Shown: piece after piece, positions 1 through 64,000 of the stretch | How positions within the stretch are numbered: the stretch's first letter is position 1 | Layout: every line of letters starts with the position of its first letter | Assembly: GCA_900770645.1 (NCBI GenBank) | Contig: CAAGKY010000102.1 | Coordinates: 1,053-65,052, forward strand | DNA length: 64,000 nt | Reading direction: 5' to 3' | From: Bacilli bacterium | Lineage (GTDB): Bacteria > Bacillota_I > Bacilli_A > ML615J-28 > CAG-313 | Notes under the pieces: model-generated | Databases searched by the model: none | Told to the model about the DNA's origin: nothing | The model's input: only the letters and a program-made list of their open reading frames with translations | Made by a program: the position numbers and the translations under genes

Positions 1-1
1 T

Positions 2-289
2 CAATGTCTAAATGACGATGATTTTTCTTGGAGTCCATATGATACAGTATTTAGTCCAAGCTATTTACATTTAGATGCTATAACAACGGACTTTGAACTA
101 GGTATTGAACCTACTGGAAAACAAGTTCAATGGTTAACAAAAGCAAAATTAATGACTAAATCAATGACTAAACAGGAAGCTTGGAAAATTATGAATGACG
201 CTTTTAAAACTTTAGATTTATCTGCTTACGCTACTAAAAAATATATTAACAGTATTGAACAAGAAGTATTTGATTTAGATGTATATTAG
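2..289 (+). CDS. 3' end of an upstream ORF (C-terminal fragment), function unknown
   Basis: Frame is open from the window edge to TAG at 287-289 and lies immediately upstream of the next gene's RBS. Confidence 0.35.
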   Translation, partial: QCLNDDDFSWSPYDTVFSPSYLHLDAITTDFELGIEPTGKQVQWLTKAKLMTKSMTKQEAWKIMNDAFKTLDLSAYATKKYINSIEQEVFDLDVY

Positions 290-297
290 GAGGTAGA

Positions 298-780
298 ATG
301 TCACCAGAAATTATTTTATTTATTATATTACAAATAGTTAACGTAGTATTATCTACAATTAAATCTCTTATTTTAATTAAAGGTTATAAATGGGCCTCAA
401 TCATCGCAAATACAATTTATTTTGGTGTATATACGGCAGTATTAAAGCAATTAACTTTAATTGATAACATTTGGTTATTAATTATTATTACTATGGCCGC
501 TAATTTTTTAGGAACATGGGTAGGCATAGTAATTACTGATAAAGTTCGAAAAGCTGACTTATGGACGATTGCAACAGTAGTTAAGAAGGAATATATAAAA
601 GATTATAAACAAGCTTTAAATGAAGCTAAGATAAAATATATTTCATATCAAACAACTTGGGATGAATGCGCAGCAATAGATATTTTTTCAGAAAATAGGT
701 CACAGAGTAAGGCTATTAAAGAAATTTTACTTAGATTTAATGCAAAATATTCTATTCAGACGTCTCATAGAAATTTATAA
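298..780 (+). CDS. small membrane protein, about 3 TM helices in the N-terminal half, unknown function
   Basis: RBS AGGAGG 6 nt upstream of ATG. Hydrophobic N-terminus (IILFIILQIVNVVLSTI...). Followed by a terminator hairpin. Confidence 0.6.
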   Translation: MSPEIILFIILQIVNVVLSTIKSLILIKGYKWASIIANTIYFGVYTAVLKQLTLIDNIWLLIIITMAANFLGTWVGIVITDKVRKADLWTIATVVKKEYIKDYKQALNEAKIKYISYQTTWDECAAIDIFSENRSQSKAIKEILLRFNAKYSIQTSHRNL

Positions 781-790
781 TACTAGATTA

Positions 791-816
791 TTCTCCTTTT
801 TTAGGAGAATTTTTTA
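791..816 (+). terminator. rho-independent terminator
   Basis: Stem TTCTCCT/AGGAGAA followed by a T-run. Confidence 0.6.
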
Positions 817-898
817 TAAAAATTAAATTTTTGTAAAATTTTACCAATTATTTATCGTATTATATTATATAAATTATAAAAAAAGAAAGGAAGAAAAA

Positions 899-1183
899 AT
901 GAGAAGTAGTAAATATTTAGGAATGGTATTTGATAATTGTTGGACAGTCATTCGTGCAAGTAAGACTGATGCTACTCATACTAGATTTACACTAGTGCGT
1001 CCTACTAGTGACAATAAAGCGTATAAGCATATTACATTAATGGGAAATGAGCTAGCTAAAATCGCTAGAGGAGAAAGAACAGTAGAATCTTATTTAGATG
1101 GAAAGTTATTTCAAAAAAACAAATTAAAACGTAATATTTTTAGAAACAATATCTTTTATGTCTTTGAAAAAATAGGTGAGTAA
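899..1183 (+). CDS. hypothetical protein
   Basis: ORF with A-rich RBS. Its stop abuts the next start (TAAATATG). Confidence 0.5.
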   Translation: MRSSKYLGMVFDNCWTVIRASKTDATHTRFTLVRPTSDNKAYKHITLMGNELAKIARGERTVESYLDGKLFQKNKLKRNIFRNNIFYVFEKIGE

Positions 1184-1185
1184 AT

Positions 1186-1476
1186 ATGGCAAGTAGAATT
1201 TACAGTTATGCAGATAAAGTTGGAACTGTCTCGAATGTATTAAGAGCACATCGAGCAGAAATTCGTTCTATAGAAAAATTAGATGAAGCAAAGAGTTTTA
1301 CGATTAATGTATTAGCTTCAGAAGCAAAGATTAGTGGTACAACAGCTGTAAAGTATATTGATTGGATTAAAAACAATATTCATAACATTAATCACTTACA
1401 TAACTATGTTGATGCAGTAATTAGACGTGGTGAAGAGTATCCAACAGACTCATTAAGATATCAAAATTGGAATTAA
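1186..1476 (+). CDS. hypothetical protein
   Basis: Compact ORF directly after the preceding stop. Confidence 0.5.
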   Translation: MASRIYSYADKVGTVSNVLRAHRAEIRSIEKLDEAKSFTINVLASEAKISGTTAVKYIDWIKNNIHNINHLHNYVDAVIRRGEEYPTDSLRYQNWN

Positions 1477-1548
1477 TTTTAATTTAGTATTAAAATTTAC
1501 TTCAAAACGTTGTATAATATATCATATTAGTTTTATTTGGAGGTAATT

Positions 1549-1776
1549 ATGAATAATAAAAGATTTTCTTTAGAAGATTTACAGAATAAAGATGTTGAAA
1601 ATTGCTATGTTGCATTATTAAGTTATTTAAATAGTATTCCTCTTGGAAACGCTCGTGAGTGTGCTTCTGGTAAAGTGTGGGTAGAGCTAGTTGGAGTACT
1701 AGACATTGATGGCTTACCATTTGAAGTTACGATGAGTATTGAAGATTATGATAACATAAAAAAAATTACAAAATAA
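1549..1776 (+). CDS. hypothetical protein
   Basis: GGAGG RBS 6 nt upstream of ATG at 1549. The track start at 1537 lacks an RBS. Confidence 0.45.
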   Translation: MNNKRFSLEDLQNKDVENCYVALLSYLNSIPLGNARECASGKVWVELVGVLDIDGLPFEVTMSIEDYDNIKKITK

Positions 1777-1804
1777 TTAAAATTTATAATAAGAAGGTGA
1801 ATGT

Positions 1805-2182
1805 GTGAAGATAAGAGAAATGATAGAAAGATCAAAAAGTGTTCGTGAGATTAAGAAGATGAAGCCAATTTGCGGATTTGAAGATTATTTAATTAGTAAC
1901 TCTGGAAGAGTCTATAGCTTAAAGAGTAATAAGTTTTTAGCAATAGGTAATAACGCAACTGGTGGTTATTATTATGTAGATTTGTACAAAAATGGTAAAA
2001 AATATCGTAAACGAGTTCATGTAGCAGTTATGGAAGCTTATTCAAAAAAACCTGACTTATTTTATGAGATTGATCACATTGATGGAAATAAAGCTAATAA
2101 TAATTTAAATAATTTAGAATACGTAACGCACGCTGAAAATATTAGACGATATCATTTAAGAAAATGCGTAGTTAATTCTTAA
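1805..2182 (+). CDS. HNH homing-endonuclease-like protein with an N-terminal NUMOD4 module
   Basis: GTG start after GAAGGTGAA. Motifs FEDYLISNSGRVYS (NUMOD4-like) and IDHIDGNKANNNLNNLE...HAEN (HNH). Confidence 0.7.
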   Translation: MKIREMIERSKSVREIKKMKPICGFEDYLISNSGRVYSLKSNKFLAIGNNATGGYYYVDLYKNGKKYRKRVHVAVMEAYSKKPDLFYEIDHIDGNKANNNLNNLEYVTHAENIRRYHLRKCVVNS

Positions 2183-2191
2183 AGTAAACTG

Positions 2192-2220
2192 AGGTTGTAT
2201 TAATTTACAACCTTTTTATT
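2192..2220 (+). terminator. rho-independent terminator
   Basis: Stem AGGTTGT/ACAACCT followed by TTTTTATT. Confidence 0.5.
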
Positions 2221-2232
2221 GTATAATATTAT
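2219..2232 (+). promoter_or_regulatory. extended -10 promoter (TTGTATAATATTAT family)
   Basis: One of about 19 near-identical copies of TTGTATAATATTAT in the window. It sits upstream of the methyltransferase gene. Confidence 0.5.
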
Positions 2233-2254
2233 ATACGAACTAAAGAGGTAAAAT

Positions 2255-2833
2255 ATGTCAAAAAAATCTATTAACACATTAGGTGCAACAAATCATAGCA
2301 AAAAAGAACGAAGTAAACTAGATTATTATGGAACAGACCCAAGTGCAGTTAGAGCATTGTTAAAAGTTGAGCAATTTACTCATAATATTTGGGAACCTAC
2401 TGCTGGACATCATAATATAGTGAATGTATTAAAAGAATTCAATTACGAAGTCAGATCTACTGATATTTTTGATTATGGATTTAATGACGAGCTCATAGAT
2501 TTTTTAGCTATTTCAAGTTCTCTTAATCGTGATAAATTTGAAGACATTATAATGAATCCACCATACTATAACGCAGGACCGTTCGTTCAAAAAGCTTTAG
2601 ATTTAGTACAGCCTGGCAGAAAAGTTGCAGCATTTTTACGACTATTGTTTTTAGAAGGTCAAGGAAGATACGAAAATATTTTTAGAGATAATCCTCCTAA
2701 AACTATTTATATATTTAGTAAACGTCAAGTATGTTCAAAAGTAGATGATTTTACTGAAGGTTCAGCTGTTGCATATTGCTGGATTATTTGGGAAAAAGGT
2801 TTTACTGGAGATCCAGTAATTAAATGGATATAA
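2255..2833 (+). CDS. small gamma-class N6-adenine methyltransferase-like protein (motif I then NPPY)
   Basis: WEPTAGHHN (motif I, EPxxGxG-like) precedes IIMNPPYY (motif IV). Only 192 aa, so there is no obvious target-recognition domain. Confidence 0.55.
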   Translation: MSKKSINTLGATNHSKKERSKLDYYGTDPSAVRALLKVEQFTHNIWEPTAGHHNIVNVLKEFNYEVRSTDIFDYGFNDELIDFLAISSSLNRDKFEDIIMNPPYYNAGPFVQKALDLVQPGRKVAAFLRLLFLEGQGRYENIFRDNPPKTIYIFSKRQVCSKVDDFTEGSAVAYCWIIWEKGFTGDPVIKWI

Positions 2834-2852
2834 AAATTTAGGAGGTTTATTT

Positions 2853-3305
2853 ATGAAAAGACAAGAATATGGAAAACCAGATGTAAATTTAAGCTGGATT
2901 ATTGCGGCCGATTCTTACGCCAAAGAAAAATTTAAAGTTACATTAGACACAGAAAAAGGTAAACTACAATTAGCAGATACTATTTTAATGCTATTAGAAC
3001 AAGGCAATGAGATTAGAATTGGAACAGATGGGTACTGTTTAGTTTTAGAGGCGAATATGGCAGAAGATGAATTTACTGATGCCTGTTATCAATATATAGA
3101 TGATCAACATTTTGTAGGAGAACTTACTAAAGATGGCTGTTATCCAGACTATTATCCAGAAGCAGTTAGTAATGCCATAAAAAATGTAATAGATATTATG
3201 GCGGATAATTTACCACAGTCGGTCTCTGAGGAGTTCGCTGAAGCTGAAAAAGAAATTTATAAACAATATTCAAATTATTTAAAAGAGGATGATGCTGATG
3301 AGTAA
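2853..3305 (+). CDS. hypothetical acidic protein
   Basis: GGAGG RBS; overlaps the next start. Confidence 0.5.
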   Translation: MKRQEYGKPDVNLSWIIAADSYAKEKFKVTLDTEKGKLQLADTILMLLEQGNEIRIGTDGYCLVLEANMAEDEFTDACYQYIDDQHFVGELTKDGCYPDYYPEAVSNAIKNVIDIMADNLPQSVSEEFAEAEKEIYKQYSNYLKEDDADE

Positions 3306-3900
3306 ATTTAGTGGAAAATGTGATTTATATGATCATGTGATGATGGAAAAAACTTATCCAGATCCAAAAAATCCTAACATTTTAATTAGTGATGAATTAG
3401 AATGTTTTGAAATATTCAAAAAGAAAACTGGTGGAATTTTACATCAATGTCATAAAGTTAAATTAGATGACTGGAATATTGATTATTGGATTAATTATTA
3501 TAATAATCCAGAACGTTTGTCAAAAGAAGCTCATACAACTATTAAAGAAGATAAACGCTGTAAAGATGGTAAAAAAGAAATTACTACCTATACTTATAAG
3601 TACTGGGGAAAAACTTATAACTCTTTAAAAGAACTAAATAATAATGGATTTTACGGAACTATTGAAATTAAATTTAATACATTATTAGATTTACTTCCAT
3701 ACTATCCATATATTGTTACAATGATGGCTTGTGATCAAGAACAAGAAACAATTTATATTTCTAATTCGTCTTATGTTGATTCATATGTAAAAGATGTTGT
3801 TAATTATTCCGAACCTAACTTTAGGATGATTGAAATATATCGAGAAGAGTTAAAAAAGCACTATGTAAAAGTAATTAATGAATATGGATTAATTGAATAG
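3289..3900 (+). CDS. hypothetical protein
   Basis: ORF overlapping the upstream stop (ATGATGCTGATGAGTAA). Confidence 0.5.
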   Translation: MMLMSKFSGKCDLYDHVMMEKTYPDPKNPNILISDELECFEIFKKKTGGILHQCHKVKLDDWNIDYWINYYNNPERLSKEAHTTIKEDKRCKDGKKEITTYTYKYWGKTYNSLKELNNNGFYGTIEIKFNTLLDLLPYYPYIVTMMACDQEQETIYISNSSYVDSYVKDVVNYSEPNFRMIEIYREELKKHYVKVINEYGLIE

Positions 3901-3911
3901 GAGTGAATTGA

Positions 3912-4157
3912 GTGATAGATTTTGTTGCAAATATAGAATATGTAAATAGAAAACAAGAAATAATTGAAAAAACAATTTCTGTACTAAAAGATTTAGAAGA
4001 TTATAAACTAATTAGTGCGCCAGAAAATGTAGCTGAGATTAAAAAAGCTATTACTTCTTTAGATAATATTAAGATTAGTTTGAATAAATTAGAAGCTACT
4101 TTAACAGCACTATTTTATGAAGAAGCTGAGTTTATTTCATCTTGTTACTCAGAATAG
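3912..4157 (+). CDS. hypothetical protein
   Basis: GTG start after GGAGTGAA. Confidence 0.4.
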   Translation: MIDFVANIEYVNRKQEIIEKTISVLKDLEDYKLISAPENVAEIKKAITSLDNIKISLNKLEATLTALFYEEAEFISSCYSE

Positions 4158-4212
4158 TTTTGAATACTCGTTTAGTCTATAATTTACTGACTAGTACTGA
4201 GAACTAATTTAA

Positions 4213-4246
4213 ATAGCATCATATGAATTCGATGCTATTTTTTTAT
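4213..4246 (+). terminator. rho-independent terminator
   Basis: Stem ATAGCATC/GATGCTAT followed by a T-run. Confidence 0.55.
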
Positions 4247-4343
4247 TGTAAATAGTTAAAAATGAGATCTTTCTATAAATAAATTGGCTAAATTAAATGA
4301 TATTGTTGATAAGACATATAAAAATTCTTTAAGGAGGTTCTAA

Positions 4344-4679
4344 ATGAATAGACTAGAAGAACTATTACTAAAAATAGTCAATAAAGAGCCTATTGGAAAA
4401 TGAGGTTGTGAAAATAGATTAGAGCAATACTTGTTTTGCATTATTGCAAAAGGTACTCCTGAAGCGACTGAAGAGTATGAAAAAATAAGATCATTAGATG
4501 GAAAAGTAGAAATAAACGGATTAGAAGCTTATTTAGATCTTATTTACAATATGACTCCAAATGGAACTAGTGAAATTATTGGCGAAATTATCGCTGCTAG
4601 ACTTGAACAGGTTGACCCAGAACCTACTATAGAACCAGTTGAAGTTATTAGTGGTCGATTAGAAGAAATAAAAGAATAG
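4344..4679 (+). CDS. hypothetical protein; first gene with an in-frame TGA (read as Trp)
   Basis: AAGGAGG RBS before ATG at 4344. TGA at 4401-4403 is in frame. The track shows only the 4431.. fragment. Confidence 0.5.
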
Positions 4680-4689
4680 GAGAAAAATA

Positions 4690-4914
4690 ATGGCAACATA
4701 TAGACTATGATTAACTATTAAGGACAGTACTGGAAAGACTAAAGAGATTGACGGTGGTACTATTAATGTTGATCTTACAAAATTAACTGATTTAGAAGTT
4801 GATACTTTATCTGCTGTTTTAGACCCAATCTACGTTACAGATAAAGAAGTAGAAGAAGTTGTATCAAATGCTGACACTATTAAATACTCTGATTTTAAAT
4901 TAAAAGAAGAATAG
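4690..4914 (+). CDS. hypothetical small protein (one in-frame TGA)
   Basis: GGAGAAAAATAATG. TGA 7 codons after the ATG. Ends at TAG. Confidence 0.45.
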
Positions 4915-4929
4915 TAAGGAGACGTAATA

Positions 4930-7455
4930 ATGATAGATTTTAAAGATTTTAAGATAAAGCGTGGTCCTGCTAAAGATCTTCATAGTCCGAGACTTATCGT
5001 AGAAGAAGGATATTGATATCTAAGTACTGATTCTGCTGAGTTATTTATTGGTATTGTAGTAGATGGTATACCACAATTAAAACCAATTAATGATACTTTA
5101 TTTGAGGCTAAACTAGCAAATTATGCTACAGTAGATTTTGTAAGAGAGGCTTTAGAGAGTATCGATATTCCAGAAATTAGTGTAGACGATTTTGCGACAA
5201 AAGAAGAATTAAATAATAAGGCTGATACTAGTTATGTAGATGAAAAAGTAGCTAATATTGTTAGTTCTGAAGGACTTGCAACAGAAGAATGAGTAAAAAA
5301 ACAAAACTACTTAACTGAGCATATAGATATTTCTGGAAAACAAGATATTATTGATGATCTAGAAGAGCTTAGAATTGGTGCAGCTTTAGGTAAAACTGCT
5401 CTTCAAGAAATTCCTACTGATTATGCTAAGAAGGACGACTTATTTAATAAAGATTACAATGAGTTAATTAATAAGCCTGAAGGATTAGCGACAGAGTCTT
5501 TTGTATTAGAAAAAATAGCTGAAGCTGAAATTGGTGAGAAAGAAATAGATCTATCAGTTTATGCTAAAAAAGAAGATCTATTCAGTAAAGACTATTATGA
5601 CTTAGAAAATAGACCAGATATTCCAGAAGCTTACGATGACAAAGAAGTTCGTAATTTAATTGCGAATAAAGCTGAAAGTTCATATGTAGACGAAAAAATT
5701 TTAGAGATTAATAGTAAAATCGATACCTTAGAGTCACATGAGCCATACGATGACTCTGAGTTACGTGAACTACTCAACGGAAAGTCCGACAAAGATCATA
5801 AGCATGACGAATACATTCAAGATTTATCTCATTTAGCTACAAAAGAAGAGTTATCTAACTATATAACTGAAGATATTTTAAATTCTAAAGGTTATATTAC
5901 AGACGTATCTGAAAAGCAAGATATAATTGAAGATTTAAGTGAAATCAGAGCAAATGCAGAATTAGGTAAAACTGCCTTACAAGCTATTCCTGAAGAGTTT
6001 ATTACAGAATCTGAATTAGAAGCTAAAGGATATTTAACAGATCATCAAAGTTTAGATAATTATTATAATAAAACAGAAGTTGACAATTTAATTAATAGTA
6101 TAGAATTGACTCCTGGTCAAAATGGTATTGATGGAAAAGACGGAGAAAAAGGTGAACAAGGTGAAGCTGGTAAATCGGCTTATCAAATCTGATTAGATCT
6201 AGGAAATACTGGAACTGAGCAAAATTTTATTGATTCACTTAAAGGCGAACAGGGAATCCAAGGTATCCAAGGTGAACCTGGAGTTCAAGGAGAAAAAGGT
6301 GAACGTGGAGAGCAAGGTCTTCAGGGGCCACAAGGTGAATCTGGTAAAGACGGATTAACTACAGCAGTTAAAGTTGGAACAACTACTTATACTCACGAAA
6401 ATGGCGTTATTAATCTTCCTAATTTTGTTGATAGTGATTATGTGACAGAGTATGTAGGCTCTGAACTTGACGATAGAGTTACCACAATAGGTAGTCAAAT
6501 AGCTGCTAATTATGCTACTAAGACATATGTTGATGATGCTATTAATAATGCATTAACTCCAGATAACCTTCCAGATGTGTTACCTGATGTATTACCTGAA
6601 GTTATTCCTACTGCTGTAACTTTAAAAGATTTACAAATTGGCGAAACCTTTACTACAGACGTGACAGTTGGTAAGTTAGAAGCTGGTACAGAGATTAAAT
6701 CAGAAATGACTTTTGGCGAATTATTAAAAGCTGTTTTCGGAGTTAGATGTAATCATGATTGACAAGAAGCAACATGTACTGAACCTAAGACTTGTAAACT
6801 TTGTGGAACTACCGAAGGAGTAGCATTAGGACACAATCCGTTACCAGCGGTAGAAGAAAATAGAGTTGAACCAACAACTACTTCAGTAGGAAGCTATGAA
6901 TCAGTAGTTTACTGTAATAGATGTGATGAAGAACTAAGTCGTGAAACTATTGAAATTCCAATGTTAGCACCTGAAGAACCAGAAATTCCAGAAGGATTAA
7001 TTGGTGATATTATAACAAATAAACGTGAAATGTATGTAGTTAACCACGACGGTTCATTGGAAGCAATTCCGTTTGAAATAAACATTTTATCTGAAGAGCA
7101 AGCAGCACAAGAACCTAATAGATCTGGTTTTTACCAAGTAGTTACAAATGAAGGTAATACTTTAGAAGCTGGCTATCATGATTTATCAGTATTAAATCCA
7201 GAATGAGTTTATATGGTAGTACTTCCTAAAGAAGTAAAAGCAGAAAATATTAGTGTACAAACTTTCTCAGATGAAGATCAAATTTGAGAAGATAGTACAT
7301 TCGAACTTACCAATGATGTAGATATTGTTGCTGACATTTGTGATATTTATGAAATGGATATAAGTGCTATAAATCCAGAAACACACACTGTATGAGTATC
7401 AGTGACTGAGCAACTTTGTACAGGAAGTAAAATAAGATATATAATAACAGACTAA
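4930..7455 (+). CDS. tail fibre protein with a collagen-like G-X-Y domain
   Basis: Single frame of about 841 codons interrupted only by TGA. Contains GQNGIDGKDGEKGEQGEAGKSAYQIW(tga)LDLGNTGTEQNFIDSLKGEQGIQGIQGEPGVQGEKGERGEQGLQGPQGESGKDG. N-terminal motif (KRGPAKDLHSPRLIVEEGYW) is shared with the other fibre genes here. Confidence 0.8.
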
Positions 7456-7476
7456 TGTAAAGGAGCTAAATAATTT

Positions 7477-7902
7477 ATGGCGGTAATGAAAAAAGATCAA
7501 TTATTGTATATTGGGCGTGGTCCATTAGATTCTAGATCGCTAGTCACTAGATATGATGACCTTTTTAAGGATACTACATGAGTAAAAAGTGTAAAAGCAG
7601 ATGATGGCACTACTCAAAACATTTGTGTTGCACATAATGGTATGATTGTAGCTGTTTGACGTAATACTACTGATACCACTAAAAATGGTATTTATTTCTT
7701 ACACGATCCAAATGTAGTAAAAACAACAGTAGACCCAGACTATAAGAATGAAGCAAACTGACATCGCTTAGATAAAAATGATGGCAGTGACATTAGTGAA
7801 GTAATTTCAAGACTCGCAGCTCTTGAAGAAAGCTTTGAAGAACATGCAGAAAGTGCTCCGCAAATCACTAAGATTTGTGGAGGAACCGCTTTCGGTGAAT
7901 AG
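7477..7902 (+). CDS. small structural protein with the shared fibre N-terminal motif
   Basis: AAGGAG RBS. Three in-frame TGAs. N-terminus LLYIGRGPLDSRSLVTRYDDLFKDTTW matches the anchor motif. Confidence 0.5.
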
Positions 7903-7968
7903 TGGTTTTATTCTAGTAATTCTAGATAAAATATATAAAAAGATAAATTTATAAAGGAGAAAGACTAA

Positions 7969-9036
7969 ATGGCACAAACTATTAATACAATTATTGTGTT
8001 AAGAAATGACCAAACAACTAACTGAGAAATCTCCTCTTATGTTATGCTTAAAGGTGAAGTTGGTATTGGTTATTTAAAAAATGGTAATGTTATTGCTAAG
8101 TTAGGTAATGGTGTCGATACTTGGAAAGACCTTCCTCAAATCGAAGGTGTATTCGAAGACGACGTAACATTAACTTATAACTTTGGTAAATACACTATCG
8201 ATTCAACAGTTGGTTATGTAAACGCTGGTGGTAAGGGTATGACTACTTCAGAATGGCTAATTGATGCCTTATCAGTAATTCAAGACCCAAATATTACTCA
8301 ACCTGAATGTTCATTATCAGCTTCTTGCACTGGTTCTGGAGCAGAAATTGGTTCAAAAATTACTAAGATCAATTGGGACGGAAATACAACTTTTGGAGAA
8401 TACGAATACGGTCCAGAAACTGGTTTAAGCGAAGCTAATAGAACTTGAACAATTTCTAATAATATTAATGATTTAACTTCTGAAGACGAAGATGGAAGTT
8501 TTGTAGTTGATATTCAATTAGATCAAGAAGCTAGTAAAACATATGCAGTGATTACTGGTAAATGCGTTTTAGACGCTTCAGAAGCTGCTTATGCAAAAAA
8601 TAATGTTGGTGCAACAACTACTTTACGCGTAAGTGGTTTAGATATTACTAAGACCGCTAATGCTACTGCTACAGCTTATAGAAAACCTTTCTGAGGCGTT
8701 CTTACTCCTGAAAGCGTAATTGATGTTGAAAACTTAACAAGTGAAATTATTAGAGGATTACCACAAAGTGGAACTTCAACAAAAGGTTTACCAAAATCTA
8801 TTTCAGTTCCAGCAGGAACTCAAATGGTAATCTTTGCTGCAAAAGCTGGTGCTTATAGCTCATTAACTGCTACAGATGATAAAGCTATGAATGCAACAGT
8901 AGGATTTACAAAAGTAGCTGATGCAGTTCAAGTTAAAGGTGCTAATGACTTTACTGCAACAGCCTACGATATTTGGTATGTTGACTGGCAAGCTGGTATT
9001 GGTTCAGCTAAACAATTAACATTAAAATGGGCATAA
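7969..9036 (+). CDS. fibre or baseplate-like structural protein (shared N-terminal motif)
   Basis: AAGGAG RBS. TGAs at conserved W (RNDQTTNW-EISSYVMLKGEVGIGY...KLGNGVDTWKDLP). One frame through 8448 and 8700 to TAA at 9034. Confidence 0.6.
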
Positions 9037-9058
9037 TTAAGAAAGGGGACAAAAGATA

Positions 9059-11572
9059 ATGGCAAAAAATTATACAGAAATTCTTGCTTTAGCTAACAAG
9101 AATAACATAGGCTTATCTAATACTATTAAACGTGACTATGGTATTCCTCTAGATTATAGCTCTGTTCAAGAAAGTTATGAAAAAGCTTTAGAGTATGCAC
9201 AATCAAGTACACTTGCATACATTGGTCAACCAATTTCAGTTGGTGACGTTCTTTATGTAGTTACTACTCCAGAAAATGGATACTTAAAACAAGTTGGTGT
9301 TAAACCAGTTGGTGATGAAAAATCAATTGAAGTATCTGAAGAAGGTGTTGTATCTATTTATGGTTTTGAAGCTGCAGGCGACGCAACACTTCCTAGAAAG
9401 AATTCAGACGGTTCAATTTCTTGGATTACATTAGCTGATATTGCAGGTTCTACTGATACAAATACTAAAACAGTTGTTGCAGTTGCAGAAGATTCTGATA
9501 TTACTGTAAATTATTCTTACGATGAAGAAACTGATACTAGAACATATACATTAGATGTTCAATTCCCTGCAATTCCTGAGTATTCTGTTGAAAAAGTAGA
9601 AGGTGAAAATGAAGTTACTTACAAAGTAACAAAAGATGGTGTTCAAGTTGGTGAATCAATTGTAGTTCCTAACGCATTCGACCCATCTGAAATTTTAGAA
9701 TCAATTGAAACATTACAAGGTTACTTTACTGAAGGTGAAGCTAACGTTGCAGTTGAAGCTAAGGGGTATGTTGAAGGTGCAGCTATCGATTTAGAATTCA
9801 AACGTTTAGCTGGTTTAATTAGCGGTTTAGCTGGTGTAGACACAGATTTTACTAAAGAATTAGAAGAGTTAGAAAATAGCTTTAAAGCCTTCATGGAAGG
9901 AAACGGTGTAGAAGATGTTATCGATACATTAGCGGATATCAAAGCTGCAATTGAAGCATTACAAGCTCATGCTACTGCTTATGAAGCAAAAGTTGATCAA
10001 AATATTGAAGACATTACTGCTATTAAAGGACGTTTAGATGTAGTTGAAGCTATTGAACATCATGAACATGAGAACAAAGCTGAATTAGACAAAATCGTTG
10101 AAGGTGATGTTGAAAAATGGAATAGCTTATATAACTATGACGATTCAGAAGTTAGGGGATTAATTGAACCAAAAGCAGACAAATCTTACGTTGATGAAGA
10201 ATTAGCTAAGAAAGTTGATGTTGAAGGCTATGTTGCTTATTCTCAAGAAGAAAAAGAAAAATTAGCTGGTTTAGAAAACTATAACGATTCTGAATTATCT
10301 GGTCGTGTATCTATAGTTGAAGGATATTTTGCTGAAGGTATTGCAAATGACACTGCTAAATTAGGTGGACAATTACCTGAATATTATGCTTCTAAAGCAT
10401 CTGTTGAAGAAGCAATTGCAGGTGTTCATAACCATGAAAATAAAGATATTTTAGATGGTATTTCTACTGCAGATATTGAAAACTGAAATGCTGCTGAACA
10501 AAATGCTAAATCTCATTCTGATAGCAAACTTAGTGAAGCTGTTAAAGCTTTAGAAGGAAAAATTACTGCAGAAAAAGAAAGAGCTGAAGGTATTGAAGCT
10601 GATTTTGAATCTAGAATCGGTGTATTAGAAGCTAAAGAACCTACTAAAGTTGAAGCTTCTGAAGAAAATGGAAACATTTTAGTTGATGGTCAAGAAGTTA
10701 AAGTTTATGATGATGCAGAATTAGTTGCTAGATTAGAAGTTGTTGAAGGTAAACCATTTGACACTTATGCTGTTAAATCTGAAGTTGAAGAAGCTTTAGC
10801 TGGTAAAGTAGATAATGCTACGCTAGATAGCTACTATACTAAAGGTCAAACAGAAACTAAGATTTCTAAAATGATTTCTGACATCAACGGTGGTGAGTCT
10901 GCTGGTGAAGTATTAAGTCAATTAAATTCTTATAAGACTTTAAATGACGAAAGAGTTGCTGCAGTAGAAGCAAAAGATACTGAACAAGATGCAGCAATTA
11001 AAGCTAATGCTGATGCTATCGAAGTATTAAATGGTTCAGGTGAAGGTTCAGTTGCTAAACAAGTTGCTGAAGCTATCGCTGAAGTTGTTGCAGAAGCTCC
11101 TGAAGCATTTGACACATTAAAAGAAATTGCTGATTATATCGCTGGTGATAAAACAAATGCTGCTGAATTATTAAATAAAGTAAATGCTAATACTGAAGCT
11201 ATTGCTGCTGAAGTTACACGTGCTGGAGAAAAAGAAGTTGAATTAGCTGGTTTAATTAGTGGTTTAGATGCTGCATATAAAGCTGCAGATGAATTATTAA
11301 TTGCTGAAGACGCTAGATTAGCTGGATTAATTGGTGCAAATGCTGAAGCTATCGCTGTATTAAACGGTGATGCTGAAGGTTCAGTTAATAAGAAAATTGC
11401 TGATGCAATTGCTGCAGTTCCTGCTGCTACAGCTAATACTTTAGGTTTAGTTAAACCTGGTGAAACAATGTCTATTGATGCTGAAGGCACAATCAATGTT
11501 GCTAAAGTTTCAACTGATATGTTAGAACAAGGTCTACAAGAATTAGTTCTTAATGGAGGTTCAGCTAAGTAA
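9059..11572 (+). CDS. long fibrous Ala/Glu-rich structural protein (about 837 aa) with internal repeats
   Basis: Single frame across TGA at 10484. Repeated LAGLISGL and NG(S/D)(G/A)EGSV(A/N)K(Q/K)(V/I)A(E/D)AIA motifs. Predicted coiled coil. Confidence 0.65.
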
Positions 11573-11626
11573 TTAGCTGTTCCTACCTATAAATATAAAT
11601 AGAATATTATAGGAGAAAATAAATAT

Positions 11627-13414
11627 ATGGCAGAAAAAATTCTTCAAACTAGAATTATTAACAAACATGACTCATATGAAGCTTGGAAAACGAGTTCATT
11701 AGTTTTAAAAGCTGGTGAAATTGCGTTAGCTTCTATTCCAACTGAAGTTAAAGACAATGACGGAGTAATCACTGTAAGACCAACTTATTTAATGAAAGTT
11801 GGTGATGGTGAAAAAACTTTCTCTCAATTAAATTGGTTATCAGCAACTGCTTCTGACGTTTATTCTTGGGCAAAAGTTGCAACTGCTGAACAAGTTTTAG
11901 TTAAAGCTGAAGGTGAAGCTACTGGTAAAGCTCTAAATGTTTGGTTCAAAGACTTAGTTGCAAAAGATTCTGCTCAACAAGCAGAGATCGCTGCATTACA
12001 AACAGCTATTGGTGGTAGTTCTGTTGCTAACGCTATTAAGGCAGCTATTGAAGCATTAGACGTTGCTGACGAAGCAGTTAATGGACAATTTGTAACAGCT
12101 GTAGCTGAAGCTGATGGAAAAATTTCAGTAAGTAGACGTGCATTAGCCGCTGAAGACATTCCAGCTTTAGGAATTGATAAGATTACTGGATTACAAGCAG
12201 CTTTAGACTTAAAAGCAACTATTGCATATGTTGATGCTGAAGTTAATGAATTAGATGCTAAAATTGCAGTTAACACTGGAGCTATCGGAACTGAAAAAGG
12301 TCGTGCAGAAGGTGCAGAAAAAGCTTTAGGTGAAAGAATTGATGGTGTTATTATTGATTATAAAGCTTATGCTGATCAAGCTGAATTAGACGCAATTGCT
12401 GCTGCTAAATCTTATACAGATGGTAGAGAAGCTGCTATTAAGACTGCTTATGAAGCTTACGCAGATCAAAAGAAAGCAGAAGCTCTTTCTTCAGTAGAAG
12501 ATGAAGCAACTGCTCGTGCGAATGCAGATAAAGATTTAGATGATCGTGTTAAAGTAGTTGAAAATTGGAAAGGTACTATTTCTAATGTAATGGACTTTGT
12601 TGGTGCTGTTGCTGCTTTACCTGAAAGTGTTGAAGGTTACCAAAAAGGTGATGTAATTGTTGTTACAGCTTCTGGAAAAGAGTATGTTAATGACGGTGTA
12701 AAATGGAACGAATTTGGTGTAGGTTCAGCTAATGAAGCTGCTATCTCTGGTTTACAAGGTAGAATGACTGCAGCTGAAGGAGAAATTAGCACATTAAAGA
12801 CTGGTGTAGCAGCTAATGTAGTTTCAATCGGACAAAATGCTACAAATATTGCTACAATTAATACATCTTTAGCAGAAGGTGGAGAAGTTAACAATTTAAT
12901 TAAAGCAGCTAAGAAAGCTGGTACTGATGCTCAAGCTGAAGTAGACGCATTAGAACAAGTTGTAGCAGCATTAAATTCTACTGTTGCATCTAATAAAACA
13001 GCTGCTGAAAACGCAGTAAAAGCTGAAAAAGAAGCTCGTGAAAGTGCAGATAACGAAATTAATATAACTTTAGGTACTCATACTGAAAATATTGCTAAAA
13101 ACGCTGGAGATATTAAAACTCAAGGTGAAGCAATTGATGCTTTAGAAGCAGAATTTGCAGCTGGTGGTAAAGTAAAAGTATTACAAGAACAAATGGCTGT
13201 TGTTCAAGGTAGTGGTGCTGGATCTATCGCTAAAGCATTATCTGATGCAAAAGCTTACACAGATTCTTTAGCTAATGGACAAGTTAATACTAATAAAGTT
13301 GCTATTGCTACTTTAGATCAAAGAATTGGTAAATATGACGGATTCTTTGGATTAGGTAATGATTCAGCTGGAGACTTCCCAGTATTAGTATTCGATTGCG
13401 GTGGAGCTGAATAG
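11627..13414 (+). CDS. tail fibre protein (shared N-terminal motif, Ala-rich shaft)
   Basis: N-terminus KHDSYEAWKTSSLVLKAGEIALAS...KVGDGEKTFSQLNWL matches the HylP-like fibre N-terminal motif. Ends at TAG. Confidence 0.65.
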   Translation: MAEKILQTRIINKHDSYEAWKTSSLVLKAGEIALASIPTEVKDNDGVITVRPTYLMKVGDGEKTFSQLNWLSATASDVYSWAKVATAEQVLVKAEGEATGKALNVWFKDLVAKDSAQQAEIAALQTAIGGSSVANAIKAAIEALDVADEAVNGQFVTAVAEADGKISVSRRALAAEDIPALGIDKITGLQAALDLKATIAYVDAEVNELDAKIAVNTGAIGTEKGRAEGAEKALGERIDGVIIDYKAYADQAELDAIAAAKSYTDGREAAIKTAYEAYADQKKAEALSSVEDEATARANADKDLDDRVKVVENWKGTISNVMDFVGAVAALPESVEGYQKGDVIVVTASGKEYVNDGVKWNEFGVGSANEAAISGLQGRMTAAEGEISTLKTGVAANVVSIGQNATNIATINTSLAEGGEVNNLIKAAKKAGTDAQAEVDALEQVVAALNSTVASNKTAAENAVKAEKEARESADNEINITLGTHTENIAKNAGDIKTQGEAIDALEAEFAAGGKVKVLQEQMAVVQGSGAGSIAKALSDAKAYTDSLANGQVNTNKVAIATLDQRIGKYDGFFGLGNDSAGDFPVLVFDCGGAE

Positions 13415-13436
13415 TAATTTATAATTAAAAAAAATA

Positions 13437-13469
13437 AAGAGTAGACTTATTTTGAGTCTACTCTTTTTA
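13437..13469 (+). terminator. rho-independent terminator
   Basis: Stem AAGAGTAGACT/AGTCTACTCTT followed by a T-run. Confidence 0.6.
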
Positions 13470-13545
13470 CTATAGGATTAAAAAATTTGCTAAATTATAC
13501 GAACAGCTTGTTTAAAAGCGTATTTTATAAAATAAGGAGTAACTT

Positions 13546-16500
13546 ATGCTAAAAATGATTGTACAACATCGCAGAGGTACGACTGCTGAATGAAAATTAT
13601 CTACAGTAATTCCACTAGAAGGTGAACTTTTAATCGAAGAAACAGTTTCTGATGGAATTAAACTTAAAATTGGTGATGGTAAATCAGGATTCTTAGGCTT
13701 ACCTTATATCACAGATTTACTATCTGATAAAATTACTGCCGCTGAAAAAGAATTGAAAAATGTACAAAGCACTGTTACTGATAATGAAGTTATTAGAAAA
13801 TTAAGAAAAGATTTATCTGACCTTGACACCGAAATTAATCTCTTAAATAGAGAACTAGTAAAAGTTCAAAAAAACGTTGGTGACAAGACTATTAACCCAG
13901 AAACAAACGAAATAACTTATTCTGGACTTCATGCACAATTACAGACAATTAGAAACAGTGTTAATATGTTATCAAATAGAATTAGTGGTTTTACATCTCT
14001 TGAAGAAGGTAGTGTGACAGGAGATGCTGAATTACTAGATATTAGACATGGATTTAACGGAATCGACTATTCGTCTGCTGGAGACGCTGTTAGAGCTATT
14101 GGAGACGAATTACAAGCTTTTAAAGATGCTCTTCCTAGTTTTATTCCTGATAATGCTGTTGATGGATTATCTTATGAGAATAATAAGTTATATCTAACTT
14201 CTCAAGGTATTCAAGTAGGTGACGCAGTAACAATTACAGGAGGTGGCGGCGGTGGCAGCACATCTAGTACAATTATCACTTTAAAGAATAATGAGGGAAC
14301 AACTTCTAATATGTCTGTTTCAAAAGGAACTAAAGTAGAAATTAGTTTTAATTTTAGTTCTATTGAAGAAGGCGTTCCTACAGGAGACGGCGTATATAAT
14401 TTAGAAGTAAACAGTAACCCAGTTGAAACAAATGTTCAACTTTCACAAGGTAATAAGACAATCGATTTAACTAAATATTTAAAAGCTGGAATGAATAGAG
14501 TAAAACTTACTTGTTTCGATTATACTGGTTCTTATAAAAGCTTAGCTTATACGATTAATTTAATAGAGTTATCTATTGATTCATCTTTTGGCCCAAATAT
14601 AAATGATATTACTATATTTGAAGCTGACAATGCGGATGAAAATTTTGTTAGCGTAAATTATAATTATACTACTTATGGACAAGTTACAAAAATTGCTCAT
14701 TTCATATTAGATGATCAAGAAATTACTAATGCAGAAGGAAAACCTCTAATTCAATCACTAGGGGCTGGTGAAAAATCTTCTTCTATTAAGTTTAAGATTT
14801 ACGGACATGGTTGCCATAAATTTCAAGTTTATCTTACAGCCACAGTGAATAATAAAACTATTGAGAGTAATAAATTAACTTATAATATTTTATGTAATTT
14901 ACCAGATCCTGAAGCTACTAGACATCCAGCGATGATCGATTCAGTTTTCGAGATTACTAAAGCGACTCAAGGAGATTTGTTAGAAATACCATACAGAGTA
15001 TATGACCCAAATACTGGTCAAGTAACTGTAAATCTATTAGTTGGATCTGGAACAAAAGATAATTATGTAATAGATGAAAAATTATCTAAAGAAGAATTTG
15101 TCGGTAGAACAAAGCAAAAATGACCGATAAAAAATTATCCTATTGGAAATACTGTATTTATTATTAAATGTGCTTATCAAGTATATAACGAAGAAGGTAT
15201 ATTAACAACATATTATGCAGAAAAAATTCATGAAGTATTTGTAGAAGCACTAGATATTCCAGTAGAAGCTGAAACAGCTAATTTACAACTTTGATTAAGT
15301 GCAAACGGAAGATCTAATGCTGAGCTTAATCCTGCAGTATGAGAATATACTCAAACTGTTGAAACTGCTAATGGAATAGAAGAATTAGATACTATTAGAA
15401 CAACTTTTTCTAACTTTAACTGAGTTAATAACGGATGACTTTCTGACGTTAATGGTGATACTTGTTTAAGATTAAATGGTGCCGCTAAGGCCGTAATTGA
15501 TATTAAACCATTTGAAAAGAACTTTGTTAATACAGGTAAAACTTTTGAATTTGATTTTGTAATTAGAGACGTAAATAATCGTGATAGTACTGTAATTAAC
15601 TGTTTTAGTGGAAATAGAGGCTTTAAAGCTACTGCTGACACTTTTACATTCAGAAGTGAATCTGTTCAAATGTCTTGTAACTATAAAGACGTAACATATT
15701 TAACAAAATTAAATGATAAAACTCAAAAAGAAGAGACTATAGAGCAACTTGAACGAACAAGAATTTCTATTACTATTGCTCCATCTAGTTTAATCGCAGA
15801 TAATGCACCAGATTTGAACACTTATTTTATCTCGATGTATATTAATGGTATTTTATCTAATTGTCAAAAATATGGTGGAATAGATGAAGGATTTACTCAA
15901 AGTAATCCAGTAAAAATTTCTTTAGGTTCAGAAGACTGTGGATTAGATTTATATAGTATACGTATATATGATAGTGCACTTTCTCATAAAGGAATTGTTG
16001 ATAATTATATTGCGGATAGTGCTAATGGTCCAGATAAAATAGATTTATATAGAGAAAATAATATTTATTACGCTGATTCTGAGTTATCAGATCAAATTTC
16101 ATATGAAAGTTTAAAAGGAAAAATTCCAATTGTCACTTTTACTGGTAGAATGCCAACATATAAAGGTGATAAAAAGACAAATTCTGTGCTAATGAAGTTC
16201 GAACATCCAGAACATCCAGAGCTAAATTTTGAAGAAGTATTAAAAGAAATAGACGTACAAGGTACTTCTTCTCAATTCTATGTTCGTAAAAACTGAAAAA
16301 CAAAACATTACGACAAGCATGCTCATATGAAAGGTGAGATTCCAACTAAGGTTTTCTGTTTAAAAGTTGACTACGCTGAAGCCACTGGTACTCATAATAC
16401 TCAAGCTGCAAATTTTGTAGAAACATTATATAATCGTTCTGAAGCTCTTTTACCACCACAAGAAAAAGATTCTAGAGTTCGTTCTACGATTACTGGTTTT

Positions 16501-19500
16501 CCATGCGTTATTTTTGAAAAAGAGACTGCTTCTTCTCGACCAGTTTTCTCAGCAAAAGCAAACTTTAACTTTGACAAAGGTTCTGAAGAGGCATTTGGTT
16601 TTACAGAAGATTATGATGTAGAATCTTGAGAATTTTGTAATAACACTTCAGGTGCATGTAATTTCTTAGAAAAAATTAATACCGAAGCTTGAGCAGCTGT
16701 TTATAGATTATCAGGTGCTACTGAGAATACGTCTATTACGATTACGGCTAATTCTCCTGAAGAGGCTGAAATTATTGCTCGTGAATTATTAGCTACGAAG
16801 TCTTCTGAAGATGCTCAATGAGTTAATGCTAAATATATTGGTGTACATCCTTATTGATTAACTGACTTTGAAGCTAGATATGCTCAAAATACTATGAAGT
16901 ATAGCGATGGTTCTACATTTAAATTTGATAAAGATGAAATGTTCTCTATTGATAGATTTAAAGAGATGCATGATTGAGTTTGTGATACCGCAACAGTTAT
17001 GTACGCTAAGCCAGAAGCTAAGGATGGCTACTGATGAGTAGGTAATAAAAATACTGGATTTGAAATTCTTACAGACGATGATGGAAATATAATTCAACCA
17101 GAGATTATTGAAGACGAAGCAACAAAATCTAAGAATTGATATATTAATGGAGTAGATTCAAAAATATCTAGTCTTGATATCGTTCCAATAAATGTATTCC
17201 CTTTACCTAAACCTGTGACTATTGGAACAGTTGAATATAGAGAAGATAACGTAGATTATCGTAGAGCAAAGTTCGTCAAAGAATTTACAAACTATTTTGA
17301 TGAACACTATGCAGCGGTTTATTATGTATATACTTTTGTCGCATTAATGACCGACCAAAGAGCCAAAAATATGTTCTTAACTTATTGAGGTGAGACTGGT
17401 AAATGATATCCATATTTCTATGATAATGATACTTCTTTTGGTATCAATAATGAAGGTGCTCTTGTTTTCGATTATTATCATGAAGATACTGATACATTAG
17501 ATGGTGCACTAGTTTACAATGGTCAAAATAGTGCATTATGAACAAACTTTAGAGAAAATTTCGAAGACCTAGTTTCTTCAACATATCAAAACTTAAGAAA
17601 TAATGGTAAATTAGATTACGAAAAATTTGTAGAGCAATTTATTAATTGTGGAGCTAAGAAGTGGTCTGCATCTATTTATAATGCTGACGCAGAATATAAA
17701 TATGTGTCTATGGCACGACCTGACAATTTAGGAAACTTTGATGCTGCAAACTTATATCAAGTTAAAGGTTCTGCTGAACAACATTTTAAATACTTTGTTG
17801 CAAATAGATTAAAGTATTGTGATAGTAAGTGAAACTGTGGTGACTACCCGGACGACAAGATTTTCTTACGTATTTATACTCCATCTACAGGTGATAATGC
17901 TATTTTAAATGAGCCAAAACAGATTGACGGATATTGATGGATTGATGGTGTAAACACTGGATACTTAGTTAATACAGATAGCAGTGATCAAATCATAATT
18001 CCAGAAATAAGTGAAAATAATACTTGGATTCTAAATAAAGGTTTAGAAGATCAAGAAATTGATACAGAGATAGAGGTTAGATACGGAAAAGTTGAATTAG
18101 CAGTGGCACCAAATGCTAATATTAGTTTAAAAACATTTTCAGATATGTATGCAGGTGTTAAATACAAAGCAAATGGTACGTTATTAAGAAAGAGAGTTAA
18201 GAAAAATGTAATGTTAACTGGAAAAGACGCATTTATTCCTCCAAAATCAGCTAACGGTTTATCTGAAGTATTTAATGATACTGAAACTGCGATTTATGGT
18301 GCGAGTGAAATTTCTTCTCTTGGAGACCTATCTGGACTTTATTGTGGTGTTATTGATGTTTCAAAAGCTACGAAGTTAACTGAACTAAAAATTGGTAACA
18401 GTACTACTGGTTATTTTAATGATAACTTTAGAGATATTCAATTAGGTAATAATAGATTATTGAAAAAAATTGATTTAACAAATTGTCGAGGTTTAGGAAT
18501 CGCTGGAAAAAGCCCTCAAAAATCTTTAAATGTATCAGGTTGTCCAAACATCGAAGAAATTTTGGTTAAGGGTACAAGTTTAGAATCAATTAACTTGCCA
18601 GCTTCTGGATATATTACAAAACTTGAATTACCAAATACTTTGACAGGTCTAAATATTAGAAATCAAATGTACTTAACAAATAGTGGTATTTTATTGGACG
18701 ATTATTCTAAACTTAAAAAATTACGTATTGAAAACTGTAAAAATATAGATACTTTAGCTCTTCTTAGAAATTGTATAGATAGTTCGAATAACTTTACAGT
18801 TGAACGAATCAAATTAACTGGAATAGATTGAACATTTGATGATCCTGAATTCTTATTATCACTTATGAGTATTAAAGGTATGGACGCAAATGGTTTAGAT
18901 ACTGATCATGTATATCTTGGCGGACATGTTCACATAAAAGAACTTACTGGAGCACAATATACTCGAATATTTGATTACTATAATACTTATCACACTAATG
19001 AATCACTTTTAAAAATTACTTTTGATCGTATGACATCTTATGTATCGTTCTATACTAACGTAAAAGATGGAAATGGAAACTATATTCCATTTACATTCTC
19101 AGATGGAACACCTTGAATCCAAGAAGTTACAAATACACTAAACGATAAAGGAGAAATTGTTCGTAATACGACTGATCCAACAAAAGTTCCTTATTTATAT
19201 GATGGAAAAGAGGAAAAATTACAAACTCCAACTCAAGAAAGCACTATTGAGTTTTCTTATGCATTTAATGGTTGAACACGTACGCCTAATGCTCCTGCTC
19301 AAGTAGATGCATTATTAGACGTTACAGGTGATCGATCTGTTTATAACGCATATGTAAAAACTATTAATAAGTATCCAGTTCAATTTTATACTTATGGTTG
19401 AGATGGTCCAGAGTTATTAAATACGGTTATGACTAATTATGGTGAAATTGCAGAGTATTCTGGTGATACAGCGTTACTGATTAAAGGTAATACTAGTGTA

Positions 19501-20871
19501 CCAGAACGATATGAATTTGTAGGATGATCGCCTGAACCATTAGTTAAGCCTACTACTTTTGATGAAGTTATTAAGACTTACGCTCAGTTTAACTTAGTCG
19601 ATCGAGATGAAGACGGAGATATTTCTGATGAGTGACATATTCCATTACTTGGTGATATTAATTACTCTATAGATGACACTTCAAAGAAGATGAATATTAC
19701 TGCTTACTATAATACTAGTGAACCATTAGTTTATATACCAGAATCTTATTTTATTGGAGACGAGGAATATTCTGTTTACGAGGTTGGTGGTTTTAACGCT
19801 ACAAATGTAGAACATGTTAAATTAGCTGAAGGAATAGAATCTATTTATGGACACCCAATAAATGGAGCATTTGCTGGTGCACAAAATTTAGTTGAAGTAG
19901 ATTTACCAGAAAGTTTGACTACGATTAAAGACAAAGCTTTTTCACAAACTCCTAGATTGACAGAATTATACATTCCAAAAAATGTACAAAGGATCGAAAG
20001 ATCAATTTTAGGTGAAGGTGGACATGTGAAAAATATTACCGTAGATAAAGATAATAAGATCTACGAAGCTATAGATGGATGTTTATTGGGACCTTATTCT
20101 TTATATTCTGCAAATGGAAAAGAGAATGAAAAGATAGTTCTTGCATGTAACACTAATGATGCTTTACCAGACTCTGTACAAGATAAAAATATTGTATGTA
20201 TAGGTACAGATGCATGTAGACAAAATCATTGTACCGAAATAACTATACCCAATACAGTTAAAATATTAGAAAACTTTGCTTTCTTTAGTTGTAAGAATCT
20301 TAAAAAAGTTAACTTATCTAGTAATGTTGAAGAATTTGGATCTGGAGCATTTGGATATTGTGAAAACTTAGAGTCTATCACTTTACCAGAGACTTTAGTT
20401 CAATTATCAAACCATGCGCTAGTTGGATCAAACCTTGAAGAAATTATTGTGCCAGCAAATGTAAAAAATATCTCAATCGAAGCCTTTAGTAAATGTAAAA
20501 ATCTTAAAAAGATTACTTTTATGGGTAAACCTGATAAGATTTCTTGGTCTATACTCGCAGATTCTGGTCATGAGGATGGCTTAGAGATCTATGTAGCTTG
20601 AAATAAAGAAGATAATCGCACGATTGGTGCTGGAGATACTGCCAAACTAGGTGACCCATATACTGCTATACCTTGTGCTTGAGGTGCAGGAGCGCCTATG
20701 CCACAAACACTTGATACAGAATCTGATTATGCCTATAACCGAGAAATTAAGCGTACTCGTAATGTAAAAATTATTTATAAAAATGGTGAAGAGCAATTAT
20801 TATTAGCAGGCGAAAAAGCTTGACCTGATTGATCAGCTATTTCAACATTTATAGATCGAGGAGACAATTAG
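13546..20871 (+). CDS. giant multidomain virion protein (about 2441 aa): fibre N-terminal motif, CotH kinase-like domain, LRR and BspA-type LRR
   Basis: I checked frame continuity across every junction; there is no in-frame TAA or TAG from 13546 to the TAG at 20869-20871. More than 20 in-frame TGAs. CotH-like DQRAKNMFLTYWGETGKW(tga)YPYFYDNDTSFG. LRR region 18100-18830. BspA-like LRR IPxxVxxIxxxAFxxCxxLxxI at 19690-20600. Confidence 0.7.
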
Positions 20872-20872
20872 T

Positions 20873-21565
20873 ATGTATAAAATAATTTATAATAACAAAG
20901 TTATTGAAGTAATTGAAAATCCAAAATTTATTCGATTTTTAGCTAAAGGTCATGTTGGTATTACTAGTAAGTCAGATGCGCAAGGAGTAATCAGTGAAAA
21001 TAGCTCTACTGTATATCGTTTTGATTATAGTGCTCAGACAACTAGAAAAAATATTCTTGATATTAAACTTGAAAGAATTTCAATAGAAGAATTTAGAAGA
21101 TTAGAACATCTTCTAAATTCTGGCAAACAGCCAGACGCAGACTTATCCGCACTATCTGTTGCAAAAAGAAATAAAATTTCAGCATTATCAGAAGAATGCA
21201 ATAGACAAATTATCTCAGGAATTAGCTTAGTCTTATCTGATAATCAGATACATCAATTTAAATTGACAATAGAAGACCAATTAAACATATTATTGTTAGA
21301 GAACCAATTAAACTCTGGTATAACTACGTTTGTTTATCATAGTACCGGTGAGCCTTGTAAAGTATTTAATAAAGAAGACATGTATAAAATTATTTCTTCT
21401 ACTAGATCTCATATTCAATATCACACAACATATTTTAATTTACTAAAGCAATATGTTAATACATTAGTTACTTCAGAAGAAGTTCAAAATATTTACTATG
21501 GAATAGACGTAGAAAAAATTTCTACTGATAAGACCATGAAGACATTTTTGCGAACTTTAAAATAG
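20873..21565 (+). CDS. hypothetical protein, possibly a fibre assembly or chaperone protein
   Basis: ATG overlaps the giant ORF's stop (TAGTATG). No TGA. Confidence 0.45.
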   Translation: MYKIIYNNKVIEVIENPKFIRFLAKGHVGITSKSDAQGVISENSSTVYRFDYSAQTTRKNILDIKLERISIEEFRRLEHLLNSGKQPDADLSALSVAKRNKISALSEECNRQIISGISLVLSDNQIHQFKLTIEDQLNILLLENQLNSGITTFVYHSTGEPCKVFNKEDMYKIISSTRSHIQYHTTYFNLLKQYVNTLVTSEEVQNIYYGIDVEKISTDKTMKTFLRTLK

Positions 21566-21603
21566 TTTGATAAATATTGTATAATATTAAGGAGATACAA
21601 GTT

Positions 21604-21861
21604 ATGGAAAATAAAACTAATATAATAGCACGTATTCAACAACTACATAATACTGAAGAAGTTTGAAGCTCAAGTAAATATTCAGAATTTATTCCAAGAG
21701 CAGGAGAACTTATTATTTTCGATGTGGACTCTACTCATAATTTTACTAGATTTAAATTTGGTGACGGTGTAACACCTTTAAAACATCTTCCATTTGCAAT
21801 AAATCCTATTGGTGAAGTATTAGAAGATGGGTCTATCAAAATAGACGCTGGAAGAGTCTAA
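21604..21861 (+). CDS. stand-alone fibre N-terminal-domain protein (85 aa)
   Basis: N-terminus IIARIQQLHNTEEVW(tga)SSSKYSEFIPRAGELIIF...KFGDGVTPLKHLPF. Consists of the shared anchor motif only. Confidence 0.5.
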
Positions 21862-21873
21862 TTATTCTGCAAT

Positions 21874-21915
21874 AAATAGGGTTTTAATTATTTTAAAGTT
21901 AAAGCCCTATTTATT
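21874..21915 (+). terminator. rho-independent terminator
   Basis: Stem AAATAGGG(T)TTT/AAAGCCCTATTT. Confidence 0.5.
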
Positions 21916-22018
21916 TGCTAAATTAAATGTAACAATTGAATATTTAGAATTAGTTTGGAATGATAACTAATTCTTGTATCGAAAAAATTTGGAAAAATAA
22001 TTTAAAGGAGATACTTAT

Positions 22019-22771
22019 ATGGCAGAACAACGCATTGATAGGATTCGAATTCAGATGAAGCGTGGATCTAGCTTAGATTGGCACAAAGCCAGTGAAGCTA
22101 CGACTCCATTTATTCCAAAAGAAGGAGAATCCATTTTTTATACTGACATGAACATGCTAAAAATTGGTAATGGGACAAGTACTCCAGACCAATTACCTTT
22201 TTTAGATGTTGAACATCCAGATGAAACTTTTAAAACTTTTGCAGTGTCAAATTATGACTGCGATAAATGTACAGAAGCTGGTGTGTATTTAATTTCTGGT
22301 GGAACTGATACGCCAGAAAGCTATGTTGGTGGAAATTTACTAGTAATTCCAAATACTGACTACATCACACAAATGTTATTTGTTCCAGGAAATGCTGCAA
22401 ACATTCGTGGTACAATGTTCTTTAGATACTACATTAATAAAATTTGGACAACTTGGGAACAAATCACAACATCTAAACATGTTCATCAAATTACTTTTAC
22501 TCCAACTGGAACAATTAGCTCTCCAGATATTATAGTGTCTGTTGAAACAGACGATGTAATAGGTAATTTTGTACCTGGATCTGGTAGTGCTAGTTTAGGA
22601 GTAGAAATTGATCACAAAAGATTATCTTTTGCGTTACAACATTCTCATGTAGCTTCAACTACTAGTACTAAAACAGTTCTTACTGCGGCTACTGCGAGAC
22701 TTAAGGATGCACCAGTATTTACTGGGACATCTACAACTATTGGCACAAATAATGCTATAGAAGAAAAATAA
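22019..22771 (+). CDS. fibre-like structural protein (shared N-terminal motif)
   Basis: N-terminus RIDRIRIQMKRGSSLDWHKASEATTPFIPKEGESIFY...KIGNGTSTPDQLPFL. Confidence 0.6.
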   Translation: MAEQRIDRIRIQMKRGSSLDWHKASEATTPFIPKEGESIFYTDMNMLKIGNGTSTPDQLPFLDVEHPDETFKTFAVSNYDCDKCTEAGVYLISGGTDTPESYVGGNLLVIPNTDYITQMLFVPGNAANIRGTMFFRYYINKIWTTWEQITTSKHVHQITFTPTGTISSPDIIVSVETDDVIGNFVPGSGSASLGVEIDHKRLSFALQHSHVASTTSTKTVLTAATARLKDAPVFTGTSTTIGTNNAIEEK

Positions 22772-22805
22772 TATTAAAAAAACTAAATAAAGGAGAAACT
22801 AATTT

Positions 22806-24995
22806 ATGGCAACCGTTAAAACTGTTATTGATTCGTTATTTTACACCAATCCTGCTAATGGTGATGTAACAGAAGCGAACTTTACCTTACCTTTTGGTAC
22901 ATGTGAAACTGCTGCTGCTACTGCAGCTAAAGCTGTAACATGTGCGAACTTTGTAGCTTTAGAAACTGGAGCTTCAGTAGTAGTTAAATTTACTTATGCA
23001 AATACTGCTTCTTCAGCTACATTAAATGTTAATAGTACAGGTGCTAAAACTATTAAAACTTCAGACGGTCAAGCTTTATCTGGATCAAACTTAAGTCCAT
23101 GAAAAGCTGGCGATATCGTAAATTTTGTTTACGATGGTACTAATTGGCGTAGTTATGCTGCAATCACTAGAAAAGATTTAGTAGATGCAATTGCACAAAA
23201 TGACGCATTAACTTACAAAGGAACTATTCCTGTTAGTTCTACTGTAGATATTTTCCCAGAAACTTTCCCATTAGCTGTTAATCGTGGTTGAACTTATAAA
23301 GTTGCAGCTGCAGGATACTTAGGTTCAGTTAAAGTTGAAGCTGGTGATATGATCATTTTCAATACAGACTGTGATGGAACAAATACTAAAGCAAATTCAA
23401 CTACATACTTTGATGTAATTCAAGGTAATATGGATATGAAAGCTTTAGAGGATAAATTCTCAGAAGCTGATCATACTCACTCTTATTCTCATACTCATAA
23501 AGTATCTCATACTCCAGCTGGTACAAATGAGAATACTTCTATTACTCCAAAAGGTAGTGTTGTAAGTACTTTTAGTGGTAATACTGATACATTAACTGGA
23601 GCAGTTACAACTAAGTCTGCTGGTGGACATACACATACATTTACTGGTACTGCTGCAGAACATGACCATACTTTTGCTGGATCTGCTGCAACAATCTCTG
23701 TTAAAGGCACACCTACTGGATCTGTTTCTAGTACTTCAGTGACTCCAGATGGAAATATCACTGAAGTTACAGTTGACTCAACTCATACAGCAAACTATAC
23801 TCCAAAAGGAAGTATAACTGCAAGTTTCTCTGGAACTGAAGCAAGCCATAATCACTCATTTACTGGAACAAAAGCAACTTTATCAGTAGATTATACTCCT
23901 GAAGGTAACAATGCTGAAGTTACTTTAACTCCAGATGGTGTTAACTCAGCTGTATCACACTCTCATACATTAGATTTATCTGGTAGTTTTACAGGAATTG
24001 CTGCAACGATTACAAGTTCTGAAAAATTTGTTAAGTCTGGTTCTATTGGAAATGCTGGTGGTCATACTCCTACTGGTACTATCTCAAGTACTACAAATAT
24101 TCCTAGTGGAAAAACTGCAAACTACACTCCTGCTGGATATGTTCCTCAAACTAGTATTACTGTAGGATCTAATGATATAGTTTCAGCAGTAACAAGCGTA
24201 ACACACGGAGCTGGTTCACACGTACACAATCCTGCAACTTTAACAATGAGTGCTACAAGTAAAAAATTATCTATTACTTTTAGTGGAGGTTCTGGTTCAC
24301 ACTCTGATCCAACTGTATCTACAACTACAGATAACGTAATAGGTACAGCTACTACTTTCAACCTTCCAAAAACAAATCTTACAGGTACTCCAGCATACTT
24401 CACTTTTGCAGGTACAGCTGTAGCTGATCATACTCATACATTTAGTCCATCAACCGAAAATGTTTCTGCTAGTTATACTCCTACTGGTTCTGTATCTGTG
24501 TCTGGTACTGCATCGTCAGATTCTCATACACATACATTTACAGGAACTACTGCTGCGCATACTCATGCATTTACTGGTACTGAAGCTACTTTAAGTACTG
24601 AATATACTCCAGCTGGTTCTATTGGAAACAAAGCTATTACTCCTGCAGGTACAGTTAGTGCATCATTCTCTGGTACTGCAACTCATTTAGACTTTGTTGG
24701 TATTGCCGCATCTCATGATCATACATTTACTGGTTCAGAATTTACTTCTTCTGGTTCTTATACTCCTGCTGGTACAATTGCTAAGACTTCTATTACTCCT
24801 GCCGGAACTCTTGACACTCAAGGTAGTCATACTCATGATGCTACATTAGCTATGGATGGATATACTCCTTCTGGAACAGTTTCAAGTACATTTACAGGAA
24901 CAGCTGAAGAACATACTCATACATTTACTGGTACTGCTGCAACAATTACTACAACTGATCAATCTGCTACTACAACAAGTGCAGCAAATAAATAG
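22806..24995 (+). CDS. tail fibre with tandem His-x-His repeats (T4 gp37/gp12-like phage fibre repeat)
   Basis: One frame across TGAs at 23100 and 23289. About 14 repeats of GxHTHTFTGTAA/SHxHxFTGT. N-terminus GTCETAAATAAKAVTCANFVALETGA is shared with the 25161 gene. Confidence 0.7.
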
Positions 24996-25160
24996 TAAGA
25001 ACTTAAAATTTAAAAAAATAAATATTTAATTAAAAAACTAGCCGTTACATTAATAGTGTTAAGCTATGTGTGACGGCTAGTTATCTTTAAATTTTCTAAT
25101 TTAAAATTGTATAATATTAAAAATAAACATTTTGACAATGAGAAAGGAGATTTCTTTTAA

Positions 25161-27137
25161 ATGGCAAATAAAGTAATTGATTCCATGACATATGGAAGCG
25201 ATACGTATACGATTTCGACGCCTTATGGAACCTGCTCGACTGCTGCAGCAACAGCAGCTAAAACTGTAACATGTGCTAACTTCGTAGCATTAGAGACTGG
25301 AGCAAAAGTTACAGTACTTTTTACTTATGCTAACTCAGTTGCAAATCCTACTTTAAACGTAAATAGTACAGGTGCGAAATATATTTTATATAGAAATACT
25401 AAATTAGATACTTCAGCAGAATATTGAAAAGCAAATGATACACTTACTTTTGTATATGATTCTACTTGAAGTTCTAATACTGGTGCTTGAAGATTAGAAG
25501 GTCATTTAGATACTGATACAAATACTAACACAACTTATTCAGTAACTACTGGTGACAATAATGGTCAAATTAAAGTTGCACCTAGCGGTGGAACTGCTTA
25601 TAATGTGAATGTTAAAGGGTTAGGATCATCTGCTTTTGTACCTACTTATAAGGCAGCTGAATGCACATCTTACTCTTCAGATGATGGTAACTGTACACCT
25701 GCAGCTGTAAATAAAGCGATTACTCAAGGAATTTTTCCAGCTAACTCTACTGCTTATGGTACAATTAAAGTATCTTCTGTTAATTCTTCTGCAGTTACAG
25801 TAAATAATGAATCTTCAACTGCTGGAAGATATTATCCAATAGAATTAAATAGTGATGGAAAAGCTATTGTAAATGTTCCTTGGACAGATACTGACAATGA
25901 TACAACATACTCAGCTGGAACTGGACTAACTAAAACTTCAACTACTTTTAAAGCAAACTTAAGAAGTGAGACAAAATTAACTAATGATTCTGCTGCAGCT
26001 ACTGAAGTTGCTAATAGAGTTTATCCAGTAGCGGTAGATAAATCAGGGTACTTATCAGTAAACGTTCCTTGGGTAGATACTAATACTCACGACGGTAATG
26101 ATAATCAAAAAGTTAGTGCTGGAACTACAACTTTTGGTATAAATGATACTGTTAAGTTTGTTGCTGGTAGCAATGTTACGATTACGCCTGATGCAACAAA
26201 TAAAACAATTACAATTAGTTCAACTGATACTAATACGGACACTAACACATCTCATGATCACACTGCGGGCACAGGATTAATTATTAGTGGTAGTGGTGGA
26301 ACATCTGGTACGACAACATATTCAGCAAATCTTAACAGTACAACATCTTTAGGAACTATTGGAACCACATCTAAGCTTTATGCTGTTGGTGTAGATGCTA
26401 ATGGTAAATTATGTGTAAACGTTCCTTGGACAGATACTAATACTGATACTAATACTCATTACACAACAGGTTTATATGTTGGAGCTAGTAATGCAAAATC
26501 TAATGCAGCTACTTCTAATGGTGGAACATACTTAAAACTGTATGACGACAGTACAAAACGTGCTGAATTTAAAATTACTGGGTCTGGTGCGACTACAGTA
26601 ACTTCTGATTCAAGTGGTAATATTACTATTAGCTCAACAGATACAAACACAGATACTGGAGCTACTAGTGTAGAAGTTACTGGGTCAGGTAATGCAGTAA
26701 CTGCTGCTTCTTATGATGCGTCTTCTAGAAAAATAACTCTAACAAAAGGCACTACTTTTTTAACTTCACATCAAACAATGTATTATAGACCTATTCGAGT
26801 GAATGGTACTCAAATTTTAGCTAATACTTCAAGTACAGCTTTAAACTTAAAAGCTGGAACAAACGTGTCTATTAGTAATTCTAGTGGAACAGTGACAATT
26901 AGTGCAACTGATACTAATACATGGCGTGGTATCCAAGATAACTTGACTAGTACATCTACTACTGAGTCATTAAGTGCAAATCAAGGTAAAGTATTAAAAG
27001 GATTAATCGACGGAAAATCAGACTCTGGTCATACTCACACTTCAGTTAATGGTTATACTATTACTGTTTTATCTCAATCTTCTTGAAATAGTCTTTCTTC
27101 TAAATCGTCTTCGACAATATATTTTATAACTGCATAG
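25161..27137 (+). CDS. paralogous fibre protein with VNVPWTDTNT repeats
   Basis: Same N-terminus (GTCSTAAATAAKTVTCANFVALETGA). Repeats Y(P/A)V(A/G)VD..G.L.VNVPW(T/V)DT. One frame through five TGAs to TAG at 27135. Confidence 0.65.
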
Positions 27138-27147
27138 GTGAATAAAT

Positions 27148-28389
27148 ATGGCAGTAAAAAAAATATATAAAGGATCGAGTGTAATAAATAACCTATCTGT
27201 TGGAAGCACAGAAGTTAAAAAAGTAGTTGTTATAAATAGTAGTGGTACTTCTAATACTGTTTATGAAAAAGATTTTGATACATACATTACTGTCGTAACT
27301 CCTGCTGGGACAGTTATAAACAAACAAATGGTGACAGCTGGCACAAGTCTTACAACGTCTACTCTTCTTGGTAAAGTACTATCTTATAAATCTTCTGAAT
27401 ATACATCTAATAATCTATACTATTATGATGTACCATGCGATATAACTGTTACACTCTACGATGAAAATAATCAAGTAATTAGGAATATTTTTACTACCGC
27501 TGACGATTTCTATGATGATTTAGCTTCTTATAATTGTGCTACTTCTGGAACATATTATCATATAAAAGCTGAAGTAGAATCTACTTCAAAAGTCGCAGTT
27601 ATGCTTAATATTGATGTTTATTATTATATGTCTTTTGCGCTTTCTGGACTAGTTTTTACTAAAAGTTATCATAAAGGCTCGACATATTCTCAAATTATTA
27701 ATGATTCAGGAAGACCTTCGAGTGAAGTTGTCACTACTGGTGGCTGAAAATATTCTTATTATTATCATCATTTAAGATATGACGACGATACGTCATCTAC
27801 TATTAGCTCTTCAGATCGTATTTTGTCTAGTAGAGCTGTTGAGTATTATTATGCGTATGATCTAGAACAAGTTGACACTAGCGCAGATGGCGCACCGACT
27901 TATTCTGGAGTATTCTTAAAGGCAAGTGATGGAACGTGGCAAACAGTTTTCTCTTGTAGCGGAAACTCTTACGGCGCTATTTATGGAACAGTTAATGCGT
28001 CTGGATCAGACGGTGCTTATAGTGGATATACTTATTCTCTTTTGCTGAAATTCTGAATTGTAACTCCGCCTGGGACAAGTGAAGGTAAAGGATGAAAAGT
28101 TACAGTATATAGTAATAGACAATATATAACTAGTGATGTAACTGCTTTTGATACTTCAAGCGGCTTTATTTTTCCTGGAGTAAACTCAAGAGGTACAGGA
28201 TTTAATAATGTTCGTTTAGGAACATACCAACAAGGTTCTCACAATCTTGGAACAGGGTGATTAAAATTAAAAGCTGCTGGAACAGATATTGTTGGAAGTC
28301 TTGGTGTTGAAAATCAAGAACTTACTAATAACTGTACTATTTATTGAGATGCTAACAACAGTAATTCATCTTCTGGAGGAGGAGACTAA
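27148..28389 (+). CDS. structural protein, unknown function
   Basis: One frame through TGAs at 27745, 28054 and beyond. Stop TAA overlaps the next start (TAATG). Confidence 0.55.
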
Positions 28390-29945
28390 TGAAAAAAAAT
28401 TATTTATACGATCTTGTGAAAGATGCAAAAAGCAATATATTAAATCATTTTGAAGTATTAAAAAATCAGTATCCAAATATTTTAAATTTTAATTCTTTTA
28501 ATGAGTTGCTAGAGAGAGTAAAATCTAAAGAACTATTAGATGCAATTAAAAAATTAATTTCTAATTTTTCTTTTGACGAAAATACAAAAAATATTTTGTT
28601 AAATCGTCTTGATGATACTGAAGATAGAGATCCTATTGTTATTGGGATCACTGGAACTGTGGGAAAAACTTCAATTGCTTATTTACTTAGCGAATATTTT
28701 AAAGCGTATGGAAAGAAGGTAACTCTTCTTTCTAGCGCTGAAATAGATAATCCAATACTTTCTATTTCAAAAAATTTTCCAATTGACGTTCCAATTACAT
28801 CTTTAGATTTTTTAAAATACTTCATAAAGGAAAGTTTAAATTATAATAGTGATATAATTATTATTGAAGTATCTGAAGAAGCTCTTAAAGACGGCAGAGT
28901 TGATGGTATACCTTTTGATATTAAGATTTTATCACATTTTTGGTCTACATGGTTATTTCCTGACACTTCTGAAGAGAATTATTTTCAAAACAAGAGTAAG
29001 TTTTTTGAAAAAGAAGATGACGTAATGTATTTTATTAATAATAATGCGAAAATGGTTCGTAGATTTATTGATAAAGTTAAAAATTATAAACTATTTGGTG
29101 CAAGAGTAAATAGTCAAGATATTAAGAATGAAGATACTAATTATATCGAAGAGCATTTATTTCAAAGTATAAAAAATCAAGCATATGTTATAAAAGGAGA
29201 AAAAGGTTCTTATACTTTAAAGAGTAAAAATATGTTTGGTACTCATCATATGGTTAACTTAACTTGTATTGTTGGAGTACTAGAATATTTAAATATGTTA
29301 GATACAGATATTTTAAGCCAAGTTCTTTGCTCAACAAAAGTTCCAGGTAGAGAAGTAATTACTGCAGGTGATAGAACATTTATTGTAACACTTAATTATT
29401 TAAATGAAATTAATTTTATTCGTGAATATTTAGCTAAAGAATATTTTGAAGAAAATGCATTAGGTGAGTCTTTGTTTAACGAGAAATTTAATTGTGAGAT
29501 AAATAATATAGTATTACTTGACGGTATAGAAGGATTTTCTCCAAATTGAAAAACTAGAAGTGGAAAACCTTTGACTGAAGAATTATTTAGATCTATTAAA
29601 GAGAGAACAAAGAGTGATTATAAGAGATGGAAGTCATTAGGTTTTGATGGATTATCTAAAATTTATTTAACTCCAAATAATCCAGGTCATGCAGACCCAG
29701 AAGAACTTGTTGAATATCTTCGTGAATTATACGAACCATCGCAAAAACCGATTACTACTATTTCTGATAGACGAAAAGCTCTTCAACAAGTTGTATTTGA
29801 CTCTGAACCTGGTGATATTATTTTTATCTCTGGTAGAGGTAATTTCCAATATTATGAGTTAAAAGATGAGACTTTATTCTTTACAGATAGTGCGATAATT
29901 ACAGATACAATAAAGAATTTACCTTGAAGTAAAGATTTAGCATAA
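28389..29945 (+). CDS. Mur-ligase-family protein (MurE/FolC/CapB-like nucleotide-binding domain)
   Basis: P-loop VIGITGTVGKTSIAYLLSEYF. Single frame through TGAs at 29547 and 29925 to TAA at 29943. Confidence 0.55.
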
Positions 29946-30039
29946 TAAAATAATCAATAAAGCAACTATTATAGGTTGCTTTATTTTTTACGAAAAAATA
30001 TTGTATAATATAATATAAATACTAGTGTGTCATATCGGT

Positions 30040-30195
30040 GCGATTAAAGTATAGAGACTTGTGTAAAGAGTAGATATGAGAAACACTTGGTTAACTGGAT
30101 ACTTTACACAATAACTATTGATCAGGTTATTTAATCCCAGAGCTAAGTGGTTAGCGGTTTGCTAGTTTTCCCGCTAGATTTTTAAATAAAAGAGA
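30040..30195 (+). promoter_or_regulatory. structured 5' leader (candidate riboswitch or regulatory RNA) upstream of the HAD phosphatase gene
   Basis: Promoter-like TTGTATAATATAAT at about 30000. 10-bp stem TTGTGTAAAG...CTTTACACAA. Second stem CTAGCGG...CCGCTAG. GC-richer than surrounding DNA. Confidence 0.3.
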
Positions 30196-30196
30196 G

Positions 30197-30712
30197 GTGA
30201 TGATTACTATGTCTAATTATATTTTTCTAGACATAGACGGCGTAATGAATAATCGTCGAGACTGGATGTCTAAAGTAGACAACAAGACAGAACAATTTCA
30301 TAGCCATAGAATGTTTTGTGACGAAGCTTGGCAACTATTGAGTGATGTTTGTCAAAAAACAAATGCAAAAATCATTTTATCATCATCTTGGCGCTTAGGA
30401 CTTACTTATGATGAAAATGATAAGGTTATAGCTAGAGACCATACTTGTCATTTATCTACAAAACTAATTGAATATTTTGATAAATATGATATTAAATTAG
30501 TTGGCATTACTGTTAATAATTGGTCTGAACGTGGACAACAGATAATGAAATATGTTATGGATCATCTTGAAATAGAAGATGATTTTGTAGTAATAGATGA
30601 TGAATCTTTTGATATCAGAGAATATGTTTCTGAAGATCAGTTTATAAAAACAGAATTTGAAACTGGATTGCTTCCAGAACATTGTGAAAAAATCATTAAA
30701 TATTTTAATTAG
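30197..30712 (+). CDS. HAD-superfamily phosphatase-like protein
   Basis: Motif I FLDIDGVMN; true start possibly ATG at 30215. Confidence 0.6.
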   Translation: MMITMSNYIFLDIDGVMNNRRDWMSKVDNKTEQFHSHRMFCDEAWQLLSDVCQKTNAKIILSSSWRLGLTYDENDKVIARDHTCHLSTKLIEYFDKYDIKLVGITVNNWSERGQQIMKYVMDHLEIEDDFVVIDDESFDIREYVSEDQFIKTEFETGLLPEHCEKIIKYFN

Positions 30713-30891
30713 AGGTTCGAAAAACGTTTATTTTAAACGTTTTTTTATTTTATATATCTTTTATTACCTTTTTTCAAAAGTTTATTTGGGATTAATTTTG
30801 AAGCTCTATTATTAATATTTAAATTAACTTTATGAATTATTTTTTGCTAAATTATATGATATTAAAGTACGTTCACAAGAGGAGAAACGTT

Positions 30892-31305
30892 ATGGCTAAA
30901 AATATAATAAGAATGAATCGTGGCGACACTTTTCCGTTTACCGCAATTGTAGAAGATCCTAAAAATCTTAATTCGTTTTATAAATTAACTAACACAGATA
31001 TTTTATATTTTGCAATTCTTCCACCTCACAGTCGATTTGAAGACGCAGAAAAAGATGGTGGAATAATTCGATATTTCTTAGCTGAAGATCAAAAAGATTC
31101 TGGATCTTTTGAGATAGTTTTAAACGCTAAAGATACTAAAGATTTACACCCTGGAGTTTATTATTATTGCTTAAAGTTACAAAAATTGCCTGCAGAAGAG
31201 TACGGAGAATCGTTTAAAAATAATTTAGAAAATATTGTTGGTAATTTTGAATTAGGAGAAATTCAAACAGTGGTTAAACGAACTAAATTTGTCATTAATG
31301 AATAA
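30892..31305 (+). CDS. hypothetical protein
   Basis: AAGAGGAG RBS before ATG at 30892. The track's upstream start lacks an RBS. Confidence 0.45.
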   Translation: MAKNIIRMNRGDTFPFTAIVEDPKNLNSFYKLTNTDILYFAILPPHSRFEDAEKDGGIIRYFLAEDQKDSGSFEIVLNAKDTKDLHPGVYYYCLKLQKLPAEEYGESFKNNLENIVGNFELGEIQTVVKRTKFVINE

Positions 31306-31325
31306 TCTTTAGGAGGAATAGATTA

Positions 31326-32255
31326 ATGATTAGAGGAAACGTTAAAAATAATGACATTACGACTGTTATTGGTCAAATTTCTCAAGCTGAACCTATTACG
31401 GCAGAAATAGGTAGAGGCGATCATAGTGAGCTTCTAAATAGAGATTTACCAAATCAGCATAGTATTGAAGCAATTTTTGGATTACGAGAAATTATTACAG
31501 AACTAAAGCAAAGTAATAGTGAACTAAGAGAGTATTTATCTGGAGAAACTTCATATACTTTAGAAAGTATTAAGAATTTTAATTCTATATTAGCAGATAT
31601 AGACAAAAAATTAGTTAATGAGATTTCTAGAGCGATCTTAGCTGATGAATCAAACGAAAATAAGACATTAATACTTGAAAGAAATCTTTCAGAAATTCAG
31701 AAGACATTGTCAGCTAAAATCTCTGAAGAGAGACAAAGTATAAGTTTATTATTAGATGAATTAGAAACAAAGTATAAGACTGCAGACAAAGATTTAGAGT
31801 CAGAAATTAATACTCTGCAAAATCGTGATGATCAAATGTCTGACGAAATAGGAATCTTACAAAATAAGTTAACTCTGACAATTGATGACTTGAATAAAAA
31901 AGAAGAATATTTAAAGTCACTAAATGATGCATTAAGCACTCGTGTAACTGTTTTGCACAAAGCAATTGAGATAGAGACTAGAAAATTTGAAGAAAAAGAT
32001 TCTATTTTATTAGAAACTATTAATAGTGAGACTGAACGAGCTATTTTAGCAGAAAGTGATTTACAAAAGACTTTGCAAGAAGAAGTAGCTAGAGCAACCG
32101 CACAAGAGTCTTCTTTACAAACAAATTTTACTTCTGATTTAAGAAGATTAGAAACTAATGTTCAAAACAAGCTTGACGCTAAAGCAGATCTAAAAAATGG
32201 TAAATTATTAGAAGAGCAAGTGCCATTCTTAAATGTTGTCTGTACACTAGAGTAA
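31326..32255 (+). CDS. coiled-coil protein
   Basis: AGGAGGAATAG RBS. Heptad-rich sequence. Confidence 0.5.
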   Translation: MIRGNVKNNDITTVIGQISQAEPITAEIGRGDHSELLNRDLPNQHSIEAIFGLREIITELKQSNSELREYLSGETSYTLESIKNFNSILADIDKKLVNEISRAILADESNENKTLILERNLSEIQKTLSAKISEERQSISLLLDELETKYKTADKDLESEINTLQNRDDQMSDEIGILQNKLTLTIDDLNKKEEYLKSLNDALSTRVTVLHKAIEIETRKFEEKDSILLETINSETERAILAESDLQKTLQEEVARATAQESSLQTNFTSDLRRLETNVQNKLDAKADLKNGKLLEEQVPFLNVVCTLE

Positions 32256-32257
32256 AA

Positions 32258-32294
32258 AAGATACTAGTATAACTAGTATCTTTTTATTTTTTTA
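32258..32294 (+). terminator. strong rho-independent terminator
   Basis: Stem AGATACTAGT/ACTAGTATCT followed by T9. Confidence 0.7.
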
Positions 32295-32356
32295 AAAAAT
32301 AGTTTAAAAAACATTGTATTATATTATGTAAAAAAATTTAAAAGGAGATTATAAAA

Positions 32357-32692
32357 ATGTTTAAATTAATTAGAGATAATGTTCCTTCTATTATGAAGAA
32401 AGAAGATAAGGTTTGTAATTATGCAGCTGTTCAAAATGATGAATTGTATTTTGAACTATTACGTGGAAAATTAATTGAAGAAGTTAATGAATTTTTAAAT
32501 AATGGAGCAGTTGAAGAGCTAGTCGATATTGTGACAGTTGTTAAAGCAATATGTACAGCTTTAGGTATTAATGAGAAATCTTTTGAAGAGTTTTATAATG
32601 ATAAACTTGAAAAACAAGGTAGCTTTGATAATAAGTATATGATCTTCTTACCAGATCAACCTCAAGTACTACCTGAAGAAGATAATAAATAA
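32357..32692 (+). CDS. MazG/HisE-like nucleotide pyrophosphohydrolase
   Basis: LIRDNVPSIMKK...EELVDIVTVVKAI pattern typical of the MazG-like all-alpha NTP-PPase family. Confidence 0.55.
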   Translation: MFKLIRDNVPSIMKKEDKVCNYAAVQNDELYFELLRGKLIEEVNEFLNNGAVEELVDIVTVVKAICTALGINEKSFEEFYNDKLEKQGSFDNKYMIFLPDQPQVLPEEDNK

Positions 32693-32737
32693 GATATTAT
32701 AAGAGAAATATAAAGAAGAAAGGAATTAAACTAAAAT

Positions 32738-33769
32738 ATGTTTATTGGAGTTTTATTAGGAATTATTTTTGTTGCTGCTGCAATTGGTTTAGGTTTTGCA
32801 GCATATTCAGCTTTTGGTAATGAGCGAAGTGTAGGTGGAGCATTTTCTGTTGTTGGTTGTATTATTTTTGTAATTGCTTTTTTAGCTGTTCCATTTAGTA
32901 TTAGAACAGTAGATACTGGTAATATTGCAGTAGTTAAGCAATTAGGTGAAGCAAAATATACTAGATCTGCCGGAACTCATTTTGATTTTTGGATGACTAA
33001 GACTTATACTACATATGATGCGAAAGTTCAAAATGTAGATATTACTACACAAGCTTATTCAAGTGATGCTCAAACAATGGAGATTGCAATGACGCTTCAA
33101 TATCAAATTATTTCAGATAAAGTAGTTGATATTGCAAAAGAATATGGAACATTAGATATTTTACAAAATCGTATTCAAAGTATTGCGATAGAGAAAACAA
33201 AATCAGTATTATCAGCTTATAAAGCTATGGATATTATCGAAGATCGTGCTAAGATGTCACCGTTAGTAGAAGAAGCTATTAAAGAAGCTATTGGTGAAAA
33301 ATATTTTGTTACAGTACAAACTGTTGTGTTAACAGATATTTCATTCTCAGAAGCTTTTGAAAAAGCAGTTGAAGAAAAAATGGTAGCAGAACAAGCTAAA
33401 CTACAAAAAGATTATGAAAACCAAGCTGCTGAGGCTGCAGCAGAAACAGCTAAAAAAGTAGCTGAAATGCAAGCAGATGCAGAAGCTTATGCAAAAGAAA
33501 AAGCAGCTGAAGCAGAAGCAAAAGCTATTATTGCTAAAGCAGAAGCTGAAGCTGAAGCTTTAAATATTCAAACATTAGAAGTAGCTAAAATGCTAGGATT
33601 TACTGAAGTTGTAGATAATAAAGAACAAATTAAAGAAAATTTAACTTTAGAAGAAGCTAAATTAATTAAGGCATATATTGAATATATTAAATATATGGAA
33701 GCTTGGAATGGAGAATTACCAGATACTGTTGTTGGCAGTGATGCAAGTATAATTCTTCCAGCAAAATAA
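32738..33769 (+). CDS. SPFH/Band-7 (prohibitin/HflKC-like) membrane protein
   Basis: N-terminal TM segments, SPFH core and an Ala/Glu/Lys coiled-coil tail. Confidence 0.7.
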   Translation: MFIGVLLGIIFVAAAIGLGFAAYSAFGNERSVGGAFSVVGCIIFVIAFLAVPFSIRTVDTGNIAVVKQLGEAKYTRSAGTHFDFWMTKTYTTYDAKVQNVDITTQAYSSDAQTMEIAMTLQYQIISDKVVDIAKEYGTLDILQNRIQSIAIEKTKSVLSAYKAMDIIEDRAKMSPLVEEAIKEAIGEKYFVTVQTVVLTDISFSEAFEKAVEEKMVAEQAKLQKDYENQAAEAAAETAKKVAEMQADAEAYAKEKAAEAEAKAIIAKAEAEAEALNIQTLEVAKMLGFTEVVDNKEQIKENLTLEEAKLIKAYIEYIKYMEAWNGELPDTVVGSDASIILPAK

Positions 33770-33810
33770 AAAATATTTTTTAAAAAATAATTAAAATTTT
33801 GAAAAAAATA

Positions 33811-33828
33811 TTGTATAATATTATGTAA
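33811..33828 (+). promoter_or_regulatory. extended -10 promoter TTGTATAATATTATGTAA
   Basis: Consensus copy, directly upstream of a structured RNA region. Confidence 0.5.
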
Positions 33829-33840
33829 ACAAAAAGAGAT

Positions 33841-34000
33841 GTAGCGGATGCATGAGTTACTTCGTATAATGGTTAATACACTTTTCTTTTAAAAAAGCTA
33901 AGCTGGTTCGACTCCAGCAGTAAAATGCTCGTGCAGTTATTCACATCTTTTCTAACTTAATATTATTATTGACCTAGCGGTAACAGCAGTTACTTCGGAA
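33841..34000 (+). ncRNA. candidate structured ncRNA with a tRNA-like T-arm, possible Y-RNA-like partner of the Ro60-like gene
   Basis: Promoter-driven. Contains GCTGGTTCGACTCCAGC (canonical T-stem/loop) but no acceptor or anticodon partner. Direct repeat AGTTACTTCG appears twice. No ORF. Confidence 0.3.
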
Positions 34001-34135
34001 TTAAAATTAAACTACAAATTTTTTGATGAATATTTTTTTGATAGAAACATAAACTGCTGTTAAATATTCAGGTCAATTAAATTTACTATATATCTCTTTT
34101 TGTTACAAATATAACAAAAGGAGATTTTTTATTTT

Positions 34136-35794
34136 ATGTCAAAAATGTTAGACTCAGTTAAAGAAATTCGTTCAGATGTTAAATCAAAACAAGTTACAAA
34201 TTTTATGGGCGGAAATTCTTATGAATTAAACGCTATTGATACTTTAAAGATGATTACAGCTTCATCTATTTTTGGAGAACCTTCATATTACCGTAATGGT
34301 GAATTTGATGATGCAAAAATTACTGATGCATATTATGATGTTAATTCTTTATTTAAAGAATTTAGTGTATTAGATGATTCTAAATTCTCTGGTAAAAAAA
34401 CTTCTGAAATTATGGAACAAGTTATTGATGAAGCATTAACAGAAGATTTTGGGGCTGTTTTAGATTGGGCAGTTGAGCTACGTAAAAACTATTTAATGAG
34501 ATTAAACCCTCAAGTTATTATGGTACGTGCAGCTATGCATCCAAATAGAGTTAAATTTAATGAAGAAAATCCAGGTAAATTTAAAGAAACAGAAAAATTA
34601 GTTATGTCTCGTGCTGATGAACCTGCTTCTCAATTAACTTATTATTTATATAAAAATAAGAATAAAAATAATTTACCAAATATTTTAAAACGTTCTTGGG
34701 CTGAAAAATTAGGTAGTTTAAATGCATATCAAGTTTCAAAATATAAAAATACAGGTTTAGGAATGATCGACGTAGTTCGTATTTCACATGCAAAATCTAA
34801 AGTTTTAGATGAACTTATGAGAACAGGAACTGTTGTTGTAGCTGAAGAAGATAAAACTTGGGAAAATCTTAAATCAGCTGGAAAAACATGGAAAGAAATT
34901 CTTGAAACTATTAAATTAGGCCATATGGCTCTTTTAAGAAATCTTCGTAATATTTTTACAGAAATTGATGATAGAGCTATTTGTATTAAAGTTCTTGAAG
35001 ATTTAAAAGCTGGTGTTTTATCTGGTAAACAATTTCCATTTAGATACTATTTAGCATATAAAGCAGTTGAAGAGTCAAGTATGAACTTTAAACCACTAGT
35101 TTTAGATGCATTAGAAGAATGTATTGATATTTCATTAGATAACATGCCAAAACTTTCTGGTAAAACTATGACATTATCTGATAACTCTGGTTCTGCTTGG
35201 GGAACAATTCCAACAGAATATGGATCAGTTAAAGTTGCAGAGATTGATAACTTATCTGCTGTTATTACAGCAATGCTTTCTGATGAAGGTTATGTTGGTG
35301 TATTTGGAGATAAATTAGAAATTATTCCAATTAAAAAACGTGATGGTGTTTTATCTCAGATGAAACTTGTTACTGAAAAAGGTAGTAGAGTAGGTAGAGG
35401 AACAGAAAATGGTATTTGGTTATTCTGGGACAAAGCTATTAGAGAAAAAGAACATTGGGATAATGTATTTATTTATTCAGATATGCAAGCAGGTCATGGT
35501 GGATTATACGGTATTGATGCACACTGGTATAACGAATATAGATGTCGTGGTAGTTATATTGATGTTATGAAGCTAGTTTCTAAATATCGTTCAACAGTAT
35601 CTGGCATAGTAAATGTATTCTCAGTTCAAACTGCTGGATATACAAATGTAGTAATTCCAGAATATGCATATAGATCTAATGTAATGTATGGCTGGACAGG
35701 TAAAGAAGTTGTATTCGCTGACACAATGATTAATTTTTGGAATGAAAAAGATTTAGAGAGATTAATCAAAATTAGAAAAAATAATCAAAATTAA
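34136..35794 (+). CDS. Ro60/TROVE-like protein with C-terminal vWA domain (Rsr-like)
   Basis: 552 aa. Large alpha N-terminal region followed by a vWA MIDAS motif LSDNSGSAWG (DxSxS) at about residue 345. Flanked on both sides by ORF-free structured RNA and a tRNA island. No TGA. Confidence 0.45.
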   Translation: MSKMLDSVKEIRSDVKSKQVTNFMGGNSYELNAIDTLKMITASSIFGEPSYYRNGEFDDAKITDAYYDVNSLFKEFSVLDDSKFSGKKTSEIMEQVIDEALTEDFGAVLDWAVELRKNYLMRLNPQVIMVRAAMHPNRVKFNEENPGKFKETEKLVMSRADEPASQLTYYLYKNKNKNNLPNILKRSWAEKLGSLNAYQVSKYKNTGLGMIDVVRISHAKSKVLDELMRTGTVVVAEEDKTWENLKSAGKTWKEILETIKLGHMALLRNLRNIFTEIDDRAICIKVLEDLKAGVLSGKQFPFRYYLAYKAVEESSMNFKPLVLDALEECIDISLDNMPKLSGKTMTLSDNSGSAWGTIPTEYGSVKVAEIDNLSAVITAMLSDEGYVGVFGDKLEIIPIKKRDGVLSQMKLVTEKGSRVGRGTENGIWLFWDKAIREKEHWDNVFIYSDMQAGHGGLYGIDAHWYNEYRCRGSYIDVMKLVSKYRSTVSGIVNVFSVQTAGYTNVVIPEYAYRSNVMYGWTGKEVVFADTMINFWNEKDLERLIKIRKNNQN

Positions 35795-35815
35795 TTAAAT
35801 TTTAGAAAAATTTAT

Positions 35816-35831
35816 TGTATAATATAATAAT
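35816..35831 (+). promoter_or_regulatory. extended -10 promoter (TTGTATAATATAAT)
   Basis: Consensus-family copy preceding the RNA island. Confidence 0.45.
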
Positions 35832-36083
35832 CGGTATGGTGCATTCGTTAAATATCATCCTAAATTAATGGGTGCACTTGGCATCAATAAGTCAACCTCC
35901 ACGTGGTGATGCTGGATAATAAAAGGAGTCATGACCTTTTAAACTAATGACTAATAGTGTATGTAAACAGACACGAAGTATACAGAGAAGTGTTCGTCAC
36001 CTTGGCTAGATTGCGCGGAGCAACTGTAAGACCGAGGTCAGGGTAAGCTCGGCCGTTAGACCCAATACACTATTTATTTATTT
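35832..36083 (+). ncRNA. candidate structured ncRNA between the Ro60-like gene and tRNA-Met, a second Y-RNA-like candidate
   Basis: ORF-free and GC-elevated. Local hairpins CGAGGTCAGGGTAAGCTCG and CCACGTGG. Promoter upstream. Confidence 0.25.
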
Positions 36084-36161
36084 GGCGGGGTAGAGCAGCT
36101 TGGTTAGCTCGGGGTCCTCATAAGTCCCAGGTCGTGTGTTCAAATCACACCCCCGCAACCA
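36084..36161 (+). tRNA. tRNA-Met(CAU), initiator-like
   Basis: GGCGGGGTAGAGCAGCTTGGTTAGCTC...CTCATAA...GTGTGTTCAAATCACACCCCCGCAACCA is near-identical to E. coli tRNA-fMet. Position 1/72 mismatch (G1-A72). Encoded CCA. Confidence 0.85.
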
Positions 36162-36164
36162 TTT

Positions 36165-36238
36165 GGGCACTCTTATTGGTATCCTTTAAGAATTAGCGCT
36201 ACTTAAATGTCGAGGTTCGATTCCTCGGGTGTCCACCA
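36165..36238 (+). tRNA. degenerate tRNA-like element (no canonical anticodon arm)
   Basis: Acceptor GGGCACT/GGTGTCC with two G-U pairs. Perfect T-arm CGAGG-TTCGATT-CCTCG. Encoded CCA. I could not fold a D-arm or anticodon stem. Confidence 0.35.
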
Positions 36239-36241
36239 TAT

Positions 36242-36317
36242 CTGAGCTGATAGCTTAACACGGTAAAGCGCCTGCCCTGACCAGGTGGGAGTTGTGGTTC
36301 GATTCCACTGGCTTAGA
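36242..36317 (+). tRNA. tRNA-like, putative Gln(CUG) with non-canonical features
   Basis: Acceptor CTGAGCT/GGCTTAG (two G-U pairs). T-loop TTCGATT. Anticodon stem GCCTG/CAGGT. Loop CCCTGAC has C at position 33. Confidence 0.4.
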
Positions 36318-36481
36318 CTGTAACTTTAAAATCCTAGTTATTTTTAAGGTCAGGAAGTAGAGTAGCCGTAATTCCTGTAGCTATATTGGTAGTGCTTTAT
36401 AACTAAAAGATAAAAGTATATTTTTAATGGGAGTCACTAACCATATTAAAAATCTATGAATAGTCAAACGGTGAATTCTTT

Positions 36482-36556
36482 GGTGCTATAGTATATCGGT
36501 TAATATCACTGGTTGTCGCCCAGTAGCGGGGGGTTCGACTCCCCCTAGCACCGCCA
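36482..36556 (+). tRNA. tRNA-Asp(GUC)
   Basis: Acceptor GGTGCTA/TAGCACC. D-stem GTAT/ATAT. Anticodon arm ACTGG-TTGTCGC-CCAGT. T-arm GGGGG-TTCGACT-CCCCC. Encoded GCCA. Confidence 0.8.
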
Positions 36557-36633
36557 TATTCAAATTTAATTTTCATCGCCAAAATATGTGCTAAATTAAA
36601 TGTAAAAATATTTAAAATATGGAGATTTAATTT

Positions 36634-37386
36634 ATGTATAAATGTGAGTGTGGAAAAGAATTTGAAAAACCTAATAGCTTTAATGCACATAAATCTAACT
36701 GTAGAGAACATTACATAGCTAAATATGGTTCTGATAAAAAGTGGCTTGAAATTAAAGAACGACGTAGTAAAAATAGTTTAAATACAAGTAAGGTTAATTT
36801 CAAACAGAAACAAGTTGAAGAATTGAACATCTGACTTTCTGAACAACATACTTGTGAAAGATGTCATAAAATAATGACTAAATGATACGGTTCTGGTAGA
36901 TTTTGTTCTCAAAGTTGTGCTAATAGCAAAGATAATTCAGGTATGAAATATACTTGTAGCTGTCAGTATTGTGAGAAACAATTTGTAAAAGATACAGCTA
37001 AGGCTCGTCATGAAAAATATTGTGAGTTAAATACAAACAGACCACCTAAAGCGGGACAACATAAATATAGATTAGATAAAAGTGTAGATTTTTATAGAAT
37101 TGGTAGTATGCATCAGATATTAGTAAATACTATCGAAGATGTTGAAAATTATTTATCTGCACATCTTACTTGTGAAATTTGTGGCAAAACGGTTGAAGAA
37201 ACGGTCAAATGAAAGTCTAAACATGCACCTAAGCGTCTATGTGTAGATCATGATCATGCAACAATGCAGTTTAGAGGTGTTTTGTGTTCTGTTTGTAATC
37301 GTCAACTCGGATGATATGAAGCAAACAGAGAAGCTATTAATAAATATTTAGAAAAAGATTTTCCTCTAGAAGATAAATCAAAATAA
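36634..37386 (+). CDS. HNH endonuclease with N-terminal C2H2-like zinc finger (homing-endonuclease-like), several in-frame TGAs
   Basis: One frame through TGAs at 36832, 36883, 37210 and 37312 to TAA at 37384. HNH motif LCVDHDHATMQFRGVLCSVCNRQLGW. GSGRFCSQSCANSK is shared with the 50751 gene. Confidence 0.65.
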
Positions 37387-37717
37387 TATAGTAGCAGCGC
37401 GGTTTAGGGACGTGCATACAAATATTAGGGATTAGGTAGTTTAACTCTGATGTAACTACCAGTAGTGCAATTCTACCTACTATATTTTAAATATATGTGG
37501 TTTTAGTTTAAATATTATAAGAAAACACCAAGCAGAATTATGGTTAGATATCCTAGGAAATGTCTTATAAAATTCCATTAAGTGTAAGTAATCTTGGAGA
37601 GAAAAGTGCAAGACTTTTAGACCACCCAAATTAAAAAATAACAATGGTATCAAGGACTCAACCTAGATTTAAATTGATATAGAGTGTGATTTGAAGTTTA
37701 ATATCAGCCATATAATT

Positions 37718-37804
37718 GCTCGGATGGCGGAATAGGTAGACGCGCAGGACTTAAACTCCTGTGGCCGAAAGGTCGTGTGGGTTCAATTCCCACTCTGAGC
37801 ACCA
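37718..37804 (+). tRNA. tRNA-Leu(UAA), type II
   Basis: Acceptor GCTCGGA/TCTGAGC. Anticodon arm CAGGA-CTTAAAC-TCCTG. Long variable arm. T-arm GTGGG-TTCAATT-CCCAC. Encoded ACCA. Confidence 0.85.
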
Positions 37805-37977
37805 ATTAAAAAGAGATTAAGTCTTTTCTTGCGTTAATAAAAGCAAGTGGTGCCCGAAGAGAGTTTCCAATGATCTTTCACTAAAACATTGGTGGTGGAA
37901 AGGACATGGATTCTGCAGCGTGTCTTTCCGGTTTACTGCAGAGTTAGATTGTTAGCTATTAATAGTTAACAATTTAC

Positions 37978-38054
37978 GGATCCTTAGCTCAGTTGGTTAG
38001 AGCTACCGGCTCATAACCGGTCGGTCCCGTGTTCGAGTCACGGAGGATCCACCA
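37978..38054 (+). tRNA. tRNA-Met(CAU), elongator or Ile2 lysidine type
   Basis: GGATCCTTAGCTCAGTTGGTTAGAGCT ACCGG-CTCATAA-CCGGT ... CCGTG-TTCGAGT-CACGG AGGATCC ACCA. Confidence 0.85.
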
Positions 38055-38124
38055 TAAAACAAAAAATATTTAAAAAATAATTAAAATTAATTAAATTTTA
38101 GAAAAATTTATCGTATATTATTAT

Positions 38125-38170
38125 AGAACGGGCCACAAAATTAGCTGCTTGAGTGTTGGCCCGTGCTCAA
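38125..38170 (+). other. H-type pseudoknot-like RNA element
   Basis: GGGCCA...GCTTGAG...TGGCCC...CTCAAGC gives interleaved complementary segments between two AT-rich promoter-like stretches. Confidence 0.3.
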
Positions 38171-38227
38171 GCCAAAAATAAAAATAATTTAAAATTTATA
38201 AAAATATTAAAAATTATACTGTTTATA

Positions 38228-38245
38228 TTGTATAATATTATGTAA
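38228..38245 (+). promoter_or_regulatory. extended -10 promoter TTGTATAATATTATGTAA
   Basis: Consensus copy upstream of the intron-containing tRNA. Confidence 0.5.
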
Positions 38246-38332
38246 CTAAGTGAGTATTTATATTTTATTAAAAAATGATTCCCTATGATTACTTATGTCA
38301 TTTCTTTCATAAGTGCTCACCTAGTTTTATAT

Positions 38333-38625
38333 AGGGGCTTCGTACAACGGCAGTACATCGGTCTTTTTGAAAAAACAGTGGCCAACCACTTATGGAGCAC
38401 CTAGTTGGAAACATCTAGTGTGAATGCTGGCTAATTCGGCGAAGGTTGGAGAACGCCGAGCTAAGTGGAAAGTAATTTCCTAAATGTGTAGAGACTATAC
38501 ACCAGCTACCTAAACAGAAATGCACGGTAAAGACATAGTCCACTAAGATTAACGTATTCTTATGTCAAGAACTAACTTCTTAGGCAAAACCGCGAATGTG
38601 GGTTCGATTCCTACAGCCCTTACCA
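38333..38625 (+). tRNA. tRNA gene interrupted by a group I intron of about 220 nt; anticodon unresolved (Lys or Leu candidates)
   Basis: 5' exon: acceptor AGGGGCT, D-arm GTAC-AACGGCA-GTAC, anticodon stem TCGGT. 3' exon: T-arm GTGGG-TTCGATT-CCTAC, acceptor AGCCCTT plus ACCA. Interior carries group I P7 elements R-like GTAGAGACTATAC and S-like AAGACATAGTCC. Confidence 0.55.
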
Positions 38626-38738
38626 TTTAAAAAATTCAAGCACGATTAATTTCGTGCTTTTCTTTTATTTTGCACTAAAATTAGCTTTATTTTTATCGTA
38701 TAATATTATATATAATGAATATAATGGAGGTTATTAAT

Positions 38739-39527
38739 ATGAAAAAAATTCTTATTACTGCAGGCCCTACTAACGAGTACATTGATGAGGTAATGAAAAT
38801 TACTAATATGTCAACTGGTCGTCTAGGTATTGAGCTATCTCGTGAACTAACTGCTCGAGGAAATGAAGTTACATTAATTTGTACAAGAAGCGTTGCTAGA
38901 AGTGGATTATATGAAAGATATAATCTTGCCAACAATGATAAATTAAAAACAATTCAAATTGAAACTACTGACCAAATGCTAATGGCGTTAGCTGATGAAA
39001 GCACAAGTGGTACAGTTTATGACTTAGTTGTTCATGCTGCAGCTGTTGGAGATTATAAAGCGGATTTCAGTTTTAGAATGGAAGATATGGCTTTAGAAAT
39101 TGCTGAATACTTACATAATAAATATGATGAAATTCCTAGTATTTGCGATTTCCATCAAGACATTTTGAAAATTATGACAAACCCTAAATGTAAAGTTAAT
39201 GATGATACTAAGATTTCGTCTTATGAGCCAAATTTAACAGTTAAATTAGGATTAACTCCAAAATTAATTTCTCATTTAAAAGAATGGTTCCCAGAAGCTA
39301 CTTTAGTTGGATTTAAATTATTAGAAAATGTTACAAAAGATCATATTATTGATGTTGCTACAAAACTATGCAATAAAAATAATATGAACTACATTATTGC
39401 TAATGATTTACATGATCTTCGTCAAGGTAAACATATTAGTTATTTAGTAGATAAAAATGGTTATTGTAATTTTGATTTTCATTCACCTGATGATATCGCA
39501 AATAAAATTATTAGCTTTGTAGAATAG
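38739..39527 (+). CDS. CoaB-like (phosphopantothenate-cysteine ligase / DFP family) protein
   Basis: GGAGG RBS before ATG at 38739. KKILITAGPTNEYIDEVMKITNMSTGRLG resembles the CoaB signature (ITAGGT.E.ID.VR.I.N.SSG..G). Confidence 0.5.
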   Translation: MKKILITAGPTNEYIDEVMKITNMSTGRLGIELSRELTARGNEVTLICTRSVARSGLYERYNLANNDKLKTIQIETTDQMLMALADESTSGTVYDLVVHAAAVGDYKADFSFRMEDMALEIAEYLHNKYDEIPSICDFHQDILKIMTNPKCKVNDDTKISSYEPNLTVKLGLTPKLISHLKEWFPEATLVGFKLLENVTKDHIIDVATKLCNKNNMNYIIANDLHDLRQGKHISYLVDKNGYCNFDFHSPDDIANKIISFVE

Positions 39528-39538
39528 GAGAAATAATT

Positions 39539-40048
39539 ATGCCTAAATATAGAGTAAAATATACATTTGAAGTAGAAGTTGAAGCTCCAAATAAAAATAT
39601 TGCAAAAATTAATGCTGATTATCATTTAGATAATGACCTTGACGAATATTATTTATGGGATTATGAAACACATACCGAAGTTGTTGAGTTAGAAGTTCCA
39701 GAAGATTTAAAAGAAGAAATAGAAACAGGTAAAGATATCGCATTGAGCTTTGAATTCAAAGATAATTATGATCCTATTACCGATGAATTTGTAGCAGATG
39801 AATTCATTAAAGATGAAAATCTTAGAAAAATGATTTGGCCGGAAGATGAAAATAAAGTTTTTCTTACTGACGATTCTGAAGTAATAGAAATAAAAGACAT
39901 AAAAACAAAAAAACCATCTGAGTTATATGCACAACGTATGCATATGAGTGGGATAAAATATACTTGTACAGATTGTCCCGATTGTGTCAAATGTAAATAT
40001 GCTTTTGATGACTATTGCACAGATGGTGATTGTTTAATGGAAAAATAA
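39539..40048 (+). CDS. acidic protein with a C-terminal Cys cluster
   Basis: GGAGAAATAATTATG. C-terminus CTDCPDCVKCKYAFDDYCTDGDC. Confidence 0.5.
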   Translation: MPKYRVKYTFEVEVEAPNKNIAKINADYHLDNDLDEYYLWDYETHTEVVELEVPEDLKEEIETGKDIALSFEFKDNYDPITDEFVADEFIKDENLRKMIWPEDENKVFLTDDSEVIEIKDIKTKKPSELYAQRMHMSGIKYTCTDCPDCVKCKYAFDDYCTDGDCLMEK

Positions 40049-40082
40049 ATTCTAAAGTCACTAAATCTTCAGAAAAAATTAT

Positions 40083-40098
40083 TGTATAATATTATGGT
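40083..40098 (+). promoter_or_regulatory. extended -10 promoter (TTGTATAATATTATGG)
   Basis: Consensus copy directly upstream of an ORF-free, GC-elevated segment. Confidence 0.5.
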
Positions 40099-40099
40099 A

Positions 40100-40510
40100 T
40101 ATATCTCCTGGCAGTGCTGGGTAAGTGGCCAATTGGATGAAACTCGCTGGTGCGACCCCAATTACGGCAAGGTATATAGGAGAAGGAAAACTCCTCAAAC
40201 CAGCCTTGACTTCGTGTTAAGGTCTTGGACAACTCGAGTGTCGAGTGGGTGTTAACAGCCCTTATAAGGAATGATTGTGGCAGGGGCCACTCCTTCGTGG
40301 ACATTCCCTATATAAAGTGTTAATTGCCCCCACGTAGGGCTCGACTAAGTATGGATAGTTACAAATCATTGCCCGCTGCTTGGTCAATTTGTGTATATAT
40401 CGAGAGGCTTGATGTATACCAACCTAGCACTAACACTATTACTTGGGTAGGGTCTATGCGACCTTCGCCTTCAAAATTATTAAATGCGCGCGGTGTTAGT
40501 GCTTCTTTGT
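40100..40510 (+). ncRNA. candidate structured ncRNA of about 400 nt (unknown family)
   Basis: Promoter-driven. GC-elevated. No credible ORF. 5' motif TCTCCTGGCAGTGCTGGGTAAG recurs at 48723. Many short GC stems. Confidence 0.4.
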
Positions 40511-40637
40511 AATAAGCATAGATAAAAAACAATATTATAGTAATGGTGAATGAAATAGTATTGGAAACCTGTAAGACTAAGTTATATTAAACTTGATAGT
40601 TTCTTTGTCTATGCTTACTAGAAAGAGAGACTAGTGT

Positions 40638-40865
40638 ATGAAGCTAACTAAAAGAACAATAAAAAAATTAGAAAAGAAATACAATAAAGAAGCTCAAAAG
40701 GAAACTAGAAAAGTAGTTGTTTGTAAAGACTGTGGAAACTTATTTCCTATTGAGGAGACTTATATTGAATTTGATCTACAAACAAGTGAAAAAGAATTTC
40801 AATGTCAATATTGTAATGATAAAGAGCCTAAGGGCACATTAGAAGATTTACTAAACGCGGTATAA
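40638..40865 (+). CDS. small zinc-ribbon protein
   Basis: CKDCGN...CQYCND motif. Confidence 0.5.
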   Translation: MKLTKRTIKKLEKKYNKEAQKETRKVVVCKDCGNLFPIEETYIEFDLQTSEKEFQCQYCNDKEPKGTLEDLLNAV

Positions 40866-41433
40866 TTATGATAAAATGTAAAGTTTTTACTTCGACAGAT
40901 AGTAATTGGATTAACCAATTAATTGAAGAATACTATAAACAATATGAAGTTATAGATATTAAATTTTCTACAACTGATGCTGCTGGCAACGCTTTTGATA
41001 GAAGAGATGTAAAATATAGTATTATGATTATTTATAAGTAAGGGAGAAATAATAATGCCAAAATTTTATGTAAGTTTTGATTTAGGAATGGAAATCTACG
41101 CTGATAATGAAGACGAAGCTAGAGAGTTTTTTATATCTGAAATAGAATCTCGTATTTATGGTTTTAGTGAAGACAACATTGATGTAGAAAAACTAGAAGA
41201 GGTTGATGGTAATGAAGAAGAATAAAGATATTAAATCATTAAATACTTTATTTGTAACATCATTTCTTATTTTTGTTTCAAGTTTTATTGTTGTTATAAT
41301 TCTTTATGTCATCAAAATAGTTATTATGCTATATGTTTTGTAGGAACATTTTCCTCATTAGTGCTTTGTACTTCTGTATTAAATGAGTGTAAAGAAATAG
41401 AAGACGATAAAAAATAGTATCGCAGAAGATAGA

Positions 41434-41730
41434 ATGGAAGAAATAATTATGATAGAAGCTAAAGATGCAATTTTTGTAGACTTAGATATAATTGAAAAAG
41501 TATTAGAAGTTATTGATTATATTGATTATGAAAAACTTAAAAGAGTATTTATAGTTTTAGTTCAAAATATATTTAGTAATGAAGATTTTTCAATTGAGGA
41601 AAAAGTTAAGGAGAGATTATTAAAAATCGAACCAAAAATTTATAGATATCTTGAAACATTAGAAGATTCAGATAAAAAGATTGGTTATTTTGACGCAATA
41701 TTTGAATTGATTGCAGAAACATTAGCATAG
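41434..41730 (+). CDS. hypothetical protein
   Basis: ORF with RBS. Confidence 0.45.
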   Translation: MEEIIMIEAKDAIFVDLDIIEKVLEVIDYIDYEKLKRVFIVLVQNIFSNEDFSIEEKVKERLLKIEPKIYRYLETLEDSDKKIGYFDAIFELIAETLA

Positions 41731-41740
41731 GAGAATAATT

Positions 41741-42379
41741 ATGACTAAAAAATACAATTATATAGATGACTTTGATAAACGATATATAACAACATATACT
41801 TTAAAAGATGGAGAAAAGTATATGGAAACTTCTTATAATTATCCAGATTTAGCTAATTATATTTGTCCACACTGTGGCACATATCCTATGAAATATCATA
41901 AAGTAGATTTAGGGGAGTGGGATGGTTGGAGAACAGAATTCGGTTGTATAGCTTGTATGTCAAGATATGAAGAGGGTGATAAGAGTTTAAAGCCTGCACC
42001 TATCAAAGATTTTGATGATATTGTTGAAGTTGTTAACACAAAAGTTGTCGAACCTAAATCTCGCAATGTTAAATATACAGATGAATTTTTAAAAAAAGCT
42101 AAAGACTCAATCAATAAATGTATAGCTACTAATCGAGATATCCAAACCTCAAGATTTAGTGATATTCCAAATATTAAAGAGTGTCTTACTATACCAACAA
42201 CTCCGATAACTGATGCTAGTTTTACAATTGTAGAACCTAGTGATGAAATATATTTAGGTAATAAATGTATTATTTGTGGCAGTCATAATTGTGAAATTGA
42301 TAGCATGATTTGTAAAGATTGTAAAGATGCTGTTGCATTTGCTAAACGTTTACGAAATGAGGAAAATAAATATGAATAA
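41741..42379 (+). CDS. hypothetical zinc-finger protein
   Basis: CPHCG...CIAC and CIICGSHNCEIDSMICKDCKD clusters. Confidence 0.5.
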   Translation: MTKKYNYIDDFDKRYITTYTLKDGEKYMETSYNYPDLANYICPHCGTYPMKYHKVDLGEWDGWRTEFGCIACMSRYEEGDKSLKPAPIKDFDDIVEVVNTKVVEPKSRNVKYTDEFLKKAKDSINKCIATNRDIQTSRFSDIPNIKECLTIPTTPITDASFTIVEPSDEIYLGNKCIICGSHNCEIDSMICKDCKDAVAFAKRLRNEENKYE

Positions 42380-42417
42380 AAAATTAGTATATCAAATAGA
42401 AATAACTCTACAAACAG

Positions 42418-42798
42418 ATGGAGATTTTAGTTTTAGGAAAGAATTATTACCTTCTGATTTTTTTTGATAATGATTGTAGAGAAATTATTGAATTTACTGA
42501 AGATACTTTTAAATGTAATATTTATGAAAAAGATATGTCAGCTGATGGTTGGAAGCCGGGTATGTGGAGTAAGTGTGTTGCTCGTAATACCTTTCAAGGT
42601 TATATTTCAGCAATTCACGTAAGCTGGACTCATTTATATATTTGGCCCTCTCTTTTAGAGTGTGAAGAAGAGATAACTCTTCATATTTTTGAAGATGAGT
42701 GGAATTCGTCCAATGAATTTTATAGAACTATTGGTGGAAATTATGATGGTACAGAATTTTATATAAGAAAAATTGATAGAAGTGAGGATAACAAATAA
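42418..42798 (+). CDS. hypothetical protein
   Basis: ORF from the track. Confidence 0.4.
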   Translation: MEILVLGKNYYLLIFFDNDCREIIEFTEDTFKCNIYEKDMSADGWKPGMWSKCVARNTFQGYISAIHVSWTHLYIWPSLLECEEEITLHIFEDEWNSSNEFYRTIGGNYDGTEFYIRKIDRSEDNK

Positions 42799-43130
42799 TG
42801 AAAAAGAAAATTAAATTTTATTTTGCTAGATTATTTTTTGATGGAATGTTTTTTGCATTAATCTTAGTAAATACCACAGATATTTTTGTTAACAAAAAAG
42901 GTTGGTTTAGTTGTGTTAGTGCGATCTTATTAACACTATTTTGGATTGGTATTATTTATGTAGATTTCCGTAATGCTATTAAAATAGTAAATGAAGCAGA
43001 TAAAGTAGAGCCTGAAGACACTTCTATTTTAGGTGCTCAATTATATGGAAAGGCTAAGCTTGAAAAGAAAAAACAAGATGATGATTTAGATATCAAGATG
43101 TTACATGATCTAGAAAAGAAAAAGAGGTAA
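42798..43130 (+). CDS. small membrane protein
   Basis: Two hydrophobic segments and a charged C-terminus. Confidence 0.5.
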   Translation: MKKKIKFYFARLFFDGMFFALILVNTTDIFVNKKGWFSCVSAILLTLFWIGIIYVDFRNAIKIVNEADKVEPEDTSILGAQLYGKAKLEKKKQDDDLDIKMLHDLEKKKR

Positions 43131-43133
43131 CTT

Positions 43134-44123
43134 ATGAATAAAAAAAGAATGGTAAGCGGGATCAAGCCTACGGGAAAAATTTCAATCGGAAATTATTTAG
43201 GCGCAATTAAACAATTTATTAACTATCAAGATGAATATGATTTATATGTATTTATTGCTGATTTACATGCTCTAACTTTACCAATTGATCCGGAAGAATT
43301 AAAACAAAATATTGAAGATTTAGTTGCTATTTATTTAGCTTGTGGATTAGACCCAGAAAAATGTAAAATTTTTAAACAATCTCAAATAATTGGTCATACT
43401 GATTTAAGTTGGATTTTAACATGTAATTCTAATGTAGGTGATTTTACTAAAATGCCTCAATATAAAAATTATATTGAAAAAAATAGTACTAATGGTGTTC
43501 CAGCTGGAATGTTAATGTATCCAGCATTAATGGCAGCAGATATTTTATTATATGATGCTGATTACGTTCCTGTTGGAATTGATCAAATGCCTCATGTTGA
43601 TTTATGTAGAGATATGGCAGAAAAGTTTAATAAACGCTTTCCAGATACTTTTAAATTGCCTTCTGGTGTTTTAAATAGAACAACTAGTAAAATCATGAGT
43701 TTATCAAATCCAACGCGAAAAATGAGTAAATCTGAGTCTGATAAAGGAACAATTTATTTATTAGATGACATTGAAGTTTCTAAGAAAAAAATTATGAAAG
43801 CTTTAACAGATTCTGAAAATAAATTTTATTATGATCCTTTCTTAAAACCAGGCCTATCTAACTTAATTAATATTTATTCAGCATTATCTGGACAAGCTGT
43901 TGAAGAAGTTGTTGAACAATACAGAGATTCTGAAAATTATGGCGTTTTTAAAAGAGCTTTATGTGAACTGTTAGAAAAAGAATTACTTCCAATTCAAGAA
44001 AGAGTGAAAGAAATTAAAGAAAGTAAATCTTATGTTCAAGTATTACAAGATGGTAATTGGGCAGCTCACGATCTAGCTTTTTCAAAGATGAGAGAAGTTT
44101 ATAAAAAATTAGGTTTAAAGTAA
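43134..44123 (+). CDS. trpS: tryptophanyl-tRNA synthetase
   Basis: Near full-length collinear similarity to bacterial TrpRS. SGIKPTGKISIGNYLGA (HIGH-region equivalent), ADLHALT, MYPALMAADILLY, KMSKS. 329 aa. No TGA; all Trp codons are TGG. Confidence 0.95.
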   Translation: MNKKRMVSGIKPTGKISIGNYLGAIKQFINYQDEYDLYVFIADLHALTLPIDPEELKQNIEDLVAIYLACGLDPEKCKIFKQSQIIGHTDLSWILTCNSNVGDFTKMPQYKNYIEKNSTNGVPAGMLMYPALMAADILLYDADYVPVGIDQMPHVDLCRDMAEKFNKRFPDTFKLPSGVLNRTTSKIMSLSNPTRKMSKSESDKGTIYLLDDIEVSKKKIMKALTDSENKFYYDPFLKPGLSNLINIYSALSGQAVEEVVEQYRDSENYGVFKRALCELLEKELLPIQERVKEIKESKSYVQVLQDGNWAAHDLAFSKMREVYKKLGLK

Positions 44124-44510
44124 ATGAAACATTATTTTTATTTATTAGTTGCAGGATCTAGAGATTTTAATAACTATGATTTACTAGAAGAGTTCATTGA
44201 TTATTCTTTAAGATATAGAACTGAACCCATTTGTATCGTTTCAGGCGGTGCAAGAGGTGCTGATACATTTGCTAAGCAATATGCCATTGATAGAGGCTTT
44301 AGCTATATTGAATTTCCAGCAGATTGAAATAAATATGGAAAATCTGCAGGCTATATTAGAAACGAAGAAATGCATAAATTTATAGCTCAGTTTGAAAATA
44401 GAGGTGCAATATATTTCTGGGACGGAAAATCTCGAGGTACAGCTCATAATTTTGATTTAGATTTAAAATATAAGATTAAAAATTTTATTATAAAATATAA
44501 AGAACTTTAA
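44124..44510 (+). CDS. SLOG/DUF2493-like Rossmann protein
   Basis: VSGGARGADTFAKQYA motif. One in-frame TGA at 44325. Ends TAA at 44508. Confidence 0.45.
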
Positions 44511-44555
44511 AAATAAATATTGTATTATATTATATATAACACAGGAGGATTTATT

Positions 44556-45086
44556 ATGTTTAATATTAATTTCAATGCAAAAGATACAACTTGGACTCCA
44601 GCAATGGAAGAACATGCTAGAAAAGTAATTGAAAAAATCTTTACTCGCATTGCAATACCTACAGAAGCAAGTTTTTTTGTTAAAACATCGATTATCGATA
44701 AGAAAACAAAAATGATTAAAGTTGAATTAAGTGGTGCTGGATTTAGAGCTCAAAGTGTAAATAAAGATTTTTATGCAGCAATGACCGCTGTAACTAATAA
44801 ATTTAAATCTTTAATATTAAAACAAAATAAAAAATATGTAACAAAGAAAAAACATATTACTTTTGATGATGATAGTTTCTTAGAAAACGATTCTATCGAT
44901 GTTAATAATTTAATTACTAAAGAAAAAGTATTTATCATTGATGAGTGCTCTTTAGAAAAAGCTATAACAAAATTTGAGCAAACAGACTACTCATTCTATA
45001 TTTTTAAAGAGTTAGATTCAGATGATGAAATGGCTGTATTATATAGACGTGCTGATGATACTCTTGGTATTATTAGATGTCGCTAG
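44556..45086 (+). CDS. hpf: ribosome hibernation promoting factor (HPF/RaiA, long form)
   Basis: AGGAGG RBS. N-terminus MFNINFNAKDTTWTPAMEEHARKVIEKI and FYAAMTAVTNKFKSLILKQNKK are collinear with bacterial HPF/YfiA. Confidence 0.65.
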   Translation: MFNINFNAKDTTWTPAMEEHARKVIEKIFTRIAIPTEASFFVKTSIIDKKTKMIKVELSGAGFRAQSVNKDFYAAMTAVTNKFKSLILKQNKKYVTKKKHITFDDDSFLENDSIDVNNLITKEKVFIIDECSLEKAITKFEQTDYSFYIFKELDSDDEMAVLYRRADDTLGIIRCR

Positions 45087-45095
45087 GAGATAGTT

Positions 45096-45452
45096 ATGAC
45101 AGAAATTAAAAGTTATTCTATTTCAGCTGAAAATAAATTATATAAGTATGAACAATTTGCAAGAGTTCATGATAATATATATGATCAATTTGCAAAAAAT
45201 GTTGATAAATATTATGATTCAGAAATTGAAGAAAATGTTGCAAAATTAAAAGAAGCTTGGTATCAACTAAGCCAACAGTGGGAAGTAGATCCTTTATTAG
45301 TTAATGATGAATCTATTGCTAAATTACAAGATATGACTATTTTATCTATAAACCAAATTGCCAAAGTTAGAGATAGATACATATCAGCAGTTCAAAGACC
45401 TACTATTGTTTGTCCAGCTGTTGAGGCAGTTGAAAAATTAAAAAATAATTAA
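45096..45452 (+). CDS. hypothetical protein
   Basis: ORF with a GGAGATAG RBS. Confidence 0.45.
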   Translation: MTEIKSYSISAENKLYKYEQFARVHDNIYDQFAKNVDKYYDSEIEENVAKLKEAWYQLSQQWEVDPLLVNDESIAKLQDMTILSINQIAKVRDRYISAVQRPTIVCPAVEAVEKLKNN

Positions 45453-45480
45453 ATAATTTATTAAAATTGTAAAAATAATA

Positions 45481-45498
45481 TTGTATAATATTATGTAA
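45481..45498 (+). promoter_or_regulatory. extended -10 promoter TTGTATAATATTATGTAA
   Basis: Consensus copy upstream of an ORF-free structured segment. Confidence 0.5.
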
Positions 45499-45499
45499 C

Positions 45500-45690
45500 T
45501 AATTTTCCTACTTAAGGCTGCTGTACAGAGTCTTAGACAAAAGAAAATGCAAGGTGAAACCTATTTCTAGCAGGTTCTAATTGGGGAGTAGCCACCTATA
45601 TGATCAATTAGTTTTCTGGTGAGAACAATCCGCTGCAGCTAGGACATCTAGGCAGGTTCAATTCCTATATTGATCACTTAATTTATATTC
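45500..45690 (+). ncRNA. candidate ncRNA with a degenerate tRNA-like 3' module
   Basis: ORF-free. Perfect 7-bp acceptor-like pairing GATCAAT...ATTGATC flanks a TTCAATT T-loop-like motif. No anticodon arm. GCTGCAGC palindrome. Confidence 0.3.
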
Positions 45691-45854
45691 ATTAAACTAA
45701 TATAGCGTTTTTTAGAAATTATATTATTAATTTCATCATATAGGCGTTCTTATATGATTAAGAGAAGATTCTTTAAAATAATGATAAATCATTATTTATT
45801 TTGTTAATTTGTTTCACACAGAGTATATTAGTTTAATTTTTTTGAGGTAATTAA

Positions 45855-46256
45855 ATGAAATTTCAAATGTTATTAGATCAATATGAAACAATGCTTAATA
45901 TTCTAAATATTCATCAACAAAGAGACAGAAAACCAGTTGATTGGATTTTAGGAGCACATTGGGCAAACTCTATTTGGTTTAGAGAGTCAAAATTATTTTG
46001 CAAAGATTTTCCTAAAATGGAGTCATTAACAGAAGAAGAAGCAAATAATTATATTGACAAAGAGACAAATGAAAAAGCTTCATTTAGATTAAAATATAGA
46101 GATAAAATAATTCCAATTTGGGTAGATGATGCTGGACAACAATTTTATGCTATTTATGAAGACACATTATTTAGCTCTGGCTCATATTGTTTATGCCCAG
46201 AAATTGTTTTATCAGACCAAATAGATTCAATTATTGATCAAGAATTTTTAGATTAA
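45855..46256 (+). CDS. hypothetical protein
   Basis: ORF with a GAGGTAA RBS. Confidence 0.45.
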   Translation: MKFQMLLDQYETMLNILNIHQQRDRKPVDWILGAHWANSIWFRESKLFCKDFPKMESLTEEEANNYIDKETNEKASFRLKYRDKIIPIWVDDAGQQFYAIYEDTLFSSGSYCLCPEIVLSDQIDSIIDQEFLD

Positions 46257-46458
46257 TTTAGTTTTTAAATATGTCAATGTGAACAAATTAAATAATTTTT
46301 AGCTAAAATTATTTATATTAATTTGAGAGGTCACTGTAAAGTCAGACACTGCGGAAATCGGCGCAGAATAGAGTTTCCCATTGGTACCTAAATAACTCGA
46401 TAAAAATGCAAATGGGCGAGTGTAAAGAGAGACCAAAGACGTATTTATTTTTATAAAC

Positions 46459-46549
46459 GGAGAATTACCCAAGCGGCTGAAGGGGCGGGCTTGGAAAGCT
46501 CGTAGGTCGGTAACACGGCGCCAGGGTTCGAAACCCTGATTCTCCGCCA
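46459..46549 (+). tRNA. tRNA-Ser(GGA), type II
   Basis: Acceptor GGAGAAT/ATTCTCC. Anticodon arm CGGGC-TTGGAAA-GCTCG. Long variable arm. T-arm CAGGG-TTCGAAA-CCCTG. Encoded GCCA. Confidence 0.85.
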
Positions 46550-46553
46550 TTTT

Positions 46554-46646
46554 GGAGATTTACTCAAGTCGGTGAAGAGGACGGTTTGCTAAACCGTTAG
46601 GCCGGTGAAAATCGGTGCGAGAGTTCGAACCTCTCAGTCTCCGCCA
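46554..46646 (+). tRNA. tRNA-Ser(GCU), type II
   Basis: Acceptor GGAGATT/AGTCTCC. Anticodon arm ACGGT-TTGCTAA-ACCGT. T-arm GAGAG-TTCGAAC-CTCTC. Encoded GCCA. Confidence 0.8.
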
Positions 46647-46652
46647 TTATAT

Positions 46653-46727
46653 AGGGCTTTAGCCAAGCGGTAAGGCATCAGACTTTGACTCTGACATTCG
46701 TTGGTTCAAATCCATCAGGTCCTGCCA
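46653..46727 (+). tRNA. tRNA-Gln(UUG)
   Basis: Acceptor AGGGCTT/AGGTCCT with G-U pairs. Anticodon arm TCAGA-CTTTGAC-TCTGA. T-loop TTCAAAT. Encoded GCCA. Confidence 0.65.
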
Positions 46728-46802
46728 ATTATCAAATTGAGTCACTTTTTATTATGAATTCTTTATTTGATTTTTCGACGGAAATGTTATTTAAGGACAA
46801 TT

Positions 46803-46902
46803 CTTTTAAAAAGCGGGACTGCTCAACTAATGATAGATTCGCGGTATGATTTAGTTGTGTTGGTAGTTCGATCCTGCCCAATTTGACCGTAATAGTCATT
46901 GC
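46803..46902 (+). other. tRNA-like T-arm remnant plus 8-bp hairpin
   Basis: GGTAG-TTCGATC-CTGCC T-arm-like with no complementary acceptor found. Followed by GTAATAGT-CATTGCGT-ACTATTAC hairpin. Confidence 0.2.
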
Positions 46903-47005
46903 GTACTATTACTCTATGCCTAAGGTGAGATTATTTATTTAATCTGCTTCGTTCTAACAGTATTTTTGGACTGTAATCCTATTTGAGCCTTAATAGGTAA
47001 TTTAT

Positions 47006-47077
47006 GGATATTTAGTGTATGTGGTCAGCACATTAGCTTTATGCCGTGAAGAGTTGGTTCGAGTCCAACAATATCCA
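47006..47077 (+). tRNA. degenerate tRNA-like element (acceptor, D-arm and T-arm intact; no anticodon stem)
   Basis: Perfect acceptor GGATATT/AATATCC. D-stem GTGT/GCAC. T-arm GTTGG-TTCGAGT-CCAAC. Region 28-46 has no complementary 4-mers. Confidence 0.35.
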
Positions 47078-49250
47078 TCGGATCGTACTCTAGAAATCTT
47101 CGGAACTAGGGTTAGCAATTATGCTTAAAATAATCGCGCCACAGGTTGTGACAGGGGTGGTTGTACGAAGAAGCAGGTGTACGTAAAATAACCAAGGATT
47201 ATTAAGATGAGTCAGTGCGGACCACCTGAGGGTTGAAGAAGGCATGGAATAACCATTGGTCTTAATAATGAATTACAAAAACCAGTAATACCACAATGGC
47301 CGTAAACCGTATACGACTCTGGTTGAAGTAGGAGGCACATCGCTGAAATGCGAAGTTAACAAGTAAAAACGGTTTGAGTCAGGGTGATATCTGACAAGTA
47401 CCAGGTGGTAATGGTCATATTGTATAGGTTTTTAATAAGTTTATACTATACAAAATTATGGAGTATTATAAGTTTTTATAGCACCCCTATAAAAAGAGGC
47501 CCTTATAGTACAGAATTATAAAATAACTTAATAGTCGTTGAAAGTGGTATCCATCGGCTGGGATTGAATAGAGTTATAAGATACCCTCTATTCCGGATAC
47601 GTTTAAGGGTAAGACGATAACGAGGCCTATTATTTGGCTAATAATAGGGAAAACCCTTTTGGATCATACTTTAGTTTCTTCGGAGCTAAGGTTTTAAAAA
47701 ATTATTGGGCTGGGCGAAAGCTCTTGGTCCACCAACGACGGGGAATTGCCTCGTCTGGTGTTCAGCGAAAGCTGATAAGTTTATTAAGGGCGAAAGGTGT
47801 TGCGACACCAAGTAGCGATATACACGAGGTTGCGGAGATGCATGTGCGACTCATACAACACCGGCAGGGGGCTAGTTTAAGAGTACAATACCGCTCAGTG
47901 TATAGCTAGGCAACGTAAGTTGTAACAGATAATTCGAGAGTGGTAGAATTTTTGGGTTATCTTAAACGTATTTCTGCGGCAGCAATTGAGCTGTTCTAAG
48001 GAATATAAGAGTATTCAATATGTGTCATGGAGAATACTGCATTTAGGTGTTAGGAACGGACTGTAAGTAAGAAGACAGTATCAGAGATTTAACGACTGAT
48101 TTAGACTTCTTCTCCCTGACTAATTAAATGGAGTGTGATGAACAGCCTAAAATTGTTAAACGGTTCGGGTATACATCGAGAGTATACATTGCTAATCTGT
48201 GGATTAGTTATCTTATTAGTTTCCTGTTCATTTGTGAATTGAGGTAAAGCAATAAGCAAAAGCTAATAATTTTGATCACTTACCGTTGGTGAGATGTGAC
48301 CTCCACTTGGTTGATAACTAGAGTGGCATTAAACTGCCGAATGACTATTCCTTGGGCCAAGGATACGGAAACCTCAGAAGCGGAAATCGCTAACCGTGAT
48401 TGTCATTGCACGTCGGAAACCCTTTTCCGTAAAATTGGGGACTTAATAGTAACTAGGTTAAAAAACTACTATTGATGTCGCGTATCGTCAGCCGATCTAG
48501 TAGGCTTGTGTTAGTACTAACAGGGACGCTCTCTGTAATCCTACAAGCGATAGTAGGTAATTTTATTATAGTGGCTTTTGTATTAGACATTAGTTATTTA
48601 TAATAAAATTTATAACAAGTGTGGTTTCTACTATAAGTGAGGCCAACTAGCAGTAAGTCTAATTTTATATTTAGGATGTCGACAGATATAGATTAGCAAC
48701 TAGTATATATTTCTATTATTATATAATTCCTGGCAGCGCTAGGTTTAGCAAAGTTGAACGTAAAAAGATGGGTGTCTCAGTTCTAAGAAGTAAGTTATAT
48801 AAAATAGAAATTTGTAGACTTCTCCATCAGGCCTCTGCCTTTTGGTATGCACACTTGATGGCGATCTGCCAAATAGATCCATACACGCCGCCATTGTTGT
48901 TTTTGGGTTAATGTACTATTGAGCATGCAGGTCTTTGGACTTCAGTAGAGTTAACTCTGTGGTAATAAGTCTGTTTGTCAGACTCGGCGTACCATGTATG
49001 GCCATTTAATGCTCTTCAGGCAGTCTGTAAGAGTAGTATAGTAGTAAATTTTCTTCCCGCACCTCGGCAAGACAGCGAGACAGTTTGTGCATGTGCCCCA
49101 GGGAAGCAGAGCTTGATATCTCTATCGTCTCAAAAGTTATCCGTAACATTGAGCGCAGGTAAGCTAATTTAGTCTTGACCTGGACCGTGATAAAAACTTC
49201 CTTTACGTGAATGAGGACCTGACTGAGGATATGTTAGAAGTCAGAGCGCT
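47078..49250 (+). ncRNA. about 2.1-kb ORF-free, GC-elevated segment between tRNA genes: candidate giant structured ncRNA(s) or intron
   Basis: No ORF over 91 aa in any frame even allowing TGA. The two track ORFs (47634..47909, 48975..49172) lack an RBS and end at TAG. GC clearly above the genome background. Multiple GNRA-type hairpins (ACGGAAACCT, AGCGGAAATCGCT, CGGAAACCC). Internal promoter-like TATATAAT at about 48700 followed by TCCTGGCAGCGCTAGG. Confidence 0.45.
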
Positions 49251-49335
<85 letters not shown>

Positions 49336-49357
49336 TTTATAACAATTTAAATTAAGA

Positions 49358-49798
49358 GTGATTTTTATGAAAAATAAAGAAGAAAAATTAGAGATTAAAG
49401 CTAGAAAACAAGAGAAAAAAAGATTTTTCAAATGGCTTAGACAAAAACGTAAAGTTTATTTAAAATTCTTTAAGTCTTGGGCCCCATGGGACTCTTATTA
49501 TATCTATACTCCTCTTAAAATGATGCTACAAGATTTTTATGAATACTATAAAAACGGTGATTGGGTTATGGGAATTCCAATAACTACTGATGAAAATGGT
49601 AATTGTATTCAAAAAGATGATAGATTAGATACTTTAAAGATAGTATTAGATTTAATTCAAAAAGCTGAAGATTTAGAAGATAAAACAGATACTATTTTAG
49701 ATATAAATGAAGCAAATGCTATTTGGGAAGAAGCTAATAAAACTTTAGTTGAAGCTTTTGCTTTTATGGCTAAACATATGAGTAGTTGGTGGGATTAA
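49358..49798 (+). CDS. hypothetical protein
   Basis: ORF immediately after the tRNA. Confidence 0.45.
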   Translation: MIFMKNKEEKLEIKARKQEKKRFFKWLRQKRKVYLKFFKSWAPWDSYYIYTPLKMMLQDFYEYYKNGDWVMGIPITTDENGNCIQKDDRLDTLKIVLDLIQKAEDLEDKTDTILDINEANAIWEEANKTLVEAFAFMAKHMSSWWD

Positions 49799-49800
49799 TT

Positions 49801-50115
49801 ATGAAAAAATCAGAAGCTATTTATAAAGTAATTACTTTAGATATTAGAAGTGATAAATGGATGGATTTTTCTTCCGAAATGGCTGCTTGGTATTATTTAT
49901 TAGAAGATGCTATTTCATGCGTAGAAAATAATGCTTGCGATATTCAAGATCATGCTTATAATTATGCACTTATTTCTTCAAGTAGAGAAGGTTGTTATGG
50001 ATTTTATGATGAAGAACTTTATTGGTACAAATGGAATAAAGATTCTGAAAAGTGGATTCAAATTTCATTAGACGAACGCCCTGAAGCTTGTAAGCAGCTA
50101 CATATTATTGGTTAA
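49801..50115 (+). CDS. hypothetical protein
   Basis: ATG at 49801 (MKKSEAIYK), overlapping the upstream stop. Confidence 0.45.
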   Translation: MKKSEAIYKVITLDIRSDKWMDFSSEMAAWYYLLEDAISCVENNACDIQDHAYNYALISSSREGCYGFYDEELYWYKWNKDSEKWIQISLDERPEACKQLHIIG

Positions 50116-50126
50116 AGTACCTAGTA

Positions 50127-50200
50127 GCCCCTTTAGTTAAAAGGTATAACGAAGCAATGGTAATGCTTAATTCCAAGTTCAATTCTTGGTTGGGGCACCA
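50127..50200 (+). tRNA. tRNA-Thr(GGU), two acceptor-stem mismatches
   Basis: D-stem GTTA/TAAC. Anticodon arm AAGCA-ATGGTAA-TGCTT. T-arm CCAAG-TTCAATT-CTTGG. Encoded ACCA. Acceptor GCCCCTT/TTGGGGC has T-T mismatches at 6-67 and 7-66. Confidence 0.55.
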
Positions 50201-50272
50201 TATTTTTAAAATTCTCTTAATTTTTATTTGCTAAATTTATTATTGTTAAATTTAATTCGGAGGATTAGAAAT

Positions 50273-50482
50273 ATGAAATATTATTATAAGTTAAAAGTTA
50301 ATAAAAATTCATTTCTTTCAGTCTGTAGAAAATTTAAATCTAGAAATGCAGCTTTAAATTATATGTTTAAGAAGTTACCAAGTAATTCAGAATTAGATTA
50401 TGAAAACATAATTTCAAAACATAATATCGAGTATGTGTGTACAGATCATCATAGATTTTCTATAGAGCGTTGTACAGCTTAA
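50273..50482 (+). CDS. small hypothetical protein
   Basis: GGAGGATTAGAAATATG RBS. Confidence 0.4.
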   Translation: MKYYYKLKVNKNSFLSVCRKFKSRNAALNYMFKKLPSNSELDYENIISKHNIEYVCTDHHRFSIERCTA

Positions 50483-50624
50483 TTGCTTAGAAGAATTTCC
50501 TCCAATATTTTCATAAGGAGGATAAATTTATGTGAAAGAAAATTGCAGAATTTTTAGAATGACTTGCGGAAATCTTAGTTATTTGTGATGTGAATCCTAA
50601 TGATATTCGTTAGTTACTAATTAT

Positions 50625-50648
50625 CAGCAGCAACATGCTGTTTTTTTT
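50625..50648 (+). terminator. rho-independent terminator
   Basis: Stem CAGCA-GCAACA-TGCTG followed by T9. Confidence 0.55.
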
Positions 50649-50750
50649 ATATTTATTTTTTAATTAGACTTAATGTAATTGATTCGATTTAGAAACTATC
50701 CACCAAATATTTGCTAAATTAAATGTATTTAGTTAATTTAAGGAGTTTTT

Positions 50751-51731
50751 ATGAAAGTAATTAAGACATATATTTGCGAATGTAACAGAGAATTTAGTAA
50801 CCCACAAAGCTTTAACGGCCATAAGAGTCACTGCAAAATTCATATGATAGCTACAAATAAATATGATAAGTTTTTACAAGATGATAACATACGTCATGAA
50901 AAACAGAGAGCTACTATACAATATAAAAAAATAAATCAATTAAAAATAGCTGAACAAAATAGTGAAAACAATACAAAAATCTGAAAAGCTAAAAAATATA
51001 CTTGCGAAAAGTGTGGAAAAGTGATGACTGAAAAATTTGGCTCAGGTAGATTTTGTTCAAGAGCTTGTGCTAACAGTCGAAATCATTCAGAAGAAACAAA
51101 GAATAAAATTAAATTATCAAATACTGGAAAAACATTTATTTCTTCAAAAGTTGTTGATAGAGAAATTGCTATTGAACTATATAATCAATCTCCAAAATAT
51201 TGTATTGATTGCAATACTTCATTACCCTTTGAGCGTCGTAAAAAAGACAGATGTTTAGACTGTGCAGATATTCATAAAAGACAGTTGTTATCAATAAACT
51301 CAAAAAAATGAGTTGAAATCTATGGAGGTAACATAAACAAATTTGGCACAAGAGGCCGAGCTAAATACGGTTGATATAAAGGTTTTCATTGTGATAGCTC
51401 TTTTGAATTAGCTTATGTTGTGTATTGTCTAGAACATGGTATAAATATTCAGAGAAATAAACAAGGTTTTGAATATGAATATAATGATAAAAAGCATTTA
51501 TACTATCCAGATTTTATTGTAGATGATACATATATCGAAATAAAAAATTATTGAAGCTCTGAAGTGCAAGCTAAGATAAATTATTTTCCTAAGAATTTAA
51601 ACTATAAAATTTTATATAAAAAAGATCTGACAAGTATATTATCTTTTGTTATTGAGAAGTATGGGTGTGACTACACGGCAGCTCTCTATGATAGAACCCT
51701 ACCAAGTTATTTAGATAAAAATAAGAAGTAA
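50751..51731 (+). CDS. homing-endonuclease-like protein: C2H2-like zinc finger, NUMOD3 motif, PD-(D/E)xK-like C-terminal domain; several in-frame TGAs
   Basis: One frame through TGAs at 50982, 51309, 51369 and 51552 to TAA at 51729. CECNREF...HKSHC. GSGRFCSRACANSRNHSEETKNKIKLSNTGK (NUMOD3). YYPDFIVDDTYIEIK. Confidence 0.65.
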
Positions 51732-51821
51732 TTCATAAATGAGGCTTATTATAGTCTCATTTTTTTTATTTTTATTTATTTGCTAAATTAATTGATAAAT
51801 TTGAAGTATAGGAGTTTTACT

Positions 51822-52448
51822 ATGATTAATACTATTCAATTACGTAAAATGTTAGGTTGATTAGGTATGTTATTACCTTGGATTGTTGCCGCTTTATATA
51901 TGATTTTTGAAGTTGGCCGTTTTGTTTTTCCACAATCAATTTCAGCAACTTATTATGAAAGTAGTTGTATTACACCATTTATGATTATTTTAGGATCAGC
52001 TGGAATTTTATTAATTTGTTATGAAGGATATGATAAGCAAGATAATATTATTTGTACAATTGCAGGATTTTTTGGTTTAGGAATTTGTATTTTCCCATGT
52101 GATAATGCTGCTCTTGATAGAGTTGGAACTTTTCAATTACCTACAATGGTAAGTCATTGATTACATATGATTTTTGCAATAGCGTTCTTTGCATTATTAT
52201 CTTATAACTCATTATTCTTATTTACTAAATCTAGTGGTGAAATGACAAAAGAGAAAAAAATAAGAAATATTATTTTTAGAGTTTGTGGTATAGGAATGAT
52301 TGCATCATTTGTTTTAATTATTCCACTTTCATTAATTAATTATGGATCAACTTTCTGGTTAGTGGAAGCAATCGCATTAATGTTCTTTGGAATTAGCTGA
52401 TTAACTAAATCACAATGTTATAAGTGATTATTTAAAGACAAAGAATAG
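51822..52448 (+). CDS. polytopic membrane protein (about 6 TM helices), TGA-containing
   Basis: GGAG RBS. One frame across TGAs at 51855, 52158 and 52398 to TAG at 52446. Confidence 0.6.
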
Positions 52449-52496
52449 AGTAATTTATAATTTTTCTATAACTAACTGTGATATTTACACGAAAAA

Positions 52497-52540
52497 AACT
52501 GTATATTATTATATAACTGTAATATACAGTTTTTATTTTG
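52497..52540 (+). terminator. rho-independent terminator
   Basis: Stem AACTGTATAT/ATATACAGTT followed by TTTTATTTT. Confidence 0.55.
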
Positions 52541-52559
52541 ACTAGAGGAGAGTGTAAAT

Positions 52560-53228
52560 ATGTCATTAATCGTAGCAATTAAAGATAAAGACAGAGTTCT
52601 TTTAGGCGCTGATAAACAAGTTAGTGCAGGTGGAAAAAAAGACCATACTTCTACAAAGATTTGGGAAGTAAAGGAGTTGCCTGGAGCATTACTTGGTGGA
52701 GTTGGTTCTGCTAGAGCTTCTCAGATTATTCAGTACTCACAAATAGTTGATAAGAATGCGGCTATGAGAGGAATTGATACAGAATTTGTCGTGTGTTCTC
52801 TTGTTCCGACCATTGCGACAACTTTAAAAGCTGGAGGAATTGTTGTTGAACCACATAAAGATGGAGAATTCACGATGATGCCAAATGCTTTTGTATTTGC
52901 ATACAAATCTCAAGCTTGGGTTATTTGGAATGACTTAAGTGTTATTGAAATATCAGACTATTTTGCTATCGGTAGCGGTTCAGATGTAGCTAATGGTGCA
53001 TTATTCGCAACAAGAGATAAAAATCCTTTTGAGAGAATTGTTACTTGCATTTATGCAGCTGCAGACTCTACATTATTTGTAGATAATGGAATTGACTTAT
53101 TAGCTACTGAGCAAAGATCGAAAGATTTGAAACTTGCTAGTAAAGCTCTTGGAATCGATCTTCAAACAAATGCCAAAAAAGAAAATCGCACAAATAGTAC
53201 AGAAGAAACTACTGAAAATTTAGATTAA
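52560..53228 (+). CDS. HslV/proteasome-beta-like Ntn-hydrolase peptidase
   Basis: MSLIVAIKDKDRVLLGADKQVSAGG...AIGSGSDVANGALFA is collinear with the HslV fold. No HslU partner in the window. Confidence 0.55.
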   Translation: MSLIVAIKDKDRVLLGADKQVSAGGKKDHTSTKIWEVKELPGALLGGVGSARASQIIQYSQIVDKNAAMRGIDTEFVVCSLVPTIATTLKAGGIVVEPHKDGEFTMMPNAFVFAYKSQAWVIWNDLSVIEISDYFAIGSGSDVANGALFATRDKNPFERIVTCIYAAADSTLFVDNGIDLLATEQRSKDLKLASKALGIDLQTNAKKENRTNSTEETTENLD

Positions 53229-53323
53229 TAAATTAATAATTTAATAAAAACTTCGATAAAAATATTGGCTAAATTAATTGATTACGAAAGATGATTTTAG
53301 CCATACACGGAGGTTTTTTGTTC

Positions 53324-53932
53324 ATGAATCAAATTTGAATATCGGTATTAACAACAATTTGCACTGTAATAGCTTCATTAGCAGCTACATTAATATTTAA
53401 TAAATTAACAGGGTTACCTAAAAAAATAAAAGATCAAAAGAAAGCTGAAGCAGCTAAAGAAGCCCAATTAAATGATAGACTACAAGATTTTGATGATAGA
53501 CTTGCTAAAGTTGAAGAAGCTGTTAGTCATTATCCTGAATATAGAAATCAAAGTCTTGAGATGCAAAATCAATTACAATGTGCAGATAATGCAATTGTAG
53601 AACTTTGCAGAGAAATCAAAAATGACGTAGTAGCTAATGGTGAAATGATGAATGCTAGATTGTCTTCTCTAGAACGTCGTGAAAAGAATTCTTTACGTGC
53701 AAAAATTTTGGCTGAATATAGATTATATACAGATGAAATTAAAAATCCAATGCAAGCTTGGTCTGAAATGGAGCATCATTCATTCTTTAAATTAGTAGAA
53801 GATTATGAGTCTTTAGGTGGAAATGATTATGTTCATGGAACAATTTTGCCTGTAATGAATGAATTAGATATAATTCCAATGGATGATTTAAAAGCTTTAA
53901 AAAACTTATATACTAGCAGAAATGTTAAATAA
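53324..53932 (+). CDS. N-terminally membrane-anchored protein, possibly a lysis or spanin-type accessory protein
   Basis: GGAGG RBS. TGA at codon 5. One TM segment then a coiled-coil region. Continuous with the track ORF 53561... Confidence 0.45.
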
Positions 53933-53981
53933 TAAAAAGATTGAGTAGAGGGAAATTTATAGCTTAATATAGGAGTTTGAT

Positions 53982-54329
53982 ATGGTTGGTTGAATTGAAA
54001 CTACAAATGGAATAATCACATTAATAACTAGTTTACTAGGATTAGCTGGTACAGCTGTTGGAGCATATTTTGCAATAAAAAACTGGATTTCAGTATTAAA
54101 AAATAAAAACAAGCAAGAAATTTGGGTAATGATCATGCAATTAGCTGATGCAGCAATGAAAGAAGCTGAAGCATCAATGAAAGATGGAGAAACAAAAAAA
54201 CAAATGGTTGTCGATTCAGTAAAAGCTGGATGCAAAGCTGCCGGAGTTGATTTAGATTTGTTTATAGATCAATTGAGTGATTATATAGACGAGACTATTT
54301 CATTTGTAAACAGTATGCAAAATAAATAA
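53982..54329 (+). CDS. putative holin-like small membrane protein
   Basis: AGGAG RBS. TGA at codon 4. One TM segment (IITLITSLLGLAGTAVGAYFAI) followed by a charged amphipathic tail. Confidence 0.4.
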
Positions 54330-54338
54330 TAATAAAAA

Positions 54339-54367
54339 AGTTTATCTATTAAGATAAACTTTTTTTT
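54339..54367 (+). terminator. rho-independent terminator
   Basis: Stem AAGTTTATCT/AGATAAACTT followed by T8. Confidence 0.6.
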
Positions 54368-54368
54368 A

Positions 54369-54382
54369 TTGTATAATATTAT
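54369..54382 (+). promoter_or_regulatory. extended -10 promoter TTGTATAATATTAT
   Basis: Consensus copy. Confidence 0.5.
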
Positions 54383-54412
54383 ATATTAATGATATTTTGT
54401 TGGAGGACTAAG

Positions 54413-55228
54413 ATGAATCGAGAAGAACTAATTATGTCGAAAGTGACTGATCACTATAATACTGCAGTTTCACTAGGTTTTGAAGTAGTTGGTGTATTTT
54501 TGCAAGGATCTCAAAACTACGAATTAGACGAATATTCTGATGAGTATACAAGCGATGTTGATACAAAATGTTTTATTCTACCAACATTAGATGATATTGC
54601 TTCTGGAAGAGCTCCATATTCATCTACATATATTCGAGAAAATAGTGAGCATATTGACATTAAAGATATCAGGGTATTTTTTAATATGCTAGAAAAACAA
54701 AATACAGCTTATATTGAAACTTTATTTACTAATTTTTATATTATTAATCCAAAATATGAGGATTTAGTAAATGAATTATTAAGTAGAAATGAAAAAATTG
54801 CACGTATCAACGAAAATCAAGCTTTAAGATGTTTAGCTGGTATGAGTATGGAAAAATATAAAGCTTTAGAGCATCCATATCCAACAACTTTGGATAAAAT
54901 TGAAAAATATGGATATGATCCAAAGCAATTACATCATATTTTAAGAATTAATGATCTAATGAAAAAATATATTGCAGGAGTGTCTTATAAAGAATGTTTA
55001 TTACCAAATCATGCAAGTTATTTAATGCAAGTTAAAAAAGGATTGCACCCTTTATTTGAAGCTAGACGTGTAGCAGAAGAAACTGATTTAGCAAATAAAA
55101 AACTTAAAGAAGAAAATTCAACGCCTACAGACGTAGTTAACGCTGGAACATTATGTTTTCTTAATGAGCTAGAACGTAAATTTATTAAACGTTTCTTAAA
55201 AGAGGAGGTATTAAAAGATGAAGAATAA
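54413..55228 (+). CDS. nucleotidyltransferase-fold protein (Pol-beta superfamily)
   Basis: GGAGGACTAAG RBS before ATG at 54413. GSQNYELDEYSD...SDVD resembles the hG[GS]...D.D motif. Confidence 0.45.
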   Translation: MNREELIMSKVTDHYNTAVSLGFEVVGVFLQGSQNYELDEYSDEYTSDVDTKCFILPTLDDIASGRAPYSSTYIRENSEHIDIKDIRVFFNMLEKQNTAYIETLFTNFYIINPKYEDLVNELLSRNEKIARINENQALRCLAGMSMEKYKALEHPYPTTLDKIEKYGYDPKQLHHILRINDLMKKYIAGVSYKECLLPNHASYLMQVKKGLHPLFEARRVAEETDLANKKLKEENSTPTDVVNAGTLCFLNELERKFIKRFLKEEVLKDEE

Positions 55229-56087
55229 AAAATATTTTGTCGTAAGTGATATTCATTCTTTTTTTACCGCGTTAATTACAAATTTAACAAAAGCAGGCTT
55301 TGATAAAAATAATAAAGATCATATCTTAATTGTTTGTGGAGATATTTTTGATAGAGGTTTTGAAACATTAGAAGTATATAAATTTTTAAAAAGCTTACCT
55401 AAATCTCGTTGTATTCTAATTAAAGGTAATCATGAAGATTTATATTTTGATTTATTAAAGAAGGATTGTCCAAATTCATATGATTACAGTAATGGTACGG
55501 TTAGAACATTTGCAGCTATTGCAAAAGTTCACGAAAATAGCGTTAGTCCTTATTATCTAGCTATGCTTGGAGAAGACTTTAAAGAAAATTGGATAAAAGT
55601 AAGAGAAAAAGTTAAAAAATCTGCTATTACTAAATGGTTAATGTCTAATAGATGGATTAATTATTATGAATTAAAAAATAATATCTTTGTCCATAGTTTT
55701 ATTCCAGTTAAATTAAAAGATGCTTTTGCAGAAATTACTTCTCATAAGTTACCAGTAGAGTATTTTGAATATAATTCTGAATGGCGTAAAGCAGATAATG
55801 AATCTTGGCTAGAAGCTATGTGGGGATGTCCATATAAAAAATTTAGAGCTGGGTTAGCTAAAGGTGAAGTTGAAGATGGAAAACGAATTGTATGTGGTCA
55901 CTGGCATACAAGTGATTTTCATGAAAGTTTTGGAACAAGTGGAAAAACTGATGATTATGATATTTATTTTAGTGAAAATTTAGTTGCTATAGACGCTTGT
56001 ACTGCATTAACCGAAAAAGTTAATGTATTAGTAATATCAAATGAAGGTTATTTTGATCAATATGGAAACAAATTAGGAGATTTATAG
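55218..56087 (+). CDS. calcineurin-like metallophosphoesterase (lambda-type Ser/Thr protein phosphatase family)
   Basis: VVSDIHS...CGDIFDRG...KGNHED motifs (DxH, GDxxDRG, GNHE). Confidence 0.75.
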   Translation: MKNKKYFVVSDIHSFFTALITNLTKAGFDKNNKDHILIVCGDIFDRGFETLEVYKFLKSLPKSRCILIKGNHEDLYFDLLKKDCPNSYDYSNGTVRTFAAIAKVHENSVSPYYLAMLGEDFKENWIKVREKVKKSAITKWLMSNRWINYYELKNNIFVHSFIPVKLKDAFAEITSHKLPVEYFEYNSEWRKADNESWLEAMWGCPYKKFRAGLAKGEVEDGKRIVCGHWHTSDFHESFGTSGKTDDYDIYFSENLVAIDACTALTEKVNVLVISNEGYFDQYGNKLGDL

Positions 56088-56088
56088 T

Positions 56089-56718
56089 ATGGGAATGAAC
56101 TTCTATTTATTAAGAAAAATTAATTTTATAAATAATGAACAAACACCAGCTAGTTTAGGTTGTGGTTATGATGATGAAAGCTTCGTCACAGAGCTTGAAA
56201 ATGGTTTAGTTTGGGGAAATACTTATTATCCTTCCACAGAAGAGCTTAATAAGGTTTTCTATCAAAGAATTCATATTGGAAAATCTTCTATGGGCTGGCA
56301 TTTTGGCTTATGTATTTACCCAGATCAAAATATTAATTCATTAGACGATTGGATTAAGCTTTTTAGAGCACATGGAAATACTATAGTAGATGAAGAGGAT
56401 AGAGAACTAAAAACTTCCGAGATGCTAGATAGACTAGAAGATCGCAAGCAGCTAGAATTTGAAAAATATGAATCAGAGCAAGACTATGAAAAAGCTGTTG
56501 TTGAAAATTATAATAATATAAATAAAACAATTAATATATTTAAATATAAGATTTACAATAGCTATGACGAAATATTGATGGACAATCATGCTTGCCGTGG
56601 CCTAAATGGCTTATGGCGTAGACAAAAAGATCAATATACTAGTTATCCAATTCCAGATGGAACCTATGATTTAATTATTTCTGGAAATGATGTAGAAAAA
56701 TGTTGCATATTTAGCTAG
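56089..56718 (+). CDS. hypothetical protein
   Basis: ORF overlapping the upstream stop (TATGGGAATG). Confidence 0.5.
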   Translation: MGMNFYLLRKINFINNEQTPASLGCGYDDESFVTELENGLVWGNTYYPSTEELNKVFYQRIHIGKSSMGWHFGLCIYPDQNINSLDDWIKLFRAHGNTIVDEEDRELKTSEMLDRLEDRKQLEFEKYESEQDYEKAVVENYNNINKTINIFKYKIYNSYDEILMDNHACRGLNGLWRRQKDQYTSYPIPDGTYDLIISGNDVEKCCIFS

Positions 56719-56746
56719 AGAGAAATTAATCTCTCTAGCTTTTTTG
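56715..56746 (+). terminator. rho-independent terminator
   Basis: Stem CTAGAGAGA-AATTAAT-CTCTCTAG followed by a T-run. Confidence 0.55.
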
Positions 56747-56823
56747 CATTTATGCTTATAATTTATATACTTAACTAATAAAAGTTCAACAGAGGTTCAA
56801 TTTTGAGCTCCAAATTGCAAAAT

Positions 56824-56852
56824 AAAAAGCATAGTCAATAGACTATGCTTTT
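56824..56852. terminator. bidirectional terminator hairpin at the convergence point of + and - gene blocks
   Basis: Stem AAAAGCATAGTC-AATA-GACTATGCTTTTT with A-runs and T-runs on both sides. Confidence 0.5.
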
Positions 56853-56854
56853 TA

Positions 56855-58939
56855 TTATTTACTATTTACTGTACATACACAATTTTTAAGAGGTTTTACT
56901 CCAACGACACCACCAGCTCCACGGCCTTTATCTACTAAGTCTTTTATTTTTATTTCTTTATCTTTTTTTCCGTTATTTAGAATTATAGTATCTTCATCTG
57001 TAGCTAACTTGCATTCAATAATTTCATCGTCTTCTAAAACTTTCATAACTGGTGCACCAACAACTTTACTTAGTTTAACTACTAAATCAGTTTTAATCTT
57101 TTTAATTAGTCCATTTTTAGTAACAAAAATTAAGAAAGGTATCTGTTCATCTTCAGTATATATTCCAACAATTTTTTCATTAAATAATTCATATAAATTC
57201 ATTCCAGTAGAATTAATATTGCACAAATCGATTTTATTTACACTTAATTTGTACATAGTTCCAGTATTTGAAATTAATACAAATCTATCTTTTAAACTTA
57301 GTTCAACTGTATGAGTAATAGTATCTTCTTCAGTTAGTAGTTTTTGTTTCTTATTTGCATCATTCAAAGTCATACGTTTAATTGTATTTCCTTTAGTTAA
57401 AGCGATAACAAAGTTTTCTACTTTTTTCTCTTCATGTTTTTTAAGCATTGTTTTTTCTACATCTAAATCTATATCGATCACTTCAGTTCGTCTTGTCCAA
57501 CCATATTTATCTACAAAATTAGATAATCTATTTAGAAATTCTTTCTTTTGAAGATTTTTTGAGGCTAAAAATTTATTACATTTATTAATTACTTTATTTA
57601 GTTCAACTTGTTCTTTATTTAATTCAGTAATCTCTAAATTAGCTAATTTTCCTAATCTCATATCAACGATAGCTTTTGCTTGATTTGCAGTAAATGAATA
57701 TAAGTTGATTAGATTTGTTCTTGCTTCGTCAGAACTCTTAGAAGCTTTAATTGTCTTAATAATCTCATCAATAATAGAAATAGCTCTAATTAGTCCATCA
57801 ACTATCTCTAATCTTTTCTCAGCTTTATCTAGTTCGAATCTATATTCTTTAATTAAACAGTTAATATTATGTTCTACATAAACTTTAATATATTCTTTTA
57901 AGTTTAGTAAAGTTGGAATTCCATCTACTAATGCCATTTGATTAGCATTAAAAGTTGATTGTAATTCTGTTAATTTATATAACTTAGTTAATACAATATT
58001 TGGATCATCTGAACACTCAATTTCAATATTTAAACCATTATCGTCTGATTTGTTACAAATATCTTCAATACCAGTTAAAGTATTTGCGTTAACTAAATCT
58101 TTAATTTTTTGAATAAATGGTTCAGCATAAGTTTGATAAGGTAATTCGGTAATATTAATATTTTTCTTATTAATTTTCGTTTTACCACGTAATACTACAG
58201 CACCTTTTCCAGTTTCATAAATCTTTTTAATTTCAGATTTATTAATAATAATACCACCAGTTGGAAAATCTGGATAAATATTATCATATGTAATATTATT
58301 TGTGTCGACATATTCTTTAACTTTTTCGAAGAGTTCATTTAAATTTCCAGGTTCCCATTCTTGAGCTATTGTATAACCAATACCTTGTGAACCATTTACA
58401 AATAATCTTGGAAAAATCGCTGGAAATATTTTTGGCCAATACTCGTCTTCTGAAAAGTTTAAAATCATTTCAGAAGTATTTTTCTTAATATTTTCAAAGA
58501 AGCCATCTTCAACTGATTTAGCTAATCTACATTCTGTGTATCTTGAACTTGCAGCGTCTGGCCCACCTAATAGAGAACCATTGGCTCCATGAAAATCTAT
58601 TTCACAAATGTTATTTACCCACGGTTGAGACATACGAACAAGAGCTTCATATACTGAACCATCACCGTGTGGATGCCAAGTAGCAATAGTTCCACCAGTT
58701 ACTTTTGCTGATTTAACATGTGGTTTATTAGAAGAATAGTTTTTAACAAACATTTCCCATAATGTAGCTCGTTGAACTGGTTTTAGTCCATCTGCTGCAC
58801 TTGGAAAAGCACGATTGTTATTAACTTCTGTAGCATAAACTAAAAAGTCATTACTTAACTCTTCTTCAATACTAATTTCATTATTGTTTTGATTATCGTT
58901 TAAAATATCGTCAAATAATCCGTTTACTTTATCTTTCAT
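56855..58939 (-). CDS. DNA topoisomerase II medium subunit (GyrA-like; T4 gp52-like)
   Basis: ADGLKPVQRATLW and catalytic-Tyr region SSRYTECRLA. 694 aa. No TGA. Confidence 0.85.
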   Translation of the reverse strand: MKDKVNGLFDDILNDNQNNNEISIEEELSNDFLVYATEVNNNRAFPSAADGLKPVQRATLWEMFVKNYSSNKPHVKSAKVTGGTIATWHPHGDGSVYEALVRMSQPWVNNICEIDFHGANGSLLGGPDAASSRYTECRLAKSVEDGFFENIKKNTSEMILNFSEDEYWPKIFPAIFPRLFVNGSQGIGYTIAQEWEPGNLNELFEKVKEYVDTNNITYDNIYPDFPTGGIIINKSEIKKIYETGKGAVVLRGKTKINKKNINITELPYQTYAEPFIQKIKDLVNANTLTGIEDICNKSDDNGLNIEIECSDDPNIVLTKLYKLTELQSTFNANQMALVDGIPTLLNLKEYIKVYVEHNINCLIKEYRFELDKAEKRLEIVDGLIRAISIIDEIIKTIKASKSSDEARTNLINLYSFTANQAKAIVDMRLGKLANLEITELNKEQVELNKVINKCNKFLASKNLQKKEFLNRLSNFVDKYGWTRRTEVIDIDLDVEKTMLKKHEEKKVENFVIALTKGNTIKRMTLNDANKKQKLLTEEDTITHTVELSLKDRFVLISNTGTMYKLSVNKIDLCNINSTGMNLYELFNEKIVGIYTEDEQIPFLIFVTKNGLIKKIKTDLVVKLSKVVGAPVMKVLEDDEIIECKLATDEDTIILNNGKKDKEIKIKDLVDKGRGAGGVVGVKPLKNCVCTVNSK

Positions 58940-58952
58940 GCTTTTCCTCCAA

Positions 58953-60839
58953 TTAATTTATTAATGTTGAATCATAGTTATCTAATAAAAAAGTTCTTCT
59001 ACTCTCAACATTATTTCCAAAGAAACACTCTAATAGTTCGTCAGCTTTATTTTCATCAATAACTTTAATCGTCTTAACGTTTCTAGTTGCTGGGTCTAAT
59101 AAACAATATTTTAATTCTGTAGGATCTTGTTCACCTAACCCTTTGTTTCTTGAGATTAAATAGTCATTTTTTGGATGTTGTTTTTTGTATTTTTCTAATT
59201 CTGCTTTATCTTTTAAATAAATATATTTATTATCTTTAGTTGTAATTCTGAATAGTGGTGGAATAGCAACTGCAATATGTCCGTTGCTTAATAATTCTGG
59301 ACATAACCACCAAAACATATTAATTAATAATGATCGAATATTTGCACCATCTTCATCTCCATCGGCTGCAAGTATAATTTGATTATATCTTAATTTTTTA
59401 ATATCGTAAATTAGTTTACCAGTTTCTTTATTAATTTCTAAACCAATAGCTTTTACAATATTAGAGATTTCTTGATTTGCATAAACTTTATCTGTTGTTG
59501 CTTTTCTACAAGATAAAACTTTACCACGAATTGGGAAAATTGCTTGTGTTTTACCATCTCTTTTTGCAACTAAACCGTTTGCAGCAGAATCACCTTCTGT
59601 AATAAATAGTGAACATTCTAATCTATTTTTTGAATACGCATCAATCAACTTAGTTGGAAGATTAATGAACTTCTTTCCTTTTGTTGTTGCATTTCTAATT
59701 TTTTCTTTTGCTTTTTGAGAAGCTTCTCGAACTTTTCTAGCAACTAATGCTTTATCAATAATAATTTTTGCATCTTTTTGATTATTATTTAACCAAGATG
59801 CAAAGTCATTATTTAAAACATTATTAATTAAAACTTTATTTAAATCAACAACTTTTGTTTTTGTTTGTGAGTCGTATTTAACATTTGTTGTTTTAATGTT
59901 AAATACTAGGAATAATCCTTCAGAAATTTCTGCTTGAGTTAAAGCAGCATCATTTTTCTTTAATAAATTATTGTCTACAGCAAATTTGTTTAACTGTCTA
60001 GTTAATGCAGCTTTAACGGTTCCAATATGTACACCAGACTCAGTTAAACCATAATTTACATAAGCTGTAATATTTTCAGAATAATCTGAAGTATAAGTAA
60101 TAGCTACATCAAATAAATCATTATTAAATTCTTTTCTTAAACTAAATCTATTAGAAAGAATTTCTTTATCTCCAATTTTTTTATTCAATAAATCTTGAAT
60201 TCCATTTTTAGATTGGAATACATAAGTATTTGTTTTTTCTTTTTTAATTACTGTTAAGTTAATTGTTAGTTGTGGACATAGAGCTGAAATATCTTCAAAT
60301 AATTTCTTAATGTCTGTTTCATTAACTTCTACATTTTGAAAAAATTGCTCATCTGGTGACCAAGTTACAGTTGTTCCAGACTTATTATCTATATCTTTAT
60401 TAACTTCTCTTTTTACAAATACTCCATCTTCAAACCATATTTTTTCATATTTTTTACCGTTTGAAGAATAAACAATTAAGTAATGCGATAAATAGTTAGT
60501 TAGTTTTGAACCTATACCATTTAACCCAAGAGACGCTCCAGAATAAACTCCATCATCATCATATTTTCCAGATGTATTAAATCTATCAAAGGCTGCTTGA
60601 AGAATTGTTTCTCCGTCTTTTTCTATATTAATAGGAAAACCTTGACCATTGTCTTCGACAATATATTCGTTTTTGTCATAATTTAAAACAATATTAATAG
60701 CATCTCCATGACCGATAATGTGCTCATCTAAAGAATTACTAAAAATTTCTCTTACTAACTGCGTTGAGTATTCATTACTGCCTAAATACGTAGCTGGGCA
60801 GTTATCGCAAACGGGTAAATTCTCTTGGGTTAAGAGAAA
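58953..60839 (-). CDS. DNA topoisomerase II large subunit (GyrB-like; T4 gp39/gp60-like): GHKL ATPase, transducer and TOPRIM domains; start anomalous
   Basis: Hand translation of 60189-60839 continues the track ORF upstream. N-box EIFSNSLDE. G1 box IVEDNGQGFP. G2 TSGKYDDDGVYSGASLGLNGIGSKL. TOPRIM ITEGDSA. In-frame TAA at 60840-60842; only ATG is 60849-60851 (M-R-V-stop). Confidence 0.8.
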   Translation of the reverse strand, partial: FLLTQENLPVCDNCPATYLGSNEYSTQLVREIFSNSLDEHIIGHGDAINIVLNYDKNEYIVEDNGQGFPINIEKDGETILQAAFDRFNTSGKYDDDGVYSGASLGLNGIGSKLTNYLSHYLIVYSSNGKKYEKIWFEDGVFVKREVNKDIDNKSGTTVTWSPDEQFFQNVEVNETDIKKLFEDISALCPQLTINLTVIKKEKTNTYVFQSKNGIQDLLNKKIGDKEILSNRFSLRKEFNNDLFDVAITYTSDYSENITAYVNYGLTESGVHIGTVKAALTRQLNKFAVDNNLLKKNDAALTQAEISEGLFLVFNIKTTNVKYDSQTKTKVVDLNKVLINNVLNNDFASWLNNNQKDAKIIIDKALVARKVREASQKAKEKIRNATTKGKKFINLPTKLIDAYSKNRLECSLFITEGDSAANGLVAKRDGKTQAIFPIRGKVLSCRKATTDKVYANQEISNIVKAIGLEINKETGKLIYDIKKLRYNQIILAADGDEDGANIRSLLINMFWWLCPELLSNGHIAVAIPPLFRITTKDNKYIYLKDKAELEKYKKQHPKNDYLISRNKGLGEQDPTELKYCLLDPATRNVKTIKVIDENKADELLECFFGNNVESRRTFLLDNYDSTLIN

Positions 60840-60865
60840 TTATACTCTCATTAGTGTATAAATTT

Positions 60866-61492
60866 TTATCCGTTTTTTGCATCAGCATCACCTTCTTTCT
60901 TTATTTTAAAATTAATATACCAATCTTTTTGATTGTATTTGTTTTTACAGTAATCTATATATTTATTATACTCATTACTTGTAATAAATATCACATTATT
61001 TTGCAATCCACATTGATGCTTAGCTTCATATAAACCATCTTGGGAATGATCATATGGATTGCACATTGTACCATCCTTTTTAAAAAAATGGTTGCCCTTA
61101 ACTTCTAATAAGCTATCATTACTTACAAAATCTGGATAATATCTGTGCAGTTTGTCTTTATAAATAAACTCAAAATATAAATCAGTATTGCGAGAAATTG
61201 CTATGCCATTATCTATGAAGTATATAAATAAAGCTAATTCTGGAATTGTATCAAAGCTTGTGCTATTATACACATATTTTTTCTTTAATCGTTTAAAAAA
61301 TTCAGGACTTTGTGCGTAGTTGCGCACACCATATCTTTTTAATGTCGTTTCTTCTTGGCGTGTTTTTATTAATTTATTAAGGTCTTCTTTTGACTTAAGA
61401 TTATTGTTTCTAAGAGCTGTAGCAATAACTTTTTCAGAGAGCTCTTTACTCGCAAATCCGACACCGCCGTATTTTTCTTTTTGTAACCTCAT
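60866..61492 (-). CDS. endonuclease-like protein with tandem (K/R)YGG(V/I)G(F/N)ASK repeats and YYPDF...EVKG (PD-(D/E)xK-like) motif
   Basis: Track ORF. Same frame stays open upstream to 61921 with two more repeat units (RYGGIGNASKIIGDK; KYGSKTYFQTDEF) but no ATG, GTG or TTG start. Confidence 0.45.
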   Translation of the reverse strand: MRLQKEKYGGVGFASKELSEKVIATALRNNNLKSKEDLNKLIKTRQEETTLKRYGVRNYAQSPEFFKRLKKKYVYNSTSFDTIPELALFIYFIDNGIAISRNTDLYFEFIYKDKLHRYYPDFVSNDSLLEVKGNHFFKKDGTMCNPYDHSQDGLYEAKHQCGLQNNVIFITSNEYNKYIDYCKNKYNQKDWYINFKIKKEGDADAKNG

Positions 61493-62416
61493 ATTATTTT
61501 CAACAAATTCTTTTAATTGAAATACATAATCGACATTATAACGAGCTCTTGTTGTTTTTCTAATTTTATCACCAATAATCTTACTAGCATTACCTATGCC
61601 GCCGTATCTGTCATTTTGTATAGTTTTATTATACTGTATAAATTCATCAGTTTGAAAATATGTTTTAGAGCCATATTTTTCTAAATTAGTGTTTGCTACT
61701 TTTTCTCTAACTATTTCTAATTTATTTACATTTGTAACACCGTATAGTTCTAAACAAGTATCTTTTCTTTTTTTATTTGCAAATTGTACGTCTTCTGCTC
61801 GAGAATGAATACTTATATTGTTTTCCTGCAGAAATCTTATAAGCTTTTCTTTTCTACATTCAAAATGTTCTGCAGTGTCCTGAGTGCTATGATTTGTATA
61901 ATAGTCTAATACTTCATTTAGATTAAAAATTAATTTGTAATTAATTTTACATTGGCCAGGTACTCAGCCACTTGGCTGAGTATTCTCTTCAAAATATTTA
62001 CAGTCAATACCATTATTATAAATTTTTTTCACATTAATACCTACCTTAATATTGTTTATAAATAATTTAGCATATTATTTTAAATTACGTATAATTTCTG
62101 GGCACAGTCTCGTAAAATTACATCGATATTTTACGCAATATATAATATTATACAATAAAAATTACTCATATATACGCGCGTGCGCATTTAATTATATAAA
62201 AATATAAACTAGATATTAATAATATACAAAAAATATTTTTTTAAATTGATGATTATAAAAAAATAAAAAATAAAACTGTATAATATTTTGTGAGGTATTT
62301 ATGTATGGAAGATAGTAAAATTAAAGAACAAGACTTAGATTATGAAGGTTGGAGAAAATATATTGAGCAACTATATGCATTCTATCGACAAATAGATGAA
62401 GATAGCGAGAAGGAGA

Positions 62417-62737
62417 AAGAGAAAAATGATAACTAAAGAAGCTTTTTTGTCTGCTTTTGACACTATAAAACTGCACAGAAACCTTGAATTAAATCTATGT
62501 AGTACACTAGAGTCATTGACTGATGGATGTATTTGCGATGCTTTAATTTATTCTAGATATGAAGATTTAGTTGTTAATTTATTAGAAGAAATTTTTGACA
62601 CAACACTTATTTCTTATTATCTATATGAATTAGATTTTGGTGAAAGATGGACTAGTAATTGTTCACTAGATGAAGAAGAGGCAAATGCACTAAAAGATCC
62701 TGAATCTTTATATGATTATTTAATAAAAAATAAATAA
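62417..62737 (+). CDS. hypothetical protein
   Basis: GAAGGAGAAAGAG RBS before ATG at 62417. Confidence 0.4.
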   Translation, partial: KRKMITKEAFLSAFDTIKLHRNLELNLCSTLESLTDGCICDALIYSRYEDLVVNLLEEIFDTTLISYYLYELDFGERWTSNCSLDEEEANALKDPESLYDYLIKNK

Positions 62738-62814
62738 TTTTTAAGAACTAGTTAAAATTTAGAACTAGTAAATTGTATTATATTATATAGCAAATTTTCG
62801 GAGGTTTATTAAAA

Positions 62815-63261
62815 ATGAAAGAAATGAAAAAAATCTATTTAGCTGGTGGATGGTTTACTCCACAACAAGAAGAAGAACATACTCGAATATATAATTGCAT
62901 TAAAAATGATTTTGATGTGTTTAATCCTAAATTAGAGTCACTAGTTACTCCAGGAGCAACAGATGATTTTATGACTCAAACTCTTTTAGGAAATATTCGT
63001 GGAATTGAAGAAGCTGATTTAGTTTTAGTTATTTATGATTATAAAGACACTGGAACTATTTGGGAAGCTGGTCATGCTTATGCTAGTAAAAAACCAATTT
63101 TATACTATGCTGAAACTTTAGGAGATAAAAAATTTAATTTGATGCTAGCTAAGACTGGAAATTTTGTAGCTAATATGGAAGATTTAGTAGAAGCTTTAGA
63201 AAAAGAAGAAACATTTAAATATAAAGATGTTTATCATTCTTACAGTGGAGGTGTTGAGTAA
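62815..63261 (+). CDS. nucleoside 2-deoxyribosyltransferase-like protein
   Basis: KIYLAGGWF N-terminal motif and overall size typical of the NDT family. Confidence 0.6.
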   Translation: MKEMKKIYLAGGWFTPQQEEEHTRIYNCIKNDFDVFNPKLESLVTPGATDDFMTQTLLGNIRGIEEADLVLVIYDYKDTGTIWEAGHAYASKKPILYYAETLGDKKFNLMLAKTGNFVANMEDLVEALEKEETFKYKDVYHSYSGGVE

Positions 63262-63264
63262 AAA

Positions 63265-63822
63265 ATGATTATTGGTCATGAGAGTTATAAATTAGACGCA
63301 GCTGTAGATAAAGAATTATATAAGATGAGTAATATCTGGAGATATTCTTCTAGATTAATTCAAAAACCAGAGAATTTAGCTGAACATAGTTTTTATGTAG
63401 CGGTTAAAGTTCAACAATTAGGACACGCTTTTGGAATCTCTGAAGAAAGAATTACAAAAGCTACAAAAATTGCTCTATGTCATGATTTAGGAGAAATTTA
63501 TACTGGAGATATTCCTCATTCATTAAAATCATATTCTCCAGAGATTTGTCGTTTATCTGAAGAATTAGAATTAAAACTAATTAAAGAGAACTTTCCTTAT
63601 TTTGGAAAAGAATTTGAAGATTTTGTATCTAATGTTGATCCAGTAGTATCTACTCTAGTTGTATTAGCTGATGTAGCAGATGTAATTATGTTTATTGATA
63701 GAGAAGAATCTTTAGGAAATAAAGACCCAGATATTTTACAAATTAGATCTGAGAGCAACGAAAGATACATTAAATTAACAATTAAATTAGAAGAATTGTT
63801 AAAAGCTGAAAAAAATAATTAA
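63265..63822 (+). CDS. HD-domain phosphohydrolase (YfbR-like 5'-deoxynucleotidase family)
   Basis: EHSFYVA...ALCHDLGEIYTGDIP gives the H...HD...D metal-binding pattern. Confidence 0.7.
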   Translation: MIIGHESYKLDAAVDKELYKMSNIWRYSSRLIQKPENLAEHSFYVAVKVQQLGHAFGISEERITKATKIALCHDLGEIYTGDIPHSLKSYSPEICRLSEELELKLIKENFPYFGKEFEDFVSNVDPVVSTLVVLADVADVIMFIDREESLGNKDPDILQIRSESNERYIKLTIKLEELLKAEKNN

Positions 63823-63870
63823 ACTATATTGTATTATATTTTATAAAACTAAAAAGGAGACATTAAAAAA

Positions 63871-64000
63871 TGAGTAAATTTTATGACGGATTTGAAAATA
63901 TTTCTGTAAAATTAATTGATTTCGCTGGAAATGACCTTGCAAGAAGAGTTGTAATGTTCGGTAATCTAGCTGAATTTTATGAGGGAACTCATGAATATAG
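63871..64000 (+). CDS. 5' end of an ORF running off the window
   Basis: AAGGAGA RBS before ATG at 63871. Open to the end of the window. Confidence 0.35.

Follow-up and report, generated by a model that had tools for sequence, protein, structure and literature searches.

The Agate and Jade clades are TGA-recoded gut phages that use code 4 (Borges et al., bioRxiv 10.1101/2021.08.26.457843). In two Jade genomes, a tryptophanyl-tRNA synthetase (TrpRS) "code-change" module lies near the lysis genes, and a suppressor tRNA was detectable in only 35% of the TGA-recoded genomes of that study (10.1101/2021.08.26.457843). The TrpRS:tRNA-Trp(UCA) pairs AP1 and HF2 come from phage code-change operons, and their insertion of Trp at UGA has been shown experimentally (bioRxiv 2025, PMC12636597). 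In recoded gut phages, suppressor tRNAs are adjoined by theta (HDV-like) ribozymes (PMC10879173). Bacterial tRNAs with a group I intron in the anticodon loop include cyanobacterial tRNA-Leu(UAA), Azoarcus tRNA-Ile, and Patescibacteria tRNA-Asn/Asp (PMC13168695, PMC13011429).

Here, we analyzed a 64,000-nt stretch of DNA (the window) that is part of a large, AT-rich, tRNA-rich gut or rumen-type phage, whose relatives occur on contigs of 100–166 kb. The reading we favor, with a probability of roughly 80%, is that this phage has two coding regimes, in which TGA would be decoded as Trp by the phage's own intron-split tRNA(UCA) and TrpRS, and the delay imposed by splicing would hold back late proteins.

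An initial sequence-only reading proposed that the gaps between 4.3 and 30 kb hide long frames broken only by TGA. Stop-to-stop frames, with TAA and TAG as the stops, bear this out. Positions 4344-29945 (+ strand) resolve into 15 back-to-back genes with Shine-Dalgarno sites, which cover 97.2% of the block versus 66.5% for standard-code ORFs (≥60 aa, in the same frames as the recoded genes). The interruptions are all TGA and never TAA or TAG, and only 29.7% of the coding length lies upstream of the first TGA. The in-frame Trp codons of the block are 60 TGA and 30 TGG. Most of the genes encode tail-fibre or receptor-binding proteins, with a Mur-ligase-like gene at the 3' end (Pfam matches to Mtd_N, LRR_5, Phage_fiber_rpt, and Mur_ligase; PHROG matches to tail-fibre proteins). 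Based on its gene model, PHROG match, and codon counts, one (4930-7455, +) encodes a tail fibre with collagen repeats (841 aa; 7 TGA, no TGG). Frames, Pfam, and homologue alignments define a giant receptor-binding protein of 2441 aa with 30 TGA and 4 TGG (13546-20871, +), composed of an Mtd_N N-terminus, a CotH-like middle, and a BspA-type LRR C-terminus. The motifs first cited as examples were all located (w denotes TGA): AYQIw at 6190, TNw at 8023, AEw at 13591, GETGKw at 17404, and EEVw at 21664. The GETGKw motif had been assigned to CotH, and this assignment held only in part, as the giant protein has no Pfam match to CotH at E ≤ 0.01 and the domain is seen in its homologues only. Three genes of the block (11627-13414, 20873-21565, and 22019-22771) have TGG only or lack Trp codons altogether.

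The gene models, coding density, and lack of TGA stops show TGA to be a sense codon, and the alignments show that it means Trp. Columns of the giant protein that contain TGA are W in homologues (73/73, 71/71, 68/70, and 36/36), and the main alternatives are F or Y. Ten of its TGA codons align to TGG in L001, a standard-code phage in which 5 of 13 genes stop at TGA. Among orthologues of the lineage, TGA is found in both sequences at 16 aligned positions and is exchanged for TGG at nine, and in Mtd_N paralogues within the window TGA and TGG share one column. As first proposed, TGA thus falls on conserved Trp positions and corresponds to Trp rather than Gly, given the W columns and the exchange of TGA and TGG between orthologues. 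Once TGA is included, the number of Trp codons per 1000 codons is nearly equal between gene classes (11.5 vs. 12.8). The alignments refute a reading of TGA as glycine (code 25 of Gracilibacteria/Absconditabacteria) or selenocysteine, which we regard as having next to no chance of being correct. ARAGORN labels every tRNA with a TCA anticodon "tRNA-SeC," but G is confined to a single column in one homologue, so large a number of TGA codons (more than 75) in ordinary structural proteins is incompatible with selenocysteine, and the candidate tRNA described below, with its 7-bp acceptor stem and short variable arm, is closest to Trp tRNAs.

Usage of TGA is strongly bimodal. With early and late classes assigned from annotation only, early genes have a TGA:TGG count of 1:94, the fibre block 60:30, the lysis cluster 6:8, and homing endonucleases 9:2. 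The expected clustering by class is clear within the window, both for late versus early Trp codons (Fisher's test, p = 5e-24) and for genes carrying TGA (15 of 19 late vs. 1 of 37 early; p = 3e-9), and relatives L002 and L003 have the same early/late split. If early genes behaved as late ones, the probability of finding at most one TGA among 95 Trp codons would be 5e-40. The named genes thought to be free of TGA are indeed so, with TGG counts of two in TrpRS, 11 in TROVE/Ro60, six and five in the topoisomerase II subunits, four in the methyltransferase-like gene, one in HPF, and seven in the phosphoesterase. Several of these genes lie in early runs without TGA, namely 30200-35794 (+; HAD_SAK_2, SPFH, TROVE/Ro60, and others; 17 TGG) and 54413-60839 (metallophosphoesterase and both topoisomerase II subunits, A and B; 22 TGG). 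The claim that early genes use TGG exclusively therefore stands for 94 TGG codons in 37 genes and fails for a single TGA in the gene at 44124-44510.

Selection excludes TGA from early genes, as the A-ending fraction at TGA/TGG is 0.011 compared to 0.83–0.98 at other NNA/NNG pairs, while off-frame TGA density is the same in both classes. Such bimodality cannot be reconciled with a host-matched, Mollicute-type code 4, in line with the initial argument that a Mollicute-type host would be expected to use TGA for Trp in all genes. Under that alternative, the phage adopted the code of a Mollicute-like host that always reads TGA as Trp, as might be suggested by the AT-rich genome and by the absence of TGA stops from the 60 curated genes of the window (43 TAA and 17 TAG). 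However, TGA is present in only 19 of these genes (32%), versus ~90% in the literature for host-matched recoded phages, and the phage encodes its own tRNA(UCA) and TrpRS. We therefore strongly disfavor this alternative as very improbable; the host probably uses the standard code.

Recoding had been attributed to a late or structural block, and this description fits the block at 4.3-30 kb. It is too narrow in one respect and too broad in another, since a lysis-type cluster and homing endonucleases in early regions also carry TGA, and some fibre genes do not. The lysis-type cluster (51822-54329, +; Pfam Phage_holin_6_1 and codon counts) consists of a multi-pass membrane protein (51822-52448, +; 4 TGA and 2 TGG), an Ntn/proteasome-like gene with TGG only (52560-53228, +), a protein with a TM segment and coiled coil (53318-53932, +; 1 TGA), and the Pfam-identified holin, with TGA at codon 4 (53982-54329, +). 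In the orthologues of L002 and L003, TGA and TGG are swapped at matching codons. The homing-endonuclease-like genes comprise one of Endonuclease VII type within a tRNA cluster (36634-37386, +; 4 TGA and 1 TGG), one of NUMOD3 type (50751-51731, +; 4 TGA and no TGG), and one directly upstream of topoisomerase II subunit B (60866-62032, -). This last gene has TGA at codon 23 and no alternative start for 158 further codons, so that readthrough is required. The only non-endonuclease "early" gene with TGA is a SLOG/YAcAr-like gene directly 3' of TrpRS (44124-44510, +; 1 TGA and 1 TGG). Its L003 orthologue, which provides the YAcAr Pfam match, has the TGA and TGG positions exchanged.

Standard tRNA scans of the window detected no suppressor tRNA. 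Homology and covariation nevertheless show that positions 38333-38625 (+) hold a Trp-like tRNA(UCA) gene, into which a group I intron of 219 nt is inserted at position 34/35. The 5' exon (38333-38365, +) spans the acceptor arm, D arm, and 5' half of the anticodon arm and ends in U34. The intron (38366-38584, +) lacks an ORF and lies between U34 and C35. The 3' exon (38585-38625, +) starts with C35 A36 and includes the T arm, A73, and an encoded CCA. A terminator-like hairpin, identified by consensus match only, lies 13 nt past the tRNA 3' end (38638-38659, +). The intron matches the full length of the Rfam Intron_gpI model at 45.5 bits (E = 1.3e-10), a score below the family gathering score of 50 and seen only in a narrow-region search. 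Helices P2, P3, P4, P6, P8, and P9 are recovered, with compensatory changes across four homologues, and kindred introns occupy position 34/35 of tRNA-Leu(UAA) in other phage contigs. The predicted splice product has anticodon UCA and folds into a clean cloverleaf; its acceptor stem is of the ordinary 7-bp kind, its variable arm is short, and it is most like Trp tRNAs. In the exon alignment, pairing holds in 98.4% of cells and compensatory change is seen at 13 of 21 pairs, which indicates that the split gene is under selection. The split tRNA and the intronless tRNA(UCA) of L004, which lies 73 nt upstream of TrpRS, have the same anticodon arm, CGGTCTTCAAAACCG.

The ARAGORN default register makes the split gene a tRNA-Cys(GCA), and in both candidate registers the 5' exon ends in U and the intron ends in G. 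The gene could accordingly be an intron-bearing tRNA-Cys or a dead tRNA, with TGA decoded by a host near-cognate tRNA-Trp or by a suppressor elsewhere, given that the window is part of a genome and further tRNAs may lie outside it. We consider this quite unlikely. Cysteine identity requires U73, which the tRNA-Cys of L004 has, while A73 is present in all five homologues of the split tRNA. Of 76 bases, the spliced tRNA has 55 in common with the L004 tRNA(UCA) and 47 with the tRNA-Trp(CCA) of L004, compared to 31 of 74 with its tRNA-Cys, and the compensatory exon pairs argue against a dead gene. The splice register is fixed by the wobble of U34 with G of the invariant guide GGAG, the C35-G pair, and the terminal G of the intron. 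The wobble at U34 is the only conserved U.G in P1, and a later splice site is excluded because the next base in L002 is C. UCA is thus the probable register over GCA, on the grounds of the wobble in P1, the discriminator, and homology.

TrpRS (43134-44123, +; Pfam tRNA-synt_1b, E = 1e-71) lies 4.5 kb downstream of the split gene and is presumed to charge tRNA(UCA). The split tRNA is kept beside TrpRS in four relatives, and TrpRS is linked to a suppressor tRNA in L002, L003, L004, L056, and L057. The enzyme occurs clade-wide, in hundreds of sequences at 74–85% identity.

In the proposed mechanism, early genes (nucleotide/DNA metabolism, translation factors, and RNA handling), with neither in-frame TGA nor TGA stops, read identically in the standard code and code 4. 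The in-frame TGA codons of tail-fibre/receptor-binding genes, the holin-containing lysis cluster, and homing endonucleases must be decoded as Trp, which the phage-supplied tRNA(UCA) and TrpRS would accomplish. Because the tRNA gene is interrupted at 34/35, a functional suppressor would arise only after transcription and self-splicing of the precursor, which the intron probably accomplishes in vivo. The delay before suppressor activity would then hold back late, lysis, and endonuclease proteins until late infection, and about one third of the phage's genes would depend on the interrupted suppressor gene.

The timing role is suggested by the classes of genes involved, and passive accumulation of TGA under an existing suppressor also fits the data. 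AT-biased TGG-to-TGA mutation may accumulate in genes translated once the suppressor is present and be purged from earlier ones, making bimodality a consequence of expression timing and not a mechanism that sets it. We hold such drift possible, though clearly not the likelier account. The TGA fraction of late genes (63% vs. 82–97% for other A-ending codons) is below the neutral level and suggests incomplete drift. Late genes also differ strongly in TGA fraction (chi-square p = 3e-5), with TGG only in some fibre genes; receptor-binding modules pass between this phage and standard-code phages, where they have TGG; and TGA codons show no 5' bias within genes. On the other hand, the holin has TGA at codon 4, 10 of the 19 TGA-containing genes have one among their first 35 codons, and a published analysis finds lysis-related and intron-endonuclease families to be preferentially recoded. 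Sequence data alone cannot separate drift from a timing device.

The coding pattern with two regimes is not new. It matches published TGA-recoded gut phages, in which intron endonucleases and lysis membrane proteins are recoded and TrpRS code-change modules occur, in line with the initial comparison to phages with late-gene recoding of a stop codon. The likeness to Agate and Jade is one of coding pattern, as the window contains no terminase for clade placement. It also contains no RF1 gene, a point of difference from these clades and one that counts against the favored reading. Like the phage described here, these phages are large, low-GC, and tRNA-rich (10.1101/2021.08.26.457843), and one recoded Agate lineage, at ~127 kb, is similar in size to the relatives of 100–133 kb identified here. 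They too concentrate TGA = Trp in structural and lysis modules scattered over the genome, keep replication genes compatible with the standard code, and essentially lack TGA stops. Shared as well are a lysis cassette with a recoded transmembrane protein and, in an early region, a group I intron endonuclease that is recoded. However, TrpRS is found in two Jade genomes only, compared to clade-wide here, and no intron-containing suppressor was reported for Agate or Jade, whereas one is present here by sequence. Mollicute code 4 and Gracilibacteria/Absconditabacteria code 25 likewise make TGA a sense codon, but they are used genome-wide, with Gly as the meaning in code 25, whereas usage here is bimodal and the meaning Trp. 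The HF2 tRNA shares discriminator A73 with the tRNA(UCA) here; the AP1 and HF2 tRNA genes are continuous and the word "intron" is absent from PMC12636597, whereas the gene here is split. Bacterial tRNA group I introns resemble this one in being short (about 200-220 nt) and ORF-free, in being inserted after the anticodon-loop U with P1 formed from the anticodon arm, and in residing in genes missed by standard tRNA finders. Unlike those hosts, the interrupted gene here is a stop-codon suppressor, and its self-splicing is predicted. We found no report in the literature of an intron-split suppressor tRNA, and a TGA-reading tRNA gene interrupted by a self-splicing-type intron is apparently novel. 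Theta ribozymes are similarly small ribozymes coupled to the maturation of suppressor tRNAs in alternatively coded phages (PMC10879173). They are, however, of another class, lie outside the tRNA, and process its ends (PMC10879173), whereas the intron here splits the anticodon itself.

Rebuilding the open frames of the window with TAA and TAG as the sole stops resolves positions 4344-29945 into 15 contiguous genes, which have Shine-Dalgarno sites and together span 97.2% of the region, versus 66.5% for standard-code ORFs in the same frames. Every interruption of their frames is a TGA, and the coding length that precedes the first TGA is 29.7% of the total. The products are tail fibres and receptor-binding proteins (Mtd_N, BspA-type LRR and phage fibre repeats in Pfam; tail-fibre families in PHROGs). 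For example, the giant fibre gene (13546-20871; 2441 aa) contains 30 in-frame TGA and 4 TGG codons. A TGA at 27084 lies close to a gene end, and a short read-through there leads to the usual fibre C-terminal motif ending in TIYFITA. Pfam gave no match to CotH in the giant protein at E <= 0.01, and its CotH-like region found no match among PDB sequences. The last gene of the block (28389-29945) encodes the middle and C-terminal domains of a Mur-ligase-family enzyme, for which the end of a tail-fibre block is an unusual location; it carries two TGA codons, one of them six codons before the TAA stop.

Across the 60 curated genes of the window, 43 end in TAA, 17 in TAG and none in TGA, and TGA is present within 19. 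Beyond the fibre block it occurs in a lysis-type cluster (51822-54329), where the fourth codon of a Phage_holin_6_1 holin is TGA, in three homing-endonuclease-like genes (36634-37386, 50751-51731 and, on the minus strand, 60866-62032), and once in a small gene (44124-44510) directly after the phage-encoded tryptophanyl-tRNA synthetase gene (TrpRS, 43134-44123). The idea that the endonuclease at 60866-62032 is housed in an intron of the topoisomerase B gene was rejected after neither an Rfam match nor an exon upstream was found. A fourth homing-endonuclease-type gene (HNH_3 and NUMOD4, 1805-2182), in the left early region, tells nothing about recoding because it has no Trp codon of either kind. 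The sequence-only reading had proposed that 4344-29945 reads TGA as Trp, and the coding density there under translation table 4 versus the standard code (97% vs. 67%) bears this out. The confinement to that block needs revision, since TGA is also found outside it and three of its genes lack TGA.

Using as query a CotH-like stretch of 558 aa from the giant protein recovered 114 homologues, to which the whole giant protein was then aligned. W dominates the columns under its TGA codons (73/73, 71/71, 68/70, 61/73, 60/72, 36/36 and similar fractions), with F and Y as the chief alternatives and Gly present in one homologue at one column. Ten TGA codons of the window lie opposite TGG in the giant-fibre homologue of L001, a temperate phage contig that is clearly on the standard code because TGA is the stop in 5 of its 13 called genes. 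Orthologues from L002 and L003, two close relatives of the window phage, align TGA with TGA at 16 positions and TGA with TGG at nine. Within the window, paralogues share an Mtd_N-like N-terminal motif whose conserved Trp is encoded by TGA in three or more of them and by TGG in two. These four independent lines (homologue columns, L001, relatives and paralogues) agree in pointing to tryptophan as the meaning of TGA. Once TGA is counted, Trp per 1000 codons evens out between the gene classes (11.5 vs. 12.8). Glycine, which under code 25 would be expected opposite TGA, and selenocysteine are both excluded by the W columns and the TGA/TGG interchange. The earlier preference for Trp over Gly, and the alignment of in-frame TGA to Trp on which it hung, are thus upheld.

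At its C-terminal end, the giant fibre carries a receptor-binding module that shares 53% identity over 737 aa with a gene of the standard-code phage L001 (10001-12787). Fibre modules therefore pass between phages of differing genetic code, with TGA in place of TGG in the recoded phage. L001 also carries a serine recombinase and a CHAP/SH3 lysin.

Usage of the two Trp codons is bimodal. TGA and TGG number 60 and 30 in the fibre block (15 genes), 6 and 8 in the lysis cluster (4 genes), 9 and 2 in the homing endonucleases (4 genes), and 1 and 94 in the 37 non-endonuclease early-type genes. The late genes overall, at 66:38, differ from the early genes, at 1:94 (Fisher's test, p = 5e-24), so that per-gene counts cluster by class as had been anticipated for usage in only a subset of genes. 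The further claim that early genes use TGG exclusively holds for the 94 TGG codons and fails for the one TGA in 44124-44510. Composition does not explain the pattern, because GC3 is ~0.15 in early and late classes alike, off-frame TGA is equally frequent (24 vs. 26 per kb), and the A-ending share of every other NNA/NNG codon pair is 82-98% in both. The A fraction of TGA/TGG in early genes is 0.011, compared with 0.83-0.98 in other codon pairs. Early genes actively exclude TGA, and therefore the only reading that makes sense is that TGA is a stop when they are translated. A genome-wide code 4 of the Mollicutes type, matched to the host, would bring near-neutral TGA use in nearly all genes; the early A fraction argues against it, in keeping with the sequence-only reading. 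TGA makes up 63% of Trp codons in the late class, a fraction that differs among genes (chi-square p = 3e-5). We found no 5' positional bias of TGA in late genes and no correlation of their TGA fraction with gene GC content. A lytic-timing function of the recoding, as first suggested from the sequence, is plausible.

We infer a standard code for the host from a single observation, the avoidance of TGA by early genes. The host itself may be a Gram-positive gut or rumen bacterium, as weakly hinted by a Holin_LLH-type holin, by CHAP/SH3 lysins in the standard-code phage with which the receptor-binding-protein module is shared, and by weak matches to rumen RNA motifs. The labels 'Bacteroidales' and 'Parabacteroides' on homologues of the receptor-binding protein were set aside as host evidence: they belong to phage-like contigs binned into MAGs, and to a different, integrase-carrying phage type.

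The window has a GC content of 26-38% and is transcribed almost entirely from the plus strand. No close relative was found among GenBank phages, the best topoisomerase match being 35% identical; a 52-nt tRNA-Met stretch (37975-38026), 94% identical to the tRNA-Met of Bacillus phages CP-51 and JL, is the sole nucleotide-level match to any of them. A TrpRS identical to that of the window is recorded on a 67,048-bp contig, and many metagenomic contigs, up to 133 kb long, encode TrpRS at 74-85% identity. Scanning IMG/VR with the single TrpRS protein returned nothing, and an alignment-based scan returned L004 and L005, the former a more distant relative of 166.5 kb with a TrpRS 67% identical to that of the window. 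L002 (a 132.7-kb contig) and L003 (100.3 kb) have TrpRS, HPF, DFP, HAD_SAK_2, holin and membrane proteins in common with the window. They also show the same coding split: genes around TrpRS use TGG only, and the holin, membrane proteins and endonuclease contain TGA; of the two, only L002 was seen to have a giant fibre gene with TGA. An HPF gene of the S30AE family follows TrpRS at a distance of no more than about 1 kb in the window (44556-45086), L002 (4323-4847) and L003 (3450-3986), which suggests a conserved translation-manipulating module that extends beyond the tRNA/synthetase pair. No RF1 gene was found within the window, which also lacks a terminase gene.

ARAGORN and Rfam at normal settings identify 12 tRNA genes in the window and no suppressor tRNA(UCA). 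In L004, TrpRS is preceded at a distance of 73 nt by an intronless tRNA(UCA) gene and followed closely by a tRNA-Trp(CCA). In the window, a non-coding stretch between tRNA-Met and the DFP gene, kept in L002 and L003, has tRNA halves at both ends (38333-38365 and 38585-38625). It gives a full-length match to the group I intron model RF00028 (45.5 bits, E = 1.3e-10) that is below the gathering score of 50, appears only in a narrow-region Rfam search and is missed in wider ones. With 38366-38584 excised in silico, the remaining 74 nt form a cloverleaf whose anticodon loop reads CU-UCA-AA; its discriminator is A73 and its CCA end is encoded.

Run in intron mode with a low threshold, ARAGORN names the same stretch 'tRNA-Cys(GCA) with a 219-nt intron'. 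Two candidate splice registers lie one base apart, and in each the 5' exon ends in U and the intron in G. We chose the UCA register over the GCA register on several grounds. Group I 5' splice sites are characterised by a U.G wobble. The guide sequence GGAG, invariant in four of four full-length homologues, pairs as C32-G, U33-A and U34.G, and U34 is the sole conserved U.G wobble; the later splice site is excluded because the next base in L002 is C. The first intron base (U or C) is able to pair with the neighbouring G of the guide, C35 could pair with the adjacent guide G (P10), and every intron ends in AGG, as read from the sequences. After splicing, the anticodon arm reads CGGTCTTCAAAACCG, exactly as in the intronless suppressor of L004. 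Whereas tRNA-Cys requires U73, the discriminator base here is A73. The tRNA body matches the suppressor of L004 at 55 of 76 bases and the tRNA-Cys of L004 at 31 of 74, and the spliced sequence, Trp-like in its body, is nearest to the tRNA(UCA) and tRNA-Trp(CCA) of L004. In other IMG/VR phages, introns of this family likewise follow CUU, at position 34/35 of tRNA-Leu(UAA).

The cloverleaf of the UCA register is 98.4% paired, and 13 of its 21 pairs show compensatory change across the window, L002, two further split-gene carriers (L056 and L057), and the suppressor and tRNA-Trp of L004; no shuffle or slid control comes near this pairing and covariation. RNAalifold applied to the four precursors recovers the tRNA stems together with intron P2, P3, P4, P6, P8 and P9, with compensatory change in 16 pairs, exon stems counted in. 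The split gene lies 0.8-4.5 kb upstream of TrpRS in every contig that bears it, and in the window a terminator-like hairpin follows it directly. We interpret 38333-38625 as a phage suppressor tRNA(UCA) gene, with a UCA anticodon that appears only after in silico splicing and would depend on the predicted splicing in the cell. Linkage of the tRNA to TrpRS in six contigs, along with published assays on other phage pairs, suggests that it is charged with Trp. Exact intron/exon patterns had no matches in IMG/VR and two in metagenomes; five matches in GTDB genomes were discarded as chance, being without a tRNA, and give no prophage or host clue.

Small group I introns of this family, with the core AATTCGGCGAA...CGCCGAGC...GTAGAGACTA, also split tRNA-Leu at 34/35 in various large phage contigs of IMG/VR (L033, L042, L043, L045, L047, L051, L054 and L055; anticodon CAA in L047 and UAA in the other seven loci). 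In L032 and L049, also from IMG/VR, a tRNA-Lys(UUU) is apparently split in the same way. Intron-split tRNA genes seem to be common in large phages. A 'tRNA-Val with a 358-nt intron' called by low-threshold ARAGORN at 47412-47865 was rejected, having no group I match and no credible exons.

That call falls in a 2.2-kb segment without ORFs between two tRNA clusters (47080-49250), relatively GC-rich at 35-38% and rich in GNRA-type hairpins. The segment contains an Rfam DUF3800-XI RNA motif (47706-47752; 53.6 bits, above the gathering score) and a weak match to cow-rumen-3 RNA. The 44-nt motif is kept in L003 (8338-8381), and the segment may represent one or more structured RNAs. At the start of topoisomerase II subunit B (60800-60890, minus strand), the long frame has no start codon. 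The expected N-terminus (MQKTDKNLYTNESIISLNPREFTRLR) is in another frame, which starts at ATG 60882 or 60888, stops at TAA 60804-60802 and overlaps the end of the endonuclease gene. Joining it to NCPATYLGS and the remainder of the protein would take a +1 shift at CGA-TAA-C. The break reflects a programmed +1 frameshift or, alternatively, an indel in the assembly. Two further genes without TGA encode a HAD_SAK_2 ('Swiss Army Knife' RNA repair) protein (30200-30712) and a TROVE/Ro60-like protein (34136-35794). No Y-RNA-like partner was identified; just downstream of the Ro60 gene (35880-35956) there is a very weak match to the drz-agam-1 HDV-like ribozyme (20.4 bits, E = 0.74).

We put at roughly one in five the probability that the code switch in this phage clade is gated by RNA self-splicing of the precursor of its sole suppressor tRNA(UCA). 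Under such gating, the anticodon of the suppressor precursor would be interrupted by a group I intron, and the rate or conditions of splicing (GTP and Mg2+ levels, a phage or host factor) would set the onset of translation of TGA-containing mRNAs, those for tail-fibre, holin and endonuclease proteins being held back until then. If this is true, intron-split suppressors may explain part of the ~65% of TGA-recoded phage genomes in which no suppressor has been found.

Recoding of TGA to Trp has been reported in several low-GC gut phage clades with predicted standard-code Firmicutes or Bacteroidetes hosts (Borges et al., bioRxiv 10.1101/2021.08.26.457843). In-frame TGA in those phages is mostly in structural and lysis modules, replication genes are standard-code and TGA hardly ever serves as a stop; within the Agate clade, one lineage of which is ~127 kb, an early-gene group I intron endonuclease and a lysis-cassette transmembrane protein are preferentially recoded (bioRxiv 10.1101/2021.08.26.457843). 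The window phage resembles them in its partial recoding, enriched in structural and lysis genes, and in its standard-compatible early genes. Its coding pattern adds one more case to a phenomenon already described, which it matches even in detail, and matters mainly for annotation: the contig and its many relatives need code 4 gene calling, without which a third of the proteins are fragmented.

The new element is the suppressor tRNA gene: with its anticodon split by a group I intron, it is invisible to default ARAGORN and to Rfam gathering thresholds. Suppressors were found in only 35% of TGA-recoded genomes, non-canonical tRNAs being suspected, and two Jade genomes carry a module of suppressor tRNA, TrpRS and RF1 upstream of the lysis genes (bioRxiv 10.1101/2021.08.26.457843). 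A split suppressor offers a concrete, testable reason for the apparent lack in most such genomes. We found no description of a suppressor tRNA split by a group I intron in the open-access literature, and its novelty is provisional; the nearest items include theta ribozymes that flank suppressor tRNAs (PMC10879173) and, in Patescibacteria, tRNA genes concealed by group I introns (PMC13011429). The intron would place a ribozyme step directly between infection and the change of genetic code. Two phage TrpRS:tRNA(UCA) pairs, one of whose tRNAs has A73, have been shown experimentally to insert Trp at UGA (2025 preprint, PMC12636597). The window appears to supply a further such pair, natural and compact and with A73 as the discriminator of its tRNA(UCA), of the kind now used for genetic-code expansion.

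Follow-up and report, generated by a model that had tools for sequence, protein, structure and literature searches.

An 85-aa protein with a putative Mtd_N/HylP-type anchor domain in the tail-fibre module of a large phage reading TGA as tryptophan

The tail-fibre gene block

The window, meaning the whole stretch of DNA analyzed, comprises 64,000 nt of a Bacilli bacterium assembly (GCA_900770645.1 CAAGKY010000102.1:1053-65052). Its segment from 4.9 to 28 kb is a tail-fibre (receptor-binding) module of a large phage in which TGA encodes tryptophan. Under genetic code 4 the tail-fibre genes are arranged head-to-tail in a tight array on the plus strand, whereas translation with table 11 left the ORFs in fragments. 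A preliminary description had treated seven ORFs as paralogues (starting at 4930, 7477, 7969, 11627, 13546, 21604 and 22019), and all seven require TGA to be decoded as Trp in order to be open from these starts; the remark made there on TGA-encoded Trp was correct. Genes are designated below by their start positions, and all features lie on the plus strand.

An 841-aa collagen-repeat fibre is encoded at 4930–7455 (Collagen, 6.6e-10; many tail-fibre PHROGs), and a 141-aa orphan protein at 7477–7902. The 355-aa fibre-like protein at 7969–9036 carries the domain considered here at aa ~1–57 (nt 7969–8139); its N-terminus and C-terminal part match phrog_19976 and phrog_35541, respectively. An Ala-rich, coiled-coil-like fibre of 595 aa is encoded at 11627–13414, with the domain, including an insertion, at aa ~1–71. 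Its gene contains 6 TGG codons and no TGA, and its orthologues measure 591 aa in the related locus L005 (41% identity) and 657 aa, with Phage_fiber_2, in L003.

The giant fibre of 2441 aa at 13546–20871, read through 30 in-frame TGA codons, combines Mtd_N at aa 6–47 with a C-terminal BspA-type LRR_5 region at aa 2219–2336 (Pfam, E 3e-37). Orthologous giants of 2180–2819 aa were found in L003, L005, L011, L012 and L014. After the Mtd_N domain, a long stretch of the giant appeared heptad-like by eye.

The next gene, 20873–21565, ends at a TAG stop and encodes a 230-aa candidate Tfa-like tail-fibre chaperone with a DUF4376-like C-terminus. Like the genes of Tfa-type intermolecular fibre chaperones (Mu Tfa/U, V22 gp27; DUF4376; PMC7289586, PMC7882524), it is located directly after a fibre gene and shows weak matches to DUF4376 and phrog_1348 (E 1.4e-10 for the latter), but its DUF4376 score of 20.1 bits (E 9e-4) is below the Pfam cut-off of 25 bits. 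Orthologues 44–45% identical are found at the corresponding place in both L003 and L011.

The 85-aa gene follows at 21604–21861. A promoter-like box, TTGTATAATATT, and then AAGGAG are present upstream of it (21577–21588). This box occurs in 13 copies in the window, compared with 0.26 expected, all of them intergenic and gene-oriented; the copy at 21577 is the only one between 2219 and 25107, and it is unchanged in contig L001, which is 94.6% identical. Directly after the gene lies a long terminator-like hairpin with a stem of ~21 bp (21869–21918; −22.8 kcal/mol, z = −5.6), and none of 200 shuffles reached the same stability in RNA folding. A second repeated box, TGCTAAATTAAATGTA, was located at 21916–21931 ahead of gene 22019, and its three exact copies (21916, 36589, 50712) are each upstream of a gene. 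In L003 an analogous hairpin lies 3' of the small gene, and TTTGCTAAATTA also follows that hairpin.

Gene 22019 (22019–22771) encodes a 250-aa small fibre or RBP candidate with the domain at aa ~1–62. It represents a variable slot: the relatives have no orthologue, and only its N-domain matches other loci.

Members and identity of the shared N-terminal domain

Judged by sequence comparison, an N-terminal domain of about 60 aa is common to five ORFs: 7969, 11627, 13546, 21604 and 22019. Pairwise BLASTP among the five gave E values down to 3e-7. In leave-one-out searches, a profile from four members was run against the whole window translated in six frames under code 4 (933 segments), and the left-out member was recovered at E = 7e-7 to 1e-10, with the best noise at E ≥ 0.09. 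The values listed per member were 7e-7 for 7969, 3e-8 for 11627, 9e-8 for 22019 and, above that range, 2e-6 for 21604. The domain starts at residue 1–10 in all five proteins, and W, GE, K.G.G and L are invariant in their alignment. The motif Trp had been described as often TGA-encoded, which holds for three of the five copies (8023–8025 in 7969, Trp19; 13591–13593 in 13546; 21664–21666 in 21604, Trp21), the codon in 11627 and 22019 being TGG. Neither the 5-sequence nor a 50-sequence profile detected additional copies in the window.

Of the seven paralogues originally proposed, five were thus detectable, and 4930 and 7477 were not. The N-termini of these two gave no match at E ≤ 10 with either the 5-sequence or the 50-sequence profile, and their hhalign probabilities of 0.1–0.4% equalled those of the negative controls, whereas HylP N-termini kept out of the profile reached 97–98%. 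No matches to PDB sequences were obtained for either protein, and a search for homologues of the 4930 N-terminus and of 7477 for profile building found none. It could still be argued that both are copies diverged past sequence detection. By eye, 4930 aligns ungapped to 13546 with RG, EG and DG in register, and a weak BLAST match links it to 22019 (E 0.038 in a 7-sequence database). However, the profile and hhalign scores are those of negative controls, the motif order is not kept in 7477, and neither protein has homologues that could raise the sensitivity, so that common descent of all seven appears quite unlikely.

Profile searches and a structural model indicate that the shared domain is almost certainly the already known Mtd_N/HylP-type domain. 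The gathering score of Pfam Mtd_N (PF18454), 26.3 bits, was exceeded by 13546 (36.4 bits as an N-terminal fragment, 30.7 bits at full length) and by 22019 (28.2 bits). The remaining three, 7969, 11627 and 21604, gave no Pfam match at E ≤ 1 on their own and are tied to Mtd_N through the leave-one-out profiles with 13546 and 22019. Among 19 relatives of the 85-aa protein, 8 matched Mtd_N and no other family was matched.

In the PDB, residues 1–56 of 6x3m were matched by the local profile at E 4e-11 and 2c3f (HylP1) at E 8e-7; the matches as a whole comprised 6x3m, 2c3f, 2yvv, 2dp5 and 3eka (E 4e-11 to 1e-5, residues 1–56). An AlphaFold monomer model of the 85-aa protein, used as a Foldseek query, retrieved HylP hyaluronidase fibres as its best nine matches (probability up to 0.99; 59 columns, rmsd 3.1–3.4 Å). 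The earlier proposal of an N-terminal fibre attachment domain resembling that of HylP was therefore borne out by the search against known fibre N-termini, by the structure prediction and by Pfam.

These streptococcal prophage hyaluronidase fibres (HylP1 2c3f, HylP2 2dp5, 6x3m) are the best matches to the domain in both sequence and fold, and the signature R..W....L.GE....K.GDG....L. is identical in them and in the window. The Pfam search of the block proteins gave no match to Hyaluronidase_1, the catalytic triple-stranded beta-helix; the window proteins are thus not of the HylP family and share with it the N-terminal plug alone. Mtd chains were not among the PDB matches of the local 5-sequence profile at E ≤ 10, so that the tie to Mtd of Bordetella phage BPP-1 runs via the Pfam model only. 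There, too, a receptor-binding protein begins with a short domain, the N-terminal beta-prism of the major tropism determinant, but what follows is a beta-sandwich and a C-type lectin, whereas the distal parts in the window are LRR, coiled-coil or unassigned. Mtd_N has been counted among the N-terminal structural domains of RBPs (PMC9230537), and the Mtd beta-prism is presumed to be an attachment element to the fibre (PMC10743442). In an exhaustive search the domain headed at least 5,500 protein clusters, which makes one anchor among several fibres ordinary phage biology; in the best 150 of 5,547 clusters it was N-terminal throughout, starting at residue 1–23.

The 85-aa protein and its family

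The 85-aa protein had been described as consisting of the domain alone. This applies to aa ~1–64; aa ~65–85 form a separate tail kept in homologues, about 22 aa long as conserved ('...IKIDAGRV'). In the monomer model the domain reached pLDDT 76–90, and the tail remained below 50. Orthologues of 87–90 aa are 45–54% identical and have the same tail. Comparison with L001 revealed 10 synonymous and 2 conservative changes, which indicates purifying selection; in the neighbouring gene the corresponding numbers were 24 and 15. The gene is very probably functional and conserved.

Protein comparisons place 21604 in an unannotated, undescribed family of anchor-only mini-proteins, defined by a length of 84–97 aa, the N-domain and either of two conserved C-terminal tails, type a (..[DC][AG]G[RNE][IV][ST].Y) or type b (..EIDEICG..EV.F). 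The tail of 21604 is of type a. The best 150 matches contained about 20 different clusters, at 50% identity, of proteins 84–97 aa long. A profile of the tail matched small proteins only, with 21604 at E about 1e-6, and a position matrix built exclusively from external tails scored 21604 at 16.6, the next-best position in the window reaching 9.3.

Gene order is recurrent among the relatives. In the window and in L003, L005, L011, L012 and L014, the small gene comes directly after the gene of the giant Mtd_N+LRR fibre or after an intervening Tfa-like gene; L005 has the small gene and lacks the Tfa-like one. An ATGA start/stop overlap joins the small gene to the DUF4376-like gene in L003, L011, L012 and L014; no description of such a third small coupled gene was found in the papers on Tfa systems that were consulted. 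The stop codons of the type-b small genes of L016 and L009/L010 overlap (TAATG) the start of an LRR_5 gene without the domain. This translational coupling of a sister type to anchor-less LRR adhesins suggests an adaptor role and lends support to such a reading of the 85-aa protein.

Possible role of the 85-aa protein

The best overall explanation, slightly favoured, is a fibre module whose five proteins share one plug, the 85-aa plug with its tail acting as a stub or adaptor. That a structural stub or adaptor is indeed the mechanism of the 85-aa protein is somewhat less secure, falling just short of an even chance. In solved fibres the Mtd_N/HylP-type domain is the N-terminal cap, by which the fibre is presumably fastened either to the virion or else to another fibre. 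Sharing of the domain is evident from sequence and fold, and the five plugs would dock into the same kind of socket. With a plug common to all, differing distal parts become usable with that socket, and behind the plugs in the window are the 2441-aa BspA-LRR giant, the Ala-rich fibre and two small globular proteins. The 85-aa protein would trimerise like other fibres and fill one of these sockets as a stub that lacks a head; its conserved tail may cap the site or hold a plug-less partner.

Blocks of several different RBP genes with a common N-terminal attachment element are also known from the anchor-branch systems of the Klebsiella Menlow and PhiK64-1 groups, phiKp24, G7C and CBA120 (PMC6872550, PMC9700779). 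These use T4 gp10-like domains or short peptides, whereas in the window the same full domain, Mtd_N, heads five proteins. Adapters joining anchor-less RBPs to the tail are represented by gp37 of K1-5/SP6 (PMC6872550).

Several observations do not favour the stub or adaptor. The downstream neighbour 22019 carries its own anchor in a slot that varies between genomes, and the tail of the 85-aa protein was modelled with low confidence. Furthermore, four relatives couple the type-a gene to the upstream Tfa-like gene and not to a downstream fibre, which would fit an assembly role equally well. Because of this translational coupling, a non-virion assembly factor remains a live rival: in concert with the Tfa-like chaperone, the protein might serve the giant fibre, perhaps as a placeholder or primer at the docking site or at the N-terminal trimer of that fibre, until it is displaced. 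The small gene always closes the giant-fibre unit, and for some members a weak match to phrog_19976 ('tail assembly protein') was obtained. That match, however, is limited to the N-domain of a 256-residue profile whose name is tentative, L005 has the small gene without a Tfa-like one, and the type-b relatives are coupled to adhesins rather than chaperones, which leaves this reading rather unlikely.

LRR solenoids are usually monomeric, and small genes constantly adjoin giant LRR fibres. A three-fold docking site could accordingly accommodate an adhesin that is bulky or monomeric, whether the giant LRR fibre or one of the separate LRR proteins of type-b genomes, if the mini-protein contributed additional anchor protomers; the promoter-like box that precedes its gene in the window would permit a different dosage. 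Such heterotrimer completion is distinctly improbable, since the apparently heptad-like stretch of the giant resembles those of homotrimeric fibres, a Tfa-type chaperone implies C-terminal trimerisation (PMC7882524), and the small N-domain is no nearer to that of the giant (31%) than to other paralogues. Less probable still is that the 85-aa ORF derives from a truncated fibre gene and is decaying, or that it serves recombination as a landing pad or exchange cassette, in the manner of truncated RBPs in Klebsiella podoviruses. The second RBP of KpV767, truncated to 69 aa, is likewise cut down to an attachment element and has been read as a leftover docking site (PMC6872550), and the 85-aa gene does adjoin the variable slot 22019. 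Proteins of the KpV767 type, however, are sporadic truncations, whereas the 21604 family is old, diverse and selected, with its own tail, a fixed genomic position, and length and tail conserved across many clusters at 40–56% identity. The tail is unrelated to 22019 or to the ends of the giants, and at the DNA level no stretch common to the N-terminal modules exceeds 22 nt (91% identity). The exchange cassette suggested earlier is thus unsupported, the small gene being an old, selected, syntenic orthologue, and the remnant or cassette reading is largely refuted; the evidence obtained speaks neither for nor against the decoy also proposed there.

Extending the stub or adaptor reading, it may tentatively be proposed, with somewhat less confidence than for the mechanism itself, that in large uncultivated gut phages the plug has a gene of its own, encoding an Mtd_N-only protein of 84–97 aa whose tail recruits anchor-less adhesins such as BspA-type LRR proteins, the copy in the window being the type-a version. 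If so, the receptor-binding and virion-attachment parts of one fibre would reside on two genes, which would allow adhesin swaps without touching the anchor. In support of the adaptor reading, the two type-b LRR partners share an N-terminal peptide, AIAxxIRxKTG (42% identity over 36 aa, E 4e-5), and in L008 the second gene downstream of the small one begins with the same motif, as AIADAIRGKTG.

Genetic code and gene map of the fibre block

The window is AT-rich (GC 27-38%), and under translation table 11 the region was fragmented into short ORFs. Once TGA was read as sense, ORFs of 100 aa or longer added up to 18,990 residues instead of 12,661. The code-4 ORFs, named here by their starts, formed a tight array on the + strand that included every start given in the preliminary description: 4930-7455 (841 aa), 7477-7902 (141 aa), 7969-9036 (355 aa), 9059-11572 (837 aa), 11627-13414 (595 aa), 13546-20871 (2441 aa), 20873-21565 (230 aa), 21604-21861 (85 aa) and 22019-22771 (250 aa), followed by 22806-24995, 25161-27137 and 27148-28389.

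The shared N-terminal domain discussed below provides internal proof that TGA encodes Trp in this genome, because its sole invariant Trp column is TGA in 7969, 13546 and 21604 and TGG in 11627 and 22019. The early remark on TGA-encoded Trp was thus correct, with TGA in three of five copies. The same column was also invariant in 31 outside homologues.

In-frame TGA codons were clustered in the fibre block, with 58 of 80 lying within genes between 4344 and 28389 and 30 in 13546 alone, while most non-structural genes of the window carried none. This concentration agrees with published work in which late genes are enriched in recoding (bioRxiv 10.1101/2021.08.26.457843). Two fibres inside the block were TGA-free, namely 11627 (0 TGA, 6 TGG) and 22019 (0 TGA, 3 TGG). 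Trp was mostly TGG in three loci of related phage contigs (L003, L005 and L011), and the fibres without TGA might have been acquired recently from standard-code relatives. As no UCA anticodon was found among the 12 tRNA genes in the window (33854-50200), the TGA decoder must lie outside the window or be unconventional. A class-I aminoacyl-tRNA synthetase of Trp/Tyr type was located among these tRNA genes (43134-44123; tRNA-synt_1b, E 1e-71). Other observations included a TROVE (Ro60-like) protein (34136-35794), a Mur-ligase-like protein (28389-29945), a protein that by eye resembles SPFH/band-7 proteins (32738-33769) and a tRNA-Ile gene with anticodon TAT (47005-47079).

Copies and identity of the shared N-terminal domain

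The N-termini of 7969, 11627, 13546, 21604 and 22019 were mutually similar (BLASTP, E down to 3e-7). Each copy was left out in turn, and a profile of the other four was run against the code-4 six-frame translation of the window (933 segments in all); the missing copy was recovered with E = 7e-7 to 1e-10, and no unrelated segment scored below E = 0.09. The preliminary description had counted at least seven members, including 4930 and 7477. Neither was matched by the five-sequence profile or by a 50-sequence profile, and both gave hhalign probabilities of 0.1-0.4%, equal to those of five negative-control N-termini; two HylP N-termini absent from the profile, used as positive controls, gave 97-98%. 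The 4930 N-terminus and 7477 had zero homologues in a 5.8-billion-protein index or IMG/VR and zero matches in the PDB. The motif order was not kept in 7477. Since the RG, EG and DG pairs of 4930 were in register with 13546 by eye, some chance is left that 4930 is a very divergent copy, which we consider unlikely. The motif is thus real, belongs to a known domain and contains the TGA-encoded Trp, but it is detectable in five copies and not in seven.

Pfam Mtd_N (PF18454) was found above its curated cut-off in 13546 and 22019. A five-copy local profile matched residues 1-56 of streptococcal-phage hyaluronidase fibres of known structure (6x3m, 4e-11; HylP1 2c3f, 8e-7; also 2yvv, 2dp5 and 3eka). 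The AlphaFold model of the 85-aa protein had a mean pLDDT of 72 (76-90 across the domain), and its nine best Foldseek matches were these same hyaluronidase fibres (probability up to 0.99; 59 columns superposed at 3.1-3.4 A). Together with the profile matches to 6x3m and 2c3f, this bears out the suggested likeness to HylP-type fibre N-termini. A hyaluronidase body was absent from all proteins examined here with Pfam, so only the anchor is common with the streptococcal fibres.

An exhaustive HMMER search returned 5,547 clusters at E <= 1e-3, of which 3,464 also passed E <= 1e-10, and in all 150 best of the 5,547 clusters the domain lay at the extreme N-terminus of proteins of 84-1603 aa. Mtd_N is listed among the N-terminal structural domains of receptor-binding proteins (PMC9230537, Table 2), and the Mtd beta-prism is presumed to be the element fastening Mtd to the tail fibre (PMC10743442). 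Reuse of one N-terminal attachment element by phages with several receptor-binding proteins is well documented (PMC6872550, PMC9700779). The shared anchor is therefore textbook phage modularity, an already known curated domain heading thousands of fibre proteins.

The bodies behind the N-termini were diverse. The giant fibre 13546 combined Mtd_N with a C-terminal BspA-type LRR_5 region, 4930 carried collagen repeats with many tail-fibre PHROG matches, and 25161 contained phage fibre repeats. Gene 20873 gave weak matches to DUF4376 and phrog_1348; in Tfa-type fibre chaperones the conserved C-terminal part is DUF4376, which experiments have shown for V22 gp27 and which is related to Mu Tfa (PMC7289586, PMC7882524).

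The 85-aa mini-protein family and its gene

Homologues of 84-97 aa spanned the 85-aa protein end to end at 40-56% identity in both word-indexed and exhaustive searches, and such mini-proteins made up about 20 of the best 150 of the 5,547 50%-identity clusters. All consisted of the shared domain plus a C-terminal tail of one of two types: type a, '...IIDAGRVTDYKK', with '...IKIDAGRV' at the end of the window copy, and type b, '...ITxxEIDEICG...EVxF'. The ORF had been described as the domain alone; it also carries this conserved tail. The tail profile matched small proteins exclusively. A type-b tail motif ('..IEDIDAICG..') was seen some 40 residues before the C-terminal end of P0084, a long (777 aa) Mtd_N fibre from the exhaustive search, and for this reason the motif may serve more generally for docking or as an end element instead of being confined to the small proteins.

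No type-a member was found in 50,697 deposited phage genomes by tblastn or in reference prokaryotic genomes (one per species, 185,579 species), and a type-b query gave only marginal matches to the deposited phage genomes (E 0.2-0.8). The window at 4-28 kb had zero megablast matches among phages, and NCBIfam gave zero matches. The mini-proteins matched only Mtd_N (8/19) and the N-terminal part of phrog_19976 (8/19), and there was no dedicated Pfam or PHROG model for the family. As a conserved variant, the anchor-only mini-protein is modestly novel, and its function is one that we infer. The value of recording it lies in a conserved, positionally fixed family that has no model of its own.

The family was conserved and its genes were fixed in position in phage contigs of 130-220 kb. 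For type a, in the window and in L003, L011, L012 (a 223-kb contig) and L014, a 600-770-aa Mtd_N fibre was followed by a 2180-2819-aa Mtd_N and LRR giant, a Tfa-like gene of about 230 aa and the small gene; in L005 the small gene came directly after the giant. The slot 3' of the small gene was variable, and 22019 had no orthologue. At L008 (10001-10312, P0013), an in-frame stop ('IPK*GE') stood where the database protein reads 'IPKQGE', and this genome seems to decode TAG as Gln; the relatives of one fibre module would hence include genomes with the standard code, with recoded TGA and with recoded TAG.

In four standard-code relatives (L003, L011, L012 and L014, around position 10001), the small-gene ATG overlapped the TGA stop of the Tfa-like gene (ATGA). 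Such an overlap is unusable in the window because TGA is sense. At the window junction (20871-21604), 20873 ended instead with TAG, followed by a 38-nt spacer with TTGTATAATATT and AAGGAG. The junction illustrates how recoding compels a gene boundary to be rebuilt, here with TAG stop, spacer and promoter-like box in place of the overlap. This box (TTGTATAATATT, of the TTGTATWATATT type) occurred in 13 copies in the window vs 0.26 expected, and the copy before the small gene was the only one between 2219 and 25107. When the fibre block was scanned for generic sigma-70 and terminator signals, these were not enriched over shuffles; only the specific repeated box was significant.

A strong hairpin (-22.8 kcal/mol, z -5.6) lay 3' of the small gene, followed by a second repeated box, TGCTAAATTAAATGTA, an exact 16-mer in three copies (21916, 36589 and 50712). 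Each copy was just upstream of a gene (22019, 36634 and 50751), two of the three being TGA-rich, and TGCTAAATTAAATGTA may represent a second, possibly late, promoter class separate from the TTGTATWATATT box. In L003 the hairpin was followed by 'TTTGCTAAATTA', as in the window, and in L005, L008 and L009 a hairpin stood 5' of the small gene instead. From these arrangements, the small gene sits at an operon boundary and is wired differently between genomes.

Possible roles of the mini-protein

The best clue to the mechanism came from type-b relatives. In L009/L010 and in L016, a 175-kb contig, the type-b small gene opened an operon and its stop overlapped (TAATG) the start of an LRR_5 protein gene. 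That LRR_5 protein lacked the anchor domain and started with a peptide common to these loci, '..NKSD..AIA[DN][AS]IRxKTG' (42% identity over 36 aa, E 4e-5); in L008 the same peptide motif headed a gene two genes downstream of the small gene. The type-b arrangement resembles a fibre divided between two genes, one for the anchor and one for the adhesin. In analogy to these relatives, the type-a 85-aa protein could be an adaptor or stub, a role that we favour tentatively and at somewhat less than even chances. If the mini-proteins are adaptors, they would set the way in which these phages mount giant or anchor-less adhesins, and would offer a handle for host-range prediction or engineering in a group without a cultured member. 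A chaperone-linked assembly factor would agree with the coupling of the small gene to the Tfa-like gene, but it misfits L005 and seems rather unlikely. That the small protein completes a heterotrimeric anchor for the giant is improbable.

The preliminary description was right to regard the domain as a shared anchor of fibres, but its exchange cassette did not hold up. The best DNA identity between modules was 22 nt at 91%, and the small gene is conserved and under selection: relative to L001, a 94.6%-identical contig, 10 of its codon differences were synonymous and 2 were conservative (D/E, I/L), vs 24 synonymous and 15 non-synonymous in the upstream 230-aa gene. Both points argue against a remnant or cassette, which we regard as very improbable.

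Several other readings were rejected. A truncated paralogue of the neighbour 22019, suggested by a by-eye 'CDK..AG', was discarded as the tail profile matched neither 22019 nor any long fibre. A miniature giant fibre with both ends kept was discarded as the tails were unlike the giants' C-termini, which were not conserved among themselves. A C-terminal end motif common to 11627, 9059 and 7477 came from a post hoc regular expression and was too weak; with a matrix built from external tails only, the 11627 end ranked 5th of 16,472 positions and the 9059 end fell outside the top 15.

A second, mobile fibre module, about 90 aa long ('C[ST]TAAGTAAK...PTLNVNSTGAK...F.Y.G..W'), was observed on the + strand at about nt 22866-23150 (in 22806-24995) and 25200-25475 (in 25161-27137), with 61% identity between the two. 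It was N-terminal in the window and in L005 (14137-15192), and internal, after an Mtd_N domain, in L012 (11690-13153) and L014 (13008-17630). The fusion/fission pattern with Mtd_N proteins was real, yet it names no partner for the small protein, since genomes with fused forms still keep the small gene; the module was rejected as such a partner. Because it was nearly stand-alone in a 129-aa L014 protein (17651-18040), the anchor-only phenomenon may not be unique to Mtd_N. The 729-aa protein encoded at 22806-24995 consisted of repeats rich in His ('HTHTFTGTA / YTPxGT'; families D2 and D3), with zero Pfam matches.

Follow-up and report, generated by a model that had tools for sequence, protein, structure and literature searches.

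The question raised by this locus is whether positions 13546-20871 of the 64-kb window (the whole stretch of DNA analysed here) hold one gene or a row of fragments, and, if one gene, in which genetic code it is translated and what its product does. We propose that a single gene fills the region and that its product is a giant, modular tail fibre or receptor-binding adhesin. The gene would belong to a large gut phage, probably one of Clostridia, that late in infection makes the cell decode TGA as tryptophan. We consider this explanation, taken as a whole, likely to be correct.

Reading frame and the meaning of TGA

Translated with table 4, frame 1 of the plus strand contains 2,441 sense codons, among them 30 TGA and 4 TGG, no TAA, and a sole TAG that serves as the terminal stop (20869-20871). 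This codon count bears out the earlier note, which had described a single 2441-aa ORF interrupted by nothing other than TGA, and the recount finds no in-frame TAA or TAG before the one that the note had reported at 20869. The two other frames carry 150 and 224 TAA or TAG codons. In 200 shuffles of the gene sequence the mean number of in-frame TAA/TAG was 155 (minimum 119), against none internal to the real frame, so the frame is open far beyond chance. The frame starts with ATG at 13546; going 5' from it, the first in-frame stop is a TAA (13540-13542), and a Shine-Dalgarno-like sequence precedes the start codon (Table 1). A terminator-like hairpin, flanked by T/A runs on both sides, separates the gene from an upstream fibre-like gene that stops at 13414. 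A scan of the giant-gene region for sigma-70 promoters returned 45 sites versus 49.6 in shuffles, i.e. no excess. The dN/dS ratio is 0.10 for the whole frame and ranges from 0.04 to 0.25 in individual domains. Positions 13546-20871 are a single gene under purifying selection. Read with table 11, the same frame falls apart into 31 pieces, of which 8 reach 60 aa or more, in rough agreement with the "9 track fragments" described previously.

The meaning of TGA is indicated by comparison with relatives. In a close relative (L002, 92.8% identical), the TGA and TGG sites of the giant gene are paired with TGA or TGG alone: 25 pairs are TGA/TGA, five change from TGA in the window to TGG, two from TGG to TGA, and two are TGG/TGG. 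A standard-code orthologue with the same neighbours (L003) is one ORF of 2,527 aa with no TGA and 21 TGG; opposite 16 of the 30 TGAs of the window gene it has TGG. The window TGAs further align with W in other relatives, among them Hankyphage's protein and P0031, a Parabacteroides protein written in the standard code. At all window TGA sites with aligned residues W is the commonest partner; the remainder are mostly Y or F, and G is found at none. Judged by these alignments, TGA stands for tryptophan in the giant gene.

Two other readings of the same codons have to be weighed here. In the first, TGA would encode glycine, as in code 25 of Gracilibacteria/Absconditabacteria and their phages, or selenocysteine. 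Phages using code 25 do exist, yet the predominance of W and the absence of G at the aligned sites, together with the fact that L002 exchanges TGA for no codon other than TGG, leave this reading practically no credence, and both code 25 and selenocysteine were rejected on the W and TGG found at aligned TGA sites. The other reading takes the region for a decayed or fragmented gene, or for several small standard-code genes ending at TGAs. It can point to the table 11 pieces and to some MAG relatives in which the homologous region is spread over several frames. Against it, one of the three stop codons alone occurs in the frame and is placed at conserved tryptophan columns, dN/dS is 0.10 over all the pieces, many of which have neither a start codon nor RBS context, the CotH fold and similar domains extend across several TGAs, and the standard-code orthologue is one ORF. 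The exclusive TGA/TGG exchange in the close relative and the low dN/dS led us to reject a pseudogene, and we hold decay or a row of small genes to be scarcely credible.

Table 1. Coordinates of the features discussed, in positions of the window (aa, residues of the giant protein)
Feature	Position	Strand	Evidence
Terminator-like G+C-poor perfect hairpin, 12 bp stem, 7 nt loop	13436..13466		terminator scan and sequence
Shine-Dalgarno-like AAGGAG, 6 nt 5' of ATG 13546	13534..13539	+	read directly from sequence
Giant tail-fibre/adhesin gene (likely identity)	13546..20871	+	2,441 codons, 30 TGA as Trp, 4 TGG, stop TAG 20869
Mtd_N-type (PF18454) fibre N-terminal domain, aa 6-47	13561..13686	+	Pfam 30.7 bits, cut-off 26.3; PHROG tail fibre families
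Probable coiled-coil stalk, heptad-rich, aa ~57-148, boundaries approximate	13714..13989	+	predicted from sequence
Conserved beta-rich core, aa ~210-855, in nearly all relatives	14173..16110	+	phrog_14959, phrog_24896, function unknown
CotH-kinase-fold domain, aa 856-1450, two lineage-specific insertions at ~aa 1040-1215	16111..17895	+	fold and family evidence
Putative active-site block D1270-Q-R-A-K1274-N1275...W1287...Y1292-D1293-N-D1295	17353..17430	+	alignments
Internal beta-solenoid, LRR-like, aa ~1581-1730	18286..18735	+	model; family conservation
Beta-rich linker domains with F/Y-x-G-W motifs, aa ~1755-2020	18808..19605	+	model
BspA-type LRR_5 (PF13306), aa ~2089-2349	19810..20592	+	Pfam 127.7 bits vs 27.7, E=3e-37
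230-aa gene, starting 1 nt past the giant-gene stop	20873..21565	+	DUF4376 20.1 bits (cut-off 25); weak phrog_1348 'tail fiber protein'
Class-I Trp/Tyr-type aminoacyl-tRNA synthetase, 329 aa, no TGA	43134..44123	+	tRNA-synt_1b, 1e-71

Architecture of the giant protein

The protein is composed of an Mtd_N-type N-terminal domain, a coiled coil, a beta-rich core, a CotH-kinase fold, an internal beta-solenoid and an LRR_5 tip (Table 1). The fibre N-domain proposed earlier is thus recovered by Pfam above its cut-off. The same motif is found at the N-termini of the products of neighbouring genes starting at 7969, 11627 and 22019 (28.2 bits in 22019-22771) and weakly in that at 4930; these neighbours encode collagen or coiled-coil fibre proteins sharing the N-motif. 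In most relatives the stalk measures ~500 aa, far more than here; the family profile matches coiled-coil proteins, and relatives carry a precomputed PF01442 assignment. Within the core, aa 571-855 look by eye like a concanavalin/LamG-type sandwich, and Pfam gave no match backing LamG there. The gene directly downstream, a candidate for a fibre assembly partner, has syntenic counterparts in L002 (230 aa) and in L003 (229 aa). Domain homology and gene neighbourhood together point to a phage tail fibre or receptor-binding protein, which we regard as likely within the overall explanation given above.

The CotH-like domain was recognised mainly by its fold. On the giant protein itself the Pfam CotH model (PF08757) reaches 15.2 bits, under the cut-off of 23.8, and searches of PDB sequences, run with a CotH-region profile as well as with a single relative (P0104), gave no match; with these searches blank and Pfam below its cut-off, the assignment needs fold and family evidence. 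The fold was modelled with AlphaFold on the relative P0001, which is 94% identical to the window protein overall and 93% in the CotH segment. The model of the CotH region (pLDDT 79, pTM 0.79) retrieves Bacillus cereus CotH (5JDA/5JD9) in Foldseek with probability 1.0 and TM 0.72-0.74. In the family, 9 of 23 aligned relatives have a Pfam CotH match at E<=0.1 (lowest E 3.9e-14), and the CotH-like domain as such matches ~5,500 clusters at 50% identity. The CotH-like segment reported in the earlier note therefore stands in its location and its assignment, with motifs at 17353-17430 and a fold match at probability 1.0, while the Pfam score of this particular protein stays under the cut-off.

The family alignments sampled show no variation in the motifs QGTSS, K..D, D-x3-K-N and Y-D-x-D. 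In the window protein DQRAKN is encoded at nt 17353-17370 and YDND at nt 17419-17430; D1270, K1274, N1275, Y1292, D1293 and D1295 are invariant in alignments of 23 and of 20 sequences, and W1287, encoded by TGA, is fully conserved in the set of 20 and nearly so in that of 23. As quoted second-hand in the literature, the CotH residues D228 (catalytic), W245 and D251 (metal-binding) are those of B. subtilis. The spacing D-17-W-6-D of the giant protein equals that of D228-W245-D251, a numbering that, as so quoted, may mix B. subtilis and B. cereus. By this spacing D1270 and D1293 are putative equivalents of the catalytic and metal-binding aspartates of CotH. The domain probably keeps phosphotransfer or nucleotide-binding activity. 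A bolder proposal, with a small but real chance of being right, sees in it an active phosphotransferase that the phage bears on its tail. If so, the giant fibres of the ~5,500 clusters would be enzymatic appendages that modify a substrate on the host surface or of the phage itself as the virion assembles or adsorbs, and the 30 TGAs, including that of the putative adenine-stacking Trp1287, would keep the enzyme off until the late code switch.

Behind the CotH-like domain the model shows short strands every 11-22 residues, forming an internal solenoid that is kept across the family, Hankyphage included. Leucine-rich repeats had been noted at 18100-18830; an LRR-like solenoid is plausible there from the model, but the Pfam LRR models gave no match at 18286-18735. 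The linker that follows is poorly conserved beyond close relatives. By eye aa 1755-2020 resemble Listeria-Bacteroides repeats, and Pfam returned no match backing such repeats in this segment. BspA-type repeats, placed previously at 19690-20600, are confirmed by LRR_5 as well as by PDB profile and fold matches (4fs7, 4gt6, 4cp6; family profile E down to 1e-56), the C-terminal structure having likewise been modelled on P0001 in place of the window protein. This region is the fastest-evolving part of the giant gene (dN/dS 0.25), and it is presumed to be the distal ligand-binding tip.

Late recoding, host and role of the protein

The use of TGA is very uneven along the window. Any TGA is present in 17 of 51 genes (33%), and the other 34 use TGG only, up to 11 per gene. 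The TGA:TGG ratio is 58:30 in the fibre block (4344-29945) versus 16:99 in the 38 genes elsewhere (Fisher p=2e-14), where scattered TGAs occur in homing-endonuclease and lysis-type genes. The genes end with 37 TAA, 14 TAG and no TGA, counts that offer no independent test since the gene list was built with TAA and TAG as sole stops. The synthetase gene listed in Table 1 is, by analogy with the Jade module, a candidate part of the code-change machinery for translating the giant gene. No tRNA with anticodon UCA was present among the 12 tRNAs in the 64-kb window, which is part of the genome, nor were RF1, terminase or capsid genes found within it. The phage encodes a holin. Relatives collected in a search for related loci with the 20-sequence alignment sit in gut Clostridia MAGs. 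A syntenic standard-code relative adjoins a gene for a peptidoglycan hydrolase (amidase/glucosaminidase), implying that this relative infects a walled host, and one relative appears to be TAG-recoded instead. From the MAG bins and the types of lysis genes, the host is probably a member of Clostridia.

According to Borges et al., ~90% of genes are recoded if phage and host share an alternative code and 26-71% otherwise, late-gene stop-codon recoding has already been described in gut phages, and a suppressor tRNA is detectable in only 35% of code-4 phages. The late-gene TGA recoding at this locus matches their pattern of phage-driven recoding, which was known before. In the mechanism that we propose, the N-domain and coiled coil would anchor the giant protein to the tail beside several sister fibres with the same N-domain, and the LRR_5 tip would bind a ligand on the host surface, where the homologue in Hankyphage has a C-type lectin tip diversified by the DGR. 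The code-change machinery would consist of the phage synthetase and a suppressor tRNA encoded outside the window. Without TGA suppression, translation would end after 15 residues, so that the giant protein would be made only once this machinery is active, i.e. late in infection.

The host and the role of the protein each admit another explanation. The earlier note implied a Mollicute setting, in which the host itself uses code 4 and TGA=Trp is simply the host code. TGA is clearly read as Trp, the window has a G+C content of 31%, and no listed gene ends with TGA (in a list allowing TAA and TAG stops alone), all of which would suit such a host. The strong clustering of TGA in the fibre block and a recoded fraction of 33% where Borges et al. 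would lead one to expect ~90% argue against it, as do the phage's own Trp/Tyr-class synthetase, the standard-code syntenic relatives beside an amidase/glucosaminidase gene, the seemingly TAG-recoded relative and the Clostridia MAGs; we regard a Mollicute host as very improbable and have given up this setting. As to role, the protein might not be chiefly a receptor-binding fibre, being instead a virion-carried or intracellular enzyme or effector, a CotH-type kinase acting on phage or host proteins or glycans, with LRRs recognising the substrate. Bona fide CotH is an active kinase, CotH is listed by Benler et al. as a third, unstudied phage kinase family, and the catalytic motifs are invariant in the sampled alignments of a family of ~5,500 clusters. 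The fibre N-domain, coiled coil and fibre-gene neighbours, on the other hand, favour a tail appendage, and the swappable C-terminal modules (LRR_5, DUF6273, DGR-diversified lectin) behave like receptor-binding tips, which renders a chiefly enzymatic role improbable, if less so than a Mollicute host. The roles of enzyme or effector and of receptor-binding fibre are compatible with each other.

The locus offers a clean, well-controlled example of how standard-code gene calling breaks up late genes in recoded phages: 7.3 kb of coding sequence are cut into 31 pieces and can no longer be identified. It also brings a member with TGA recoding, an LRR_5 tip and no DGR into a very large, uncharacterised family of giant gut-phage fibres that have a CotH-kinase fold at their centre. 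Members of the family differ in their tip (LRR_5, DUF6273, DGR-diversified lectin), while the catalytic-looking core motifs do not vary in the alignments sampled, which poses a testable question about the role of a kinase fold on a phage tail. Since both the recoding and the giant CotH-plus-LRR architecture have been described before, the finding confirms known biology and does not extend it.

Comparison with known systems

In its codon use the phage resembles the recoded 'Agate' (~127 kb) and 'Jade' phages of Borges et al. It differs from them in that neither a suppressor tRNA nor RF1 was found in these 64 kb. In all of them TGA occurs in structural and lysis genes and in homing endonucleases and is absent from early genes, and TGA is not seen as a stop (here in a gene list allowing TAA and TAG alone). 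A tryptophanyl-type synthetase is phage-encoded in both Jade and the present phage.

Among the closest known systems for the protein is that of Hankyphage (Bacteroides phage p00), whose putative tail fibre, the target of its DGR, is a homologue of the giant protein and follows a gene annotated 'minor tail protein'. Macadangdang et al. 2024 placed DGR variable proteins of Bacteroides exceeding 2,000 aa in 'group 3'; the Hankyphage and group 3 proteins are described with CotH active-region motifs, carbohydrate-binding motifs and LRRs. Size and modular layout are similar, and identity to the Hankyphage protein is ~30% over aa 571-1797 (beta core, CotH-like domain and internal solenoid). Such gut-phage homologues fit the giant host-interaction protein of gut phages suggested at the outset. 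Unlike its homologue, the window protein ends in a BspA-type LRR_5 tip in place of the C-type lectin variable repeat, and it has an Mtd_N and coiled-coil N-terminus and 30 TGA codons. The Mtd_N domain and the Hankyphage homology had raised the possibility of a DGR variable protein, which was rejected: no TR/VR pair involving the giant gene was found in the window and no reverse transcriptase among the window proteins scanned, and the C-terminus is LRR_5, not C-type lectin.

Megablast of the giant gene against 50,697 phage records gave no match; tblastn matches gp353 of Bacillus phage G, and comparison of the CotH-fold model with BFVD gives 18 entries at E<=1e-3. Phage proteins with this fold in the databases include, besides gp353, the crAss-like cr52_1 'internalin-like' and cr124_1 'spore coat protein-like' proteins and a gut Siphoviridae 'CotH kinase protein'; they differ in being mostly 700-1,400 aa long or split entries, and none is characterised. 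With the Bacillus CotH spore-coat kinase (PF08757; 5JDA/5JD9) the domain, as modelled on P0001, shares the fold over the CotH chain (TM 0.72-0.74) and, by the second-hand numbering given above, the D-x3-K-N and (W)-x5-D spacing of D228/W245/D251. Identity is only 8-9%, however, and the domain lies within a virion-type protein of 2,441 aa and contains two large insertions. Finally, aa ~2089-2349 resemble, by profile and fold, the BspA-type LRR surface proteins of gut bacteria, namely those of Bacteroides ovatus (4fs7), Faecalibacterium prausnitzii (4gt6) and Eubacterium ventriosum (4h09) and PcpA (4cp6). Those proteins are displayed on the bacterial cell surface, whereas here the same module forms the presumed tip of a phage protein.

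Reading frame of the giant gene and the meaning of TGA

Translation of the giant gene, a predicted tail-fibre/adhesin gene (13546-20871, plus strand), with table 4 yields 2,441 residues. Its frame contains 30 TGA and 4 TGG codons and is free of TAA; TAG occurs once, as the stop at 20869. This is as expected from the earlier note, which had described one ORF interrupted by TGA alone. Chance is excluded as the source of the open frame, because the remaining two frames hold 150 and 224 TAA/TAG codons and shuffled copies of the gene have 155 in frame on average (minimum 119). The closest in-frame stop on the 5' side is the TAA at 13540-13542, and AAGGAG is located 6 nt upstream of the ATG. Reading with table 11 gives 31 pieces, eight of them of at least 60 aa, close to the nine fragments counted previously.

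When the window protein is aligned with the Hankyphage protein and eight relatives, Trp columns coincide with the window TGA positions; this includes P0031 (NCBI Parabacteroides) and Hankyphage, which both use the standard code. One relative (locus L002) is 92.8% identical in its DNA; its protein (P0001) has 2,441 aa and is 94% identical to that of the window, and its gene carries 27 TGA and 7 TGG codons. At all TGA/TGG sites of this pair the partner is always TGA or TGG (25 TGA/TGA, 5 TGA to TGG, 2 TGG to TGA, 2 TGG/TGG). The standard-code orthologue P0006, from a 122-kb ENA contig (L003), is encoded by one 2,527-aa ORF with no TGA and 21 TGG codons; 16 of the 30 window TGAs pair with one of these TGGs. 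It lies in the same gene order as in the window (833, 589, giant gene, 229, 84 aa). The Nei-Gojobori dN/dS between window and L002 is 0.10 across the entire frame, with minimum in the N-domain (0.04) and maximum in the LRR_5 end (0.25). TGA encodes tryptophan in the giant gene, which is a single gene under selection. Readings as a pseudogene, in code 25 or with selenocysteine are for practical purposes ruled out, because TGA pairs with Trp columns, exchanges with TGG and the dN/dS is this low.

Domains of the giant protein and its sister fibres

Pfam Mtd_N matches aa 6-47 over the cut-off (30.7 bits) and tail-fibre families of PHROGs match the N-terminus, which supports the fibre N-domain proposed in the earlier note. 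The N-terminal motif also starts the genes at 7969, 11627 and 22019 and is weak in that at 4930. Because neighbours have this motif in common and display collagen and coiled-coil fibre features, the giant gene is one among several sister fibres. The cluster opens with a fibre gene that encodes 841 aa in the window and 444 aa at the equivalent L002 position (2538-3872); such a difference at one position in a 93%-identical relative suggests that sister fibres swap parts in cassette-like exchange. Two repeat proteins encoded directly downstream of the fibre genes have mutually related N-termini and no PHROG match. A 230-aa gene with weak DUF4376/phrog_1348 match begins 1 nt past the stop of the giant gene; both relatives examined carry its counterpart in synteny.

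Pfam CotH scores 15.2 bits on the window protein, under the cut-off, and matches 9 of the 23 members of the alignment of aa 856-1470 (best 3.9e-14). The P0001 segment, 93% identical to that of the window, was modelled with AlphaFold (pLDDT 79, pTM 0.79); the model matches CotH of Bacillus cereus (5JDA/5JD9; probability 1.0, TM 0.72-0.74). The CotH-like assignment thus holds through the relatives and the fold. Residues invariant in the sampled alignments include QGTSS 905-909, K915/N916, K940/D942, D1270/K1274/N1275 and Y1292/D1293/D1295, with W1287 nearly so. D1270, W1287 and D1293 are spaced D-17-W-6-D, as are D228, W245 and D251 of CotH, quoted second-hand in a numbering that may mix two species. 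Strict conservation of these motifs argues for a putative enzymatic or nucleotide-binding role retained by the domain.

In the C-terminal half, Pfam LRR_5 matches at 3e-37, and a model of aa 1500-2441 (pLDDT 81) has a short-strand solenoid (about aa 1581-1730) and an LRR_5 solenoid (about aa 2089-2349), with beta-rich linkers between them. The second of these solenoids matches the BspA-type surface proteins 4gt6, 4cp6, 4fs7 and 4h09, in line with the BspA-type LRRs of the earlier note, whose domain calls were mostly right.

Recoding across the window and among relatives

TGA is present in 17 of the 51 listed genes. The TGA:TGG ratio is 58:30 in the fibre block (4344-29945) versus 16:99 in the remaining window (Fisher p=2e-14), and the bias persists with the giant gene left out (p=4e-7). 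Beyond the block, TGA occurs in two homing-endonuclease-like genes, in a Holin_LLH gene and in the gene of a membrane protein, which has four. Both endonuclease-like genes are surrounded by TGA-free genes and have a common 115-nt repeat (70% identity). TGA-recoded gut phages of standard-code hosts recode structural, lysis and homing-endonuclease genes (Borges et al.); the window follows this pattern, and TGA in both its endonuclease-like genes fits the preferential recoding of intron endonucleases described there. The same study reports a Jade clade with a TrpRS/RF1/suppressor-tRNA module and a suppressor detectable in just 35% of code-4 genomes. None of the window's 12 tRNAs has anticodon UCA. 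A translation-related cluster (43134-45086) is in standard code nearly throughout.

Relatives among species-representative genomes come from Oscillospiraceae, Faecalimonas, Acutalibacteraceae and Clostridium MAGs, and an Amidase_2/Glucosaminidase gene is found near the standard-code relative. With TGA limited to certain genes and relatives in Clostridia MAGs, the Mollicute framing of the earlier note finds no support; this is a kind of recoded phage already known. In an Acutalibacteraceae MAG (L006, JAZNWP010000048.1, 2512-10604) the homologue is interrupted under standard code and code 4 alike but is open for 1,975 + 722 codons with TAG as sense, so the family seems to span TAG-recoded, TGA-recoded and standard-code genomes. 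The homologous region of four MAG contigs (L004, L005, L007, L008) consists of 3-5 ORFs in differing frames in every code tried; these could be truly separate genes, frameshifts or assembly errors.

The TGA bias of the late block and the domain identities are established, and the following scheme may be built on them. The Mtd_N-type domain and a probable coiled coil would mediate tail attachment. The LRR_5 end would form the ligand-binding tip; it is the fastest-evolving part and sits where Hankyphage has a diversified lectin. The 230-aa gene is a candidate assembly partner. Since the first TGA is at codon 16, the giant gene would give no product before the code-change machinery of the phage is active, and its expression would thereby be tied to the late phase.

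Elsewhere, about 2.2 kb (47080-49250) flanked by tRNA genes lack any ORF of at least 100 aa in either code, have G+C of 0.35-0.38 (window mean 0.31) and may contain structured RNAs; a DUF3800-XI RNA match inside scores 53.6 bits (Rfam gathering score 37.8). A conserved A+T-rich intergenic element of about 66 nt, ending TATTGTATAATATTATGTAA, occurs in eight copies (32266-45498) before genes of the TGA-free block and resembles an early/middle phage promoter that has an extended -10.

Coordinates of features in the window
Feature	Position	Remark
First fibre gene of cluster	4930-7455	collagen repeats, Cys-rich C-terminal part
Perfect hairpin	13436-13466	between giant gene and its upstream gene
Repeat protein, 729 aa	22806-24995	Thr/Ser/Gly/His-rich repeats (both repeat proteins: HTHTFTGTAA...; TDTNTDTNT...)
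Repeat protein, 658 aa	25161-27137	Thr/Ser/Gly/His-rich repeats
Mur-ligase-like protein	28389-29945	2 TGA; accessory, unusual in phage
TROVE (Ro60-like) domain protein	34136-35794	accessory, unusual in phage
Endonuclease_7 gene	36634-37386	4 in-frame TGA
DFP/CoaB-like protein	38715-39527	accessory, unusual in phage
Class-I Trp/Tyr-type tRNA synthetase	43134-44123	1e-71
YspA/SLOG-domain gene	44124-44510	one in-frame TGA, within domain
Ribosome hibernation factor homologue	44520-45086	S30AE domains; two genes downstream of tRNA synthetase
DUF3800-XI RNA	47706-47752	
NUMOD3 gene	50751-51731	4 in-frame TGA
Proteasome-subunit-like Ntn hydrolase	52560-53228	accessory, unusual in phage

Relation to known proteins

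About 20 full-length relatives (2,250-2,780 aa, 35-62% identical) have the entire layout, and farther ones keep the core, with ends replaced by DUF6273, BppU_N or SLH domains. Searched as a profile, the CotH-like domain hits 5,500 clusters (50% identity), of which 1,999 score E<=1e-30; the best 150 are mostly proteins of 1.5-2.9 kaa. BFVD already has phage entries under the names "CotH kinase protein", "spore coat protein-like" and "internalin-like", among them crAss-like phages and gp353 of Bacillus phage G, and a CotH-family kinase domain in phages was called "currently unstudied" by Benler et al. The giant gene belongs to a family already known though functionally unstudied.

The Hankyphage homologue, 30% identical over aa 571-1797 of the giant protein, is a DGR target with a variable repeat at its C-terminus; the window has no DGR, as no TR/VR pair touches the giant gene and no RT was seen among the window proteins scanned. 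The gene of the Hankyphage homologue comes after one annotated "minor tail protein", and the literature treats this homologue as the tail fibre. The DGR variable proteins that Macadangdang et al. place in "group 3" exceed 2,000 aa and carry CotH active-region motifs together with LRRs and carbohydrate-binding motifs.

Follow-up and report, generated by a model that had tools for sequence, protein, structure and literature searches.

Phages with dual or exchangeable receptor-binding protein cassettes keep a conserved N-terminal anchor and swap the distal part. A well-described tail fibre of relevance here is gp47 of the PB1-like phage Pa193, which is built as 'beads-on-a-string' (PDB 9b45 chain 2), the beads being trimers with three four-stranded sheets, and whose N-terminal bead I docks onto the baseplate protein gp46 (PMC11456595). 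In trimeric fibres, HxH motifs contributed by three chains form an octahedral Fe site (PMC6116203), and octahedral sites of this six-His kind are known from a number of trimeric fibres and spikes that are not related to each other (PMC6116203; PMC11705849). The comparators considered here are the T4 gp37 tip (PDB 2XGF), the R1/R2 pyocin fibres (6CL5/6CL6), P2 gpV, phi92 gp138 and T4 gp12 (Zn). Furthermore, gut phages are described in which TGA is recoded to Trp, including the 'Jade' clade with a phage TrpRS (Borges et al., preprint 10.1101/2021.08.26.457843).

Here, we compared these systems with two adjacent genes, A and B, located in a window of 64,000 nucleotides (the whole stretch of DNA that was analysed). 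At a probability of roughly 60%, we read them as neighbouring genes for tail fibres (receptor-binding proteins) that belong to a late fibre module, recoded at TGA, in a phage of low GC content from gut or rumen; leader and bead would serve docking, A would form a metal-stapled trimer and B an exchangeable cassette. The observation in the initial annotation, a pair of fibre genes with a common N-terminus and different repeats, is real but was overstated.

Recoding and neighbourhood of genes A and B

22806..24995, + strand: gene A, 729-aa tail-fibre protein with TGA read as Trp; Shine-Dalgarno sequence AAAGGAG upstream
25161..27137, + strand: gene B, 658-aa mosaic tail-fibre protein with TGA read as Trp; homologues share different segments at 55–91% identity
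23100..23102, + strand: in-frame TGA, codon 99 of A, read as Trp; W in this column in 31/51 aligned homologous module copies
23289..23291, + strand: in-frame TGA, codon 162 of A, inside the conserved GWTYKV motif
22019..22771, + strand: upstream 250-aa fibre-like protein U with an Mtd_N-type N-terminus (Pfam Mtd_N, E = 1.8e-6)

Both genes are intact only if TGA is translated as Trp (genetic code 4). The gene coordinates of the initial annotation hold with TGA read through, whereas the bacterial code splits A into ORFs of 98 and 548 aa and B into ORFs of 88 and 493 aa, and this need for TGA = Trp had been missed. In-frame stops in the two genes are exclusively TGA, with two in A (23100, 23289) and four in B (25425, 25467, 25488, 27084), while TAG is the terminal stop of both. 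These TGA codons lie in otherwise intact genes and align to Trp of homologues: besides the column of codon 99, the motif around codon 162 reads GWTYKV in P0007, P0008 and the A orthologues, and in the Mtd_N-like N-termini of neighbouring genes TGA sits at a conserved W. In the gene at 28389–29945, the Mur_ligase_C domain is located past an in-frame TGA. A protein in the public protein collection (P0001, 729 aa) is 100% identical to A.

The locus resembles TGA-to-Trp gut phages such as 'Jade' in several respects. In-frame TGA is concentrated in structural genes, the remaining genes using TGG only; a class-I Trp/Tyr tRNA synthetase is encoded in the window; the GC content is low; and relatives of the module shared by A and B are found mostly in Clostridia MAGs. 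Unlike in these recoded phages, a suppressor tRNA with anticodon UCA is absent among the 12 tRNAs of the window, which is smaller than the whole genome. Since A and B carry TGA codons, we propose that they would be produced only after TGA is decoded as Trp, i.e. late in infection. Standard gene calling truncates both because TGA is recoded, and host-range genes of TGA-recoded phages are therefore systematically mis-annotated.

Both fibre genes lie within a fibre gene cluster and share a common N-terminal device, in agreement with the fibre gene pair originally suggested. Among the neighbouring genes there are matches to PHROG families for tail fibres and tail assembly as well as to Collagen, and six neighbouring fibre-like genes have an Mtd_N-like N-terminus. 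U lies directly upstream of A in three related contigs (L001–L003), and its C-terminal part contains two HxH motifs (aa 154, 208) together with TPTG and FTGT motifs. A paralogy of U with the centre of A was rejected as unproven, the similarity being at the motif level (E >= 0.2).

The shared N-terminal leader and bead

22806..23165, + strand: A aa 1–120, N-terminal leader (MATVKTVIDSLFY...) and one ~88-aa 'bead' beta domain (GTC.TAAATAAK...TLNVNSTGAK...FVYDGTNW); AF2 pLDDT 85–96, profile and Foldseek match to Pa193 gp47
25161..25499, + strand: B aa 1–113, leader (MANKVIDSMTY) and bead module paralogous to that of A; BLASTP, 165-nt DNA core

The N-terminal device of A and B consists of a leader of ~20 aa followed by one beta bead of ~88 aa. 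The first 60 aa had been called identical, which goes too far: BLASTP aligned approximately the first 115 aa at ~57% identity (counted by eye), the longest identical stretch comprises 13 aa (VTCANFVALETGA), and the 165-nt N-terminal core shows 75% identity at the DNA level.

In the AF2 monomer model, the bead is all-beta with a pLDDT of 85–96. Its similarity to the Pa193 tail fibre gp47 extends to both sequence (hmmsearch profile, E = 3.6e-6 to PDB 9b45_2 residues 269–342) and fold (Foldseek probability 1.00 against 9b45, 31% identity, rmsd 2.9 Å over 93 columns); the fold match came from modelling aa 1–215 of A alone, as the model of full-length A gave nothing meaningful against the PDB. Of 51 BFVD matches to the bead, those with a name are mostly tail fibre or minor tail proteins. 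The beads in A and B and those in gp47 are homologous, but the match is to bead III (residues 269–342) and not to the baseplate-docking bead I. A and B further differ from gp47 in having a single bead behind a distinct leader peptide, in the unrelated remainder of the protein, and in host and phage type.

What speaks for attachment is the leader, whose motif occurs in 36/72 proteins with an N-terminal module, in 1/89 with internal-only modules and upstream of only one of 142 internal copies. We suggest that leader and bead may trimerise and dock both fibres to equivalent baseplate sites or onto another fibre. However, the bead itself is also found internally, at 1–6 copies per protein, which marks it as a shaft bead of general use and speaks against a dedicated anchor. 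A and B could then be tandem duplicates, each starting with a generic shaft bead and not attached through it; attachment to the virion would fall to other proteins, e.g. the Mtd_N-type U or a giant 2441-aa protein. The different, Mtd_N-like N-terminus of the six neighbouring fibre-like genes and the constant adjacency of U and A in the related contigs are in line with this explanation. Nevertheless, we regard both parts of it as rather improbable, given that the specific leader accompanies N-terminal copies and hardly ever internal ones, that the baseplate contact in Pa193 is made by the N-terminal bead, and that the modules of A and B stay N-terminal in all of the genomes compared (4/4).

Gene B and its exchangeable slot

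25036..25082, + strand: hairpin followed by a U-rich tract just past the stop codon of A, likely intrinsic terminator (−26.9 kcal/mol, z = −7.4; 0/200 shuffles fold as well)
25086..25115, + strand: promoter-like site TTTAAA-18-TATAAT before B, followed by the Shine-Dalgarno sequence AAAGGAG; consensus match only
25831..25898, + strand: NVPW unit 1 (YYPIELNSDGKAIVNVPWTDTDN), from motif search; repeat family D7
26020..26087, + strand: NVPW unit 2 (VYPVAVDKSGYLSVNVPWVDTNT), from motif search
26377..26444, + strand: NVPW unit 3 (LYAVGVDANGKLCVNVPWTDTNT), from motif search
26931..27026, + strand: B aa 591–622, Pfam Phage_fiber_rpt (PF22337), E = 2.1e-11, 43.7 bits against a cut-off of 27

Beyond the bead, B is composed as a mosaic, its modules being widely exchanged among fibres. 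The repeated NVPW(T/V)DT units reported for this protein are present in three copies (aa 238, 301 and 420, as Y(P/A)V..D..G.L.VNVPW(T/V)DT), a second unit, ITISSTDTNT, likewise occurs three times, and one PF22337 repeat is followed by a GHTHT motif and the C-terminal end. A match of aa 633–657 to PF24243 (Phage_tail_C) stayed below the cut-off of 23.7 (15 bits, E = 0.016). Matches of B to HLA chains in the PDB sequence search were dismissed as chance, leaving no genuine PDB match. Among uncultured gut phages, hundreds to thousands of unannotated fibres contain the leader-plus-bead N-terminus and the NVPWTDT modules.

In the three related contigs, synteny is kept and A is conserved at 57–90% identity. 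The downstream slot shows three different distal architectures: its gene is 88% the same in L002, differs beyond the module in L001 and encodes 1016 aa with two modules in L003, a comparison resting on these three contigs, two of which are truncated in the B slot. The alternative proteins encoded in the B slot of L003 and L001 gave no Pfam match. As A is retained across the related contigs and the gene after it has its distal part replaced, the pair can be described as a constant fibre and an exchangeable cassette, and the cassette swapping anticipated for related phages is indeed found. B may accordingly be termed a candidate host-range cassette. More distant relatives are sparse: a megablast of 10 kb against GenBank phages gave no match, tblastn of A and B returned short module matches only, in human-faecal phages, and scans of IMG/VR and GTDB yielded module-level relatives and no A orthologue.

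In most cases, the slot is preceded by a terminator hairpin and a promoter-like site. The hairpin between A and B is kept in L002 and also in L001, where the letters of the stem are changed (GGCTGCTA/TAGCAGCC), representing a compensatory change. Promoter-like sites in the A–B region are no more frequent than in shuffled sequences. With these signals, B might be transcribed as a separate unit.

A location other than the tail also has to be weighed. Several homologues bearing the module carry PF11133, a phage head fibre domain, and therefore some room is left for A and/or B being head or neck fibres, or decoration proteins, instead of tail receptor-binding fibres. The cluster moreover adjoins no baseplate, tube or sheath genes, and the upstream ORFs at 298–4679 look non-structural from their translations. 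We nonetheless hold such a location to be very unlikely: among solved structures, the nearest relative of the module belongs to a tail fibre, B contains the tail fibre repeat PF22337, the neighbours match PHROG 'tail' families, and swapping in the B slot is typical of host-range genes.

The HxH repeat region of gene A

23166..23450, + strand: A aa 121–215, helix and small beta domain (ALTYKG...GWTYKV...GDMIIFN...FDVIQGN); AF2 pLDDT ~70–90
23451..24992, + strand: A aa 216–729, degenerate 11-residue repeats with 13 HxH and ~15 TPxG motifs; motif counts, autocorrelation, conservation

A domain of the type seen at aa 121–215 also precedes HxH repeats in P0007, P0008, P0019 and P0034, where it stands behind differing N-termini. 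The repeat region of A contains 13 HxH motifs, whereas 2000 shuffles gave 1.35 on average and 8 at most. The abundance behind the "about 14 tandem" His repeats first described is thereby confirmed, whereas their form is not: the motifs are not strictly tandem, 7/13 have the canonical HxHxFxG form (by eye), and ~15 (Y/I)TPxG units stand between them, the whole following a degenerate period of 11 residues (autocorrelation at lag 11, z = 6.4; DNA spacings of 33 nt). Six HxH motifs (aa 223–387) and six further ones (aa 542–705) flank a more variable centre that contains a non-repeat element (aa ~361–540, with a single HVH at position 472). The composition of the region is biased towards T (19%) and S (12%).

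Comparison of orthologues (57–90% overall identity) underlines the conservation of the multiple HxH motifs. All 26 of the 26 paired His are invariant in orthologues retaining the respective unit, with identity in the repeat region falling to as low as 54%. One orthologue has lost two paired His via a clean deletion of an 11-aa unit, and the L003 version of A has one 11-aa deletion per arm. By contrast to the paired residues, 4/6 unpaired His vary. The centre (aa 361–540) is the most variable part and the C-terminal end is conserved, the layout being 6 + 1 + 6 HxH. Among 61 diverse family members, H229 and H231 are each at least 90% conserved.

The repeat family comprises 109 cluster representatives among 1.84 billion proteins. 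Pfam gave no match to A at E <= 1, PHROGs nothing beyond one match at E = 0.13, and a search of PDB chains with the single sequence and the A1 profile no match. Neither A nor B matches Phage_fiber_2 (PF03406) at E <= 1, the family named for checking the initial annotation, and PF03406 was rejected as an HxH family, as it matches 'GVVRLS...AATP.AVK.A' segments in the controls P0048, P0010 and P0082. Judged by its sequence, A represents an undescribed HxH-rich repeat family.

Both the 11-aa period and the alternation H-x-H-x-F are in keeping with beta strands whose His face one side. The strong constraint on the His pairs is supported by the conservation pattern and agrees with the HxH metal sites known from trimeric fibres; metal binding and a trimeric structure of A are suggested by analogy. 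The repeat regions of three chains would intertwine to give a beta shaft or needle, where each HxH motif, contributed by all three, could build an octahedral six-His Fe(II) or Zn(II) site on the three-fold axis. Such axial sites may hold the three chains together and in register, as they do in T4 gp37, the R-pyocin fibres and P2 gpV, and the variable centre may be where the chain turns back, similar to the tip of gp37. The AF2 model, made for the monomer, has a pLDDT < 50 over most of the region and gives the repeats no confident fold from which a trimeric beta-helix or needle might be read. Summing coordinates to match the HxH motifs of one arm with those of the other was given up: a single HxH from each chain suffices for an axial site, and such pairing is therefore uninformative.

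An alternative explanation is that the pairs are structural and do not bind metal, their His being inward-facing residues of a beta repeat (H-bonding or stacking His ladders, or a pH sensor) in a Thr/Ser/Gly-rich shaft. The biased composition of the region, the lack of homology to any solved metal-binding fibre, and a repeat family without Pfam or PDB reference are compatible with this idea. It appears unlikely to us in light of the strict i/i+2 His conservation with a free middle residue and loss of unpaired His, which is the signature of six-His octahedral sites (PMC6116203; PMC11705849). Going one step further, we tentatively put forward, as a possibility on the doubtful side, that A founds an undescribed small fibre family defined by its 11-residue repeat and by 13 invariant HxH pairs, whose trimer axis threads up to 13 Fe or Zn ions, about twice the 7 of gp37, perhaps as a fold-back needle with its distal tip encoded mid-gene. 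To our knowledge, iron-loading ('Ferrojan horse') ideas are unexamined for anaerobic gut or rumen phages such as that of A.

Compared with known systems, A and B follow the scheme of dual receptor-binding cassettes in that the N-terminal part is shared, the distal part is divergent and the latter is replaced between close relatives; B, like exchangeable cassettes, is a mosaic of segments found in many other fibres. In contrast to a typical dual cassette, the putative anchor domain also serves as an internal shaft bead. A resembles T4 gp37 in containing several HxH motifs within a fibre protein (7 in the C-terminal 150 aa of gp37), in the local pattern (HSHTFSFGT in gp37, HTHTFTGT in A) and in the layout, where a central element lies between two arms that bear HxH. 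The proposed kinship with the HxH repeats of T4 gp37 and gp12 does not, however, extend to sequence homology: there is no significant similarity to gp37 (BLASTP E = 0.23; phmmer E = 1) and no PDB or Pfam match, A lacks PF03335 (Phage_fiber), which matches gp37 at one of its HxH motifs, as well as the collar domain PF07484, and its 13 motifs are spread with an 11-residue period over 510 aa, interleaved with TPxG. If the metal-site reading is true, A would stand for a new family among the fibres that metal staples through HxH, one unrelated to the others in sequence and with the highest putative number of sites among the examples compared (13 versus 7 in T4 gp37 and 6 in Alteromonas phage R22Y). 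Altogether, the dual fibre cassette is biologically ordinary, and the HxH-rich repeat family of A is undescribed.

Recoding of TGA in the fibre genes

Under the bacterial code, the region breaks up into four ORFs (22806-23102, 23349-24995, 25161-25427 and 25605-27086). The two adjacent fibre genes proposed in the initial annotation, each translated in one frame, give two long frames whose sole interruption is TGA, at 23100 and 23289 in gene A and at 25425, 25467, 25488 and 27084 in gene B, with TAG as the terminal stop of both. Under genetic code 4 (TGA read as Trp), A and B encode 729 and 658 aa, and P0001, a 729-aa protein from a public collection, is 100% identical to A. Once this recoding is taken into account, the proposed gene pair is real. 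The features discussed here are as follows.

13546-20871, forward strand: giant protein (2441 aa) with an Mtd_N-like N-terminus
20873-21565, forward strand: 230-aa protein, conserved in every relative at this place 5' of U and A; matches PHROG 1348 'tail fiber protein' (E = 1.4e-10) and, weakly, DUF4376
22019-22771, forward strand: U, Mtd_N-type protein
22806-24995, forward strand: gene A, tail fibre rich in His-x-His (HxH)
25161-27137, forward strand: gene B, tail fibre
27148-28389, forward strand: Tyr/Ser/Thr-rich 413-aa ORF directly 3' of B, with five in-frame TGA
28389-29945, forward strand: Mur-ligase-like protein directly 3' of the fibre block; Mur_ligase_M at aa 87-296, Mur_ligase_C at aa 418-484, TGA read-through needed at codon 387
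43134-44123, forward strand: class-I Trp/Tyr tRNA synthetase (PF00579, E = 1e-71) with a KMSKS motif and no TGA in the gene

Judged from the sequence, TGA is a sense codon in these fibre genes and most likely means Trp, because the alignment column of A codon 99 (TGA) holds W in 31/51 homologous domain copies, TGA occupies a conserved W in the Mtd_N-like N-termini of neighbouring fibre genes (...TTAE*KL, ...TTN*EIS), and the C-terminal Pfam domain of the Mur-ligase gene lies past an in-frame TGA. TGA usage is uneven: the fibre genes within 4930-29945 are rich in it (30 TGA vs 4 TGG in the giant gene), and most other ORFs contain no TGA and only TGG. Gut phages with TGA recoding have been described with such a patchy pattern, and a TrpRS is encoded by some of them (preprint 10.1101/2021.08.26.457843). 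The tRNA synthetase is plausibly a code-change gene, like the TrpRS of TGA-recoded 'Jade' phages; none of the 12 tRNAs within the window has the anticodon UCA. With standard gene calling, A, B, the Mur ligase and the giant fibre gene are all broken up.

Paired histidines and repeat architecture of gene A

Gene A had been described as carrying about 14 tandem HxH repeats. We count 13 HxH motifs, which do not form a simple tandem array and alternate instead with about 15 (Y/I)TPxG units. They contain 26 of the 32 His of the protein (shuffled versions of A held a mean of 1.35 and a maximum of 8 motifs), and seven have the form HxHxFxG by eye. An 11-residue period underlies the repeats (autocorrelation at lag 11, z = 6.4; z = 8.4 and 8.2 in the homologues P0005 and P0007), with a recurring start-to-start spacing of 33 nt in the DNA.

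Three orthologues of A from other metagenomes, on the contigs L002, L003 and L001, are 90%, 61% and 57% identical to it. In the four-way alignment, all 26 His of the 13 motifs are invariant wherever an orthologue keeps the unit, while identity of the repeat region drops to 54% and the middle residue of HxH is free (T, K, S, D, N, E); the single exception is a clean 11-residue deletion in L003 that takes out one whole HxH unit. Of the six unpaired His, four lack conservation. In a wider set of 61 diverse family members, conservation of H229 and H231 is 90% or higher. Since the paired His are invariant in retained units while overall identity falls and unpaired His vary, these comparisons provide strong evidence that the pairs are functional.

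In published structures, an octahedral Fe(II) site is built by the six His of three symmetry-related HxH motifs, for example in T4 gp37, R1/R2 pyocin fibres, P2 gpV and phi92 gp138, with Zn in T4 gp12; such ions are thought to serve as registration points in trimer folding and to tune stiffness (PMC6116203; PMC11705849). The H-x-H-x-F alternation in A is compatible with a beta strand carrying these side chains on one face. Based on this pattern, the conservation of the pairs and the published sites, we propose that A would trimerise into a shaft or needle whose axis could hold as many as 13 metal sites. Monomer modelling gave pLDDT < 50 over most of the repeat region, which is expected for an obligately intertwined trimer and is uninformative.

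The motifs are arranged as six HxH at aa 223-387, a centre with one HVH (472) and a non-repeat element that is conserved, and another six at aa 542-705. Among orthologues, variation is greatest in the centre (aa 361-540), the last 40 aa match the N-terminus in conservation, and the L003 orthologue has lost 11 aa once per arm. This two-arm layout recalls the T4 gp37 tip. There, the chain reaches the head domain and then comes back, with HxH at 883, 915 and 929 and again at 966, 980, 989 and 998. By analogy, the repeat chain of A might conceivably fold back at its centre; a single-pass shaft is a possible alternative.

As a statement of homology, the resemblance to T4 gp37 noted initially found no support, with no significant match (BLASTP E = 0.23, phmmer E = 1). 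Pfam Phage_fiber_2 (PF03406), suggested as a check, describes a motif other than HxH: segments matched in positive controls read 'GVVRLS..DS...AATP.AVK.A.D.A'. The HSH at 929 of T4 gp37 lies within a match to the 14-residue PF03335 (aa 924-937). Neither the single sequence of A nor a 58-sequence profile matched the PDB, and Pfam gave no family for A or 61 relatives, some of which carry PTR, Mtd_N or PF22337 in another part of the protein. Exhaustive phmmer with aa 215-729 against 1.84 billion cluster representatives retrieved 109 proteins at E <= 1e-3 (33 at E <= 1e-10), pointing to a small, undescribed repeat family. Ahead of the repeats, aa 121-215 are modelled as a helix plus small beta domain (ALTYKG...GWTYKV...GDMIIFN...FDVIQGN; pLDDT ~70-90). 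In the homologues P0007, P0019 and P0034 this mid domain also precedes HxH repeats behind other N-termini (an Mtd_N-like start in P0007; two beads, described below, and a long insert in P0019), which suggests 'mid domain + HxH repeats' as the evolutionary unit.

A shared leader and bead at the N-terminus

The N-termini of A and B, initially called identical, are homologous and by eye ~57% identical over about the first 115 aa (BLASTP). The longest identical run is 13 aa and a 165-nt core is 75% identical in DNA; the two are therefore old paralogues and not the product of recent gene conversion. Using an HMM built from both copies, we found the ~88-aa beta domain, here termed bead, in 169 of 249 collected proteins, with one to six copies at any position; it is therefore a general fibre module.

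AlphaFold2 predicted the bead as a confident all-beta domain (pLDDT 85-96). Its best solved match by Foldseek against the PDB was tail fibre gp47 of Pseudomonas phage Pa193 (9b45 chain 2; probability 1.00, 31% identity, rmsd 2.9 A), and the module profile also matched residues 269-342 of this chain (E = 3.6e-6). In Pa193 gp47, bead I contacts the baseplate protein gp46 (PMC11456595). A further 51 fold matches came from BFVD; where named, these are mostly tail fibre, minor tail or hyaluronidase proteins.

N-terminal bead copies are distinctive in that many carry a short leader, MATVKTVIDSL in A and MANKVIDSM in B. The pattern M-x(1-5)-[IVL][IVL][NDS][STAL][ILMV] occurs in 36/72 proteins with an N-terminal first module vs 1/89 with internal-only modules; it is found in 2/175 proteins without the module and upstream of 1/142 internal copies. 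Leader and first bead would thus be the docking end of these fibres, through which A and B would dock at equivalent sites. We infer the docking partner, as well as the metal binding and trimer topology of A.

Gene B, its slot and the genomic neighbourhood

The repeated NVPW units reported for B are present in three copies, Y(P/A)(V/I)..D..G.(L/I).VNVPW(T/V)DT, as is ITISSTDTNT. Residues 591-622 match PF22337 (Phage_fiber_rpt, E = 2e-11), and a match of the C-terminus to the tail-tip domain PF24243 stays below threshold. Among 8000 candidates scored, at least 2145 homologues reached E <= 1e-3, each covering just a portion of B (such as aa 347-499 at 75% in P0131, aa 339-518 at 68% in P0134 and aa 194-497 at 58% in P0124); B is thus a mosaic of exchangeable fibre modules. 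The last ~120 aa are common to very few homologues, and this most private part would be the likeliest specificity determinant.

L001, L002 and L003 have an identical gene order around A: giant LRR-containing fibre protein, 230-aa protein, ~85-aa protein, U (~250 aa, Mtd_N), A and a leader-plus-bead gene in the B slot, directly downstream of A. In L001, the 2410-aa homologue of the giant protein matches LRR_5 in the corresponding C-terminal part. Cassette swapping, anticipated for this pair, fits these three contigs, where A is kept and the distal part of the B-slot gene differs; this is a small sample, and two of the three B-slot genes are cut by contig ends. That of L002 is 88% identical to B across the available 231 aa, and that of L001 departs straight after the bead, with SKIYLVGA... 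and GHTHNYAASSHGNH motifs. The L003 protein (4178-7228, 1016 aa) has an N-terminal and a mid-protein bead (aa 19-111 and 396-482), two NVPW units, HTHxxYAASDHTH motifs and another HxH style, HTHSSYAASDHTHDYSNTYAAKSHTH; HxH is therefore widespread among these fibres and not tied to a single sequence context.

The A-B gap contains a strong hairpin (25036-25082; -26.9 kcal/mol, z = -7.4) followed by a U-rich tract. It is present in L002, kept in L001 (~12240-12290) with other stem letters, GGCTGCTA...TAGCAGCC, a compensatory change, and absent in L003, where the gap is just 46 nt. Downstream lie a good Shine-Dalgarno and a promoter-like TTTAAA-18-TATAAT, a consensus match only, such sites being no commoner here than in shuffles. 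Taken together, the conserved A, the varying B-slot ends and the intervening elements suggest that A behaves as a constant fibre and the B slot as an exchangeable, independently transcribed one.

At least five further fibre-like genes (4930, 7477, 7969 and 11627 within 4930-13414, and 22019, the gene for U) have an Mtd_N-like 'RRG...W...GE...KIGDG' N-terminus; beside A and B, they therefore give the phage an unusually large set of fibres, with N-terminal anchors of two kinds. The gene at 4930-7455 has collagen repeats at aa 439-475. The ORF at 27148-28389 matched neither Pfam nor PHROG; it may represent a single recoded gene or several short genes, perhaps for an adhesin or fibre accessory protein. 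Elsewhere, the window encodes an SPFH/Band-7 protein (32738-33769) and a TROVE (Ro60-like) domain protein (34136-35794, forward strand, E = 5.6e-9) adjoined by tRNA genes (33854-33928, 36084-36556). The only sizeable minus-strand block (56855-62032), accompanied by a GC-skew sign change, encodes topoisomerase IV/gyrase A-like and, from sequence, B-like subunits and a 388-aa protein.

GenBank phages showed no similar DNA and, at the protein level, only short module matches (human-faecal phages NatCom_9287, crAss-like phage cr85_1 and one unannotated contig); IMG/VR held no orthologue of A. GTDB genomes with the bead are mainly gut and rumen Clostridia MAGs, with some Muribaculaceae; as a guess, the host belongs to Bacillota.

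Altogether, A and B are a tail-fibre gene pair with a common docking-type N-terminus, in which A is conserved and HxH-rich and B mosaic and exchangeable. Pfam and the PDB contain no description of this leader-plus-bead anchor or of the HxH/TPxG 11-residue repeat family. As kinds, dual or exchangeable receptor-binding proteins, HxH metal sites and code-4 late genes are well known.
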